Below, piece by piece: positions 1-64,000 of a stretch of 64,000 nt of DNA. A program made the position numbers and the translations under genes. The DNA lies in the NCBI RefSeq assembly GCF_004010195.1, contig NC_057753.1, forward strand, positions 12,232,842 to 12,296,841, written 5' to 3'. Position 1 is the first letter of the stretch; each line of letters opens with the position of its first letter. The stretch comes from Chiloscyllium plagiosum (taxonomy: Eukaryota). The notes below the pieces were generated by a model. The model did no database searches and was not told where the DNA came from. It saw nothing but the letters and a program-made list of their open reading frames with translations.

Positions 1-360
1 TTAAATGCCCTGAAAGGTGGCGAATCTACAACTATTGCAGGCGGTGCGTTACACGCCCCTTGCTACTCCAGGGTGGATGGGTCAATTACTTAGCGACACA
101 GGTTCAAAGTGCGAAGGGGAGAGTTCAGAAGGAATGTGCGAGGGAGAGGATTTCCAGATGAACGTTGGCAGAGGAGGAGACAGAAGCAAGCACAAGACCG
201 GATTTTACGGAGCTGCTGGACTAATATAGCAAGAGGAAGGGAATTAAACGATACAGATCCTGTTTGTAAAGGCGGTGTCAGTATGGAATAGAAAATATGT
301 GTCAGCGCAGGCTCAGAGGACTGAAGGTCAATTTCCGTGCTGAATTGTTATTTGTACTCC
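1..360. mobile_element. Two abutting CR1 LINE 3' fragments (1-68 minus, ~70-360 plus)
   Basis: Similar to the RT C-terminus/3' UTR of the CR1 copies at 12154 and 26620-26880. Confidence 0.55.
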
Positions 361-1049
361 GTCTTTCCTCAAACCCCTCTTATGGAAGTAAAATGGCCCC
401 ACTTTCTTCACTCCAGTTCCATTAGGAAACTCCCTGGACCGTGAAATAATTCTTGCAAATGATTCTGAGTGCTCTGTCATTCCTTGACATCCGTCCTAAA
501 GAACGTTGCCCAGACTCTGGCACAACGATCGCGTTGGTGTCAAAGCGTGTTCTACAGATTTAACACAACCTAGTTGGTTTTTGTTTTGGCCCCAAATCCC
601 TCTTAATAAAGCTTATGAAGCCGTATACTTTATTTTATAACCTCTCACGACAGTTTCATTACTTTTGGTATGGTTGCCAACTTTCTGCGACAGTCCATGA
701 CCACACTGCTCCTCCAGTTAACTTTGCAAATAATCGTCATTCTGCAAATCGGGGAACTCATCCCCCTCGACTTCACTTTTCTGGCAATTGCTTCAAATTA
801 TTTCATTTCGTTTCAGAAGCAATACCTCTCACTTCGTGATATTTGTTTGCTATTTCTCATCCCGTGAATTCGTCCCAAACTCCCGCAATTGGCGTTTGGA
901 TTCAGTCAGTGACATTTACACTGTGGTTTCAACGTCACTGAGGACTAGATTCTCATGATATCAAGGTCATCAGTTTATTCGTGATCACGTCTCTGTATTT
1001 TCTGGCAAAGTGTGCTCTGAAATCTGCATCATATGGCATCTTTACATTC

Positions 1050-1135
1050 GGGCGGCTATGTTGGCTGAGTGGTTAACACTGCTGCCTCACAGCACCAGGG
1101 ACCCGGAATGGTTTCCAGCCTCGGGTGACTGTTGT
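1050..1135 (+). mobile_element. SINE 5' fragment
   Basis: gggcggctatgttggctgagtggttaacactgctgcctcacagcaccagggacccgg matches the HE1-type head. Confidence 0.7.
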
Positions 1136-1849
1136 GCGCTGCAAATACCTCCTTCCTCCCGAACTGGAAGAAACACGTTTCTACCTGTTTCTTGTTTCCT
1201 TCTATTCCCTTCCATTTTCCTATCCCCACTTTGCAACGGTCCTGTCATCACATTGAAACATTCACTCCAACCAGTCAACGTATCAGCCAGCTCCACACTC
1301 TGAACTGTCTCCTTATGAATGCAAACCTCTGAATATATCTATCTGTTATGTTGGCACTTCATGTATTGACAGAGCTTTGTTCTGGAGCGATTTACAGTTG
1401 AACCAATATCTCCACATGCATTTGATTCAGCCTTTATCCGAAGACTGAAAAATTTCTATGAAACCTCTTCATACTGTCGACCTTTGCGAGAAGGCCCAGT
1501 CTTTTCAAACTTTCCAAATCACGCGTAATTCTGCTCAACCGTTTACTCAGTGTTGTAAAATAAAATCAAAGTTGATGATGCAAAATGCTATGATATCTGA
1601 ACAGGAGAGGCCATTCCTCCATTTATTTGGGCCCTAAAATGAGGGATATTAGGGCGGCCCGTCTGTCTTCACATTATGCCCCACGCTGTTTCCAAATACA
1701 CTGAGCCCTTTTGTATTCAAACATCGATCAAAGTGTGGATTACATATCGGATCCCTTAAGAAATGGATACGTTTTAATTAGATATGGCTGTTCTTTTATA
1801 AGTTATATTTAATATAATACAAACGCGTACAATCCGATGGTGGCCATAT

Positions 1850-3160
1850 GCGGAGTCAAAGCAGTGTACAGCCCAGAAACAGACCCATCAGTCCAATTCA
1901 TCCATGACGACCAGATATCCTAAATTGATCCAGTCCCATTTGCCAGCATTTGTCCTACATCCCTCACAACCCTACCTATTTAAATGCCAATCAAGCTGCC
2001 TTTTAGTTGTAATTGTGACATCCTCTGGCACTTCATTCCATAAATTCACCAAACTCAGCATGAGAAAGTTAACGGTTAAGTCCCTTTTAAATCTTCCCTC
2101 TCACGTTAAACCCACGCTGTCTAGTTTTGGCCTCCCTTCCGCTGTGGAAAAGAACTTGACTATTAACTCTATCTATACTCCTTACCATCTTATAACCTTC
2201 TGTAAGGTCAGACCTCAGCCTTTGATGCTCCCGGGAAAACAGCCTCAGCCTTTTCAGTCTCTGCTTATACCACAAATCATTCAGGTTTTGCAACCTCCAT
2301 GTAAATATTTCCTGGGCGCTTTTAAGTTTCACAACATCTTTCATATAGCATGGATACCAGAATTGAACGCACTATTCCACAACTGGCCTAATCAATGTCA
2401 TGTACATCTGCAACGTGGCCTACTACCCCCTACAGTTAATGCACTGACAAAGAAAGGCAAGCACAGCAAACGCCTAGTTCACTGCACTGTCTGGCTGCGA
2501 CTCCAATTACATCGAACTGTGAACCTGCACTAAAAACAGCCTCAGCCTTTTCAGTCTCTGCTTATACCACAAATCATTCAAGTTTTGCAACGTCCATGTA
2601 AATATTTCCTGGGCGCTTTTAAGTTTCACAACATCTTTCATATAGCATGGATACCAGAATTGAACGCACTATTCCACAACTGGCCTAACCAATGTCATGT
2701 ACATCTGCAACGTGGCCTACTACCCCCTACAGTTAATGCACTGACAAAGAAAGGCAAGCACAGCAAACGCCTAGTTCACTGCACTGTCTGGCTGCGACTT
2801 CAATTACATCGAACTGTGAACCTGCACTAAACAATCTCTTTATTTGGCAAGGGTCCCCAGGATCTTTCCACTGAGTATGCAAATCGGCTCTGAATTTCCC
2901 TATTTCCCACTTTCATCTAGTCTAAACTCTGTCTGCCATTTTTCTACCCGTCAAACCATCTGATCAAGTTCCCGTTGTTCTCTGAGATAACCTTCTTCCT
3001 TGTCCACGACATCATCAATTTTGCCGTCACCTGCAATCTTACTAACCAAACCTCCTTTATTAACATTCAAAAAGCAGTTAACCCAGCACCGACCCTTTTG
3101 GCACACCACTGATCAAAGTCCCCCATTTTGCAAATCAACCCTCCATCACCACCCTTTGAC
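1850..3160 (-). mobile_element. CR1 LINE 3' fragment with internal tandem duplication
   Basis: KDVVKLKSAQEIFT...RLRLFSREHQRLRSDLTEGYKMVRSIDRVN matches the CR1 RT C-terminus. Confidence 0.8.
2236..2830 (+). repeat. Tandem duplication, 2 x 297 bp, near-identical
   Basis: aaaacagcctcagccttttcagtctctg...cctgcactaa starts at both 2236 and 2533. Confidence 0.95.
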
Positions 3161-4416
3161 CAAACACCAAATCCACTTGCTCTGAAAGGAAAAAGTGAAA
3201 TGAAACACAATGCCTTAGCAAACGCCTGTTATGATGGGTATTTCGCCTATGTATTTAGAAAAAAAAGGATACATTTGGACTGATCCAACAAACGGAGGAT
3301 ATAAATGTGTTCTGTTTATGCGATTCTTGGATAAATCAGCTCAGAGATATGAGAGTCTTGTTCAAGGGTGGCATGACCTCAAATTGAAAAAAAAAAACAA
3401 AGTGAAGATACATCTGCGACATCTACAGTGACAAATTGAGCAACATCCTGAAACCAAACATTGCACAGAAAATACCTTGTGTCCGGAATTCGGAGAAGAC
3501 GATGAATTGCCAGATTGAAACTAACTATTTTATCGTGCACGGGCATGATCTCGATTCTGGTTCAAACCGTTAGACACTGCTTTGATTGCCTGCTTTCTAA
3601 CAACTGAAAAGTTAACAATAAAGGTGAAGTTGCATTCTCTTATAATTTGACTGTTTGCGCTTTTCTACGAAATTCGAGATGCCTGTGGAAAATAAAAAGT
3701 CAATACCAGTATCTCAAACATTAACGTTCACGGTGGGTGGGTGCTTACAGTTACGCCTTTCCGTCGAAAGGAGGAAATTACCGAAATTAGTGCTAATATT
3801 TAGGCAACAGAAAAACTATCAGGAAAACTAAAGCTAAATTCAGTCACTGACTGTACAATGGTGAAATTCTGCCAGGCCAAAAACTAGGAAGTCTGAATCC
3901 TGATCTCTCATTTTCTGAGATTTGTGCCCCTCCAGGGGTCTCAGACCAATCATTACAACGAAGATGCCTTTTCTTAGTTCTTCATTCCTCATTTCCATTG
4001 ACAGGATCAGACAGAAATTATTTACACAGAAGGCTCCTCCTTGACCCCGCTCCTGTGTTCACAGTAACGCCCAATGCAATACTTGCCAGTGGGAGTTAGA
4101 GGTTTGAATCAATTTATCGCAATTACAATTCAGAGTGAGAGATTGGGATGATGATTGTATCATCTGATGCCCTTTTAGACCAAGGATGCAACAGATTGGG
4201 TGAACTGAACCTGCTCTCGATTGCCTCGGGTTTGACTCCCAGACGTGACTCATCCTGAAAATTCTGCTCTCAAATCTAAAATTGTGATGAAAACTTGCCT
4301 TAGAACACGGTTTGTTTTAGATGAAATTGTTTTGAATAAATATAGATCACAAGAATATAACGAAAGCAAGCAATTTCCGTACTGTGTTGAACATAGTGGT
4401 ATTTGCCGTCACTTAC

Positions 4417-4508
4417 CGGCTGTGACAGTCACCACCGTCCCAGATCCATCCACTGCTTCTTCGGACGTCCACAATGACATCGTTCTCGGTCACACTAGTG
4501 CAAAAACT
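4417..4508 (-). other. NAR-type J gene segment (coding 4469-4417) with 23-RSS
   Basis: AGTTTTTGC-23nt-CATTGTG, then TSEEAVDGSGTVVTVTA and a phase-1 GTAAGT donor. The GxGT motif is preceded by D rather than F/W, as in NAR J segments. Confidence 0.9.
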
Positions 4509-4818
4509 ACTGGCACATCAATCCCTTGTGTGAAAATCACCAGTCTGCTCTGCTTGATTATTGAGGATATTTGAATCACGTCACTCGATTCTGCATTTGA
4601 TATAATATGTCAGGTCAAGTTGTCTTTGAGGAAATTCTAAAATGGTTGAGACACGGCACAATAACCTGAACTGGAGATGAACTCTTCGCAGAAATTGAGA
4701 ATAATGTGAAAAAACTGAAAAAGAAATCAGAAAGCATAATCACACCAAACCAGGCCGCAAAATTCTCCTAATGCATATGTGGCTATGGATCTACAGAATA
4801 TTGATTGTAATTGTGCAA

Positions 4819-4890
4819 GATATTTGTTTAAATCTCAGCCACTGTGAAATACCATCCAGCCACACAATGTTTCTCGTCAGCACCAAATCT
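4819..4890 (-). other. D gene segment (coding 4862-4847, TGGCTGGATGGTATTT) flanked by 12-RSS on both sides
   Basis: Minus strand reads AGATTTGGT-12nt-CATTGTG [16 nt] CACAGTG-12nt-ACAAATATC, and lies between the V and the J. Confidence 0.88.
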
Positions 4891-5203
4891 CCTGGTATTG
4901 GTGAGAAGCGAAGTTTTTGCTTAAACTGCAGCTCCAGGTCCCAGTTTCAGAACTGGAAACAGTCTGCTGTCAGTGACTCCTGAAAGGGATTAGTCTTTCC
5001 CAACACCATAACACTGACGACGATCCCACAAAAGACGACACTAACAGGCACCCTCAGCATTTACCAAACTCAAAATGAAAACAACAGCAACCCAGTTTTA
5101 CTATAACCAGGACTGCGGAGTTGACACTGACAGGCGTAATGTGGGGTGTTCAGGACGAATGGGCTTCGGAATTTGATTTAGTTCTGTGATAATCTGTGGA
5201 GAG

Positions 5204-5241
5204 CATTTTAGTCTGGCGGGAGGCCGAGTCAAATCACTGTG
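5204..5241 (-). other. RSS of the NAR-type V (22-bp spacer)
   Basis: CACAGTG (5241-5235) + 22 nt + ACTAAAATG (5212-5204). Confidence 0.85.
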
Positions 5242-5704
5242 CGCTGTGACTGTACCAAGCTTTACAATAATACGTGGCAGTGTCTTTCACATTCAGATTC
5301 TGAACTTCCAGTGAAAATGCATTTTCTGCTGTATTTGTCCTCACAACAAACCGTCCTCCTGACAAGATCCGCCCTCGCTTTGTTCCAGTCTGTGTTTGTC
5401 TGAAGAATTCGCCCCGCTTCAAAGCATATGCAAAGAAACTACTGTAGAAAACGCAGTTGATGTTGAGAGACTGGCACTCTTCCTTGGTGTCAACTCGTGG
5501 AGTCTGTACCACTGACTGACAGAAAGATCCTGGAAATTAATGGGAGAGATATAAATTCGCACAGTGAAACTGAAGCAGAGACAATATTTGTTGTTTTTTC
5601 ATGGATTCGGGGAGTTTTGTACTCAATGTGCACAATGTTAGATTGTTCGGTCCGTACTTACTTGGCAAATAGACACACAGTGTAAGGACAAGAAGGCGTC
5701 CCAT
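5242..5704 (-). CDS. NAR-TCR-type (IgNAR-like) variable gene segment; leader exon 5704-5662, V exon 5529-5242
   Basis: Leader MGRLLVLTLCVYLP ends at a phase-1 GTAAGT donor; acceptor is tttccag. The spliced frame is open: RSFCQSVVQTPRVDTKEECQSLNINCVFYSSFFAYALKRGEFFRQTQTGTKRGRILSGGRFVVRTNTAENAFSLEVQNLNVKDTATYYCKAWYSHS. VNAR hallmarks are present: QTP..TKE..SL.INCV, ISGGRF-like, YYCKA, and about 10 fewer residues across CDR2 than the V at 36113. Confidence 0.9.
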
Positions 5705-5827
5705 CGTGTTGCTCCCTCGTGCAGCAAATGATTTCCACAGTCTGGACTGAAATACAGCAGAACGATCAAGTTTATTTGCAGAGGCCACTGCCCTTGTTCC
5801 GGATGTGAAATCCCTCCTACATTTCTC

Positions 5828-5834
5828 TGACGCA
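5828..5834. promoter_or_regulatory. CRE-like element upstream of the NAR-type V leader
   Basis: TGACGCA about 125 bp upstream of the ATG; CRE-like motifs are common in TCR V promoters. Short motif, so it may be chance. Confidence 0.3.
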
Positions 5835-6289
5835 CAGGGGGTGGGTTTGGTAACTGTTTTGAGAGTAGAGGTTGCCGTCCTACGTGCACCTAGAGAAATG
5901 AGCTGGGAAAATGGTCATGTGGTTTCTTTGATGCCGTTCTTTGAGTTTGAAATGTTGATCCAGGACACTGGGAATATTTCACATACTGCAAAACTCCACT
6001 CGCTATATTCCATTACAGCCATGAAGTCATGAACATTCCTGGACTGGGTACCAGGATTTTGGTTCAGCACCAAATCCGGAGGAACGCACCTCAGACTCAG
6101 TCAATCAGAATCCATCCTCTTGGAGTCATATTCAAATGTGAGATAACGCAGTCGAATTGTCAGTATCGTGGAACACAGTACGGAAACAACTTCAAATCTT
6201 CATTTTAACAAATATCTCGTACGAATTTACATTTTGACAGCTGGATTCAGCAACTTAAGCCTGTTCTGACGTTCAGAAATATCAAGACT

Positions 6290-6720
6290 TCTCTGAATCT
6301 TCTGCATTCCCATCGACTCCAAATTATTGTTCACTCTTTTTAAAAAGCAAGAATGCATCTAACTTTGCCTTGAAAATGTTCAAATACCTGTTTATCGTGC
6401 CTTTAGAAAAAGGGAGTTCCAAAAGTTCGTACTCTGTGAGGAAAGAAATAGTCTTTAACTTTGGCTTAAATGCTCGAATCCTCCTCCTCCTCATCCTGGG
6501 ATATTGAGTTCTAGATTCTCCTACAAGATAGAACTTTCTTTCCATGTTTATTCTATCAAAACTCTCAAGGTTTTGAATGTGCCAGTCAAATGGGCTCTTT
6601 CTCTTCTAGCTTAAAATGGACAAATCTCAACTGTCCATCCTGACCTCACAAGTCAACCTACCCATTCGAGACAGTGGTACAGTATAAGTTCAGAAAACTG
6701 CAATGAATACATTCACACTC
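6290..6720 (-). mobile_element. Degraded CR1 LINE 3' fragment
   Basis: LVGESRT...FKAKLDAFL resembles the CR1 ORF2 C-terminus. Confidence 0.55.
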
Positions 6721-6763
6721 TTCTTAAATAAAGAATGCACTACTGCGCATAGCACGGCAGATG

Positions 6764-6766
<3 letters not shown>

Positions 6767-6817
<51 letters not shown>

Positions 6818-6838
6818 GACACACACACAGACACACAC
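6767..6838 (+). repeat. Compound (CT)n(CA)n microsatellite
   Basis: Directly visible. Confidence 0.95.
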
Positions 6839-9800
6839 CGAAAGTATTCATGAAGCAGTACCTTCCTACTGATGTACAAGTTTCTGTTCAGAATAGAACG
6901 GGAGAAAGTATTACCAACGGTAAAATGTTCGACAGCCAGGAGCCACAGATTTAACAGCGTGTGCGCCACAAGCAACGTGGGAGCCACCAACCCCGAAGCA
7001 GCGATTCGGCCACGAGCCCCAGAGCTGCGTGTGTGCTGCAAGGCCTGGAAAAGGTGAAGGAAGCAGTGCGGGCTATCAGTCCGACAGCAGCACAGCCAGG
7101 AAGCATCCACGGTGTACCATATAGGCAGTGAGTATCAGGCACACACCTGTACAGGGGAAGCAGACCAGGACGTACTCTGGAGCAGTTGAATGCCCGTATG
7201 AAAGGGAGTGGGGCTTAGATCAGAACGAGGCTTGCTGTTGGGTGGTGGAGTGGGATCTGGTACGTTCGTTCTGATCATGCGCTGAGCTGCAATGACGTAA
7301 TATCTATTTGTATTTTTAAATTTATTTTCAACTCGGTTTCGTCGTGCAAATACTTCTATTTCTCTGCTGCATTCAAGAATTGTATTGAAGCACTTGTGTC
7401 AGTAATATGTCGCCATAAGAAGGCAGACATTGGAAAAGGTTTTCACTGTACTCTTTCAATGTGCACGTGACAATAAAATGATATTCTAATATTCCAATTT
7501 TTCAGCAGACATATTGTGAAAAAAAGGTAATGTGAGGATCAGATAAATGATTTTTTCACACAACTATCCGCACTGTTATGGGTGAATAGCCAAGAATGGG
7601 CTGGAGACAGGCTTAATTGTGACATTCAATAAGGCATTGAAATATTGTAGATCGAACAAGTGCACAGGTCATGTGTGGACTATTCATGAATTTGAGACTA
7701 AGCTGCTGAATAGCCTCCTCTGACAGAGTAACGAAACGTGAAGCTATGATTCCGTGTATTCCATTGGTGAAAAATCAGAATATTCTATGAACCTTCCTAA
7801 TTATTTCCTGCATGTCAGTAGGAACTTACCATACTTCATGGACTGTGACATGCTTCGGTATATCAGAGCTCTGCAACTCTCGCCATTTGGATAATGTGCT
7901 TCTTTTTGTATTCTTCCTGCCATATCTGACAATTGCAAATAGTCACATACAATACTCTATCTTCCAGATCTTTCCTCAATTGCATATCCATTGTTCTGAT
8001 CTTAGTCAAATTACTCAGCTTCCTCCTCTTGTGGGTCACTTACGTCACATTTTCTCCACTTTCTCATCCTTGTGACATTTACCTCAATGGCCTGAATCTC
8101 AGTAACCCGGACTGTATTCTTCTGAAGCCAATAAACATGCTCCATGATTTTCAAAATTCACAGATACTCACAGGCAATCAGAGCATTGGGTCACGCTTGG
8201 CAACTTGTTTCGATACGTCCCATCTCTGCCAATCTGGAGACCAGATCTGGATCCAAATGTTTGAAATTTATCTGCCTACTGAATCTTTATTGATAGGTGG
8301 ACTGTTGAAAACATGAACTCAGCACACTCTTGCCTAATCAGCGACGGAGCAATTAGATGGCACTCCAGAAGGCAACCTGGCAGTCGTCTGACAATCTTCG
8401 TGTTACAGCTTCTTTACTCATTCACACAATGACACCAGAACATTGTCAGTACGTTGCAAGTTGTTTTTGCAGTGGCACAACACGAGAGGCAGTCAGTTCC
8501 TTACAGGGGGAATGAAGACTGGTTGTTCATCCTGACATATTTTTCGGCACAGGCTGAGCAGTTCTCATGAATAATTCATCTTGGTCACAGATTATGCTGA
8601 ACCCTTCTACTATTATGTTGTTTTTGTTAATATCGTTATTTTACTTTGCAATTGGAATATTTGTTGTTTTCGTTTGAGACTTTCAACTGAATTCTCTTGT
8701 GTAAAAGTAACGTACTCAGTGTTCCTAATGTGAAAGTGCTACCATAATATTTCATATTCAAGAATTAATTCCACTCAAAGATAATACATCAAACAGAGGA
8801 AATGTATATCACTTAAAGTTCAAGAAGAGACTGAAATTATAATGTGGTGGAATAAAACAGTGGGATCATACTTAAATAATTTATTTGTGCTTCGCCATCA
8901 GTCATTTCCAACCTTTGTTTGAAAAGGCCACACTCCATCGGAAACAACAATACCAATTAGAGTGTAATCCGCTTTTGGCTATGCGTTTCATAAAATGGAA
9001 CGAGTGAAATGTAACATTGCATGATTTCTATACTATCTTTATATGCGAGACCATTGTGAATACATATCTCAAATGTATAACACAATTTTAAATTTTGATC
9101 CGATTTTGACTTTTAAGGCCACCGTTTCAAATGCAGCAATGAAACTGAGAAGCTGGTAGCTTAAAATTCAAAGACTCTGTCTCAGCAACTATCACGCCAA
9201 TCTTTTGCAGAGAATATTTTTCATTTGCAATAAAATGTAAAATTTGTTTGTGTTTTCTGGCCCACAACATGTTTGTATTGGCTGTAATAGCTAAAATACA
9301 TAACTTGAAAGACAAGGATAAATTTTTACCAAATTAATTATATTTTCTAGAGACAAAACCACAAAATTACTCACAATAATAGAAGAGTTTAGCATATACT
9401 TTTAAATAATATATTTTCACGTTGCACATATAACTTGAACAATCTTTTTTCTCTTTAATTCTCAACCTAATACCTTCAGTGTGAGGGATAATATTATGTC
9501 CTTCCAAAAAATAAATTTCAATCGAGCAGTAGCTGCATTCATTTGTTTCCTGAAATAAATGTAATTAGTTCAAAGCATCGAAACAACAAATGACCTCCCT
9601 CGAGCCTACAATTATGAACAACAGTGTGAATTTCAGAGCATTGCAACGTGCACGTGGACCATCTGATAATAATGCATGGATTACCAGCAGCCAAGGCGTT
9701 TGACATTTATTATCCCACCCTCGGGGCTATCGGCGTTCCAGGTAAAACATTGTAGTTAGTTTACAAGTGAGAGTATCATTGTTTGGTTCGATCAATGCTG

Positions 9801-9995
9801 CAATTTTACCTGAAGCACATTTACATGTTCCAATTTAATGTGCTCTTTTCTTTCCATTCCATGGCACGACTTCTATTTCACAGCATCATTGACCAATATA
9901 ACGATATTAGTTTTGCAATTTCAGCATTCAACGAATTGATTTTTATGGCTTTAACTTTTTTTTTTGGTATGGATGTTATAATTTCATTCGTTTAA

Positions 9996-11391
9996 ACGTG
10001 GAATGCCTTCATTATGAGAAGAAAGCACGTTATCAAAGTGCTTTCTCCGCTTTAACTTGATGCTACCTTCTTGTGATGGTGGCCGTTCGATTGTTTGAAC
10101 AATGTCACTGATCCCATGTTCTACTAGCATAAGAGAAAATAAATGGACTTTTATTCATTTAACGGACAGTGTCATTATGAAGTGATTTGATTACACTGAT
10201 ACTGTATTTTAAATACAATCGCAGGAGTTCACTGGCAATGCTATTGGGGGTGAATTACTGCAATGTTCTCATTATTATTGTGCAAATGCAACGTAATGTG
10301 GCATTACCACTGTCCTGTGATGAACTGGCATAGTGTTACTACAGTTTACATGAAGTACTGTTGTGTTACGAATGCTGTGATTCCAGGTGAAAGACCATCC
10401 CGTTGTTTCTGTGCAAAGATAAAAGTATTGTGTTGTTTTGACTTCTTCAGTTTATAATAACATGCTGTTAGGAAGCTGCAGAAATGCCGCTGTTTAGTTA
10501 TTGCCATTTTGGCATCAATTCTGTGGGCAAATAGTAAATATCATGTAAATATCGTTTATTTCATTAGTTATTCCCTCTGAAGTGATGGAATAATTACTGT
10601 AAATATCTCATTGATTGAGAAGATTGAAACAAATGACGAATTTTACAGGATTCAATGAAGTAGTTTATTGAAGCTGTTTAGTTTGGCGTGGAGGTAGTGA
10701 CGTGGAATGCCTTCATTATGAGAAGAAAGCACGTTATCAAAGTGCTTTCTCCGTATTAACTTGATGCTACCTTCTTGTGATGGTGGCCGTTCGATTGTTT
10801 GAATGATGTCACTGATCCCATGTTCTACTAGCATAAGAGGAAATAAATGTACTTGTATTCAGTTCACGGACAGGGTCATTATGAAGTGATTTGATTACAC
10901 TGATATCATATTTTAAATACAATCACAGGAGTTCACTGGCAATGCTATTGGGGGTGAATTACTGAAATGTTCTCATTATTATTGTGCAAATGCAACGTAA
11001 TGTGGCATTACCACTGTCCTATGATGAACTGGCATAGTGTTACTACAGTTTACATGAAGTACCCTTGTGTTACTAATGCTGTGATTCCAGGTGAAAGACC
11101 ATCCCGTTGTTTCTGTGCAAAGATAGAAGTATTGTGTTGTTTTGACTTCTTCAGTTTATAATAACATGCTGTTAGGATGCTGCAGAAATGCAGCTGTTTA
11201 GTTATTGCCATTTTGGCATCAATACTGTGGGCAAATAGTAAATATCATGTAAATATCGTTTATTTCATTAGTTATTCCCTCTGAAGTGATGGAATAATTG
11301 CTGTAAATATCTCATTGATTGAGAAGATTGAAACAAATGACGAATTTTACAGGATTCAATGAAGCTGGCGTGGAGGTAGTGACGTGGAATG
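9996..11391 (+). repeat. Tandem duplication, about 2 x 704 bp
   Basis: acgtggaatg unit start at 9996, 10700 and 11382. Paired spurious ORFs at 10263 and 10967 are 704 bp apart. Copies differ by scattered substitutions and a ~22-bp deletion. Confidence 0.93.
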
Positions 11392-11653
11392 TTCAATTGG
11401 TAGGACGCTCTTTGAGTCCTCCCCGTCAGTTATTTCCAATCATCCAGGGTGACACAGAAGAAACTAGATGATTATTCGTTTAAGAGCTCAAAGTGAGAAT
11501 TGTGTGCCACTCCACAATCACACTCCAAATTCAGAGTAACGCTTTTTGATATTCACTCACTCCATTTGAGTATACACTTGAGCAAGTTGTTCTCCATCTT
11601 TTCTAACAGTTAATCATGTCACAATAAGGCTTTCTATGTGATCACTTTTGAAC

Positions 11654-12153
11654 NNNNNNNNNNNNNNNNNNNNNNNNNNNNNNNNNNNNNNNNNNNNNNN
11701 NNNNNNNNNNNNNNNNNNNNNNNNNNNNNNNNNNNNNNNNNNNNNNNNNNNNNNNNNNNNNNNNNNNNNNNNNNNNNNNNNNNNNNNNNNNNNNNNNNNN
11801 NNNNNNNNNNNNNNNNNNNNNNNNNNNNNNNNNNNNNNNNNNNNNNNNNNNNNNNNNNNNNNNNNNNNNNNNNNNNNNNNNNNNNNNNNNNNNNNNNNNN
11901 NNNNNNNNNNNNNNNNNNNNNNNNNNNNNNNNNNNNNNNNNNNNNNNNNNNNNNNNNNNNNNNNNNNNNNNNNNNNNNNNNNNNNNNNNNNNNNNNNNNN
12001 NNNNNNNNNNNNNNNNNNNNNNNNNNNNNNNNNNNNNNNNNNNNNNNNNNNNNNNNNNNNNNNNNNNNNNNNNNNNNNNNNNNNNNNNNNNNNNNNNNNN
12101 NNNNNNNNNNNNNNNNNNNNNNNNNNNNNNNNNNNNNNNNNNNNNNNNNNNNN
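11654..12153. other. Assembly gap (N run)
   Basis: 500 N. Confidence 1.
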
Positions 12154-14240
12154 GGTGCGTTACACGCCCCCTGCTACTCTCTGAGTAAAGAAACTAACTC
12201 GGGCATCTGTCCTGTATCTATCACCGTTCAATGTAAAGCAATGTCCAATCGTGCTAACCATCGCCATCCGAGATGAAAAGGCTCTCACTGTCCAAATTAT
12301 CTAACCCTCGGATTATTTTATATGTTTCAATTAAGTCGCCTCTCAACCTTCTTCTCTCCAAAGAAAACAGCCTCAAGTACCTCAGCGTTTCCTCGTCAGA
12401 CCTTCCCTCCAAAGCAGGCAACATCCCAGTAAATGTCCTCTGAACCATTTCCAAATCTTTCACATCCTTCCTACAATGTGGTGACTAGAACTGTAAACAA
12501 CATTCAAAATGTGGCTGCACCAGTGTTTTTTCAAGCTGCAGCATGACTTCATGGCTCGGAAACTCAATCCCTCTACCAATAAAAGTTAACACACCGTCTG
12601 CCTTCTTAAGAACCCTGTCAGGCTGGATGGAAACTTTCAGGGATCTATGTACCTGGACACTGAAATCTCTCTATACTTCCAAGAAACTTACCATTAGCGC
12701 AGTCCTCTGCATTCCTGTTACTCCTTCCAAAATGAATCACATCACACCTTTCCGCATTAAACTCCATTTGCCACCTCTCAGTCCAGTTCTGCAGCTTATC
12801 CACGTCTCTCCAACATCCTTCATCGCGATCCACAACTCTACCGACCTCAGTGTCGTCCCCAAATTTACTAACCCGTCCTTCGATGCCTTGATCCAGGTCA
12901 TTTATACAAATGACAAACAACAGCGGATGCTCAACAGATCCTTGCAGTCTGCCACTAGTAACTGAACTCGAGGATGAACATTTCCCACCAACCATCACCA
13001 TCTGTCTTCTTTCAGCTAGCTATTATCTGATCCAAACGTCTAAATCACCCACAATCTCATGCATTCGTCTTTTGTACACTAGCCTACCATGGGGAACTTT
13101 ATCAAATGCCTTACTTACATCTATATTCAGCTCATCAACCGCTTACACTCATCCACCTGTTGGTCACCAACTCAAAAAACTCAATAAGCTTTGTGAGGCA
13201 CCACCTAACCTTCACAAAACCGCGTGGACTATCCATAACTTATTCATCTCTAGATGATTATAAATCTTATCTCTTACAACCCTTTCCAACACTTTACTTG
13301 CAACCGAAGTAAGGCTAACAGGTGCATAATATCCAGGGTTGTCTCTACTTCCCATCTTTAGTAAGGAAACAACATTTGCTATCCTCCCTCCTTCTGGCAC
13401 TATTCTGGTAGACCATGGTGACATAAAGATCAAAGCCAAATACTGAGCAATCTCCTCCCTGACTTCGCAGAGAATACTTCGCAGATAAATTCCATCCGGC
13501 CCAGGGGACTTATATATTTTTACACTTTCCAGAAATGCTAACACCTCCTCCTTATGCGCCTCAATCCTATCTGGTCTAGTAGCTTTTTCTCAGTGTATTC
13601 CCTGAGCACATTATCTTTTTCTAATGTGAATACTGAAGAAAAGTATTCACTTAGCGCTTCCCCTATTTTCTCTGGCACCACTTACAATTTCCCACCACTA
13701 TGCTTGATTGGCCGTAAACTAACTCTAATCATTCTTTTATTTCTGATATATCCGTAGAAAGCCTTAGGGTTCTCCTTCATCCTGTTCGCCAATGACTTAT
13801 ATGTCCCCTCCTGGCTCTTCTTAGCTCTCTCTTTAGGTATTTCCTGGCTAAAATGTAACTCTCAAGCGTCCAAATTGAGCCATCATAGCTTATTCTAACA
13901 TAAGCCTTCTTCCTCCTCTTGACAATAGATTAAACTTCCTCAATCTACCACGAGCTCCTGCGCTCAAAAACTTCTTCCCTCCCTGACCGGTACATACTTA
14001 TGAAGGGCCCACAGTAGCTGGTACTTGTATAAGCTCCACATTTCAATTGTACCCATCCTTATGCATCCTAAATATTGGCTATTTGCATCTTTCCCCCATC
14101 ATCTTTCCTCTTGCCCTGCGATACATACCGATTCCTTTCCATCACTAAAATCAACATAAACGAATTATGGTGACTATCACCAAAGTGCTCACCTACTTCC
14201 AAACCGAACACCTGGCCGGGTTCATTACCCTGTCCCAAAT
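12154..14240 (-). mobile_element. CR1 LINE ORF2 fragment (endonuclease C-terminal part through RT), decayed
   Basis: KSPGPDGIY, NPGYYAPVSLTSV, QGSVEHPLLFVICINDLD, VSKFGDDT and LFSLERRRLRGDLIE occur in broken frames. Confidence 0.9.
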
Positions 14241-14411
14241 CTAACTTATTTTTAACAGAGACAGCAAACACCAACAGAGTAATGACAAAGTGAAGTTAAG
14301 TGTAATCAATGGCACAGCTCTCCATAGGGGTAGGTGACGTAGTGTCTAGTCTAGTAAAATAAATAGCTGGACATTGTGAGTGAAAACTTTGGGAAGATAT
14401 AAAGTACGATT

Positions 14412-15360
14412 TAGAACATAGAACGTCGAACATCGAGCACAGAACAGTGCAACACAGTACAGGCCATTGGGCCCTCGATATTGTGCCGAACGTTTATCCT
14501 ACTCATTGACCAGACTAATCTACATATCCCTCATTGTACTATCTTCTATGTGCCTATCCAGGAGTCGGTAAAATTTCTCTAAGGTTTCCGATTCTACTAC
14601 CACTGTTGGCAGTGCATTCCACGCGCCAACCACTCCATGTGTAAAGAACCTACCCCTTGAAATCTTGCCTAAACCTTCCTCCAATCAACATAAAATTATG
14701 CCCCCTCGTGATAGCCACTTACACCCTGGGAAAAGGTCTCTGGCTATTCATTGTATCTATTCTACTCATCCTCTTCTACACGTCTATCAAGTCACCTCTC
14801 ATCCTTCTTTGCTCCAATGAGAAAAGCCCTCGCTCTCTCAAATTTGCTTCATACGAAATGCCCTTCAGTCCAGGAAGCATCCTGGTAAGTCTCTTCTGCA
14901 CTACCTCTAAAGCTTCCCCATACTTCCTATCATGAGGTAACCAGAACTGAGCGCAATATTCCAAGTGTGACCTGACCATGGCTCTTTCGAGCTGCAGCAT
15001 AACCTCGTGGCTCTTGAACTCAATCAGTTTACTCATGAAAGCCAAAACACAATACGGCTGTTTCACAACCGTTTTGACTTGGCTGACAGCTTTGAAAGAT
15101 CTATGGACATGGACTCCAAGGTCTCTCTGTTCCTCGATATTGCCAAGAATGCTGCCTTTACCCTGTATTCTGCATTCAAATTCATACTTCCAAAGTGAAT
15201 TTCTTTATACTTTTCCAGGTTGAACTCCATCTGCCACTTCTCAGCCAAGTTCTGCATGCTTTCAATGTCCCGTTGCAACTTGCAACATTCCTCCAAACTC
15301 CCTACCATTCCACATCCCTTCGTATCATCGGCAAATTTACTAACCCAGCTTTCGACTTCC
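14412..15360 (-). mobile_element. 5'-truncated CR1 LINE with 3' tail
   Basis: WVSKFADDTK, HLEYCAQFW and LFSLEQRRMRGDL; ttcta-type tail near 14412. Confidence 0.9.
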
Positions 15361-16120
15361 GCATTCAAGCACACTTTTTACAGGTCAGTGAACATTGAGT
15401 TCAATGTGCAGTTTCACGCCTTCAGTCTGCATCATTGGTAAAATAAATGATTTCTGTATATCTGTGGAAGACCAGTTGATCGTGGATTCTGTGGTTCCAA
15501 CCTCTCCACAAACCTGGTTTTCCGTCTCCATCAACTGAGCCGCTGATGGTTCATATTTCAATTTCTAAGATCGTCAACTTTATCTCTTCAATTGTTTGTT
15601 TTGAAGTGTCAGATTAGTTCACGTATTTACTTTATTTATAAGAGTGCTCTTACTATTTGTGTCAACATTTCTGTCCTCAGATTTTCGAGAACTCATCAGA
15701 ACAAGTTGCAGAGTCAGCTCGCTCACAAATATACGTCTTAAGTTCCTTTCCCATGTGGGGAGTCACATGTAGCTTCTTCAACCGTTACGTGAAATGTTGA
15801 AGGAATGGCAAGTTCACATTTGGAATCCACAATAAGCTGTGTTGGGCATCCATCGATAATCATCAAACAATACTAAAGATGTAAAAAGGCAATAATAAAG
15901 GTGCTCCTCAGATTAGAACATGCTGTGTAGAGGCAACATGAATTATATTACATTTGGTATCTTACAAATCGAAGTGTGTTGCCATATTATTTTCTAAATC
16001 TCACGACTAACCATCCATTTTGGAAAAAAACCCACAACATTTGTCACATTAGGCACTGCTGCAATAGGACAGTGCATCGTTTGATCAACTCAAGTTATTT
16101 CGGTGAAGTACCAATGATAT

Positions 16121-18515
16121 ATTGGAGGATCTGAGCGACAGGAAGAGGCTGAACAGGCTAGGGCTGTTTTCCCTGGAGCGTCGGATGCTGACGGGAGACC
16201 TTATAGAGGTTTACAAAATTATGAGAGGCATGGATAGGATAAATAGACAAAGTCTTTTCCCTGGGGCCGGGGAGTCCAGAACTAGAGGGTATAGGTTTAG
16301 GATGAGAGGGGAAAGATATAAAAGAGACCTAAGGGGCAACTTTTTCACACAGAGGGTGGCATATGTGTGGAATGAGCTGCCAGAGGATGTGGTGGGGGCT
16401 GGTACAATTGCAACATTTAAGAGGCATTTGGATGGGTATATGAATAGGAAGGGTTTGGAGGGATATGGGCCGGGTGCTGGTAGGTGGGACTAAATTGGGT
16501 TGGGATATCTGGTCAGCATGATTGGGATTGTATTATAGAACCACAAATAGTCAGAGGGAAATTGAGAAACAAATTTGTAAGGAGATCTCAGCTATCTGTA
16601 AGAATAATAGGGTAGGTATGGTAGGGGATTTTAAATTTCCAAACATTGACGGGGACTGCCATAGTGTTAAAGGTTTAGATGGAGAGGAATTTCTTAAGTG
16701 TGTGTAAGAAAGGTTTATTTTCAGTATGTGGATGTATCTACTCGAGAAGGTGCAAAACGTGACGTACTCTTGGGAAATAAGTCAGGACAGGTGACTGAAG
16801 TGTCAGTGGGGGAGCACTTTGGGGCCAGTGACCATAATTCTAGTAGATTTAAAATAGTTATGGAAAAGGATAGACCAGATCTAAACGTTGAAGTCCTAAA
16901 TTGAAGAAAGGCCAATTTTGACAGTATTAGGCAAGAACTTTCGAAAGCTGATTGGAGGCAGATGTTCACAGGTAAAGGGACGGCTGGAAAATGGGAAACC
17001 TTCAGAAACGAGATAACAAGAATCCAGAGAAAGTATATTCATGTCAGGGTGAAAGGAAAAGCTGGTAGGTTTAGGGAATGCTGAATGACTAAAGAAATTG
17101 AGGGTTTGGTTAAGAAAAAGAAGGAATCATATGTCAGGTATAGACAGGATCGATCGAGTTTTTCCTTAGGAGAGTATAAAGAAAGTAGGAGTATACTTAA
17201 GGGGGAAATCAGGGGGGCAAAACGGGGACATGAGACCAACATCTTTGTAAATCTTTTCTGAACCCTTTCAATTTTCACAACATCTTTCCGATAGGAAGGA
17301 GACCGGAATTGCACGCAATATTCCAACAGTGGCCTAACCAATGTCCTGTACAACCGCAACATGACCTCCCAACTCCTGTACTCAATACTCTGACCAATAA
17401 AGGAAAACATGCCATACGACGTTTTGACTATCCTATCTACCTGCGACTGCACTTTCAAGGAGCTATGAACGTGCACTCCAAGGTCTCTTTGTTCAGCAAC
17501 TTTCCCTAGGACCTTACCATTAAGTGTATAAGTCCTGCTAAGATTTGCTTTCCCAAAATGCAGCACCTCACATTTATCTNNNNNNNNNNNNGAAAAACAA
17601 CCCTCCACCACCACCCTCTGTCTTCTACCTGTGAGCCAGTTCTGTATTCAAATGGCTAGTTCTCCCTGTATTCCATGAGATCTTACCTTGCTAATCAGTC
17701 TCCCATGGGGAACCTTGTCAAACGCCTTACTGAAGTCCATACAGATCACATCTACTGCTCTGCCCTCAACTTCTTCAAAAAACTCAGTCAAGTTTGTGAG
17801 ACATGTTTTCCCACGCACAAAGCCATGTTGACCATCCCGAATCAGTCCTTGCCTTTCCAAATACATGAACATCCTGTCCCTCAGGATTCCCTCCAACAAC
17901 TTGCTCACCACCGACGTCAGGCTTACCAGTCTATAGTTCCCTGGCTTGTCTTCACCGCCCTTCTTAAACAGTGATTTCACGTTTGCCAACCTCCTGTCTT
18001 CTGGCACCTCACCTATGACTATCGATGATAAAATATCTCAGCAAGAGGCCCAGCAATCACTTCTCTCGCTTCCCACAGAGTTCTCGTGTACACTTGATCA
18101 GGTCCTGGCGATTTGTCCACTTCTAACCGTTTCAAGATATCCAGCACTTCTTCCTCTGTAATCTGGACATTTTGCAAGATGTCAGCATATATTTCCCTGC
18201 AGGGGCCGTGGAGTCCAGAACTAGGGGGCATAGATTGAGGTTAAGAGGGAAAAGATATAAAAGAGACCTAAGGGGCAACGTTTTCACACGGAGGGTGGTG
18301 CGTGTGGGGAATGAGCTGCCAGAGGATGTGGTGGAGGCTGGTACAATTGCAACATTTAGAGGCACTTGGATCGGTATATGAATAGGAAGGGTTTGGAGGG
18401 ATATGGGCCCAGCGCTGGCAGGTGGGACTAGATTGGGTTGGGATATCTGGTCGGCATGGACGGGTGAGACCGAAGGGTCTGTTTCCTTGCTGTACATCTC
18501 TATAATTCTATGAGT
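16121..18515. mobile_element. Rearranged CR1 LINE composite (+ 16121-17235, - 17236-18190, + 18195-18515; 12-N gap at 17580-17591)
   Basis: Endonuclease motifs VGDFKFP and HFGASDHN on plus; RT motifs MDFSKAFDKV and LLEYCVQF on minus; a 3'-end segment is present twice on plus. Confidence 0.88.
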
Positions 18516-20039
18516 CTAAATGTATCCTCACAGGCATCTGCTGTCGTGAAAAGGGACATCTGCAGATTATCAGAAGTTTAATGAGTCCTGTGTCTGTTTA
18601 ATGAATGAATTTAAATCAGTGTGAGAAACTCAGGCTAGAATGTTTTTGTGTAAATATTCACAAGACGCATGTTCTCAATGCCCTGCAGGATCCTATCTCA
18701 TATTGAAAACAAAAGTTTTCAACTTTGGGCCACAAGTCATCCATATGGTCTCCTTCCTTTCAAATCAATACATTGATAGTTCGTCTTCCGATTATGTAAA
18801 ATGTAAGACATAGCTTAATTTTGGAATTTGCTGGTAACATGGCTGAAGTTGTGACGATTACATGAAGAGTATGGATACAAAAATGTTGGAAACCACAGCG
18901 CATCAAGCAGTATTCATGAAGAAAAAAGAAGATGACGTGTGAAGTCTACATGACACATCATCAGCGTTGAAAAATGTAAATAGCATGCACCAAAGTGTTT
19001 ACTTAGTGAGACATGATGACAAATTCTAAAAGGAAATGGTTATTTGTCAACAGATAGGAAGATGTTTCTGATATCCGTGACTCTACAAATAGTTTGTTCT
19101 GGACCGAGGCATCAGTCAACATCCAATCATTTGGCAGATGCATTTTTCTTCATGTCAGCCAATCATCTAACTGCTTCTTTATTCTACAATTCAACACTTC
19201 ATCCAAGAACGGCGCTAAATTTGGTTAAATTGAAATTGGGCTCTCCTGCAGTTAAAACTGATACGACACTTGAAATTTGGATTTTGTTTGTGCCTCGTTC
19301 ATGCAAGGGGGAAAACATCAAACTTCCCTTTTCACAGCAATGCTTAGATTGTTCTTTCAAAACGGGCACTTGATGCAGAGTAGTCACTGGGTTCACCATT
19401 GAAATAGAATTCATTTGAGAATTTGGAGCAGTCAGTGTTTAATGTGGCTGCTTACAATGCACCGAGGTGAAGGAAAAGACAGAAATGTATTCATTTGGTA
19501 GGAAATTTGAGCTACAACCATCAGTAAAAATTGAAAATGAATTAAGGATCCTGACAGTACATTATGATATATGGAAACATGTGTTCTAATGAACACTTGC
19601 TATCAATCTACTTTACAGAGACTGATGTCAGTACAGCGCATTCGCATTGGCCTGAATCAGTGATTGTATACAGAGAAACCGCACTTCTGAGTTTTCCAAC
19701 AGAGCATATTTTGATTCCAATAAAACAATGCCAAGAGTAAGGATTCTTATTGTACATTTGCAGAATCCGTGACCTCGATACAGGCACCCTGCATTAAAGT
19801 CTAACCTAGTCTAAGACTGCGTGTCCAAGGTTGTTTAAAAATGTCTACAATGAGTGTCGCACCCAATGAGCACTGCCAGTAACCATTGACAAACTTCGTG
19901 TCTCTACTTTTCAGAACGGAATGTGGCTCATTGTCGACTCTCTTCTTGCTGGTGATCGTCAATGATGGTGGATGGTCATTTTGCACCTTTGTCCGAACAT
20001 TGTGTCATTGCTTTGGAATGCCTTCCCAATTTAAAACAA

Positions 20040-20395
20040 GTTATGATGTAAGGCATTGTAGAGTGGGTAGCCAAAGACATTTTCCAGGGTGGAAAAATGT
20101 CTTTCACGATGGTGCAATCTTAAGATGATTGGAGGAAGGCTTAGGGGACATGTCAGAGGCAGGTTCTTTGCACAGAGAGTGGTGGGTGCGTCGAATGCAT
20201 TGCCAGCAGTGGTTTTCGAGTCATATACGTTAGGGGCATGCAAGCTACTCTTGGATCAGAACATAAATGATGGTAAAATTGCGTGTGTGTCGCTTAGTTA
20301 AATCTTAGAGTAGGATGAAAGGTCAGTACAAAATGGTGGGCCGAATGGCCGATACTCTGCTGTACTGTTATATGTTCTCCGTTCTGTGTTCTAAT
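20040..20395 (+). mobile_element. CR1 LINE 3' end
   Basis: GHVRGRFFAQRVV..NALP, followed by 3' UTR and a gttct tail. Confidence 0.75.
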
Positions 20396-23300
20396 CTGGT
20401 GTTCGGGCTATTTGTAGTTTGCACAAATATCTGAATATTGGGAATATAGCCAAATTGAGCATGAAATTATGACCACACTTTGCCAATGGGTGCAACCTGT
20501 GTCTGCCCGAGGTAGCTATTTTTAATCAGAACATTTTCAAAATATTTTTTGCGTTTTCGTACTTCAAGTGTAGTACTATTAGCACTCGGCCAGAAAGACT
20601 GTAATCAAAATTCATTGTAATAAAAACAAATGGCTAGAGACTTGTTTCATGCAATGTTCAAATCGTTTGAGGGAAAAAAGAATAATAAAATCTGAAATTA
20701 GTACTCTAATGATGTCTATGAACCCATTGCCACTTGCCAGAAAAAAAACATCTGAGTCACTAACATACTTCAGGGGAGGAAATTGTCATTCTTACCAGGT
20801 CTGATCAACATGTGAATCGACAGCAATGTGATTCTTAACTTGCCTCTGGACAATTAGAGTTGGGCAATAAATACTGCTCTAACCAGCGACGCACATCTCA
20901 TGAATAAGAAGTGATAACAAAGTTGAAATTTGCGATGATGACAGGAGGCACGTGTTCAATTTCGTGTACTAACTCTGAACAGATTGATAAGAAAAAGATA
21001 ACAGCTCTAACGGTGCAGCGATAGTGTCTGGATCATTAAGCCAGGAAATGTCACGTGCTTCAAAGATGACAAATGACACAGCAGAACATGTTGTTTCGAA
21101 AATATGTCAAACAGCATTGCACCTGACAAGAAGGCCTTAAATTTGAGGAGGGAAGCGAAAATGAGGTTATCCTATTTACCTGAGAAGATTGGGGGAAGTC
21201 TCTGGAATAGTGCTGTTCTGATCGACCAAATACACATGGCTGTTTCCAACCAAAGTAATGATGTATCAAACGATGTTTATTACAGAGGAGCGTAAGTTTT
21301 ATTTAGGGCAGTGTGACATTTTTAACTTTCCAAAACAGAGTATCTAAAATGAGAGGTCACAAGATTCTAAAATGAGTCGCTAAAGGAAGTTGTCATTGGT
21401 TGAAAGGTACGGAAAGTATAGGCAATGTGGCTGTGCAATACGATGTAAATAGCATTCCACTTCAACCTGTGCTCGTTTCGCAGTGATTATCCGCCAGCAG
21501 AGAGTGGCACTATACCACACAAAATATAAGATGATTGAATATGGAAAGTTACTGTCACCTTATTAAGTCGTTGTTATGCATTAAGATGTTATATCTCCCA
21601 CTGCTGCTCTCAACGTCTTCTAAACAAAAGCATAATAACTATATTTTGAACTTGTATCTAACCAGATACTTGTGCAGACAGACAGACACACACAGGCAGG
21701 GACATTCAGACACAGACATACGCACACACACACACACACGCACACACACATCAGGAGAATGCACAAGCAGACATTCAGGCACAGACACGTGCACAATGAG
21801 ACATGGCATCATAAAGACAAAGAATTATACAGCACATAAAATATCCTGTGGACCATCCAAACTGCGCTGGTCAATAACGAGTAATTAACTATTTCAATGT
21901 TATCTTCAACATTTGGCCAATTCTCTTGATTACTTGGGATCGCAAGTGCATGTTGATAGAATTATCAAATGTTAACGAGGTTTTTGCCTCTACCATCCTC
22001 AAAGACTGGCTTTCAGATTTTGGAAATCCTTAATTAATGAAAACCCATCACATTTTCCATGAATCTACTGTCTCTTACCTTAAATTTATGCAGCGATCAC
22101 TGAAGCGTCCACCAATGGGAAACATTCGTTCCTGCCCATTCTACCTATTTTGGTCCTGACCTTTCGATTTATAATCCTCATAATTTTATATATACCAACC
22201 AGGACCGCGGAAACTCCTCTGCTCCACGGGTTACAACCCATTACTTTGAATCCACTGGCTGGTTTCCTTCCGGTCGGTGCAATGTTTTCACCTCTGATGT
22301 GCAAACTTTACTGGTTTTGGCAGATCCGCTTTTTCTCTGACTTTGTTTCTTCTTAAGTCAGGAATTCACGTTCATTTAAAAGTTTGTACAAGAAGACTAT
22401 ATCCTCGAATCCTGAACAGTAATTAAAGTGAGGAAATGTCGGCGGAAGAACAAATTCGTCACTACTACAGTACCTGGAAAGATATAGAACAATCGTCTAT
22501 GTTTTGATAATGGTAAGATCCACTGGAAGCCCAAAACCTCGGAGCGGTATCATTGATTTAATTCGCAGTATGCAGACTGGAGCTGGGCAACTGGAAAAAA
22601 AAAGAGGATTCAGAATGATGGAAAAAATTAAGAGTGAAGGAAAGGAATGTGTACCTGGACATGGAGTTCAGCCCTGATATCGTAGCGTTTGTGAGACTGA
22701 GATTTACTGATTTGAAGAAACGAGAGATGATCAGGCATATAAATCATGTGAAGTTTAGACAAGACAGTAGTGTTGTCTCATGTCATATTACGGTTAACTG
22801 AAACTTCATTGAGCTGCTGGAGCGCTAAAAAACTTGGTTGATAGAATCCATCACGCCAAATTGTTGTCCCTTGTTTGCACTTCAGTAATCTATGCAACAA
22901 GATCGGGGCAATTGACAAAAAAGAGAAACACGGTTTCTTTTATACTTTGAAACTTATTATTAATCTAGAATTTACAATGTAAGTTGGTTTTGATTCAATA
23001 CACATAGAAAGAAATAAAATTTGCACAGCTGTAGAAGTGGCAATAGCTATGGCTGTGAAAAGAATACACGACTGTTTCAAAAAGCAGTCACAGACACAAT
23101 GGAAGGAAGAGCTTCCATCTGTATTGTGTAATTATGCAATTTTTGATCTTTTATTCCTTCCTTCTCCATTTGTTCGGCAGTGATGCTGTGCTCAGTGCCA
23201 AGGTGGTCACCGACTTCGCAACATCCACGATTTCTGGATGCAGCTATGTAGAGTTGCAAGCCTTCTGTTCTCAGGTTAAGCAATGAGTTTACTCAGAATT

Positions 23301-23479
23301 GAGACTGTCACCTTGTGATAAGATCATGATTGATCTGACTGTAATCTCCACTCTATGTACCTGTCAAAAAAGCCAGTGGAGAAGATAAAACTGCGTCGAT
23401 AGAACTGATATAATTCGCTGTAATAAGATGGGATATCTAAAGTGAAATTGCTGGAGATGAAAAAGGAAAAGGAATTTTA

Positions 23480-23705
23480 AAGAAAAGTGAGAGGTAGTCT
23501 TTTTTACACAGAAGGTGGTTTGCGTGTGGAATGAACTTCCTGAGGATGTGGAGAATGTGGATACAGTAACAATGTTTACAAACATGAATTGGAAACGTGT
23601 GGAAAGATATGAACCAGGAGCAGGCATGTGGGACTTGTTTAGCTTGGGATTATGTTTGGCATGGACTAGTTGGACTGAAGGGTCTGTTTCAATGCTGTCT
23701 GACTC
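23480..23705 (+). mobile_element. CR1 LINE 3' end
   Basis: VCVWNELPEDVE, then the ggactgaagggtctgtttc 3' UTR. Confidence 0.75.
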
Positions 23706-24284
23706 AATAAAGTGAAAACAAGAACAGAAATTGCTGGAAAAGTTATGGTATGGCAGCAACTGCGGAGACAAACCGCAGTTAACATGTCGGGTCAAGTGAC
23801 CATTCCTCAGATAGTGCTGAGCTTTCCCAGCAGTCTCTATGTTTATTTTCTGACTAATGGTATCCGTGTTTATTTTGTTTTCTTTTTAAATTCTCTAAGT
23901 AAATCAGTGTTGGTAAAAGTGGATACTGTTTTCCTAGAGAATGGAGGGAAAGAGGGAAAATTCTGAGATCCTAATATCTTCTAATACATTTACCATGAGT
24001 GAAATAGATGAGTGAAATAAATAACAATTCTGAAGGGCTTTTGTTTCTGAGAAAGTCACTCCAATTTATTCATCAATGCCAAGAAAGATGTTTTATTTAG
24101 TGTTGCTGAGTCAGCTTAAATCTTATTTGAGAAAGCTTCAGAACTTTTTCCAGAAAAAGTTGATTATATTAACACAGATTATTTTAGAAAGTGTCAGAGT
24201 TACTTGTTAGATTGTAGCTGGAATATTTGAACAGTTTTGGACCCCATATCTAAGGAAAGATATAGTGGCATTGGGGACTGTTTC

Positions 24285-25210
24285 CAAGGAACAAAGAACA
24301 ATGCAATGCCAAGCCTGCGATGCCACATTTTGCACTTTCATACTAAAGCTGCCTTCACTTCCATGATCCGTGTTCCTCTATTCCCTTCCTATTCATGTAT
24401 TCATGCAGGTGTTTCTTGAATTCTGCTACTGTCTGCTTCCACCATCTCCTCGGGCAGCAGCACATTCAAGGCACTCATCACCCTTTGTGTGAAACACTTA
24501 CCTCGCAAAGCTCTCTTAAACCCTCTCCCCTCGCACGCTGAACCTGTGTCCCCTACTAATTGACCCCTCCATCCTGGGAGAAGTCCTTACACTTTCCACT
24601 CTATCCATGCCATTTGCAATATTAAGAAGTCTACCAGGTCGCCCCTCAACCTCCTGCGTTCCATTGAAAACGATCCTAATACATCCAACCTTTCGTTACA
24701 GTTAAACTTGTTCCTAACCAGGCAACGTCATTGCAAACCTTTTCCCCACTTTGCCGACTTCCTTCTGGTAGTATGATGAACAGAACCATATCAATATTTC
24801 AAGTGTGGCCTAATTGAAGTTCATAATGCTGCAGCATACCTTTCAGTCCTTATATTCTTGTCCATTCCAATGAAGGCAAGCATGTCATAGGCCTTTGCTT
24901 TGCTACCTTATCTACCAGCACTGCCAGCTTCAGTGATCTGTGGATGTGCACACCCAGATCACTCCGCATATCAAACCTTCAACATGTTCTGGCATTCACT
25001 TCATAATTTTCAGCAGAACTTGATTTACCAAAATGCATCGCCTCACATCTGTCTAGATAAAATTCCATCTGCCTTTTTACTGCCCATGCCTCCAACTGAT
25101 CTATATTCTGATATATTCTCGGACAGCCCTCTTTACTATTCGCAACTCCATCAATATTTGTAAGCTCCTCTAAATTATTTATTAGAACAGCTACGTTTTC
25201 CTTCAAATCA
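24285..25210 (-). mobile_element. CR1 LINE 3' fragment
   Basis: IDQLEAWAVKRQMEFYLDRCEAMHFGK. Confidence 0.8.
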
Positions 25211-25214
25211 TTTT

Positions 25215-26885
25215 CCTGGCAAACATTTTCAAAATAGAAAATGAAAATGTTGACGAGGAAAATACAGAGATACCTGCATATAGACTAGAAGACATTGACG
25301 TTCACAAGGAAGAGGTATTAGAAATACTGCAGAGTGTGAAAATAGACAAGTCCCCCGGGCCGGATGGGATCTATCCTAGGATTCTCTGGGAAGCATTGCC
25401 GTGCCTTTGGCATTGATCTTCAAATCATCGTTGTCTGCAGGAATAGTGCCTGAGGACTGGAGGATAGCAAATGTGGTTCCCTTGTTCAAAAAGGATAGTA
25501 GAGACAACCCTGGTAATTACAGACGAGTGAGTCTCACTTCAGTTGTTGTTAAAGTGGTGGAAAAGTTTATAAGAGACAGGATTGATAACCATCTAGAAAA
25601 GAATAATCTGATCAGGGACAGTCAGCACGGTTTTGTGAAGGGTTGGTCGTGCCTAACGAATCTTCTTGAGGTTTTTGACAAAGTGACCAAACAGGTAGAT
25701 GAGAGTAAACCGGTTGATGTGGTGTATATGGATTTCAGCAAGGCGTTCGATAATGTTCCCCACAGTAGGCTATTATACAAAATGCGGACGAATGAGATTG
25801 TGGGAGACATAGCAGCTTGGATCAGTAATTGGCTTGCTGACAGAAAACAGAGGGTGTAGTTGATGAAACTTGTTTTTCTTGGTGTCCAGTTACTAGCGGC
25901 GTACCACAAGGGTTGGTGTTGGGTCCAATGCTGTTCGTCATTTTTATAAATGACCTGGATGAGGGCTTAAAAGGGTGGGTTAGTAAATTTGCGGACAACA
26001 CTAAGGTCGGTGGAGTTGTGGATAGTGACGAAGGATGTAGTAGGTTGCAGAGAGACATACGTAGGATGCAGAGCTGGGCTGAGAGCTGGCAAATGGAGTT
26101 TAATGTGGACAGATGTGAGGTGATACACATTGGTCCGAGTAATCAGAATGCAAAGTACTGGGCTAACGGTAAGATTCTTGGGAGTGCAGATGACAGAGAG
26201 ATCTCGGTGTCCATATACACAGATCCCTGAAAGTTGCCACCCAGATTGACAGGATTGTTAAGAAGGCATACAGTGTTTTAGCCTTTATTAATAGAGGGAT
26301 TGAGTTCCAGAACCAGGAGGTTATGCTGCAGCTGTACAAAACTCTGGTACGGCCACACTTGGAGTATTGTGTACATTTCTGGTCACCACATTATAAGAAG
26401 GATGTGGAAGCTTTGGAAAGGATACAAAGGAGATTTACTAGGATGTTGCCTGGCATGGAAGGAATATCTTACGAGGAAAGGCTGAGGGCCTTGAGGCTGT
26501 TCTCGTTAGAGAGAAGAAGGTTGAGAGGTGACTTAATAGAGACAAACAAGATAATCAGAGGGTTAGATAGGGTGGAGAGGGAGAGCCTTTTTCCAAGTAT
26601 TGGGACGACAAAAACGAGGGGACACAATTTTAAAGTGAGGGAAGATAGGTATAAAACAGATGTCAGAGGTAGTTTCTTTACTCAAAGAGTTGTAAGGGTA
26701 TGGAATGTTTTGCCTGCATCGGTAGTAGATTTGCCAGGTTTAAGTGCATTTAAGTCGTCATTGGCCAGGCAAATGGACGTACATGGAATAGTGTAGATGA
26801 GATGGGCTTCAGATTAATATGACAGGGCGGCGCAACATCAGGGCCGAAGGGCCTGTACTGCGCTGTAATGTTCTATGTTCTAAGT
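25215..26885 (+). mobile_element. CR1 LINE ORF2 RT domain to 3' tail, frameshifted
   Basis: PEDWRIANVVPLFKK, YMDFSKAFD, GPMLFVIFINDLD, SKFADNTK, HLEYCVHFWSP; tail taatgttctatgttct. Confidence 0.93.
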
Positions 26886-26889
26886 ATGT

Positions 26890-29450
26890 AGACCACGATC
26901 AGCAGAGGTCCCTGCATTGATCCATGTGGGGCACCACTAGTCACAAACCTCCATTCGGAAAAGTAGCCTTCCCCTACTGCCATCTGTCTCCTATTACTAA
27001 GCCAGTTCTGTGTCCATCTTGCCAGCTCACTCTGATGCCATGTGACTTCAACGTTTGACACCAGTCTGTCATGAGCGTGCGAGTGAAATACTTTACTTAC
27101 GTCCCTGTCGATAACATCAACTCATTTCTTTCATCAGTCATCTTAATTTCCTCCTCAAATAACTCAAACCAGTTAGTGAGGCTAAATCTTCCCTGCAAAA
27201 AACCGTGCTGTGCATCACTAATAGGTCCAATTGCTTTTGAATACGTACAGATCTTCTCCCTGAGAATGTTTTCCAGTAATGTCCGTACCACTGACGTGAG
27301 GCTCATAGGCGTGTAATTTCCTGGATTATCCCTGCTACCCTTCTTAAACAACGCGACATCATTAACCGTTCTGCACTACTCTGGGACTTCACCTATAGCC
27401 AAAAGGATATAAAGATGTCTGTAAATGCTCCAGCAATTTGCTTATTTGCCTCCCTCAAGTTTCTGGCTTAGATCCCATGAGAACTTGAGGACCTATCTAC
27501 CTTAATGATATTTTATGCACACAACATGTCTTCCTTTTTAATAATAACTTGAATTGGAAATTACTCTACTAATTTCTTCTCTTTCGTAAATACCGGCACA
27601 AAATGGTAGTTTCAGACCTCACCTACCTCTTCTGCTCCACATGTAGACTTACTCCTTTGTCCTTGAGTGGGCCAACCCTTTCCATGGCTACCCTCTGGCT
27701 TCTTAAAACATTCTACAAATGCCATGGATTTTCCTTTTTCCTGTTTACTAACGACTTTTCATGAGCCCTTTCAGGCCTTCTACTTCCTTGTTAAGTTCTT
27801 TTCTACTTTCCTTGTAAAGTTCAAGTGACCATCAGTTCCCATCCTGTTAGACCTGATGTATGCTTACTTTTTCATTGTGACTAAGGTCATATCATCCCTT
27901 ACATGAACGTTTCATGTAACTTTCCATGTCTCTCCTTCATTCTAGCAGGCACGTTCAACTCCTGCAATTGTATTAAGTGCCATTTGAAATACTTCCATAT
28001 ATCTGATGTGTATTTACTCATACACAGTTGCCTCCAGTCAAATTTCTCCATTTCCTGCCTAATGTTGCTGTAGTTCACCTTTCCAAAATTTAACACCTTT
28101 ACTCGAGGACTGCTGTTATCCCTATCCATGAGTATCTTAAAACTCACGGTATTATGACTAATCATCCCACAATGCTCACCTGGCCAGGCTCAATTCCCAA
28201 AACGGGATCCAAAATAACCTCTTCCCTGGTTGGACTGTTTGAATGCTGTGTCAAAAAACCTTCCTGAATGGTCTTTACAAATTCTTCCCCATACAAGCCC
28301 CAAGCACAATGCGAGTCTCAGTCAATAAAAAGTAAGTTAAAGTCAACCACCACAAAAACCTTGTAGCTTTTACTTCTTACCAAAATCATTCTACATATTG
28401 TCTCTTCTATCTCCCTCTGGCTTTTGCAACCCATATAGATGACCTCCAGCATGTGATTTCAGCTTTCTTACTGCTGAGTTCTATCTATATTGTCTCACTA
28501 AACGAGTTCTCTCATATATTGTCCTTCAATACAGCTGTCTGATTCCCCCTTACTAGTAATGCAATTCCCCCCATTCCTTTTGCCTCCCCTTCTATCACAC
28601 CTGAAGCATTTAATTCCTGGGATATTCAGATGCCCCAATCCTGTTTCGCTTTCAGTCAGGTCTCTGTAATTGCAATAATGTCACAATTCCAAGATCTAAC
28701 CAAATGCCCTAAATTCATTTATCTTGCCTATTATACTTCTCACATTGGAACATATAGATTTCTGATATCTTCCCTGCTCTTTTTAGCACAATACCCCACC
28801 TGTTGTTGTTCGTTATCATATTTGCCATGGTTTATACAACTCACTTTATTTCTCCACCTGCTGCTCTACTCCGGTTCGCATTCCCCTGCCACACTAGTTC
28901 AAACCCTCCTCAACTCGTCTAACTAAGTCGATTCCCAAGGACATCAATCCTGGACCTGCCCAGGTGCAACACTTTCAGTTTTTATGGTCCCACCTACCCC
29001 AGAAACGATCCCAATTGCCTACTAATCTGATACCCTCTCCCTCACACCATCTTTTCAGCCTAGGGTTCATCATATTTTTGTGTTGTTTTTACTCTGACTA
29101 GTTCATGGCACTGGCAGTAATCCTGATATAACTACCTTTACGTCCTACACTTCAATTTTATGCATAGTTCTTTGTATTCTATTCTTAGGATCTCATCCCT
29201 TTTTAAACCTGTGTCGTTAGTACCAACGTTTACCGTGACCACTGGCTGTTTTCCCTACTCCTCCAGAATGTCCTGCAACTGCTCTGGGACATCCAGGACG
29301 TCAGCACCAGAGAATGAACAAACCATCCTGGACTCTCGTTTGCGGCCACAAGAAAACCTATCTGTTTCCCTTACAGTTGAATCTGCGATAACTATAGCAT
29401 TTCTATGCTTCTTTCTCCCTCTGCAGCAGAGAAAACCATGGTGCCATGAA
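26890..29450 (-). mobile_element. Decayed CR1 LINE 5' portion (ORF1 SGNH esterase-like region, endonuclease, RT N-terminus)
   Basis: ~29400-29210 reads AIVIADSTVRETDRFSCGRKRESRMVC...VTVNVGTND (GDS/GTND blocks of the CR1 ORF1 esterase); further on, FKKGSRDNPGNYTPMSLTSVV. Confidence 0.85.
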
Positions 29451-29687
29451 TTTAACTCCCTCAGAATCGCCTCGTCTCATCTCTGTTTTGAATTAAGGCT
29501 CCTTATTTTTCAGCTATGACCTTTAAGTTGAGCTCCGCTCCCCTGAAAATTCCCAAGAGAAGCCTTAAAAAGATGCCTTCTCATAAATCCATCGCTTTGT
29601 AGTAGCATAGATTCGCCAGCAGGTGGTGGCATTGTGTTATTTGTGTTATTTCAACCAGAAGAGAGCAACAGTGAAAGTCGCTTTTGG

Positions 29688-30017
29688 TTAGATTAGATTA
29701 GATTAGATTACTTTACAGTGTGGAAACAGGCCCTTCGGCCCAACAAGTCCACACCGACCCTCCGAAGCGTAACCCACCCAGACCAATTCCCCTACATTTA
29801 CCCCTGCACCTAACACTACGGGCAATTTAGCATGGCCAATTCACCTGACCTGCACATTTTTGGATTGTGGGAGGAAACCGGAGCACCCGGAGGAAACCCA
29901 CGCAGACACGGGGAGAATGTGCAAACTCCAGACAGTCGGTCGCCTGAGGCGGGAATGGAACCCGGGTCTCTGGCGCTGTGAGGCAGCAGTGCTAACCACA
30001 GTGCCACCGTGCCGCCC
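29688..30017 (-). mobile_element. Full-length HE1-type tRNA-derived SINE
   Basis: 5' gggcggcacggtggcactgtggttagc with A/B boxes (B box ggttccattcc), CR1-like 3' end gggccgaagggcctgtttcc, and a (taatc)n tail. Confidence 0.9.
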
Positions 30018-30324
30018 ACTAATTCAACCTCATCCCATATTTCTCCCACTGTTTGCAGAAATGAATGCACAGACAGAAAAGCACAATGATAGACACACAT
30101 AGAAACACAACCATACACAGCCATACACAAAGGGAGAGAGACAAACAAATCGACAGACAGAACAAGAGATGCACATACAAGATCACGTAGATGGACACAC
30201 AAACAAATAGAAAAATAAAGGCACACATGCAAGCACACAGATATAATATGCACTGAGCTGCACATACACAAATACTAAGCTTAGCAAGTTAATGAGTGGG
30301 ACTTGATCATTTCAGTGCTGTATG

Positions 30325-30685
30325 ACCTTATGAGTTAGCAGTTGGGAAGGCAAATGCAGTATCAGCATTCATTTTGAGAGGGCTAGAATGCAAGAGCAGA
30401 GGTATGTTCCTGAGGCTGTATATGGCTCTGGTGAGACAACATTTTGGAATGTTGTGAACACTTTTCGGCCTCATTTCTAAGGAAAGATGTGCTGGCCTTG
30501 GACGGGGTTCAGAGGAGGCTTGCAAGAATGATCACAGGAAGAAGCGCTTGTTTTATGAGAGTTGATTGAAGCCTCTGGGTCTCTACTCGAAGGAGTTTAG
30601 AAGGAGATTGGGGAATCTGATTGAAACTTATAGAATAATGGGAAACCTGAATAGAGCGGACATGGAGAAGATATTCCCACTACTA
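30325..30685 (+). mobile_element. CR1 LINE RT C-terminal fragment
   Basis: LGLYSKEFRRRLGNLIETYRIM. Confidence 0.7.
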
Positions 30686-31245
30686 GTAACTTACTTGCTG
30701 TCTCCACAAAGCCTGTCCATCATCTACAATGCACAAGTCAGGTTTGTGATGGAATACTCCTTACGTGTCTGGGTGAGTGCAGCCCCAACAATTCTTAGGA
30801 TTCCCGACACCATCTAGGACAGATAAACCAGCTTGATTGGCACAGCATTCCCAAGTATCCATTGCTTCCAACATCGACGCTCAGTGTATATTACCTAAAA
30901 GGTGCACTGCAGAAGTTTAGATAAGGTCCTCACACAGCACCTTCCAAACTCATGACCAAATCCATCTGGAAGGAAAAGGGTCAGCTGATGAATGGGAAGA
31001 CGACCACCTTCAAGTTCCCGTCCAAGACACTCACCATCCTGACTTGAAAATATACTTTGTCGCTGTATCTGGGTCAGTATCTTGAAATTCCCTCTGTGGC
31101 ATTGTGGATCAACCCACAGCAGGTGAAGTGTAACGGTTCAAGAAGACAACTCACCACCACCTTCTCAAGGGCAACTAGGAATTGTCAATAAAGGCTGGTC
31201 AGCCAATGATGCCCACGTCTCACAAAATAAATATTAAAAAAAAAG
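30686..31245 (+). mobile_element. 3' fragment of a second non-LTR family (CR1/L2 group)
   Basis: LSPQSLSIIYNAQVRFVMEYS is homologous to 50600-50900; ends ggcaactagg...aataaa...poly-A. Confidence 0.7.
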
Positions 31246-31319
31246 AGTTCCACAATCTAAGCATGATGTCCCTCCAGTATGGCAGCATGGAATTCAGCTT
31301 ATTGAATCTCTGAAGTGCA

Positions 31320-31540
31320 TCACACGCAGATCCATTCTAACCCGGCATCTCCTATTGCTAACTTACCTGCTTTATCCATTTTTGGACTGTGGGAGGATTC
31401 AACAGCACCTATAGGATACTCATGCTGAGAGAGGGAAAATGTGCAAACTTCACGCAGGCTCTTGCTTGAGACTGAAATGGAACCCAGCTGATTGCTGCTG
31501 GGAGACAAAAGTGCTAAACACTGAGCCACCGTGCCATCAT
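31320..31540 (-). mobile_element. Degraded SINE
   Basis: ggcacggtggctcagtgtttagcac head, diverged HE1-like body. Confidence 0.65.
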
Positions 31541-32581
31541 CAGAAGCATGCATCCTGAGAATTCATGTTTCAGTAATGCACCACTCAGAAATTGTTCATT
31601 TCCTGGCAATGCAAATATCCTAGAGATCTCGCCAGGGTACTGTATAGTCACACTCACTGAAACAGTTTGTAACGTCGTCCTCTTTTAGGCTGTTTAAATC
31701 ATCATCACCATTTCCCTTCCCATTTATTTTTGTGTCATCTGTAAACATGACAGTGGTACATTCACGTAAATCAGGATTTAGTTGGTGCATTGACATGAAT
31801 CTCTGCTCTTTCACCATTCCCATTCAAATGAGCGAGACTTTACCACAGTGTGTATTCTTTCTCTTTAACACATTTGCTTAACTTGTGTGGGCGTGGCTGG
31901 GAATGCTTACATCTACCTCAAATAATGCGTGACAATGTGGCATTAGCCGTAAATTTGACACACTGCAAGGCATCTGATATAGATACAGGGGTTATGTATA
32001 CAATGTGACACAGTAAAGTTAACCAATTCCGGTTATGATGGATCTTACAATAAATCTTACAAGGAACAGCAATTTTCGATTTTGCTGCTTCATTCATTGC
32101 GAATTTTCCTTGTGGAATAGAGACTTAGTCATAGTGCAGGGCAAACATAATCTGAGATCGGTGGATGCTGTACATGAATTTGAAATGCAGAGTCTCACCT
32201 GTTCGCAGTTTTATAACGGGGGATGAAGATGCATCATTTTTTAGCCATATCCAGTGACACGCAATTCGAGCGGGAATTTGAACAATGCAATTACTTATAA
32301 ACACCAGTAGATGTCAGTGCGAATCCATGATAAATATCGAGAAAGAGGCCTGGAGGAGGAATGATCTTTCAGACTGTGTGAGCGATGTCCGTATGAGAGG
32401 CTTGTTACAGTAACATTCACTGAGACTCAGCTTCTTCTACAACTCAAACAGGGAGGCGTTCGGAGTTTAACGGGAGACGTGCATTTTTTCTAGTTACTTA
32501 CTCATATAAACGTTAGAATTAACTGCAGTTCCTCAACAAAGCGTCGTGGACAATTGTTTTCACCACAGTTCTTGCAATCTG

Positions 32582-32918
32582 ATGATGTTTCGAATTTGCA
32601 GTCTCCTCCTACTGTTTTCCAAAGTGATCTCCAAGGAGGGAATTGGAGAAGGCGAAGTGAAGAAACATCCTTTGTGGCTCGTTGTTACTGAAGTGGGAAT
32701 TGTGTCCATGAATTGCTCCTTTGCCACTTCATTTAACACAGTGCGTTGGTACAGACAGCTCCCGAATCAGCCACCCCAGCATCTGGTGAGGGCCAAAAGG
32801 GAAGATACTTCATCCGAGATAATTACCGCTTCAATCAGTGGAGACTACAAGAGCAGTATCCTGACAGTGAAAGACGCCAGACTTAATGACTCCGCCACCT
32901 ACCTCTGTGCAATGAGGG
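32582..32918 (+). CDS. TCR alpha/delta-type V gene segment, apparently single-exon leader+V
   Basis: MMFRICSLLLLFSKVISKEGIGEGEVKKHPLWLVVTEVGIVSMNC-SFATSFNTVR-WYRQLPNQPP...DSATYLCAMR has canonical Cys/Trp/Cys and is followed by a 23-RSS. Confidence 0.85.
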
Positions 32919-32957
32919 CACAGTGTCACAAAGAGAGGGTGAGGCTTTACTAAAACT
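32919..32957 (+). other. 23-RSS
   Basis: CACAGTG + 23 nt + ACTAAAACT. Confidence 0.9.
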
Positions 32958-33324
32958 TGTAGAGAGTAGGGAGTCTTGTTATGCTGAATTTGAAGGATGA
33001 GTGTTACTACTTCTGTACTCCAAAATGGGAGACAATGGAAATGAGAGAAAGTATGGAACAGCAAAATTTAAAGATTGTCAGAAGTGATGGCAATCGGATA
33101 TGGGGGTGGAGGCGAAGTAAGGATATATTTGCAAGTCAGAAACATTAATAGAGAAAAGGGACAGTAGAGAGATAAAGTCGTAATACTTTCAGAGGGCAGA
33201 ATGGTGAGAAACTGTTGAAGACGAAATGGAAGAACGTGAAAAATAACAAGCTTGTTGCACAGAGATTAAAGATCAGGTTAAATCAGAATTGTAGTAAACT
33301 TGAAGGAAATATGTTGTTAGCATC

Positions 33325-33965
33325 ACTGAACTCCCCACTTCCAAACTCCTGGGGGCTTTAATGACCAAAACCTGAACTGGATTCAACAAATTAGCACAAT
33401 GTTTACAACAGCAGGTCAGAGACTAAAAGTTCTGTGATTATTAACATATCTCCTGACTCCCCAAAGCCTGCCACTATCTACATTGCAGAAGTCAAGGGTG
33501 TGACGGGAATACTCTCTACTTTCCCGGATGAGTACAGTCTAAACAACACCCAAGGAGCTTGACACCATTCAGGACCAAGCAGCCACTTGATTGGTACTGC
33601 TTCCATATCCATCCACTCCCTGAACCACCGATGCAATGCAGACGTTTCCCAAAGCTCCTCAGACACAACATTCCAAACCGACGATCACTTCCATCAATAA
33701 TGACAATGGCCAGGCGATATGTGAGAACACCACCACTTTCAAGTTCCCTTCCAATGCAGTCACCATCCTGACTTGGATATACATTGATGTTTTTTCACTG
33801 TCGATTGGGCAGAATCCTGGAATTCCCTCCTTAATGGCATTGTAAGTCAACCCAGAGCAAGTGAGCTGCAGCGGTTCATCTCACCCTCACCTTCACAAGG
33901 ACAACTAGCGATACGCAATAAATGCTGATCGCCAGCGGCGCCAAATCCCACAAAGACATTAAAAA
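33325..33965 (+). mobile_element. 3' fragment of the second non-LTR family
   Basis: Homologous to 30686-31245 and 50540-50900. Confidence 0.7.
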
Positions 33966-33989
33966 GATCAGTCATTACGCAATCTAAAT

Positions 33990-34258
33990 ATAGCATCCTG
34001 CTGTGTGGATGCATGCCATTCGGCCCATCGAGCCTCTGATGAACATAATATCCAGACCCACTCTACCCTGCATCTCCTATGTCTAATTTACCTAATCTGC
34101 CCAACGTTTGACTGTGGCCAGAAACCATAACACCCACAGGAAACCTATTCAGACTCAGGGAGAATGTGCAAACCCCATACTGACAGCTACCTGAGGCTGA
34201 AATCGAACTTTAGTGCTATGAGACAGCAGTGGTTACCCTTAAACCACTGTGCCATCAT
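33990..34258 (-). mobile_element. Degraded SINE
   Basis: HE1-like body (gggagaatgtgcaaacc). Confidence 0.65.
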
Positions 34259-35626
34259 CTAGAGAATGTTTGATAAAAATTCATGACTTTGCTTTACCCC
34301 ACTTATAAATTGTTTATTTCCTGGTCCTGTAAATTTCCTGGAGACCTCACCAGAGTACGCTATAGTCACACCTACTGAAACAGTCTGTAGCTTGGTCTTT
34401 TATAGCCTCTTTGATCATCATCACAAATTACCTGCCCATTTATTTTTGTATCACTTGAAACCTGACAAACGTGCATTCGCTTCGGTGAGGATTTGGAAGT
34501 TGTGTTGACATGTACGTCTTGCCCTTTTACCATTCCCATTCAAATGCGGGAACTTCACCAGAAGGTATTTTTTTACTTCATAAAATGTGTTAGCCTGAGG
34601 CAATGTGGCGGTGAGCCCTGTGTTTGATGCACTGCAGTGTTCCTGATACCCAGGAACTATGTTTACGATGACACAAAGTGAAGTTAAACAAAATCAGTTA
34701 GAATGGATCATGCCAGTAAGTGCATAAGAAACATCATTCGATTCTCCTGTTACATGCATTGATAGTGTCTTAATTCGTTTGTTTCGTTCCCTCAGTATTG
34801 CAGCAGAATCACCCAGGTCCTTTCATCCTATGCATCAGTTGAAGTGGCGTTCGAATTCCCAGAGCAGCTTTGTTAACTGAGGTACAGCATTTCTGATACT
34901 CAAACAACATGAACCAATTGTATTTTCTGTATTTTGTTACAGAAATAATAATCATTATGGGACAGTATTTTGCTTAATTTCGGTCCAAAACCTTGCTTGT
35001 AGGTGAACAAGTTTACTTTGCGCCTGAAATAACTGCACAGATGCTAGATATTCCGTCGCCAAGTAACCCTTCATGTAAATATGGAGAGTACACTGACCGT
35101 GGCCATCCAGCTCGGAGTCAGTCCTTGACGTGAGGAGATTCAAAATCTGCTGTTTATACCCATGGCCCAGGGGTCCCTGACTGGCCCAAGTTTCAAAACC
35201 CAATGAGGGGCCTCACAGTCAATGGCTCTAATTGCAACAGTTGGTTCGACAAAAATAACAAAGAACAGCGGTTCCTTGAAATCCGATACAAAAACAGAAA
35301 TAACTAGAGAAACTCAGCAGGTCTGGCACCAACTGTGAAGAAAAAGCTGAGTGTACTTTTCGGGTCTACTAAACATTCTTCAGAATTTTGTTCCTTTCTC
35401 ACATCAACCATAATATGAACTGGGGCTCAAAAGAGCTTGAAGCTGAATGGCGGAATTGAGTAATAAAGGAGCCTGTAGCTCATTGGCTATCATCTGATGC
35501 CTTGAGCGAAAATGATCCAACGAGAAGAGATCCGGAACTTACTCAACCTCAAGTATCCTACTCTTGATGAAAACCATTTTAGCTTCAGCCAGTTCTGCTC
35601 ACATTCACCGAAAACTCTCTGCAAAC

Positions 35627-36413
35627 ATGTCACCTGGAGCTCTTTGTTTACTCCTCACAACTACAGGTCTTCTCACTGGTACGTTGAAAACTTGTCTACT
35701 TATGTTTGCCAGCTCTTTCCTGGGACTCACGTTTACTCGAGCAATTTGGGTGATACAGAAGCAACAATACATTCTCCCAAATAAATCCATCTAGATCTAA
35801 ACTTGCCCCAACAATGAGCAGATTTCGGGAGAAATTAATGGCAGTGGAATAGTTAGACTGGAAATTCAGGCAGGACTGAGGCCATTGAGATGATTCGACA
35901 GAACGGAGTGTTTTATATTCACCAACATATTTCAGTTTTCCTTTCACATTGTGGGAGATGAAATGGGGAATGATCTCCTCATATGAAATTGATCCCTGTC
36001 CAAATTCCCTGATTTGTTTTCTCGGGTTGTTGATGAAGGTAAACGGGCTGATTATATGAGATAAGAATGTTGAAGTGCCTCATTAAATTTCTATCATTCA
36101 TGGCTCTTACAGGACTTTGTCGTGGCGATTCTGTCTCACAAATTCCGTCTGTAATCACAATAAACGAGGGTGATGATGTCCTGTTGTTCTGTAACTACTC
36201 TACAATAAACAGCAATCCTGCTCTGTTCTGGTACCGTCAACCTTCCAACGGGTCCATGAATTTTCTGCTGCAGAAAAACCAATATAGCCAGAAAACGAGT
36301 TTTCTACGAGACAAGCTCTCCTGGGATTTTGACCATGTGAACCGCACTATGCAGCTGAAAGTTTGGAAAACAGAACTAACAGACTCTGCAGTGTATTACT
36401 GCGCACTGAGTCC
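35627..36413 (+). CDS. TCR alpha/delta-type V gene segment; leader exon 35627-35678, V exon 36113-36413
   Basis: Leader MSPGALCLLLTTTGLLT/G with GT donor; acceptor cttacag. V reads GLCRGDSVSQIPSVITINEGDDVLLFCNYS...LFWYRQ...TDSAVYYCALSP with an open frame. Confidence 0.92.
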
Positions 36414-36452
36414 CACAGAGACTCAGAACTGGGCTGACCGTGTACAAAAACT
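36414..36452 (+). other. 23-RSS
   Basis: CACAGAG + 23 nt + ACAAAAACT. Confidence 0.9.
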
Positions 36453-38530
36453 CTCAGAGCGTCGAGGCAAACAGTAAGATCAGGAGTGGATCTAATGTGG
36501 TTCCCGAATTCAAGGTGATAGCTGATACTTATCATTCGGACACAACACTTTAATTGGCTTAAATCTATTATTGAAAGGAATGCCGTCAATTTCGAGAACA
36601 GAAAACAACTAATTTATTTTGCATCCTTCATGGTGTTCCAAAATGTTTTGTTGTTACAGGAATGACGTGTGATGAAATATCCGGAAAACGTTTTGATCCA
36701 GCAAATTCTTCTAGCAAAACAGGGAATTGCAGTATCCTGTTTGAGATACAATGACCTGTCACAGGATTCTAATAATAAGACACTGGAACAACCTGCACAA
36801 CGTTGTTGCAAACTGCCATTGCACCTTTATGATAACAGCTCCAAAATGACACGTTCTCGATTCATAGGTCCAGAATAACGCAGACCTGTCGGTGTTAGGT
36901 GTTGAAACAAACTGTACTGTGCAGCATACAGATGCAACACATGAAAGATTAAAGTCGTGTAAATTGCCAACACATCGAGATATGCAAACAAAAAAGTGTT
37001 TTGTCAAAGTCCACTTCATGTACAGAACTTCCAAACATTATATCAGAACAATCGTTAATTGGTATTTCATATTATTGTCTGCACCATAACAATAAAATAA
37101 TGTGCTGTGCATGCTGAAGATCTGAAACTAAACTCAACTTGCTGGCGAAACTCAGCAGGTCTGGCAGCATCTGTTGGGAGAAAGCAGAGTTAAAATTTTG
37201 AGTCCGGTGACTCTTCATCAGAAAACTGCGTGTCCCAGTTGACTGTGATAGGAACGTAAGAATTAAGAGAAGGAATAGGTGCTTCGACGCTTTGAGTCTG
37301 CTCCGCCATATAATAAGATCATTGCTGATTTGTTTTGTGGACTCAGCTCCACTTACCCGTGCTCTCACCGATAAAAAAACATGGTATATTAAAGGAACGT
37401 GTTCATTTCACCTGTTGCATTGCATTTTCATTTTGCACGAATGTTGAAACTTCTATAAATCCTAGCCCTATTGCAGCATGAATAATATGCAAGAAACTTG
37501 GTGGACATGTTCACTTCCTAAGAATGTATGACTCACATTTAAAAAAAAATAAATTATTAGTGTGATTTAACACATATAAATAACAATGTAGATGTCCATA
37601 ATAGTTGGAATTGAGGAGCAATTGTTCGTCCTCATGATAATATTGTTTTCATTGCAGAATAAATAGCAGAGACATTAAATTTCTCTGATTGAAAATGGAC
37701 ACTTAATTTTTCCGAATTCATCACCAGATTGTGTCCTTAGTCCATTAAGAATATTCACGGAGGGAAAGGAGAGGAATAACAATCAGGACCTGGCAGGTGT
37801 GTTAATTGTCTGTAGTACAAGCAAAGCATCGTTTCTGTTTGCTTTTTAGAATACTGATCAAAACGCAATGTTGGGAAATCATGAAAATAACCTTGATTTT
37901 CTTGTGGTTAAAGGAACCAGCGTTACATTTGACTTTAGGTCCAGAATATATGTCTGCATGTCAAGGTTTGGTGTGCAGTGGCTGGGACGGGGTGGAGGCG
38001 CCGAGCTCTCTGGAGCTGCAAAAAGTAAATCTGAGCTTTAGCAGGAGAGGCATGGATTGTATGATGCAGTGAGAACATGAAAACTGTCGAGTACATTTTT
38101 GAGGATGTAATGAGCTGTTCATCGGGTCTATGTCAAAGTAAAAGGCAACGTGAGTGATTCAAATAAATAGATGCAATAGTCCTGAGACACGAGTGATGGA
38201 GAAGAAGGAAGGAAGGGCAGAATGGCGACTGAGAGGGAAGGAGGGAAGCAGCAATTTAGATGAATATCAAATGACTTAGCCGAGACCACTAGAAGTATAG
38301 GGCAGTCATCAGAGGCATAGAATACAGTTTCGTCTCACATCCATAAAAACACTTCTTCGGCTGCTTTTTATTTTCCATTTGTATTAATGACAGGCAATAT
38401 AAAGGTTGGAAAAGGTGACTGGTCATATCTCCGGTAGTGAAGCACGAAACGCACAAACATTATTTAGTTTTTAGTAGGAGAGAATATTTTACACACTGAG
38501 TCACTCTGATCGATGGAACACATGAAATAA

Positions 38531-39976
38531 TTATTTGCACACAGCGAGAGATGTGAAGGGAGACAACATCACCTTCTTCAGTTCATCTCGGAATTTGTTC
38601 TGGGATATTGCATAAATGAAGACGTTGTTGCAGGAACTTAATATTTGCAGCATGTTCGTCGTTTCTTGGAGAATAAACTGTGGGTCAGTGAAATCTAAGC
38701 CACTGAAATATGCCTCACCTGTAACCCGCACATAGAGGAAGCGCCCGACATAGGTGACCCATAGAAGGAGGAAACTGAGCGAGATAGTGAAGAGCAGTAT
38801 GATGGACCTCTTGCGGTTGGCCATTTCTGAGTCTCCGTGGCTCGCCAAGCCCCGAAGCCTCCTTCGGGCACTGCTGGCCACCAAGATGTATCTAACAGTC
38901 ATGGCATTGAGCAGTAGAATAAGAAGGAACGGGAGAATAGGCGTCAAGATGTGATTCAGCCAGTCATAGGATTTCCATGCAGGTGAGTTATAGTACGTCT
39001 CTCTGAAGTCACAGAACCAGGAAATCCCGTCCACAATGTACAAGGGCTGGTAGACAAAGTAGGAAGGCAGGTTCTTGATACAGCTTAGGACACAAACCAC
39101 TCCAATGAACAGTGATGCAGTTTTTTCAGTGCAGTATCTGGTCTTCATACTCTGGCAGCATATGGCCACGAAACGGTCGATGGTGAATGCCACGGTCAGC
39201 CAGACTGAGCCATCTCGGCTGGTATAGATCATCACAGTGCTGACTGCGCAGGCAGTGGTCGTGGACAGTGTGCTGTGTCGGAAGTAAATGCCACCGATCC
39301 GATTCAGGATGCACCCAGTGATGATCACAAGAAAATCACTCACCGCTATCCCCACCAAGTAATAGGTGGTGCACCCAGAGAGTCCACACCGTCCTCGCAA
39401 TAGTATGACGATCGCCAGCAGGTTGGCTGGGGGAAGTTGCAAAGTATTATTGAACGGACCTGAGTAATCACTAGACATACTTTTAATCTTTAAAATAATG
39501 ACCTACCTGCAATGATTTTCTTCGGGATTATCATGTAATCTGTGCATAAGAATATCGAACGCAACGATAGCGCATTATTCCATACACCAGTAATTTCCAG
39601 CATTGCAACTGAATAGAATTTTGTGCAGTTATTCTGATTAATATTCAGGCAATGCTACATATTACAATTCAAAACTCAATGATGTAATAATCAATTGTTC
39701 CATAATTGCTCAATATTACATTTTGGATAGAATGTTGCTGTGCACTGCAGAGGGTGCAATCGAGGAAAGCTCAATGTTTGACACATGTATAGGGACCTGC
39801 GCTCAATTCCTTCAGTAGTGAAGATCAGAAGAAAAGACATTCCTGAAATTTAATATAAAAGATTTTCTTGCAATTAAAAAACGAATGTTTGGAATCTGTA
39901 ACTTACCAGGGACACCAATAGCAGCAAGAGCTGGATAATAAATGGCATAGAGAGGGCCACTCGCTGGGCCATGCAT
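38531..39976 (-). CDS. Class A GPCR, GPR139/GPR142-like; exon 1 39976-39907, exon 2 39426-38531, 321 aa
   Basis: Exon 1 MHGPASGPLYAIYYPALAAIGVP + GTAAGT donor; acceptor cttcccccag; in-frame join to ANLLAIVILLRG. Seven hydrophobic segments, SVWLTVAFTIDRFVAIC (DRY variant) and NNVFIY (NPxxY variant). The ORF-track N-terminus MSSDYSG... is intronic. Confidence 0.88.
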
Positions 39977-40048
39977 CACTTGTTATAAACTAATGGAATC
40001 ACAAAACTTCTCACTTGAGCTCCGTGACACTAACAAAAAGGTCTCTAA

Positions 40049-40054
40049 TTTATA
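40049..40054 (-). promoter_or_regulatory. Candidate TATA box of the GPCR gene
   Basis: TATAAA on the minus strand about 75 bp upstream of the exon-1 ATG. Confidence 0.35.
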
Positions 40055-41145
40055 ATACTTCAGAATCTCGAGAGTGTTAATTAAGTTTCAACATGTACCT
40101 TCGTTTCAGTCTGGCGAACAAACCTAATTACTCACTATTTAATGCCTTCTGTGTAACATTGGAATGTTGCACAATTGCATATACGTAAACTGAGAATAGC
40201 AACCTGCAAATTGAAAGCCCCCTTCCAAGTGTTTTAATTTCTCCATCAAATGGATTCCCGATTTCAAAACATGAGCTTATGTCTTTTGCCTAATTTGAAG
40301 GAACTCTCAGCCCTTCTCTGCGATTTTTCCAATTGTTTCGTCTCTTTAGTTGTGAAATTAGTTAAAGATTTGCATCCTACGGTTTTGCTGTCTTAACATT
40401 CTTCTATATTTAAAGCTCAACAATTTGAAATAACGATTTACCAATGATGGATGACATCTGAGAAGCATGGTATCTGATACCAGCGCATGAAAACCCTCTA
40501 GCAAATGAGAACAGAAAAATTCCTCGACCAAATGGAGTCTATTCCAGAGTCTTGAATGATGTGGGGAGAGACAGTGATTGCACTGATGGTTATCCTTGGA
40601 AATTCGAGAAATTCCAGAATGGTTCCTGAGGTTTAGAAAGAAAGGGCAAACAACCCAAGTATTTAAGAACAGTGGGATAAGAAAACAGGAACCAAAGACA
40701 TGTTGAATGTTGGTTATAAGGAAAAAGCCACGTCATATAATGAAGGAGACGATAAGTAGTCATTTTGAAATAATGATATGATTGAGATTTCTCAATATGA
40801 AGTTATAAAAGGGAATTAATGTTTGGCAAACCCATTGGAATTCGTTTTGTGGATGCTAATTTTGGCACTAATAAGGGACAATCAGTGTGTGCAATGTATT
40901 TTCGGACATATAAAAGTTTTTGATAACATGCCAGAGAGGAAATCGGTAAATAGATGAGATCTTACGAGATTGATGTTAAGGTGCTGTGATGAAGTAATGA
41001 GGAGAAATCAAACAGTAGAAAGGAATGCGTTATCTTAAGAATGGCCGACTGTTAATAGTTGTATGTCTTAACAATTAGTGACGCAGAGCGTGACAATCAA
41101 ATAATGATTGTGTGAATCATAGTTTTTGGAAACGCATTAATTGGT

Positions 41146-41440
41146 GGGAGGCACGGTGTCACAGTGGTTTGCACTGCTGCCTCACAGCGCCAGAGACCCG
41201 GGTTCAATTTCCGCCTCAGGCGACTGACTGTGTGGAGTTTGCACGTTCTCCTCCGGGTGCTCCGGTTTCCTCCCACAGTCACAAAAGATGTGCAGGTCAG
41301 GTGAATTGGCCATGCTAAATTGCCTGTAATGTTAGGTAAGGGGTAAATGTAGGGGTATGGGTGGGTTGCGCTTCGGCGGGTCGGTGTGGACTTGTTGGGC
41401 CGAAGGGCCTGTTTCCACACTGTAATGTAATCTAATCTAA
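41146..41440 (+). mobile_element. HE1-type SINE with small internal deletion
   Basis: Same family as the 29688 copy; (taatc)n tail. Confidence 0.9.
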
Positions 41441-41519
41441 ATTAATATCATCAAACTAAGTGGTAGCTTAATTCATGTAAGCCGCAGGTAGGCTTTTCAG
41501 TCGAGTCCAGTCATAATGT

Positions 41520-43575
41520 CAAAAAAATCGCACAACAATAGCAATCCAACAAGTTTATCCGGAAGGACTAGCTTTTGGTGAGCTGCTCCTTCGTCAGGTA
41601 GCTAGTGTGGCAGGATCATAGAACACAGCATTTATAATAAAAGATCAAAGTGTCAAATGACTGATGCGATGGATTGAACAAAATCAGATCGCTGTTAAGT
41701 CTTTAATCACTTACAATGAGGATGCAGGTTTCGAATATTGATATGTATATCCCAGAACTGCTTTCACGTCACAGTCCCGATATAAATTAAGGTTTTATTA
41801 GAAAAAAGTGACACCTCAGCTTAGACATTAAATGTGTGTGGTTAGTGTCTGTCTGTATCCCAACCTTAAGTCCGACTATTTTGATTTCCAAAGTAGGAAG
41901 TTTCAAATACCACATGAACTGATTGCCTACAGATTGTGTGTTTTTGAACAAAATAGAATAAACTTGCAAAGACAAATCTGCAAATATAATTTCAACCCAT
42001 CGACTTACATGTGCGTGTGCATGGGTGTGAGGGAGAGAGAGACAGAAAAGATGCGTGTGTGGGAGAGGGAGAAAGTGTGTGTGTCTGTGTGTGTGTATGC
42101 ATATGCGATTGCGTGTGCGCTCATGATGCAATGTGTGCGTGTTGGTGACAGAGTATATGCCTGTGAGAAGATGCGCACATGTGTTTGAGTGTGAATGTGT
42201 ATGTGAGTGTAATTGAGAGAACGTGTGCGTGAGGGAGGATTTGTGTGATTGTTCGAGTGCGATCCTGTGTCCGAGTGTATGTATATGCTGATTTGCTTGT
42301 GTGTCTGTATCAGGGTGTACAACATAGGAGAGTACCCTGTGGTGTGACATGAACCACGATCCCTTTTGAGGATGTCCTCATTAATACTGAAATTGGCTAT
42401 CAGCCTCTTCTCGAAAACTCTGCATTTTTCCGTGTCACAAACTCCTCCAGAAGGCATGGTCACCTGAAGATCCGTGGCCGATCCTCCTTGACCCCTGAAG
42501 TGTTCCACGCCTGGAAAGGTGCTCCCCATTTGGAAATAGTTGTGTGGTTCCAGTCACCCATTCTCTTTGCGTCCGCGTGGTCTCACCAATATATGATGCC
42601 ACAGGGATCCCGGCTTGCAACATTTGAGGCAGACAATTTTGACTGAGTCGCCTGAATATCTGCCACGCACCAGGTGGGTGGTGTCCCCACTTGTGATGAT
42701 AGTATCCATTGTGACATTCTGACACGTCTTGCAGTGGTTGTCATCACAGGTTTGTATAAACAAACCATTGATTGCAACAATTTGCCCATCCTTCAGGATG
42801 ACATTGAACACAACACCAAAGCATACCACTGCAAGACGTGTCAGAGCGTTGACATGGATAATACAATTAAACATTGTGCCACCACCCATCACGTATGCGG
42901 CAGTTACTCATGTGATTCGGGCAACATTGCCGCTCTCATACGCTGCAGGCTAGGTTGCCCTCATGATAGTATAAAGGCGAGGCCACGCGGATGCTAAGAC
43001 AACCAATAAATGAACACTGTGCAGCAATCGCCAAACAGGGATGCTCCCTCTCAGTCGGAGAATACTTCACCCGTGAAGTATATTCTGCTTTGGGTCTTCG
43101 GGTGACCATCCTCCAAGACAGGCTTTGGATGCGTAACAACACAGAATAGTCCAGCAGAAGCTGATCACTGAATTCAGTATCCTGAACCGGGATGTTGGGT
43201 TCATGTCGCACTACAAGGGACGCCACTACACTGTACGCCCTTATACGCACTCTCGCACACTCACACAGACCCTCTCTTACGAACATGTTCTCTCTCAGGC
43301 ACATGCTGTCTCTCAGACACACACAAACACATGCATCTACACATGCACATTCAAACGTGCATCACCTTACAGGCAAACACTCAATCAAACTCGGCCCACA
43401 CACTATCAAGCACGCACGCAGACACTCTCACAGGTACTCACACACTCTTCCCTTCGCTCTCATACACATGCACGAACACACACTTGTAAGTATATGGTGT
43501 GAATTTGCGTTTGCAGATCTGTAGTTGAAGACACATTCTATTTTGTTCGAAAAGTACAGAATATGCAGGCAGTCA
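41520..43575. mobile_element. Penelope-like element (GIY-YIG endonuclease 3' region) in inverted-repeat arrangement
   Basis: YIGETTRTQRE on minus; YHCKTCQ...HVCGSYSCDSGNIAALIRCRLGCP on plus. gacacgtcttgcagtggt (42721) is inverted at 42825; CA/TG-rich tracts mirror each other; a hammerhead-like motif lies at 41571-41597. Confidence 0.8.
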
Positions 43576-44307
43576 GCCCAAATCCAGACTACCAAGGCAG
43601 TCCTCTCTTCTAACCTGAATGTAGAGGAATCGTCTGACATAAGAGCTCCACAGGAATACAAAGCAGTGAGACATTGGGAACAGAAGAACAATGGAACAAT
43701 TGCGCTTGGTCATCTTGTGGTCTTCACTATGCCGAGAGCTTCGGAACCTTTTGTCTGCCCTATTGACCTCTGTGATGACGCTAACGGTGAGGGCGTTGAG
43801 CAATAGAATGATAACGAACGGGTGTTAAGATATGGACATGGTAGCGGTAGATCTGCCAAGCAAACGACGTGTAGAGGATTGTCTTGATGACATAGAGAGA
43901 AGGCATCCCTTCCAGTAGAAGCAAGGGATGAGAGACAAAGTAAAATGGGGCGTTCTTGATGCAGAACAAGGAGCAGATCCCTCTCATGAGGTGCAAAGCA
44001 GTTTTCTCGGTGCAGTTTTTGCTGCTCAGGCTCTGGCAGGAGATGACCACAAAACAACGAATCGTGAAGGTTACTGCCAGCCAGATTGATCCATTTCGCC
44101 TGATGTAAACCACCACTGCGCTAAACACACTCACTATTGTAGTAGACAGGATAGTGTATCTGTAGTAAATGCGGCCGATCCTATTCAGAATGCATCCAGT
44201 GATAATAACAAGGATATCAGCCATAACTATCGCCATTAGATCGTAGGTAATGCCACGCGAGAGTCTGCACTGACCTCGGGATAACATTATGATTGCCATC
44301 AAGTTGG
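43575..44307 (-). pseudogene. GPR139/142-like GPCR pseudogene, 3'-truncated by a Penelope-like element
   Basis: NLMAIIMLSRGQCRLSRGIT...ILNRIGRIYY...SIWLAVTFTIRCFVVISCQS aligns with the intact gene. A frameshift precedes LNALTVSVI...KRNCSIVLLF; the splice acceptor reads CAT instead of CAG; the DRF motif is lost. Confidence 0.85.
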
Positions 44308-44519
44308 ATGGAAGAGGTCAAAAGAGCGAGATGATACTGCTCTAATTTTAAATGACAGCTATTGTCTCATCCAGACTGTTATTGATATCATCTTAAAACA
44401 TCCTTAGCCACTTTCTGGCAATGACTCTTTTAAAATACATAGAGTCACTCTTGGATAAGTCATTTGTAAATCCAATTTCTGCTCTCTGCTCATATCCATT
44501 TGTCCTTCCAAACATTAAA

Positions 44520-44820
44520 GAAGTATAGAATCCCTACTGTGTGGGAAGAGGCTGATAGGCGCATTGAGTATTTAACGAACCTCCAAAGAGCATCCGATCC
44601 ACACTCACCATGTCCCGGTAGGCCCATATCTATCACAGTTAACTCACCTAACATGCATATCCCCTGCTTAACATGATGCCATTTGGCATGGTCAACCCAT
44701 CTAATGTGTATATCTTTGGACTGTGGGAGAAATTCTGACCACGCAGCAAATACCTATCCAGACGCAGGCAAATGTGTAAACTCCACACAGACAAGGGTGG
44801 ATTCGAATTTGTGTTCCAGG
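44520..44820 (-). mobile_element. Degraded SINE
   Basis: tttggactgtgggagaaat...aaactccacacagac, HE1-like. Confidence 0.6.
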
Positions 44821-45249
44821 TAAGTGTACAGTATCCAGTTCATCCCTTGTCCCAGGCACATTACCCTACATTGGCTTCCCGCCTAGCAATGCCTCACTTT
44901 GATATATCTCACTTTCATATTTGTGAGTAGAACAATGTTTCAAGTTGCATCAATTTGAAATTCTAAAACCATCTACTATCACAACGTACCTCCAATTCTG
45001 TCCTCCTGTGCATCCCTGAAGCAGGTCATAGCTGTCACTTCAACCTATAGCTGTTGAGGATCTAATCCCAGGCAGTCCCTCCCTCGCCGACTCTTTCCAC
45101 TCTTCCGAAATAAGGATGCTTCTCATAACCAATCTCTTTGATAAAAAAGAACTTTCCACTCTGTATCCTTCCTTAAAACTTTCGATAGTATTTCATGATA
45201 TTCAGTATTCTGTGGAACATGCCAATCAGACATATTTCAATCAGACATA

Positions 45250-45970
45250 TTGCAATCAGACATAGTGCAACGTGCATGACTCCAGCTTCTGCAATGAAAA
45301 ATAAGAAGAGAAACAGCCATATTGTGTCATCCAACAATCTTCACCTGCTTAATCAGTTGCCTTCCCTCCATCATAATGTCAGAAGTTGGAATATTTGATG
45401 ATGATTTTACAGGGCTCGGAATCTTTTGCCACTCCCCAGGTATTGAAGCAGTTCACCTTCATGATGACATGGAAGATCAGGTCAACACCCAAATTTCTAC
45501 TGATAAGTGAAGGTAACATTCGCATCAGCCAAGTTCCATGCAGTGACCATTTGCAACAGCAAGTATTCTAAACTTTGCATCTAGAGGTTCAATGGCATAA
45601 CCATAGTTGAATCTCCGACTGTCAACAACCTCAGGCATTACCATAGTTCAGAAACTGAGCTTGTTTAACGATATAAATATTGCATCTGCAATGATAAGTG
45701 CGAAGCTTTCAAAAACATTTAAGATGCTCGATTACATCAATTGCAAAGCATTATCATTCACAGGCATCCCATCTTCCTCCTGCAACTTACGTCGTGACAT
45801 TCTATGGACAGCAGTATGCACCATTCGCAAGATACACAGTGGTTACTCACCAACCGTCCACCAGTAATACCTCAAACACTAACGATATCTGCTACCAAGA
45901 CAGACAAGTGAAGAAGATGCATTGAAATAGTGCTTTTGTTCAGGTTCCGCTTCATACCACTCACAATCTT
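45250..45970 (+). mobile_element. Highly decayed copy of the second non-LTR family
   Basis: Aligns by eye with 50270-50900 (cataatgtcagaagttggaatatttgatgatg). Confidence 0.55.
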
Positions 45971-47049
45971 CAGCTGCTGCGTCCCTTTAGGTTTGTCCTT
46001 TATGTAAATGATTTAGTGGAGAATATAAAAGATATGGTTAGTAAGTTTGTGGATGTCACCAGAGGGGATGGTTGATACTGAAGAAGGTTATATAAGATTA
46101 TACAGACGTCTCCAGTATTCTGCTGTGCTGATTTGAAGTATCTGTGTTATTGTGGGATCCAAAAATCCGAACGAAGGGAAATGAGAGGAAATTACAACAG
46201 AAAATATCGACTTGCAAAAGTTAAAGATGGTCAGAAGTGAAGACAATTGGATAGGTGGGCGGAGGTGAAGGACCATAATAATTTCAAGCCAGAAACATTG
46301 AAGGAGAAAAGAGAAAGCAGGGAAATGCAGTAATAATACTTTTGCATGACAGAATCGTGAGAAAAGATCAGATTAAATTACAACTGAATGAAACATGAAG
46401 GTCGTATAGCGGCCTTTCTTTGAACTTTAATAGTTATTTAATCTAACCATCTCAAGAATGCTTCCCTGAAAATTCATCATTTGGTATTGCCCCATCCATA
46501 AATCGTTCATTTCCTGGCAGTGCAAATTTACTAGAGATCCCACCAGAAGGCGTTATAATCACACTCACTGATGCAGCCTCTGTCTTTGTCCGCTGGTAGG
46601 CACTTGGAGTCACGTTCAACACTTGACTTTTCATTTAGTTATGCATCATCTGTAAACTTGTCAGTAGTACATTCACTTCAGTCATTGGTTGGATGGTGTG
46701 TTGACATGTATCGCTGCTTTCTCACCATTCCCATTCAGAAAAGGGAGATTTTACAACAGTGCATTTTTTCTTTGAAATATCCATTGTCCTTGCATGGGCG
46801 CTGAAGGCAATGGCGATATTCATCTCTAATATTGCATGACAATTTGTTGGTGAGCGAACATTTTGGCACACTGCATCTGATATAACTGCATGATGTACAT
46901 TTGCAATGATGCAAGGTTAAGTTAAAGCAAAACAGTTTTTGATACTGTTGAATTCCTCGAATCTAGCAGCAGGCCATTCAGCCTAATTGAATGTAGATTG
47001 TAATCTATATTCCGGAAAACATCCATCCTATTTCTTTAAACACAATTTT

Positions 47050-47225
47050 CCCACGGTCATCTATCGTAGCCTGCACATCACTGAACTGTGGGCGAATATC
47101 AGAACACCCACTGCATCGCAAGAATGTGCAAACTTGACACAGATAGTCGCAGGAGGGTGAAATCTGACCTGCATCTCGAGCGCAGGGAAGCAGCCTTGCG
47201 AACCAGTGAGTCCCTATGCCTCCCA
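47050..47225 (-). mobile_element. Degraded SINE
   Basis: gaatgtgcaaacttgacacagatagtcgc, HE1-like. Confidence 0.55.
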
Positions 47226-47923
47226 ATGGCACTTGCCAGTAATTGCAGTCAAGAAAAATTCGATTCTACCTTCACATTTATTGAAATTTTACTTGTTCAT
47301 TTATTTATTTCTTTATTTGTTTTTCTGACTATTTTCTTAGACCCATAGACCCTTTGCTTCAGTTCCAGCGAAACTCTCGCAGTCAGCGGGGTACTCTGTT
47401 AAATGGGAAACTCCAGTTCTGATACTCGAAAAACATGAAGTACTTTCCATCTCTGGTTTTGCCTACAGAAATAATAAAATGTAAAGAACAACATATCGTT
47501 TAAACTCTGCCCATTATCATTTTGTCACTTGATCAAATTCACTTTGGTATTTAAACCAAAAGCAGAGAATTGCACTAGCTGGAAATGTGAGACAAAAACG
47601 AAAATAGCCGGAGAAACTCAGCAGGTTTGACAATATCTGTGAAGAAAAAAATACAAGTCAAAAGTTTCAAGTCCACTGACCCATTTTCAGAATTTTGTTC
47701 CTTTCTTACAACTGTCATGATATGAAGTGGGGTTTGTAGGATATTGAAAGTGTTTGGGTCAAGAATAAACGAACTTGAAGTCCATTGGCTGTCATCTGGT
47801 ATCTTTGCCAACAATGAACCTATGAGCAACGATCCGGAAATTACTCAATCATTTCCCAACTCTTGACGAAAACAATTTTAGCTCCGACCAGTTTTGCTCA
47901 TTTTCATAGTGATCTCTGAAAAA

Positions 47924-48801
47924 ATGTCGCCCAGAGCTCTGTGTTTACTTCTCACAGCTGCAGCTCTTCTAACTGGTAGGTGCACAACTTGTGGAACTTT
48001 ATGCTTCAACTCTTTGTCGGGAATTACATGTACTCTAACAATTCTAGCATCACAGAAGTAGCAACACATTGTCCCGCGATTGAAATAATCTGGATCTAAA
48101 CTTGTATCAACACTGAGCACAGTTTAGGAGAAATTAGCGAATGCGCTTGCATGAACTAACATGGAAGAGTGAAGCTGGGAATTCAGACAGGACTGAGGTT
48201 GAGACAAAGGCCGGACTTTTAAACTCAACGACTTTTTTTAGTTTTACCGTTTATGTCGGGAGTTAAAATGGGAATTCACCTCTTTAAAAGGTGTGACCCA
48301 TGCCTTCAAGGATGTTTTATTACATTTGTCGAAGCCCTTGCCTGTCGCAATGGCTGCGTTGTATGAAATGGATTCTTGTTCATCTTCCTTGTCTCTTATT
48401 CCTCTGTTTAGTGTTCAAGGTTAATGGGCTAATTCTACGCTATAAGTGTAACGAAGTAACTTTTAAAATTTATTCTCACTCCTATTTCTGACAGGAGTTT
48501 GTCGTGCAGATTCTGTGTCACAATCACCGGCCGTAATCACAGTGAATGAGGCGGATGATGTCCTTTTATTCTGTAATTACACAGCTACATCAAATAGCAA
48601 TCCTTATCTGTTCTGGTACCGTCAGCATTCCAACGGCTCCATGGAGTATCTGCTAAACAGAAACCAATATATCAGGAACACCGAGAATCTTCCAGAAGAT
48701 CGGTTTTCCTCAGAGTTAGATCATGTGAATCGCACTATCCAGCTGAAAGTGTTGACAGCAGAACTGACAGACTTCGCGGTGTATTTCTGCGCACTGAGCC
48801 C
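47924..48801 (+). CDS. TCR alpha/delta-type V gene segment, paralogue of the 35627 V; leader exon 47924-47975, V exon 48495-48801
   Basis: Leader MSPRALCLLLTAAALLT/G with GTAGGT donor; acceptor ctgacag. V reads GVCRADSVSQSPAVITVNEADDVLLFCNYT...LFWYRQ...TDFAVYFCALSP with an open frame. Confidence 0.92.
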
Positions 48802-48840
48802 CACAGAGATTCAGAACTGGGTTGTGTCCTTACAAAAACT
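48802..48840 (+). other. 23-RSS
   Basis: CACAGAG + 23 nt + ACAAAAACT. Confidence 0.9.
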
Positions 48841-49744
48841 GTCAGAGAGCAACTAAACCTGACGGTTTATAAAGGGAGCAGTGAGATCAGGAACGGGTCT
48901 GAAGAGGCTGGCGAATTCACGGTGATATCTCATGCATCTCATTTGAACATAAAACTTTAACCGTTTATTGGAACGAACCAAAGCTGTCAGTTCAATGAAT
49001 GAGAACGAAATAATTTATTTTGTGTCTTTTGAAATTTCCCACGGTGTTTCACTGTTTCAGTGATGATGTGGTGAAGAAAATGCATGAACCAGTTTAGGTT
49101 AAACAAAACTCTCCACCGACAAAGGGAATTGCAGCATTCCGTTTGAGAGACAACAACTTGCCACGAGATTGTAATAATCAATCACTCTGGTAACTTGAAC
49201 AATGTCAAACGCGTTGCAAGTTATTGACTACTGCCCTTGTACCTCAATATTTGGAGCCTCTGAACGGTGAATCATAGAGTTGACTGGTTCAGGATAATGC
49301 AGTCTTCGTTAAACTACCAATAAGAAATCGGGATCGAACTCTCATCTGAACAGCGGTAAACAGTGAAAGACGTTTTGTAGCGATTGATTAATGAGTCAGA
49401 GCCACCGATGAAAGTCTCAGTCACATGACATTTCTTCTGGTGGCAGGGCGTAAATGAACATTTTCCATCGTCTGTGGAAAAGTCTGATCTGGACATTTAA
49501 GTTGTGTAAAGACTAAAGAGTTCCTCTTCTCCCACTGGTGACACCTGAGAAAAAAGGACAGATTCCTAGTTCGAAAGTGAGTCATAAAAGAGATATTCCT
49601 GACTCTGGTGTGATCGAATCAAGTGTAATCTGCTTCTACAGAATAGGGGATGCACATAGAACTTGGCATCCCTCAGGTGTTACTAGATTCTGAACAGTCA
49701 GAATAACTCTTTCGTTATAGAAGACGTGTACCCTGTTGATGAGT

Positions 49745-50910
49745 GTCATGAGCAGTCATGGGAGTGTCTGATTAGCAGCTACACGACAGTGTGAAAAATT
49801 GCACAGGTATGTCCTGTACACAACAAAGCAGGATAAATCCAACCTGGGCAATTACCATCCAAACAGTCGCCTCTCCATCATTAGTAAAGTGATGGAAGGG
49901 GTCATCACCAATGCTATCTAACAGCACTTGCTCAGCAACCGCCTTCTCAGTAACCAACAATTTGGGTTTCACCAGGGTCAGTCAGCTCCGGATCTCATTA
50001 CAGCCTTGGTTCAAACATGGATGAAAGAGCTAAATTCCAGAGATGAGGGGAGAGTGACAGCCCGTGACATCAAGGCCGCAATTCACCGAGTATAGCATCA
50101 AGGAGCCCTAGCAAAACTGGAATCAATTGATATCAGCAGGCAAAGATGCCGCTGGTTACAGTCGCACCTGGCACAAAGGAAGATAGTTGTGGTTGTGGAG
50201 GGTCAGAAATCTCAGCTCCAGGACATCTCTGCGGCAGTCCCTCAGGGTAATGCACTAGACCTAACAAACTTTAGCTGGTTCATTGACAGATCGACGATCT
50301 GTCATAAGTTCAGAAGTGGGGATGGTCGCTGATGATCGCATGGTGTTCAGAATCATTTGCAACTCTTCAGGCACTGAAGCAGTTCGTGCTCAAATGCAAC
50401 ACAATCTACACAATATCTATACTTGGGCCGACAAATAGCAAGTAACATTCGCGCCACACAAGTAGCGGACAATGATAATCAACAATAAGAGACACTCTAA
50501 CCACCGCCCCTTGACATTCAACGGTATTACCATCATAGAGTCCCCCACTGGCAACATCCTTGGGTTACCATTGACCAGAAACTCAGTTGGACTCACCGCA
50601 TGAACACAATGGCAGCAAGAGCAGGTCAGAGACTAGGGATACTGCGACGAGTAACTCACTTTCTGACATCCCAAAGTCTATCCAATATCTACAAGGCACA
50701 AGTCATGAGCATGATGGAACAGTCCACTCTTGTCTGGACGCGTGCGGCTGGATCAACACTCAAGAAGCTTGACACCATCCAGGACAAAGCAACCCACTTG
50801 ATTGATACTACATATACAAATATTGAATCCCTCCACCACTGATGCTCAGTTGCAGCAGTATGTACCATTTACAAGATGCACTGCAGAACTGTACCCAGCA
50901 TCCTAAGAAA
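49745..50910 (+). mobile_element. Non-LTR retrotransposon RT fragment (CR1/L2 group, second family)
   Basis: NYHPNSRLSIISKVMEGVI, QFGFHQGQSAPDLIT, DIKAAIHRV, VPQG, ADD-type motif; contains stops. Confidence 0.8.
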
Positions 50911-51377
50911 TCAAGCCAGAGTTGGAGGATTTGAGCTGTAGTGAGAGGCTGAACAGGCTGGAGCTGTTTTCTTGAAGCTTTGGATGCTGAGGGGTTACGT
51001 TTTAGAAGTTCATAAAATCATGAAGATCATGGATAGGGCGATCAGACCAGATTTCTTCTCCGGGAGGTAGGAGCCCAGTCATAGAGGGCATAGGTTTAAG
51101 GTGAGAGGAGAAAGACTTCAAAGTGATCTAAGAGGCAACCTTTTCACGAGGGGTGTTGCACACATATGGAATGAGCTTCGCAAGGAAGCGTTTGAGGCTG
51201 GTACAATTACAAAATTCAAAAGGAATCTGAATGAATATGAATAGGAAGGGTTTAGATGGATATGGGCAAAATTCCTTCAAATGGAGCTAGATTTGTTTGG
51301 GATATCCGGAAAGCATGGACGAATTGAACCAAAACGTCTCTTTCAGTTCTGTACATCTCTGTGACTGTATGACTCTA
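50911..51377 (+). mobile_element. CR1 LINE 3' end with tail
   Basis: Same family as 16121/18195; ends tgtacatctctgtgactgtatgactct. Confidence 0.8.
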
Positions 51378-52576
51378 AATTGTGCATTTTCTCTGAACGC
51401 CATTATACCTGGCTGCCACTAGAAGGCAGCAGTGGCATGAAGATTATTCACATGCATGTGTAATCAGTTTACAATGACTGTGTGGGGACATAGAGAGTTA
51501 GCTTTCTATGTCAACAAACATCGAGCAGAATTTCATCAGTAACCATTAGAAAGCAATAAAGTATAGGATGTATGGGCAAGCTATTGGACATTCAGTCCAT
51601 TTGGAACTCTGCTTTTCACTGGCATTATGGATGATTTAATGATCTTAATATCCATTTACTGCCTTACTACTATATCCCTTGGCTCTCTTATTAATTAAAC
51701 ATCTGTCTAACTCGCTAAAATATTCAAGGAATTGTTCATTTAACATTTGGCCAACTCCAACTACTCTGTATCCATATGTTTGGATGAGGGAATCTGTTGG
51801 ATATTTCCAAATTTGCCTTCATTGCACGAGTGTTTGAGTAACAGACCAACGAGTTCACTGAAGTGACAAAATATATTTTTCAAAACACACCAATGGGAGT
51901 ATCTTGGTATTTCCAGTCACAAGGCTGTAACTGCATATTATGAGATGTTCAGGCCAAATAGCTCCAGATGGAATGATGGGATCCATGAACTATAAGACAT
52001 AATCTGTGCAGCTGGATTGCAAGCCACTGACGTTACCACGATGTCACCGACTGTCAGTCTGGTGAATGTACACCCCAATACTATTAAGAAGGGACTGCTA
52101 GGATTTTCAGTTGGCAGATATACAATAATCGTTCTGAAGTTCAAACTCGGAATGGTATGTATGCTTTGACCTGGATTTTGAAGCTTCTGTTGCTCAGGTT
52201 GCTTTGATGTCTTTTTCCTGAATTGGACAGTTTGTGAGTTTCGAAGATGACGCAGAAGGGGACGTTGAAGGAATTTGTTGACACAATAAATCTAAAAACA
52301 TCGGATTAACCTGTAAGCCTGCAGTCCTGATAAATAACTAAAAACTTTACAAGAGCGCTGTTACTTTTAAAGTAAGTACAATGTGAATATTCCTTATGAT
52401 AACTTCACCTCAAGAAACCTCACTACACGAAAACTGGCGAGTAAATAGTTGATCATTGTGTTGAGGTCCCAGAGGAACCATTGTTAGTATGCATCGACTA
52501 CATGGAACTCTCATAATGCTGTTTTAAATGGTGCCCTATATCTGAGACGAGAACAATATCGCTGGTTTGGTTTCTC

Positions 52577-52990
52577 NNNNNNNNNNNNNNNNNNNNNNNN
52601 NNNNNNNNNNNNNNNNNNNNNNNNNNNNNNNNNNNNNNNNNNNNNNNNNNNNNNNNNNNNNNNNNNNNNNNNNNNNNNNNNNNNNNNNNNNNNNNNNNNN
52701 NNNNNNNNNNNNNNNNNNNNNNNNNNNNNNNNNNNNNNNNNNNNNNNNNNNNNNNNNNNNNNNNNNNNNNNNNNNNNNNNNNNNNNNNNNNNNNNNNNNN
52801 NNNNNNNNNNNNNNNNNNNNNNNNNNNNNNNNNNNNNNNNNNNNNNNNNNNNNNNNNNNNNNNNNNNNNNNNNNNNNNNNNNNNNNNNNNNNNNNNNNNN
52901 NNNNNNNNNNNNNNNNNNNNNNNNNNNNNNNNNNNNNNNNNNNNNNNNNNNNNNNNNNNNNNNNNNNNNNNNNNNNNNNNNNNNNNNNNN
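52577..52990. other. Assembly gap (N run)
   Basis: N run. Confidence 1.
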
Positions 52991-53532
52991 CGCCCCCCCA
53001 CCTTCCATATTCAACTGATTAAGTGCATACTAAAAGGTCCCTACCTTGTTAAACAAGCAGATGAGATTTTGTTTGATTCTTGAAGTAGAACTCCATCTTC
53101 CATTGTAATTAAAAAAGAATCCCAATCCTCTTTCTTGCCTCTTAACCTCTCTTTAAGTTTTTGAGTCAAGCATGATTGGCTCAACTCCTTACTGGTATCA
53201 TTCCTCTTCATTGTGGTACGTTTGCTGTCAGTAATGCATCATTTTCTTAAATAACTGCCATTGTTATTGACAACCCGTTCCGGTAAATACTGTACAGTAG
53301 GGAAATGGTCTGCTTGGGTCCTTCTTGGAGGATCAAATGTAGTTGCTGGGTCAAAGGGCCTGTTTCCTCATTGTAGGGATTATGTGATTTGGCTGTAATG
53401 AATTTCAGCGATCGACAAAGAGACAAACATTTCCAGCTCAGTTCTGATAATATAGGAGTCTCAGGATAAAATGATCTGATTAAAGATAGACATTGCCACC
53501 AACGTAACTGATCACATAAAGATGTTGCAGTT

Positions 53533-53870
53533 GGGCGGCATTGTGACTCGGTCGTTAAAAGAACCAAGGGCCTGGGCTCGACTCTATCCTCTGACGACTG
53601 TCTTTGTGAAGTTTGACCAATTTCTCCGTGTCTCCCTAGGTTTCCTTCAAATGTACTTGTCTTCTTCCACAGACCAAACATATGCCTGTTGGGTATATTG
53701 GCCATGCTACATTGCCCGTAGAGCCTAGGGTTGTGCAGTCTTGGTGGATAGCATTAGCCATTGAAAATACAGGATTAGGGACAGATGGATTGGGTTTGGC
53801 AGAAATGCTCTTCGGAGGATTGTTATGGCCAAAAAGAGCCACATGGTCTGCTTCTCGCTGAAGGGCGTTT
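53533..53870 (+). mobile_element. Degraded SINE
   Basis: gggcggcattgtgactcgg head, ggccatgctacattgccc body. Confidence 0.6.
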
Positions 53871-55539
53871 ATGATTGGTCAAATGCAACTGTTTTCGGTG
53901 GGTCTCCATATCTGACCATTGTTGTAACTGACTTCAGCTAGAAAACTAACAAAATGGCTGGGATCCCTCTTTGATGGTGGAACCATATTCAATTGTATGT
54001 CTCACGTGCAAGAAAAAAAAAAGTGTCCTATGCTGCAAATGCATCTCAGAAATGGTTAATGTCGTGCAGCTCGTCGAACTGTTGAAGTATGCAAAAATAA
54101 CATAGATTTTCTTTCCAAAGCAATATTCGAATTGCAGAATCTTTCAATGATATTATCAGAAGAAGCGTTTATTACATTTCCTATCACTGATTGTACCAAA
54201 ACAATAAAACAAGTAACTGGAGATCTGAACTAAAGCACTTCTTGCTGGCGAAATTCGACAGCTGCAATCCTGGGAGAAAACAATGTTGTCGTTTCCATTT
54301 CAGTGGCTGTCCATGACAAATTAAAGGTACAAGTTCAAGTCAACCTTTGCATTCCATTTTCATACACTTTGGATTTTGGAGTTTCTGTGGCTGGAAGCTC
54401 AATTTCAGCACGAACAATAAGCAACACGTTTATCAGAGATATTGAGTTCTCAAAATGACATGAAATGCTTCCAAAAAAACAGTATGTATTTTTTTTACTT
54501 ATTTAGCATTTTTCAAAACAAACAAGTTATAATTCAGGGGCCACAGTATTTACCATGGAGGAGGGCGAACTATCCTCATGATAACATAGTTTTCACTGAA
54601 GAATGAATCACAGATATATTACATTTCAGTGACGGAAAGGCGACGCGCCTAATTGATCCAAATCCACCACGAGGTGGGGCATTTAGCCCTTATGAATATT
54701 CACAGCCGAAGACGAGTGAACTGACAACCAGTAACTGGCAAATGTGACTTAATAATGTAAAGTGGAAGTACAGCCACCTTTCTGATTACATTGTACAACA
54801 TTAAACGAAACAGAAACTAAAAGAATCACGAAAATAATCTTGACCTTTTTGTGGAAGGGAAAAGGTAAAGCACGATGTCAGGTGTGTTTAGGGTTTGGTG
54901 GTTCGTGCGAAATGGGCTGGAACTGCAGAGACTATGAAACACTTAAACTAAATCTGGACTCAACCACTAATGGCACGGATTCTACGATCCAGAGAAATCA
55001 CAAAAACTATTGAGATCATCGTTGAGGACATAATGGCGTGTTCATAAGGACCATAACAAAGTGAAGGACAACGTGAGAGATTCAAATAAATCAATACAAT
55101 AAGCCTGAGACGTAAATGAGAGCGAATCAGATAATGAGTCATCGAAGAATGGAGACTGCGAAGAAAGGACAGGAAGTGGTGAATATCAAATGAAATGAGC
55201 CGGATCATTGGAAATCTGCATTAATGATCACAGGCACGGGCCTTATTTTAGCATATCTATCTTCGGCACACAATTTGTGTTTTTTGCATAATCCGTTCAT
55301 TTTAGCAAACACGGTTATCAAGGCTGTGGAATGCAATGTTCGTATCTCCAGTAGAGAAGCAAGAACACGTTATTCAATTGTAAGAGAGCGATCGAGATAG
55401 AGAGAGACAGACAGGGAGAGACAGAGGGAGAGAGGTGGGTGCGTCGAGGGGGTGGGGGGGCGGGGGGGAGTGCCACGCACTGATCCTCTCTGATGGAAGA
55501 AAACAACATAACAAGATTATTTGTAACTAGCCAGACATG

Positions 55540-56410
55540 TGATGGAAGACACCAGCACGTTCTTGAGTTCACCTCGAAACTTCTGGGATATTACTCAAAT
55601 GAAGATTTTGTTGCTGGATCTGAGTCTCTGCAGCTTGTTGTTCGATTGTTGAAGCAGACATTGTGGGTCTGTGAAATCCAAGCCACTAAAGTAGGACCCA
55701 CCCCTAACCGGACATAGAAGAACATTGATGTTCCAAAGAAGATGAAGCTGAGCGAAATAGTGAATGACAGTAAAATGGACCTGATGTGGGTGGCCATCTC
55801 TGGGTCTCCATGGTTTCCCTCAACATAGTGTCTCATTCAGGCACACCTGGCCACCAAGAGGTATCTGACTGTCAAGGGATTGAGCAGTGGAATGTGGAGG
55901 ATCGAGAGAATAGGCTCAAGATGTGATTCAGCCAGTCATAGATCCTCCATGAAGGTTATTTGTTCCATGTGTCGATGAAGTCACAGAATGAGGTCATTCT
56001 GTCTACTTTGTACAAGAGTCAGTCTTCAAAGTAGGAAGGCAGGTTCTGGATGCAGGTCAGGAAACAAACCACTCCGATGAACAGCGAGACAGATTTAATG
56101 ATGCAATATCTTCTCTTCGCACTCTGGCAGCATATCACCACGAAATGGTCGATGGTGAATAGCACAGTCAGCCAGACAGGGCAATTTCGGCTGGCATAGA
56201 TGATCACAGTGTTGTGTGCATAGGCGGAGGTCGTGGACCGAGCACTGTGCCAGAAGTCAATACCACAGATCCAATTCAGGATGCACCTAATCACAATAAA
56301 TCACTCACTGCTATCCCCGTAAAATAAATTGTGGTGCACCAAGAGAGTCCACACCATCTGCCTAATGGTATGATAACCGTAATAGTATCGCCATCCCCAA
56401 ACAAGGTGGT
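55540..56410 (-). pseudogene. GPR139/142-like GPCR pseudogene, close paralogue of the 38531 gene
   Basis: Fragments CILNWICGIDFWHS...VWLTVLFTIDHFVVICCQS...NLPSYF* and HGDPEMATHIRSILLSFTISLSF, with stops and frameshifts. Intron and 3' flanks are homologous to those of the intact gene. Confidence 0.87.
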
Positions 56411-59400
56411 TGTGGCAAATTTAAGCATATTATTGAACTGTCTTGATTAATCACTATATGTCATTCTATTGTTTAAAATAAAGACTGATCTGCAATAACT
56501 TTCTTCGTAATAATCATGAAATCTGTGCATGGAAATGTCGAACGCAATGATAACAGATTATTCCATCTTACACCAAAAACATTGAATTGCAGTTTCCAGC
56601 ATTGAAATAGAAATTAATTTTGAATAGTTTATCTGATTAATATTCAGGCAATGCAATCCAATCCAATCTCATGTCAATAAACTGATAAACCACTGTTCTC
56701 TACTTGTTCAAAATAGCAGGTAGAATATAATCTTGCTGCTTTTTGCAAATGGATGCAATAAATTACAACTCAACATTTTACATTCATATATAGCAAGTAC
56801 ACTACCCTGTTCTTTGCCAACATTCTTGTCTCAGGGTTGCTGCAATGCTCCAGTGAAACTCAGCGCAAGTGGTGAGAACAGCACTTCGTTTTCTGCTAGG
56901 GGAATTGGTAGCTCCCTTGACTCAATATCGAGTTCAATTGAAATTTCCTATGTCCAAGCCCCTTACCGCATACACCAGGCAGTATTATTATTTAGTCTAC
57001 GATTGCACACTACCTATTGTTTGTCAGTAACTGTCTCCATTAACAGGTATTAATCCTCCTATCCAGATCGTTAGCCATTCTTTTGTCTTTCCAACAGATC
57101 GCCCTCTCGGTTGGTTCTATGCCCATCTACTATTTAGTCATTAACCACTCCCCCCACCGTGTCTTCTGCATAAAAACCGACATTTTACTAGCTAGCATCA
57201 TTTCCGAGCAAGGGTCACCAGAACGGAAGTGTTAATTCTGATTTCTCTTCACAGAAGCTGCCACACTTAATAGCTTTTGCAACAATTCCTGTTTTTGGAT
57301 TGAGTAGAACAGCTGGGTGACAGAATAGCCAAGGCTCCGATTTTAAGAAAAACAACACGTTTGAACGAAAATGAAAAAAGTGGAGGGCTTTGTTATGCTT
57401 TGTTAACTCTGAGCTACCAGGAATGCAGTATGCTCAAAGGAAATTTTGAGTAACAAAACCTTCACTGCAAGTGATGTAAAAGGGCTGGCTGGGATATGAA
57501 GACATCCCTTTTCATCTTCGCAATGAATGATCTGATTTTGTTTCTTAGGATACTCTTATCTAGTTCTTTTGGGTATTTATCGTCCTGTTCTCAGAGCAGT
57601 AATTGTTGATCTGTCTGTTAATGAACAGAAACAGTTTCAACTGGGCAATTGTCTGTCACCACACATGAGATATGTCTTCCTTGTTAGATCTTCATCCTCA
57701 TTAGTTTATTCTTCCACGATCTTTTCCACAATTGAAGGAACATAAGAATGGTTGGTAATCTCATGTTCAAAACAACTAGCACATTAATATGCTTCATCTA
57801 AGACTTTCAGCGGCAACACATCTCCAGAACAATGATAATAGATTGCTCATCTGTTCTACACCAGTGGGTCATTGTGTTACTTCTTGTGGTATTCGTTGTC
57901 TTTCGGATGACTATCAGATCACATTATTCCACTGAAATGTAGACAACATGAGTCATTCCAGTTAACACTTCGGGAGAGATTTCATTCACATTTTAATCTA
58001 ATTGGGCCTGATGAAACAGATAAGATGGTTTAACTTTTTACGCAAATCACCTATCAGAAATTGTTTTCCCCCTCACCTTCCCCTCCCGCTATATATCAGA
58101 AGTGCTTGAGGACTCCACTGATGCTGTTGCACTGTAAGAGGTATGGAATTGAAGGAATTTCATGCTAATCCACCTCCTGAGGAATCTTCTGACATATTAC
58201 AGGATGTTCTGCACTAACATTGTTGTGTACAAGGTGTTGTTGTAAGACCTGTCTGATGGGGACTAGCTCCCTTTGAACGAGTTCAAGCTCAAGTGTCAAT
58301 AATGTCCTCATAACAGAAATGCTTATGTTGTCTGTGTTGGGCTTGAAGCAACTGTACAGTCATTTTAGATGTTAACATTGGCTTATGAATAACATTAGCA
58401 CACAATGAGCAAATGTCGTAAAAAGCAATGACAATTGAGGGGATTCCATGCTCGAGACTGAAAATACCAAAGTTTTACTTTGTGAAATGTAAATGAACAG
58501 TAAATTTCAGAGGTATATGAAAACGATAACATGACAGAACATACATAAATGTAGCAGGCATTAATTTATTAAAAAAATGAGTTTGCAAGTTAAATTAAGA
58601 ATTAAGACGATTTCTCCTGTATTTTTCTTACATGATCTTGTTGAGTGCTTTTTTTAAATTTCATTAATGATTTTGTGATTCTCATCCTGGGTGTTGTATT
58701 ATTGCCTGAGTTTATTGGTCTGGGAGCTCCCTCACGTGGGCATCAGTTGGAAGTCTCAAGGTAGGTGTTTGTATAGGGACTGAAGTATTTACAGCAGTGT
58801 GGGTTCCAAAGCACAGAAAGACACGGCGACGTCGGAAAGAAGAACTGGAGCGACTTTGAAAGGAAATACGTTGTTTTCTTTGAACAAAACAGGAGAGAAC
58901 CTGTTTTGAAAATATTGCGAGGTTTCTCTCTTCCCCCGAAACATATGATTTCACTAAATATCCCGCAGTGTACCAGGATGCTGAATGTATCAGAACACAG
59001 TTCGAACAGAAGATGTCGAGTAACTGCAGTTCAGCATTATGTTCTGTCCTTCCAAGACTATGAATTCGTGCGGATCCTGGAATGTTGCATCTTCACTATT
59101 AGTCCCTGCAACAAAACACAATCTATCAAACATCTGTCAGAAAATATAACTCATGTAGCAGGCATTGAACATTTAAACATAGACTCACCAAGCAGTACGG
59201 ACATAATCATTAGTAAGGAGCATATGGGGAACATGACACGCCTTCTAGATTTGTACAGTAATAATTGAATCTACAAGTATATTGAGAGTTCAAATCCGAT
59301 ATAGAACAGTGAATTCAGATCGGGGCATATTTCACTCATGGGGAAACACAGGGGGTTTTCTGAAGAAATAAGATTGATTGATTGCTCAGATCTGATGAAG

Positions 59401-60899
59401 GTCGTACACCAATCACTTTTGCTTGTCGACATTCTTTGGTTGTTTCTCTTTATCTATGTTCTGACTTTCTCTGCATCAGCAGACTTCCATTCTGCTCATT
59501 GCCTTTCTGCTTCTGTCGCATGAACGCTCTGCAGATCAATTTACATACTCTACCTGAACATCAATATCCTTCTACCATGAAATCCAATTTACCAGACTCT
59601 CTCATTTCAACCAGTACTCCAAAGCACTCCATGCATGGGAACAGTTACAATGGACGAAATACAATCATCCCACCTCAAAAGTCAAACTAACATGGAAGCA
59701 GCTGCAGCTAAATTCGCAGCATCGAGAAAGAGGATGAATCCGGTTCTTATCTACATAGGTTAATTTTGCAGTAAATGAAGATCATAACATTATCGCGACT
59801 TTGGTCGTTTTACTTGCTTTAAACCACTTAAATTGACAAATGTTTTTGAACATTTAATCAAAAATGGGGGAAATTAGCTTACAGTTTGAATTCGATATTA
59901 ATAATCAGTTTATTTTTATCTGGACTGAAGTATGTTATGATAGGAATAATGGCAAGAAGAGTGAGACATATATATCCAGGAAAACATACCAACAACTTGT
60001 AAATTTAGAGATTTTGCATGAAAAAATGGTTTCCCTCACATTATTCAAAGAGGGATCTCAATTCTTGTATTTGTCTCTTCATTGCAGAAAATCGGGGATT
60101 GTTACAAGGTCAGAAATCCACTCCAGATGGATTAATAATTTGACTTCATGGTCTGGAGTTTGAACACAGAAATGAGGACTTTGAATTTAGTTAATCAAAT
60201 AAACATCTAGAATCAACGCTAGTATTTGAAGGCAGTTCTGGATGGGGATAAACCGTATTCGATTCAAGTGTTGTGTTGGAAAATAAATTTCTAGTTTTGC
60301 CTGACTTACTTTGAACATTAGATCCTCAGGTACAGGGAAGCTGAAGTTTTCAGTGTAAATTCGACTTTTTATTTCCGCAGCGAAGAAGAAATATAGCTAA
60401 AACTGAACCCAGCGGTTCAATATTGATTCATACTATCAGAAATCCATACATTTCAACACTTAAGTCCTATTTTTCCTTTACATGATCCGTGTATTTTCTT
60501 GTAACAATTCGACTTTCAATAATTGAGATCTTATTAGAAAATAATGACTTGATTAAAAATTAAATGCTTCTTACTTGGCGAAAGATCTATGTGTCATATT
60601 TGTTTTCCGCAAATGACAATTTCCTGCTGTTGCACTACTCGACACAATATTGCACACATTCAGAAAGGTAGCAGTAAAATAGCACAGCTGGACAGACTGT
60701 TTCACCTCCACAGACCACAATGTGGCGAGGAAGACAACAAGCAGGTGGGAAAGCATCATGATTTGGGGAGGAAAACAAAGGGAGGCTCGCATGATGTGAA
60801 GAATGAAGAAGCAAAAAATAAAAACAAAAGAGAGGAACAGAGACACGCTCATAACACGATACTTGAAAATCTGAAATACACATGTGAAAGTCACAGGCA

Positions 60900-61600
60900 A
60901 GGAAAGAGGTAAAGGAAGAGTGTAACATCGTATGGGACAGAATTGGCGTGATCGTGAAAACTAAAGAGCAATCGGGGTAGAGAAAAATAAAGAAGTATAG
61001 AGCCCGTTAAATTGATATACAGAGAGATAGACAAAGAAACACGGAGAGAATGAGAATGATCCTAGAGGAAAAAAGTAAAGGAAAAAGCGTAAAAAGTAAA
61101 ATGCACTGAAAAGGGAATGTAGCATTCTACTGGTCAGAATGGGAAAACACAAATTGAAGGAGACTAACATTGACTGACAGAGAGGGATAGAGAAAAGCAG
61201 AAACATAGAGAGAAAGGGAGGCGGGGGGAGAGAGAGAGAGAGAGAGAACGAAAAACATGACAAAACGTCAAAATGAGAAATATTATAAGTCGGATTTAAG
61301 GGGATGTTACAACAGCACAATAGATAACCATAGAGCAAAAGGGGATGGGAAACAGATGTGGAAATAAAGTGATCAAAGCTTACAGGAGTAAGCGAACACA
61401 ATAAAGCGATCATGAAGTTCTGGTAAAAGTGAGTGGATTATGAATACCTGTCAGGAGACGAAACAGAGGCAGAAAAAGTCAAACATCCATAGAGAGAGTA
61501 TAAACGAAATGGAACAATCTACAGATGAAGAGAAATGTAACTGAGATAACATGACGCTTAGGAGAAAGACGTGAATAAATGAAGACGTATCATTTGCAAC
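60900..61600 (+). repeat. Purine-rich low-complexity tract including (GA)n
   Basis: Strong A/G skew; (GA)n at ~61228-61246. Confidence 0.6.
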
Positions 61601-62063
61601 AAACATGATAATTTGGAAGGATAGAAGAAAAGGATTGACTATGTTTCAAGACCAAACAGTGGGATGGTTCCACATCCAATTCGCTGCTTCAGGCGAATAA
61701 TTTCAACATCATTGTGAAATAAATGTTATGCCGGCAATGTTTTGTGTTTTGCATGTTTCAGGACAGATTCAAAAAATGAAATGAAAAGAATAATTCTTCC
61801 CACTGCAGAATTCTGTTTCAATATTGCTCCGTTTCACCACGCCTTTTGCTAACGTCAGGAATTTCAGAACAAGGAGTGTTGAACTGATGGGTTTTTGTGC
61901 AAAACAATGAATTTGCCACTTGCTTGGATGTTACCCTATGTCACCATCAACAAGAAGCCAATTAGCAGAGTGACCGATATCAGTACATACTTCATTTCTT
62001 GACGAATAAGCATTTCAGGTGGAATCACCTTCTGTTCAAATACATCATCTTTTCCCTGCAAAA

Positions 62064-62908
62064 GTGTTTGGGCTTATTTTTTACTTTATTGTTACTGCTG
62101 TAGCTATCTTAACTGGTGCGTTGAAAAATATTTGCCAGTTCAGTTCACAGGTGTTTCATTCATGACATGGAATCAGAGCACAGAAATGTCCATAAATTGA
62201 AGTGAATTGAAGGAAACAGTTTTATCCCTCCTGAACTTATCCTCAAACCAAATGGCATGCATCAGCTGAATGTCTGAGGCGAATGGCTCATGGACCGAGC
62301 CCAGCAGATTGAATTCAAATTTGATTTGATAGACACTGGAAAAATTAACGTTTTCACATTCCTTTACAAGTCTCAGTGGAGAACTGATCACCATAGAAGC
62401 CAATGAAAGTACACTTAAGCAAATTAAATTGTTCGTTATAGAACATGTTGTCTTTAATACATTTCTGCATAATTCTCAAACTAAGTATCGCAGTTCTCTG
62501 ACTGATTCTGGGTGGGAAAGTTACAGTGATATGTCAATGTTTAACGTAATACCCTTCTATGATTTTAGAGACCATTGGCGAGGAGACTCTGTTCCACAGG
62601 CGCCGGGGGAGACCTCAGTAAATGTAGGAGATGATAATCAATTGTTCTGTAATTGCTCTAATGCAATCAATGATGTACTTTACCTGTGCTGGTATATTCA
62701 ATATTCAAGTAGATGTTTTGGGACAAAGCAACACATAGTGTGGAATACAGAAGAATTTCAAGAACAAAACCTTTTTCACTGAAGTTCAATGAATCTAATC
62801 GAACTGTGCTTCTAACCTGTAAATCAGCACAGCTGACAGACTTGTCACGTATTACTGCACACTACGAGCCACATAACTACAGGATCGTAGAGAACTTGTA
62901 CACAAACT
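62064..62908 (+). pseudogene. TCR V pseudogene related to the 35627/47924 family; leader 62064-62115, V 62571-62869, RSS 62870-62908
   Basis: The leader starts with GTG where the paralogues have ATG. V pieces lie in different frames: DHWRGDSVPQAPGETSVNVGDDNQLFCNC...CWYIQ, then SNRTVLLTCKSAQLTD, then YYCTLR. The RSS is degenerate: CACATAA-23nt-ACACAAACT. Confidence 0.85.
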
Positions 62909-63329
62909 GCCAGACTATTGCATGACATGTCAGCGCATGTACGGGTTGAGGTGTTGACAGGAGGTTGGTTAGCCGTGAATTCCACGTTCGTGACGATATC
63001 ATGTACTCCTAATTCAGATAAAGTAATTGTTTAGTTCTGCATTAGTATGCATTTATGCTTTTCTATTTTTTCAAAACAACAAAATGTGCAAATGTAGTCA
63101 TCATCGTGAACAACTAAAAATGAGGAGCCAACTGCAATTTACGTAAGGAAATGTTGGAGTGGAAATACAGACAGGCTTGATTTCTCTGCCAAGGGATCAC
63201 TGGCACCAGTAAAAGGGCAATAAGATCAAAATGAATGTTTGTGCAGCAGTCCACCATTTATAGTTGTTTATTGAACAGGTCCGAAAGGCAGAAAAAAACC
63301 TGCAAGCATTGGCTGTGAAAATCAATACA

Positions 63330-63800
63330 ACAATTGGATCTGGAACAGAAGTAAGCCTTAGGCCCATGTATTCTGCTCTTCAATTCCAGTGAGATTATAG
63401 TTTATCTGAAAATCCTCAACTCTACTTTTGTAACTTTTCTGCATAATCCTTAATTACTTAGTGATTACAACTTTGTCTGCCTCAGCCTTTTAAAGTGTGA
63501 ACGACACGGCCTTTACCGCCCTTTGCAGTACTTAATTCTGCCTGAGAGAATACGTTTCTCGTTGTCTCTGATCAAGCTGGCTGTCCCTTTACTCTGAGGT
63601 TGTACCTTGTGATCCTCGACTCTCCCCCTCCAAAAGTGTAAATAACGTTTATGCTTCTACCCTATCAAGCACACGAAGAATTTACTATTTTTCAATCAAA
63701 TCGCATCTCATACCTGTAAACTCCATTGAAATCAGTTCCAATCAATATCTTCTCATAAGACATATCTGTGATCAACTTTGTGAAACCTGTCTTAATGCAT
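63330..63800 (-). mobile_element. Degraded CR1-type 3' fragment
   Basis: Similar to 6290-6720 (ctagattctcc/ctcgactctcc...ctatcaa pattern). Confidence 0.45.
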
Positions 63801-64000
63801 CAATTGCCCATATGTCTTTGGAAAGATTGCAGCAGCTGTCCCGGAAATGGAAACAGGAAATGTGAAGTCAGGTGTGGTGCTGCAGATAGAAGCATACTGC
63901 CACATTTACTTTCATGGCACGGAGACAACGGGGTACCAACCTGTTCATAATGTCGACAGATTAAATTCCAGACGTTTGTCTTTTCTCGTTTCTCCTTATC

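Follow-up and report, generated by a model that had tools for sequence, protein, structure and literature searches.

Two intact TCR alpha/delta-type V genes (35627 and 47924) lie in the window, the 64,000-nucleotide stretch of Chiloscyllium plagiosum DNA analysed here, each placed tail-to-tail with a GPR139-like GPCR sequence in a duplicated block. The gene order given by the first-pass annotation, with a V ATG at 35627, a GPCR stop at 38531, a GPCR pseudogene (psi43) cut at about 43575, a second V ATG at 47924 and a further GPCR pseudogene (psi55) ending at about 55520, was recovered in our analysis. The features are as follows.

4410-5704, minus strand: NAR-TCR cassette with leader, IgNAR-like V, D-flanking RSS-like sites and J
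7987-8184, plus strand: strongly decayed GPCR fragment, TM6-TM7 region (73 of the 120 family queries match it, the best with E 2e-5)
9672-9741, plus strand: orphan exon 1 of a further GPCR-family member, 70 nt with a GT donor (exon-1 profile E 1e-4)
32657-32957, plus strand: V32, a V gene of a different family from V36/V48, just upstream of unit A; 23-RSS 32919-32957
32977-39792: unit A, which runs from upstream sequence through V36 and intergenic DNA to GPCR exon 2 and the greater part of the GPCR intron
35627-36452, plus strand: V36, intact TCR alpha/delta-type V; leader 35627-35678, V exon 36113-36413, 23-RSS 36414-36452; Pfam V-set E 4e-13
38531-39976, minus strand: GPCR38, intact two-exon class A orphan GPCR of 321 aa; exon 1 39976-39907, exon 2 39426-38531, poly(A) signal at about 38372
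41919-43576: inverted-repeat mobile-element remnant truncating psi43 (self-blast)
43580-44311, minus strand: psi43, GPCR pseudogene of another clade than GPCR38, 3' end cut by the repeat element
46121-56793: unit B, with V48, a 4.8-kb insertion containing a scaffold gap, psi55 and an intron remnant, without exon 1
47924-48840, plus strand: V48, intact V, paralogue of V36; leader 47924-47975, V exon 48495-48801, 23-RSS 48802-48840
55517-56395, minus strand: psi55, copy of GPCR38 exon 2 with 4 stops, 8 indels and no exon 1
58801-59100, minus strand: psiV59, V pseudogene with stops in the opposite orientation (tblastn and RSS scan)
62575-62914, plus strand: psiV62, frameshifted V pseudogene of the V36/V48 family

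The V gene at 32657, the V pseudogenes at 59091 and 62575, the NAR-TCR cassette and the two GPCR remnants are additions to the first-pass gene list. No exon 2 for the orphan exon 1 was found before the 500-N scaffold gap at 11654; the other gap in the window, of 414 N (52577-52990), lies between V48 and psi55. By its NAR-TCR cassette the window is assigned to the shark antigen-receptor complex (AgRC), which in elasmobranchs comprises TCR alpha/delta, NARTCR, IgH, UrIg2 and PSMB5 (main text and Table S1 of PMC12227049). Compared with Table S1 of that paper, the window likewise holds a NARTCR V-D-J cassette and TCR V genes, in both orientations. A supporting TCR-delta V downstream of the cassette was not found in the window.

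V36 and V48 both have the features of TCR alpha/delta V genes, namely a leader exon, a phase-1 intron, a V-set domain and a 3' RSS with a 23-bp spacer. Leader and V frame of V36 are open with GT/AG splice sites present, the frame of V48 is open as well, RSS heptamer and nonamer are identical between the two, and their dN/dS is 0.34. A search for relatives of V36 gave three candidates, all of them unplaced brownbanded bamboo shark models, the ordinary V segments of other species being without protein records.

The two-exon model of GPCR38 was obtained by splice reconstruction; a 323-aa stop-to-stop frame was rejected as its product, since it reads through the intron. The protein matches 7tm_1 with 77 bits against a cut-off of 30.5 (E 2e-21) and carries the D and R of the DRY-type motif and the TM3-ECL2 cysteines of class A receptors, its match to 7tm_4 (olfactory receptor) falling below cut-off. 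Exon 2 is 97% identical to the 321-aa epaulette shark protein P0001, and the identities of GPCR38 to epaulette and whale shark proteins (97% and 90%) indicate that it is under constraint.

The receptor had been assigned to a GPR139/142-like family. Human GPR139 is indeed its best solved-structure match (E 5e-10), at 42.6 bits barely above LPA6 (40.3) and the PrRP receptor (40.0). The vertebrate GPR139 and GPR142 and the shark proteins that RefSeq labels 'probable G-protein coupled receptor 139' share with GPCR38 two coding exons, W6x48 and N7x38, and GPCR38 is an ordinary member of this shark family. We take its intron position to be the same as in GPR139. Unlike vertebrate GPR139/GPR142, the shark family is highly multicopy, and GPCR38 and human GPR139 are identical at only about 25% of positions (some 67 of 266 aligned residues, counted from the alignment). 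It is therefore no GPR139 orthologue, zebrafish GPR139 being 70% identical to human in the accessible text of PMC7318219, which also describes GPR139 as a two-exon gene. Two of the four agonist-site residues F3x33, H5x43, W6x48 and N7x38 (PMC5430874, accessible text) are identical in GPCR38, F3x33 being Y and H5x43 being N. The assignment as GPR139-like stands.

Units A and B are collinear in blastn at 63-79% identity, nearly continuously and with the flanks included. Homology of non-coding flanks had been proposed for five pairs of segments, and all five align, with 69-80% identity and local scores of 106-1023 against maxima of 32-54 in shuffled sequences (200 shuffles per pair, but 30 for the long one). 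Unit B has about 4.8 kb of additional sequence, 49206-54015, which consists of repeat fragments and the 414-N gap; collinearity resumes past it, 36803 and 36905 in unit A corresponding to 49205 and 54016. The shared block ends in the GPCR intron, at 39792 and 56793, 115 bp short of exon 1. Near psi55 there is no exon 1: throughout the window the exon-1 profile has matches at 39958 and 9705 and nowhere else, and when 39800-40300 was aligned locally to 40600-64000 the score was 38-39, the shuffle mean being 42. As unit A starts 20 bp after the V32 RSS, a breakpoint made by RAG was considered and found unsupported, unit B having no RSS there. What had been described as a duplicated tail-to-tail V plus GPCR module is one segmental duplication carrying a V and the adjacent GPCR exon; a repeating module is not supported, only one of the two well-preserved pseudogenes lying in a duplicated unit, as a copy without exon 1.

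The two scaffold gaps could point to an assembly artefact or a chimeric scaffold behind the repeated layout. We consider this extremely improbable: the units are about 30% diverged, so that no haplotype was collapsed or doubled, the stretch from V36 to GPCR38 is gap-free, collinearity crosses the 414-N gap, and DNA contigs of a relative cover 30 of 30 bins of 32400-40400.

The two members of the duplicated unit decayed unequally, the V being kept and the GPCR copy lost. psi55 groups with the GPCR38 clade (support 1.0), and the dN/dS of the pair is 0.55, as would be predicted had one branch been neutral all along. Polarised by an outgroup consensus, the amino-acid changes at 233 columns divide into 65 on psi55, 3 on GPCR38 and 20 that are ambiguous. 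Between 28 and 36% of the psi55 columns are changed, with 4 stops; a neutral simulation at 0.15-0.23 substitutions/site, about half of the flank divergence of 0.33-0.47, gives 27-37% and 3.6-4.8 stops. psi55 has evolved neutrally for essentially its whole life while V36 and V48 stayed intact. Since the shared block stops inside the GPCR intron, psi55 was probably never functional; a complete duplication followed early by the loss of exon 1 would leave the same pattern, so that a breakpoint that killed the copy at birth is not proven. Being neutral and devoid of exon 1, psi55 shows that the two partners were not both complete and constrained after duplication.

These data bear on a functional, co-selected V-GPCR cassette, in which the TCR locus would control GPCR expression in T cells and GPCR sets would come to differ between clones through deletion or inversion in V(D)J joining. 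The duplication of the tail-to-tail layout with its flanks is in line with such a unit; the neutral decay of the duplicate GPCR beside a surviving V argues against it. So does psi43, which had been counted as part of the cassette and does not belong there. It is sister to epaulette P0078 (support 0.997), matches GPCR38 in the coding part only (43558-44318 against 38670-39437), shares no flanks with units A and B and has no V partner block. Its exon 1 was not found; an exon-1-like splice donor at 44807-44837 on the plus strand was dropped, as it had no support from the exon-1 profile. The element that truncates it, presumably Penelope-like, gave no Pfam family in the three frames tested.

Some hints of expression would also suit a cassette. 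In runs X9 and X17, of unrecorded type and consisting of contigs only, low-depth contigs cover GPCR exon 2 and V36 and none covers the GPCR intron, a weak hint that GPCR38 and V36 are transcribed in some sample. In the single-cell run X21, about 2% of which was read, none of the 326 aligned reads reached 99% identity, and depth was zero at the GPCR exons and at both V exons alike, leaving the run without a positive control and uninformative. As a separate observation, a depth-40 contig of X9, in which junctions are not visible, covers 36113-36409 in V36, beginning at the splice acceptor and stopping shortly ahead of the RSS, the pattern expected of spliced rearranged transcripts.

Further evidence comes from other sharks, where placement was judged by agreement of contig size and by accession order, not by coordinates. 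In six species of four orders, close relatives of GPCR38 are found on the same contigs as NAR-TCR V genes and under RefSeq accessions nearly consecutive with theirs: among the 58 close relatives listed, 31 are on a contig of the same size as a NAR-TCR V match, or 34 if a 6.18-Mb epaulette scaffold is counted. We do not equate this scaffold with the TCR-alpha scaffold of Table S1 (PMC12227049), accession offsets speaking against it. Identical GPCR proteins have two or three accessions in epaulette and basking shark, where recent duplicated blocks with intact GPCRs seem to lie beside NAR-TCR genes, which counts against the passenger reading favoured below. Interleaving of V genes and GPCRs is likely common to several shark orders. 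This suggested interleaving in six species again fits a cassette; however, the accession-order neighbours of one NAR-TCR subfamily (epaulette, bamboo shark) spread over four GPCR clades. As to the congruence between V and GPCR trees implied by the cassette proposal, one pair in the window is congruent, psi43 is unpaired, and the clades of the NAR-TCR neighbours are mixed. Many V genes would moreover join by inversion, 15 of the 25 V entries in the epaulette table facing away from the TCR-alpha C gene (PMC12227049, Table S1). Whether V(D)J joining deletes GPCR38 hinges on the J-C position, not visible in the window, and the clone-specific GPCR dosage proposed in the first-pass annotation would further require expression in T cells. 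Altogether we regard a co-selected cassette as very unlikely; the V-GPCR arrangement seen is an ordinary segmental duplication with a dead passenger. That a large, undescribed GPCR repertoire is kept in the antigen-receptor complex for use by lymphocytes, with the opening of the TCR locus activating its neighbours and V(D)J deletion or inversion leaving each clone its own GPCR set, we give hardly one chance in ten; if true, sharks would have another receptor system that varies somatically, one bound up with the choice of TCR.

The family (E up to 1e-30) forms 103 clusters at 50% identity, and in its alignment the DR motif, W6x48 and the TM3-ECL2 cysteines are fixed and the pocket-equivalent positions variable. 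Both properties, together with the few canonical olfactory receptors of sharks (PMC11979771, accessible text), would suit a chemosensory repertoire of sharks that has gone unrecognised and whose cluster has adjoined TCR alpha/delta from the time of early elasmobranchs, as the functional counterpart of the mammalian TRA/D olfactory-receptor cluster, held there by common silenced, duplication-prone chromatin. Other members lie on unrelated chromosomes, with epaulette matches on 10 contigs of up to 168 Mb, so that the family does not need the TCR locus, and the catshark top-50 brain/olfactory genes in the accessible text of PMC11979771 contain no GPCR. We find this reading rather unlikely, though at the level of duplication it is compatible with our preferred one. 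The concentration of the subfamily on the antigen-receptor chromosome in four shark orders could reflect selection for linkage and not local duplication alone.

The explanation we favour, at a probability of roughly 70%, is that TCR V genes are interleaved with a large shark orphan GPCR family, that one block duplicated a V with an exon-1-less piece of a GPCR, and that the receptors are likely passengers and no selected V-GPCR unit. A single tandem duplication that ended in the GPCR intron likely produced units A and B, with a GPCR copy dead from birth; by analogy with the 'homology unit' route of TRB loci, the mechanism may have been unequal crossing-over. An old hub of the GPCR subfamily may have existed in the shark antigen-receptor complex, two tandem families expanding and decaying side by side. 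Most conjecturally, as to ligand and tissue alike, GPCR38 might be a putative member of a chemoreceptor-like repertoire, serving non-T cells as a sensor of small peptides or amino acids.

No description of a linkage between GPCRs and antigen receptors was found in the mostly open-access literature searched. 'GPR' and 'G-protein' do not occur in the main text of PMC12227049, and its Table S1 holds only Ig/TCR-type genes and PSMB5; its PDF supplement may list the GPCRs. The family is unmentioned in the accessible text of PMC7677710, PMC8692893, PMC8455134, PMC11979771 and PMC5931798, whose supplements may list its genes; a protein atlas search with the family returned only automatic names of the same family. 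Sharks have been described as GPCR-poor (PMC8455134, accessible text). In no fewer than four shark orders, nevertheless, the stretches between the V genes of the TCR alpha/delta-IgH complex, the oldest known, are apparently filled by a diverse orphan GPCR family. Its members can serve as anchor genes by which to order and date the duplications of V and NAR-TCR genes where loci are poorly assembled, and a sensory or a lymphocyte role is a question answerable with existing tissue RNA.

The passenger analogy drawn in the first-pass annotation, to the olfactory receptors of TRA/D and the trypsinogens of TRB, is apt (PMC2275272, accessible text), the interleaving being apparently conserved in other sharks; the birth-and-death that it proposed for the GPCR family is supported. 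The locus shares with the AgRC the dispersal of V genes and NARTCR cassettes over megabases and in both orientations. In the TRB loci, trypsinogen genes lie inside and tandem 'homology unit' blocks of 7-31 kb spread TRBV genes (PMC2685407 and PMC2275272, accessible text). The shark locus resembles them in having a non-TCR passenger family, V spread by tandem blocks and birth-and-death; it differs in that its unit, which measures 6.8 kb or more, includes a passenger exon as well, TRB homology units being described there as made of V genes. In mammals, olfactory-receptor genes are intermingled with TRAV1 at the TRA/D locus's 5' end (PMC2275272, accessible text). The shark locus, a second and independent case of a GPCR cluster in the TCR alpha/delta region, likewise has TCR alpha/delta V genes mixed with a multigene family of class A GPCRs. 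Unlike in mammals, where only one or two TRAV lie among the receptors, mixing in sharks is apparently locus-wide, and the shark GPCRs are two-exon genes unrelated to olfactory receptors.

The gene order and coordinates that the first-pass annotation gave for the V and GPCR series proved correct on re-examination. In V36 and V48 (TCR alpha/delta-type V genes starting at 35627 and 47924) the frame is open through leader and V, the splice sites are GT/AG, and the RSS is of the 23-spacer type, with heptamer and nonamer identical between both. The open frame of a third V gene, V32 (start ~32657; region 32510-32957, plus strand), extends upstream into a hydrophobic leader-like stretch, with no obvious separate leader exon. 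All five pairs of non-coding flanks proposed as homologous align far above shuffles, and homology is almost continuous between unit A (32977-39792; V36 and exon 2 of the intact orphan class A receptor gene GPCR38) and unit B (46121-56793; V48 and psi55, a copy of that exon). The V-GPCR structure at these units is real. Unit B is broken by a ~4.8-kb stretch that consists of repeat fragments plus a 414-N gap; the alignment is collinear again on the far side of this gap, and the scaffold join is thereby supported. The duplication is old, since non-coding divergence between the units reaches 27-35% (raw) or 0.33-0.47 (corrected). A protein tree (FastTree, 126 rows) puts psi55 in the GPCR38 clade with support 1.0, where it branches roughly level with the whale shark protein. 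A short, very high-copy repeat (37139-37223 and 35288-35330) occurs in both units and is the main source of read depth in all four aligned runs.

GPCR exons outside the duplicated copy
39976-39907, minus strand: GPCR38 exon 1, 70 nt
39426-38531, minus strand: GPCR38 exon 2; the two exons together give 321 aa
9672-9741, plus strand: orphan GPCR exon 1, intact-looking, matched by the exon-1 profile

The annotation had proposed a tail-to-tail V plus GPCR cassette duplicated as a module. One such duplication stands, the unit A/B block, but it is incomplete: homology ends at 39792/56793, inside the GPCR intron. Across the window, a profile of exon 1 made with 51 of 120 GPCR relatives matched only the intact gene and the orphan exon, and nothing beside psi55; the GPCR38 exon-1 region had no local match above shuffles in 40600-64000. 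psi55 carries 4 stops and 8 indels, and its dN/dS against GPCR38 is 0.55. Over 233 columns, polarisation by 14 outgroup proteins assigns 65 changes to the psi55 branch and 3 to that of GPCR38 (20 ambiguous), and simulated neutral evolution across half of the flank divergence gave a changed-codon share and stop number equal to those of psi55. psi55 has therefore lacked function for essentially its entire history, while V48 stayed intact (dN/dS against V36, 0.34). One point counts against this reading: loss of exon 1 early after a full duplication would leave the same pattern as truncation at birth. Within this window the cassette idea fails its main test, and the duplication mechanism is ordinary.

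The other GPCR pseudogene, psi43, is not a copy of the module: it groups as sister to the epaulette protein model P0078, shares no flanks with units A/B in alignment and stands at dS 1.45 from GPCR38. It is cut by an inverted-repeat element and is an older paralogue. Behind the orphan exon come two tandem copies of a 665-bp segment (9996-11364, 96% identity) and then a 500-N gap; no exon 2 was found for it ahead of that gap, and this partner is possibly unassembled.

GPCR38 itself is under constraint, judging from protein identities and from fewer coding than non-coding differences. Exon 2 is 97% identical to the epaulette shark protein and 90% to that of the whale shark; the epaulette orthologue is also 321 aa long, with an N-terminus matching exon 1. 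Contigs of a relative, a selected sample of 3 of the 8 longest pieces listed for that run, differ from the window at 2 of 298 coding bases and at 32 of 937 bases in two non-coding contigs (Fisher p 0.008). Human GPR139 is the closest solved structure (E 5e-10), but at ~25% identity, little above other peptide/lipid receptors, and 2 of 4 agonist-site residues, as set out in PMC5430874, are kept; true GPR139 orthologues are at least 70% identical to the human protein, according to PMC7318219. No sequence with all three tested GPR139 motifs occurs among the family cluster representatives listed. The best 120 of 949 matches to exon 2 come almost entirely from shark or ray models that bear the name 'probable G-protein coupled receptor 139'. 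The family spans 103 clusters (50% identity) at E 1e-30 or better, with the DR motif, W6x48 and two cysteines nearly fixed and pocket-equivalent positions variable. Among public models of the GPCR38 clade, P0125, P0124, P0126 and P0002 have incorrect N-termini that stem from intron read-through or from repeat-derived exons, and some bear misleading names (chemokine, melatonin, sex peptide receptor-like); the epaulette model carries the true exon 1.

The wider setting is indicated by one further feature.

4410-5704, minus strand: NAR-TCR V-D-J cassette with leader, IgNAR-like V, RSS-like sites around D positions, and J

Its match, at 51-89%, is to the first domain in NAR-TCR models with two V domains, which puts the window, a stretch of shark DNA, within the TCR alpha/delta-IgH antigen-receptor complex described in PMC12227049. 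No supporting TCR-delta V was found in the 4.4 kb downstream; as related models have a second V domain, that V lies either beyond the window or has been lost. The 64 kb showed no conventional J or C gene. A 299-bp direct tandem repeat (2236-2831, 98.7% identity) lies within a LINE fragment and is possibly a duplication made in assembly.

Interleaving of this GPCR family with NAR-TCR/V genes is likely general in sharks. With contigs equated by exactly equal size, NAR-TCR V matches (17 of 34 candidates) share contigs with close GPCR relatives in six sharks (bamboo, epaulette, zebra, basking, horn and Mustelus); 31 of the 58 GPCRs listed there are on a NAR-TCR-bearing contig, or 34 counting a 6.18-Mb epaulette scaffold. 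Accessions were looked up for a chosen, non-random set of 30 proteins, and their order was taken to approximate position, as the gene identifiers of Table S1 for the most part increase along the coordinates; accessions do not exist for ordinary V segments. On a 2.52-Mb epaulette scaffold, RefSeq accessions of the two kinds alternate.

Accessions on the 2.52-Mb epaulette scaffold
NAR-TCR: XP_060678041, 047, 050, 054, 059, 061
GPCR: 042, 043/044, 049, 053, 062

The epaulette GPCR38 orthologue, XP_060677331, directly follows NAR-TCR model 330, the same gene order as in the window. Accessions are consecutive in bamboo shark (043538414/415) and basking shark (078391560/561), 706 and 713 in zebra shark, and ordered GPCR 644, NAR-TCR 650, GPCR 656, GPCR 662 in Mustelus; in horn shark the accession of a GPCR falls between those of two NAR-TCR models, though at distances of 46 and 241 numbers. 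In white shark, GPCRs XP_041031385, 387, 402 and 519 come after UrIg2 XP_041031358, which Table S1 of PMC12227049 places on the antigen-receptor complex chromosome. The family also occurs outside this region: the 17 epaulette matches are spread over 10 contigs, and several of these are large chromosomes. On a 65-Mb basking shark contig, near-identical GPCRs (the P0010, P0021 and P0022 clusters) form accession pairs 868/869, 884/885, 902/903 and 909/910, which suggests that tandem blocks, each holding several intact receptors, arose there recently.

By the established geometry of V(D)J joining, when a V and J-C of the same orientation are joined, whatever gene lies between them is deleted on that allele. 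For a GPCR this matters only if the receptor is made in T cells. V genes lie in both orientations, in the window and Table S1 alike; in that table (PMC12227049), 15 of 25 epaulette V entries point away from the TCR-alpha C gene. In X9, a read run of unrecorded type, a depth-40 contig covers exactly the V36 exon, as from spliced rearranged transcripts. X9 and X17 (type likewise unrecorded) also give low-depth contigs on GPCR exon 2 and none on its intron or exon 1; X9 covers intergenic DNA at similar depth. This coverage of V36 and GPCR exon 2 is a hint of transcription only.

What is new and useful is a conserved arrangement in the antigen-receptor complex of sharks, where members of an orphan GPCR family stand among V and NAR-TCR genes; a literature search (titles, abstracts, some passages) found no published description of it. 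The arrangement resembles mammalian TRA/D, where olfactory receptors likewise place a GPCR family within a TCR region, and TRB, where trypsinogens are a non-TCR family mixed into the locus; deletion on joining applies equally to those between TRBV and TRBC, according to PMC2275272.
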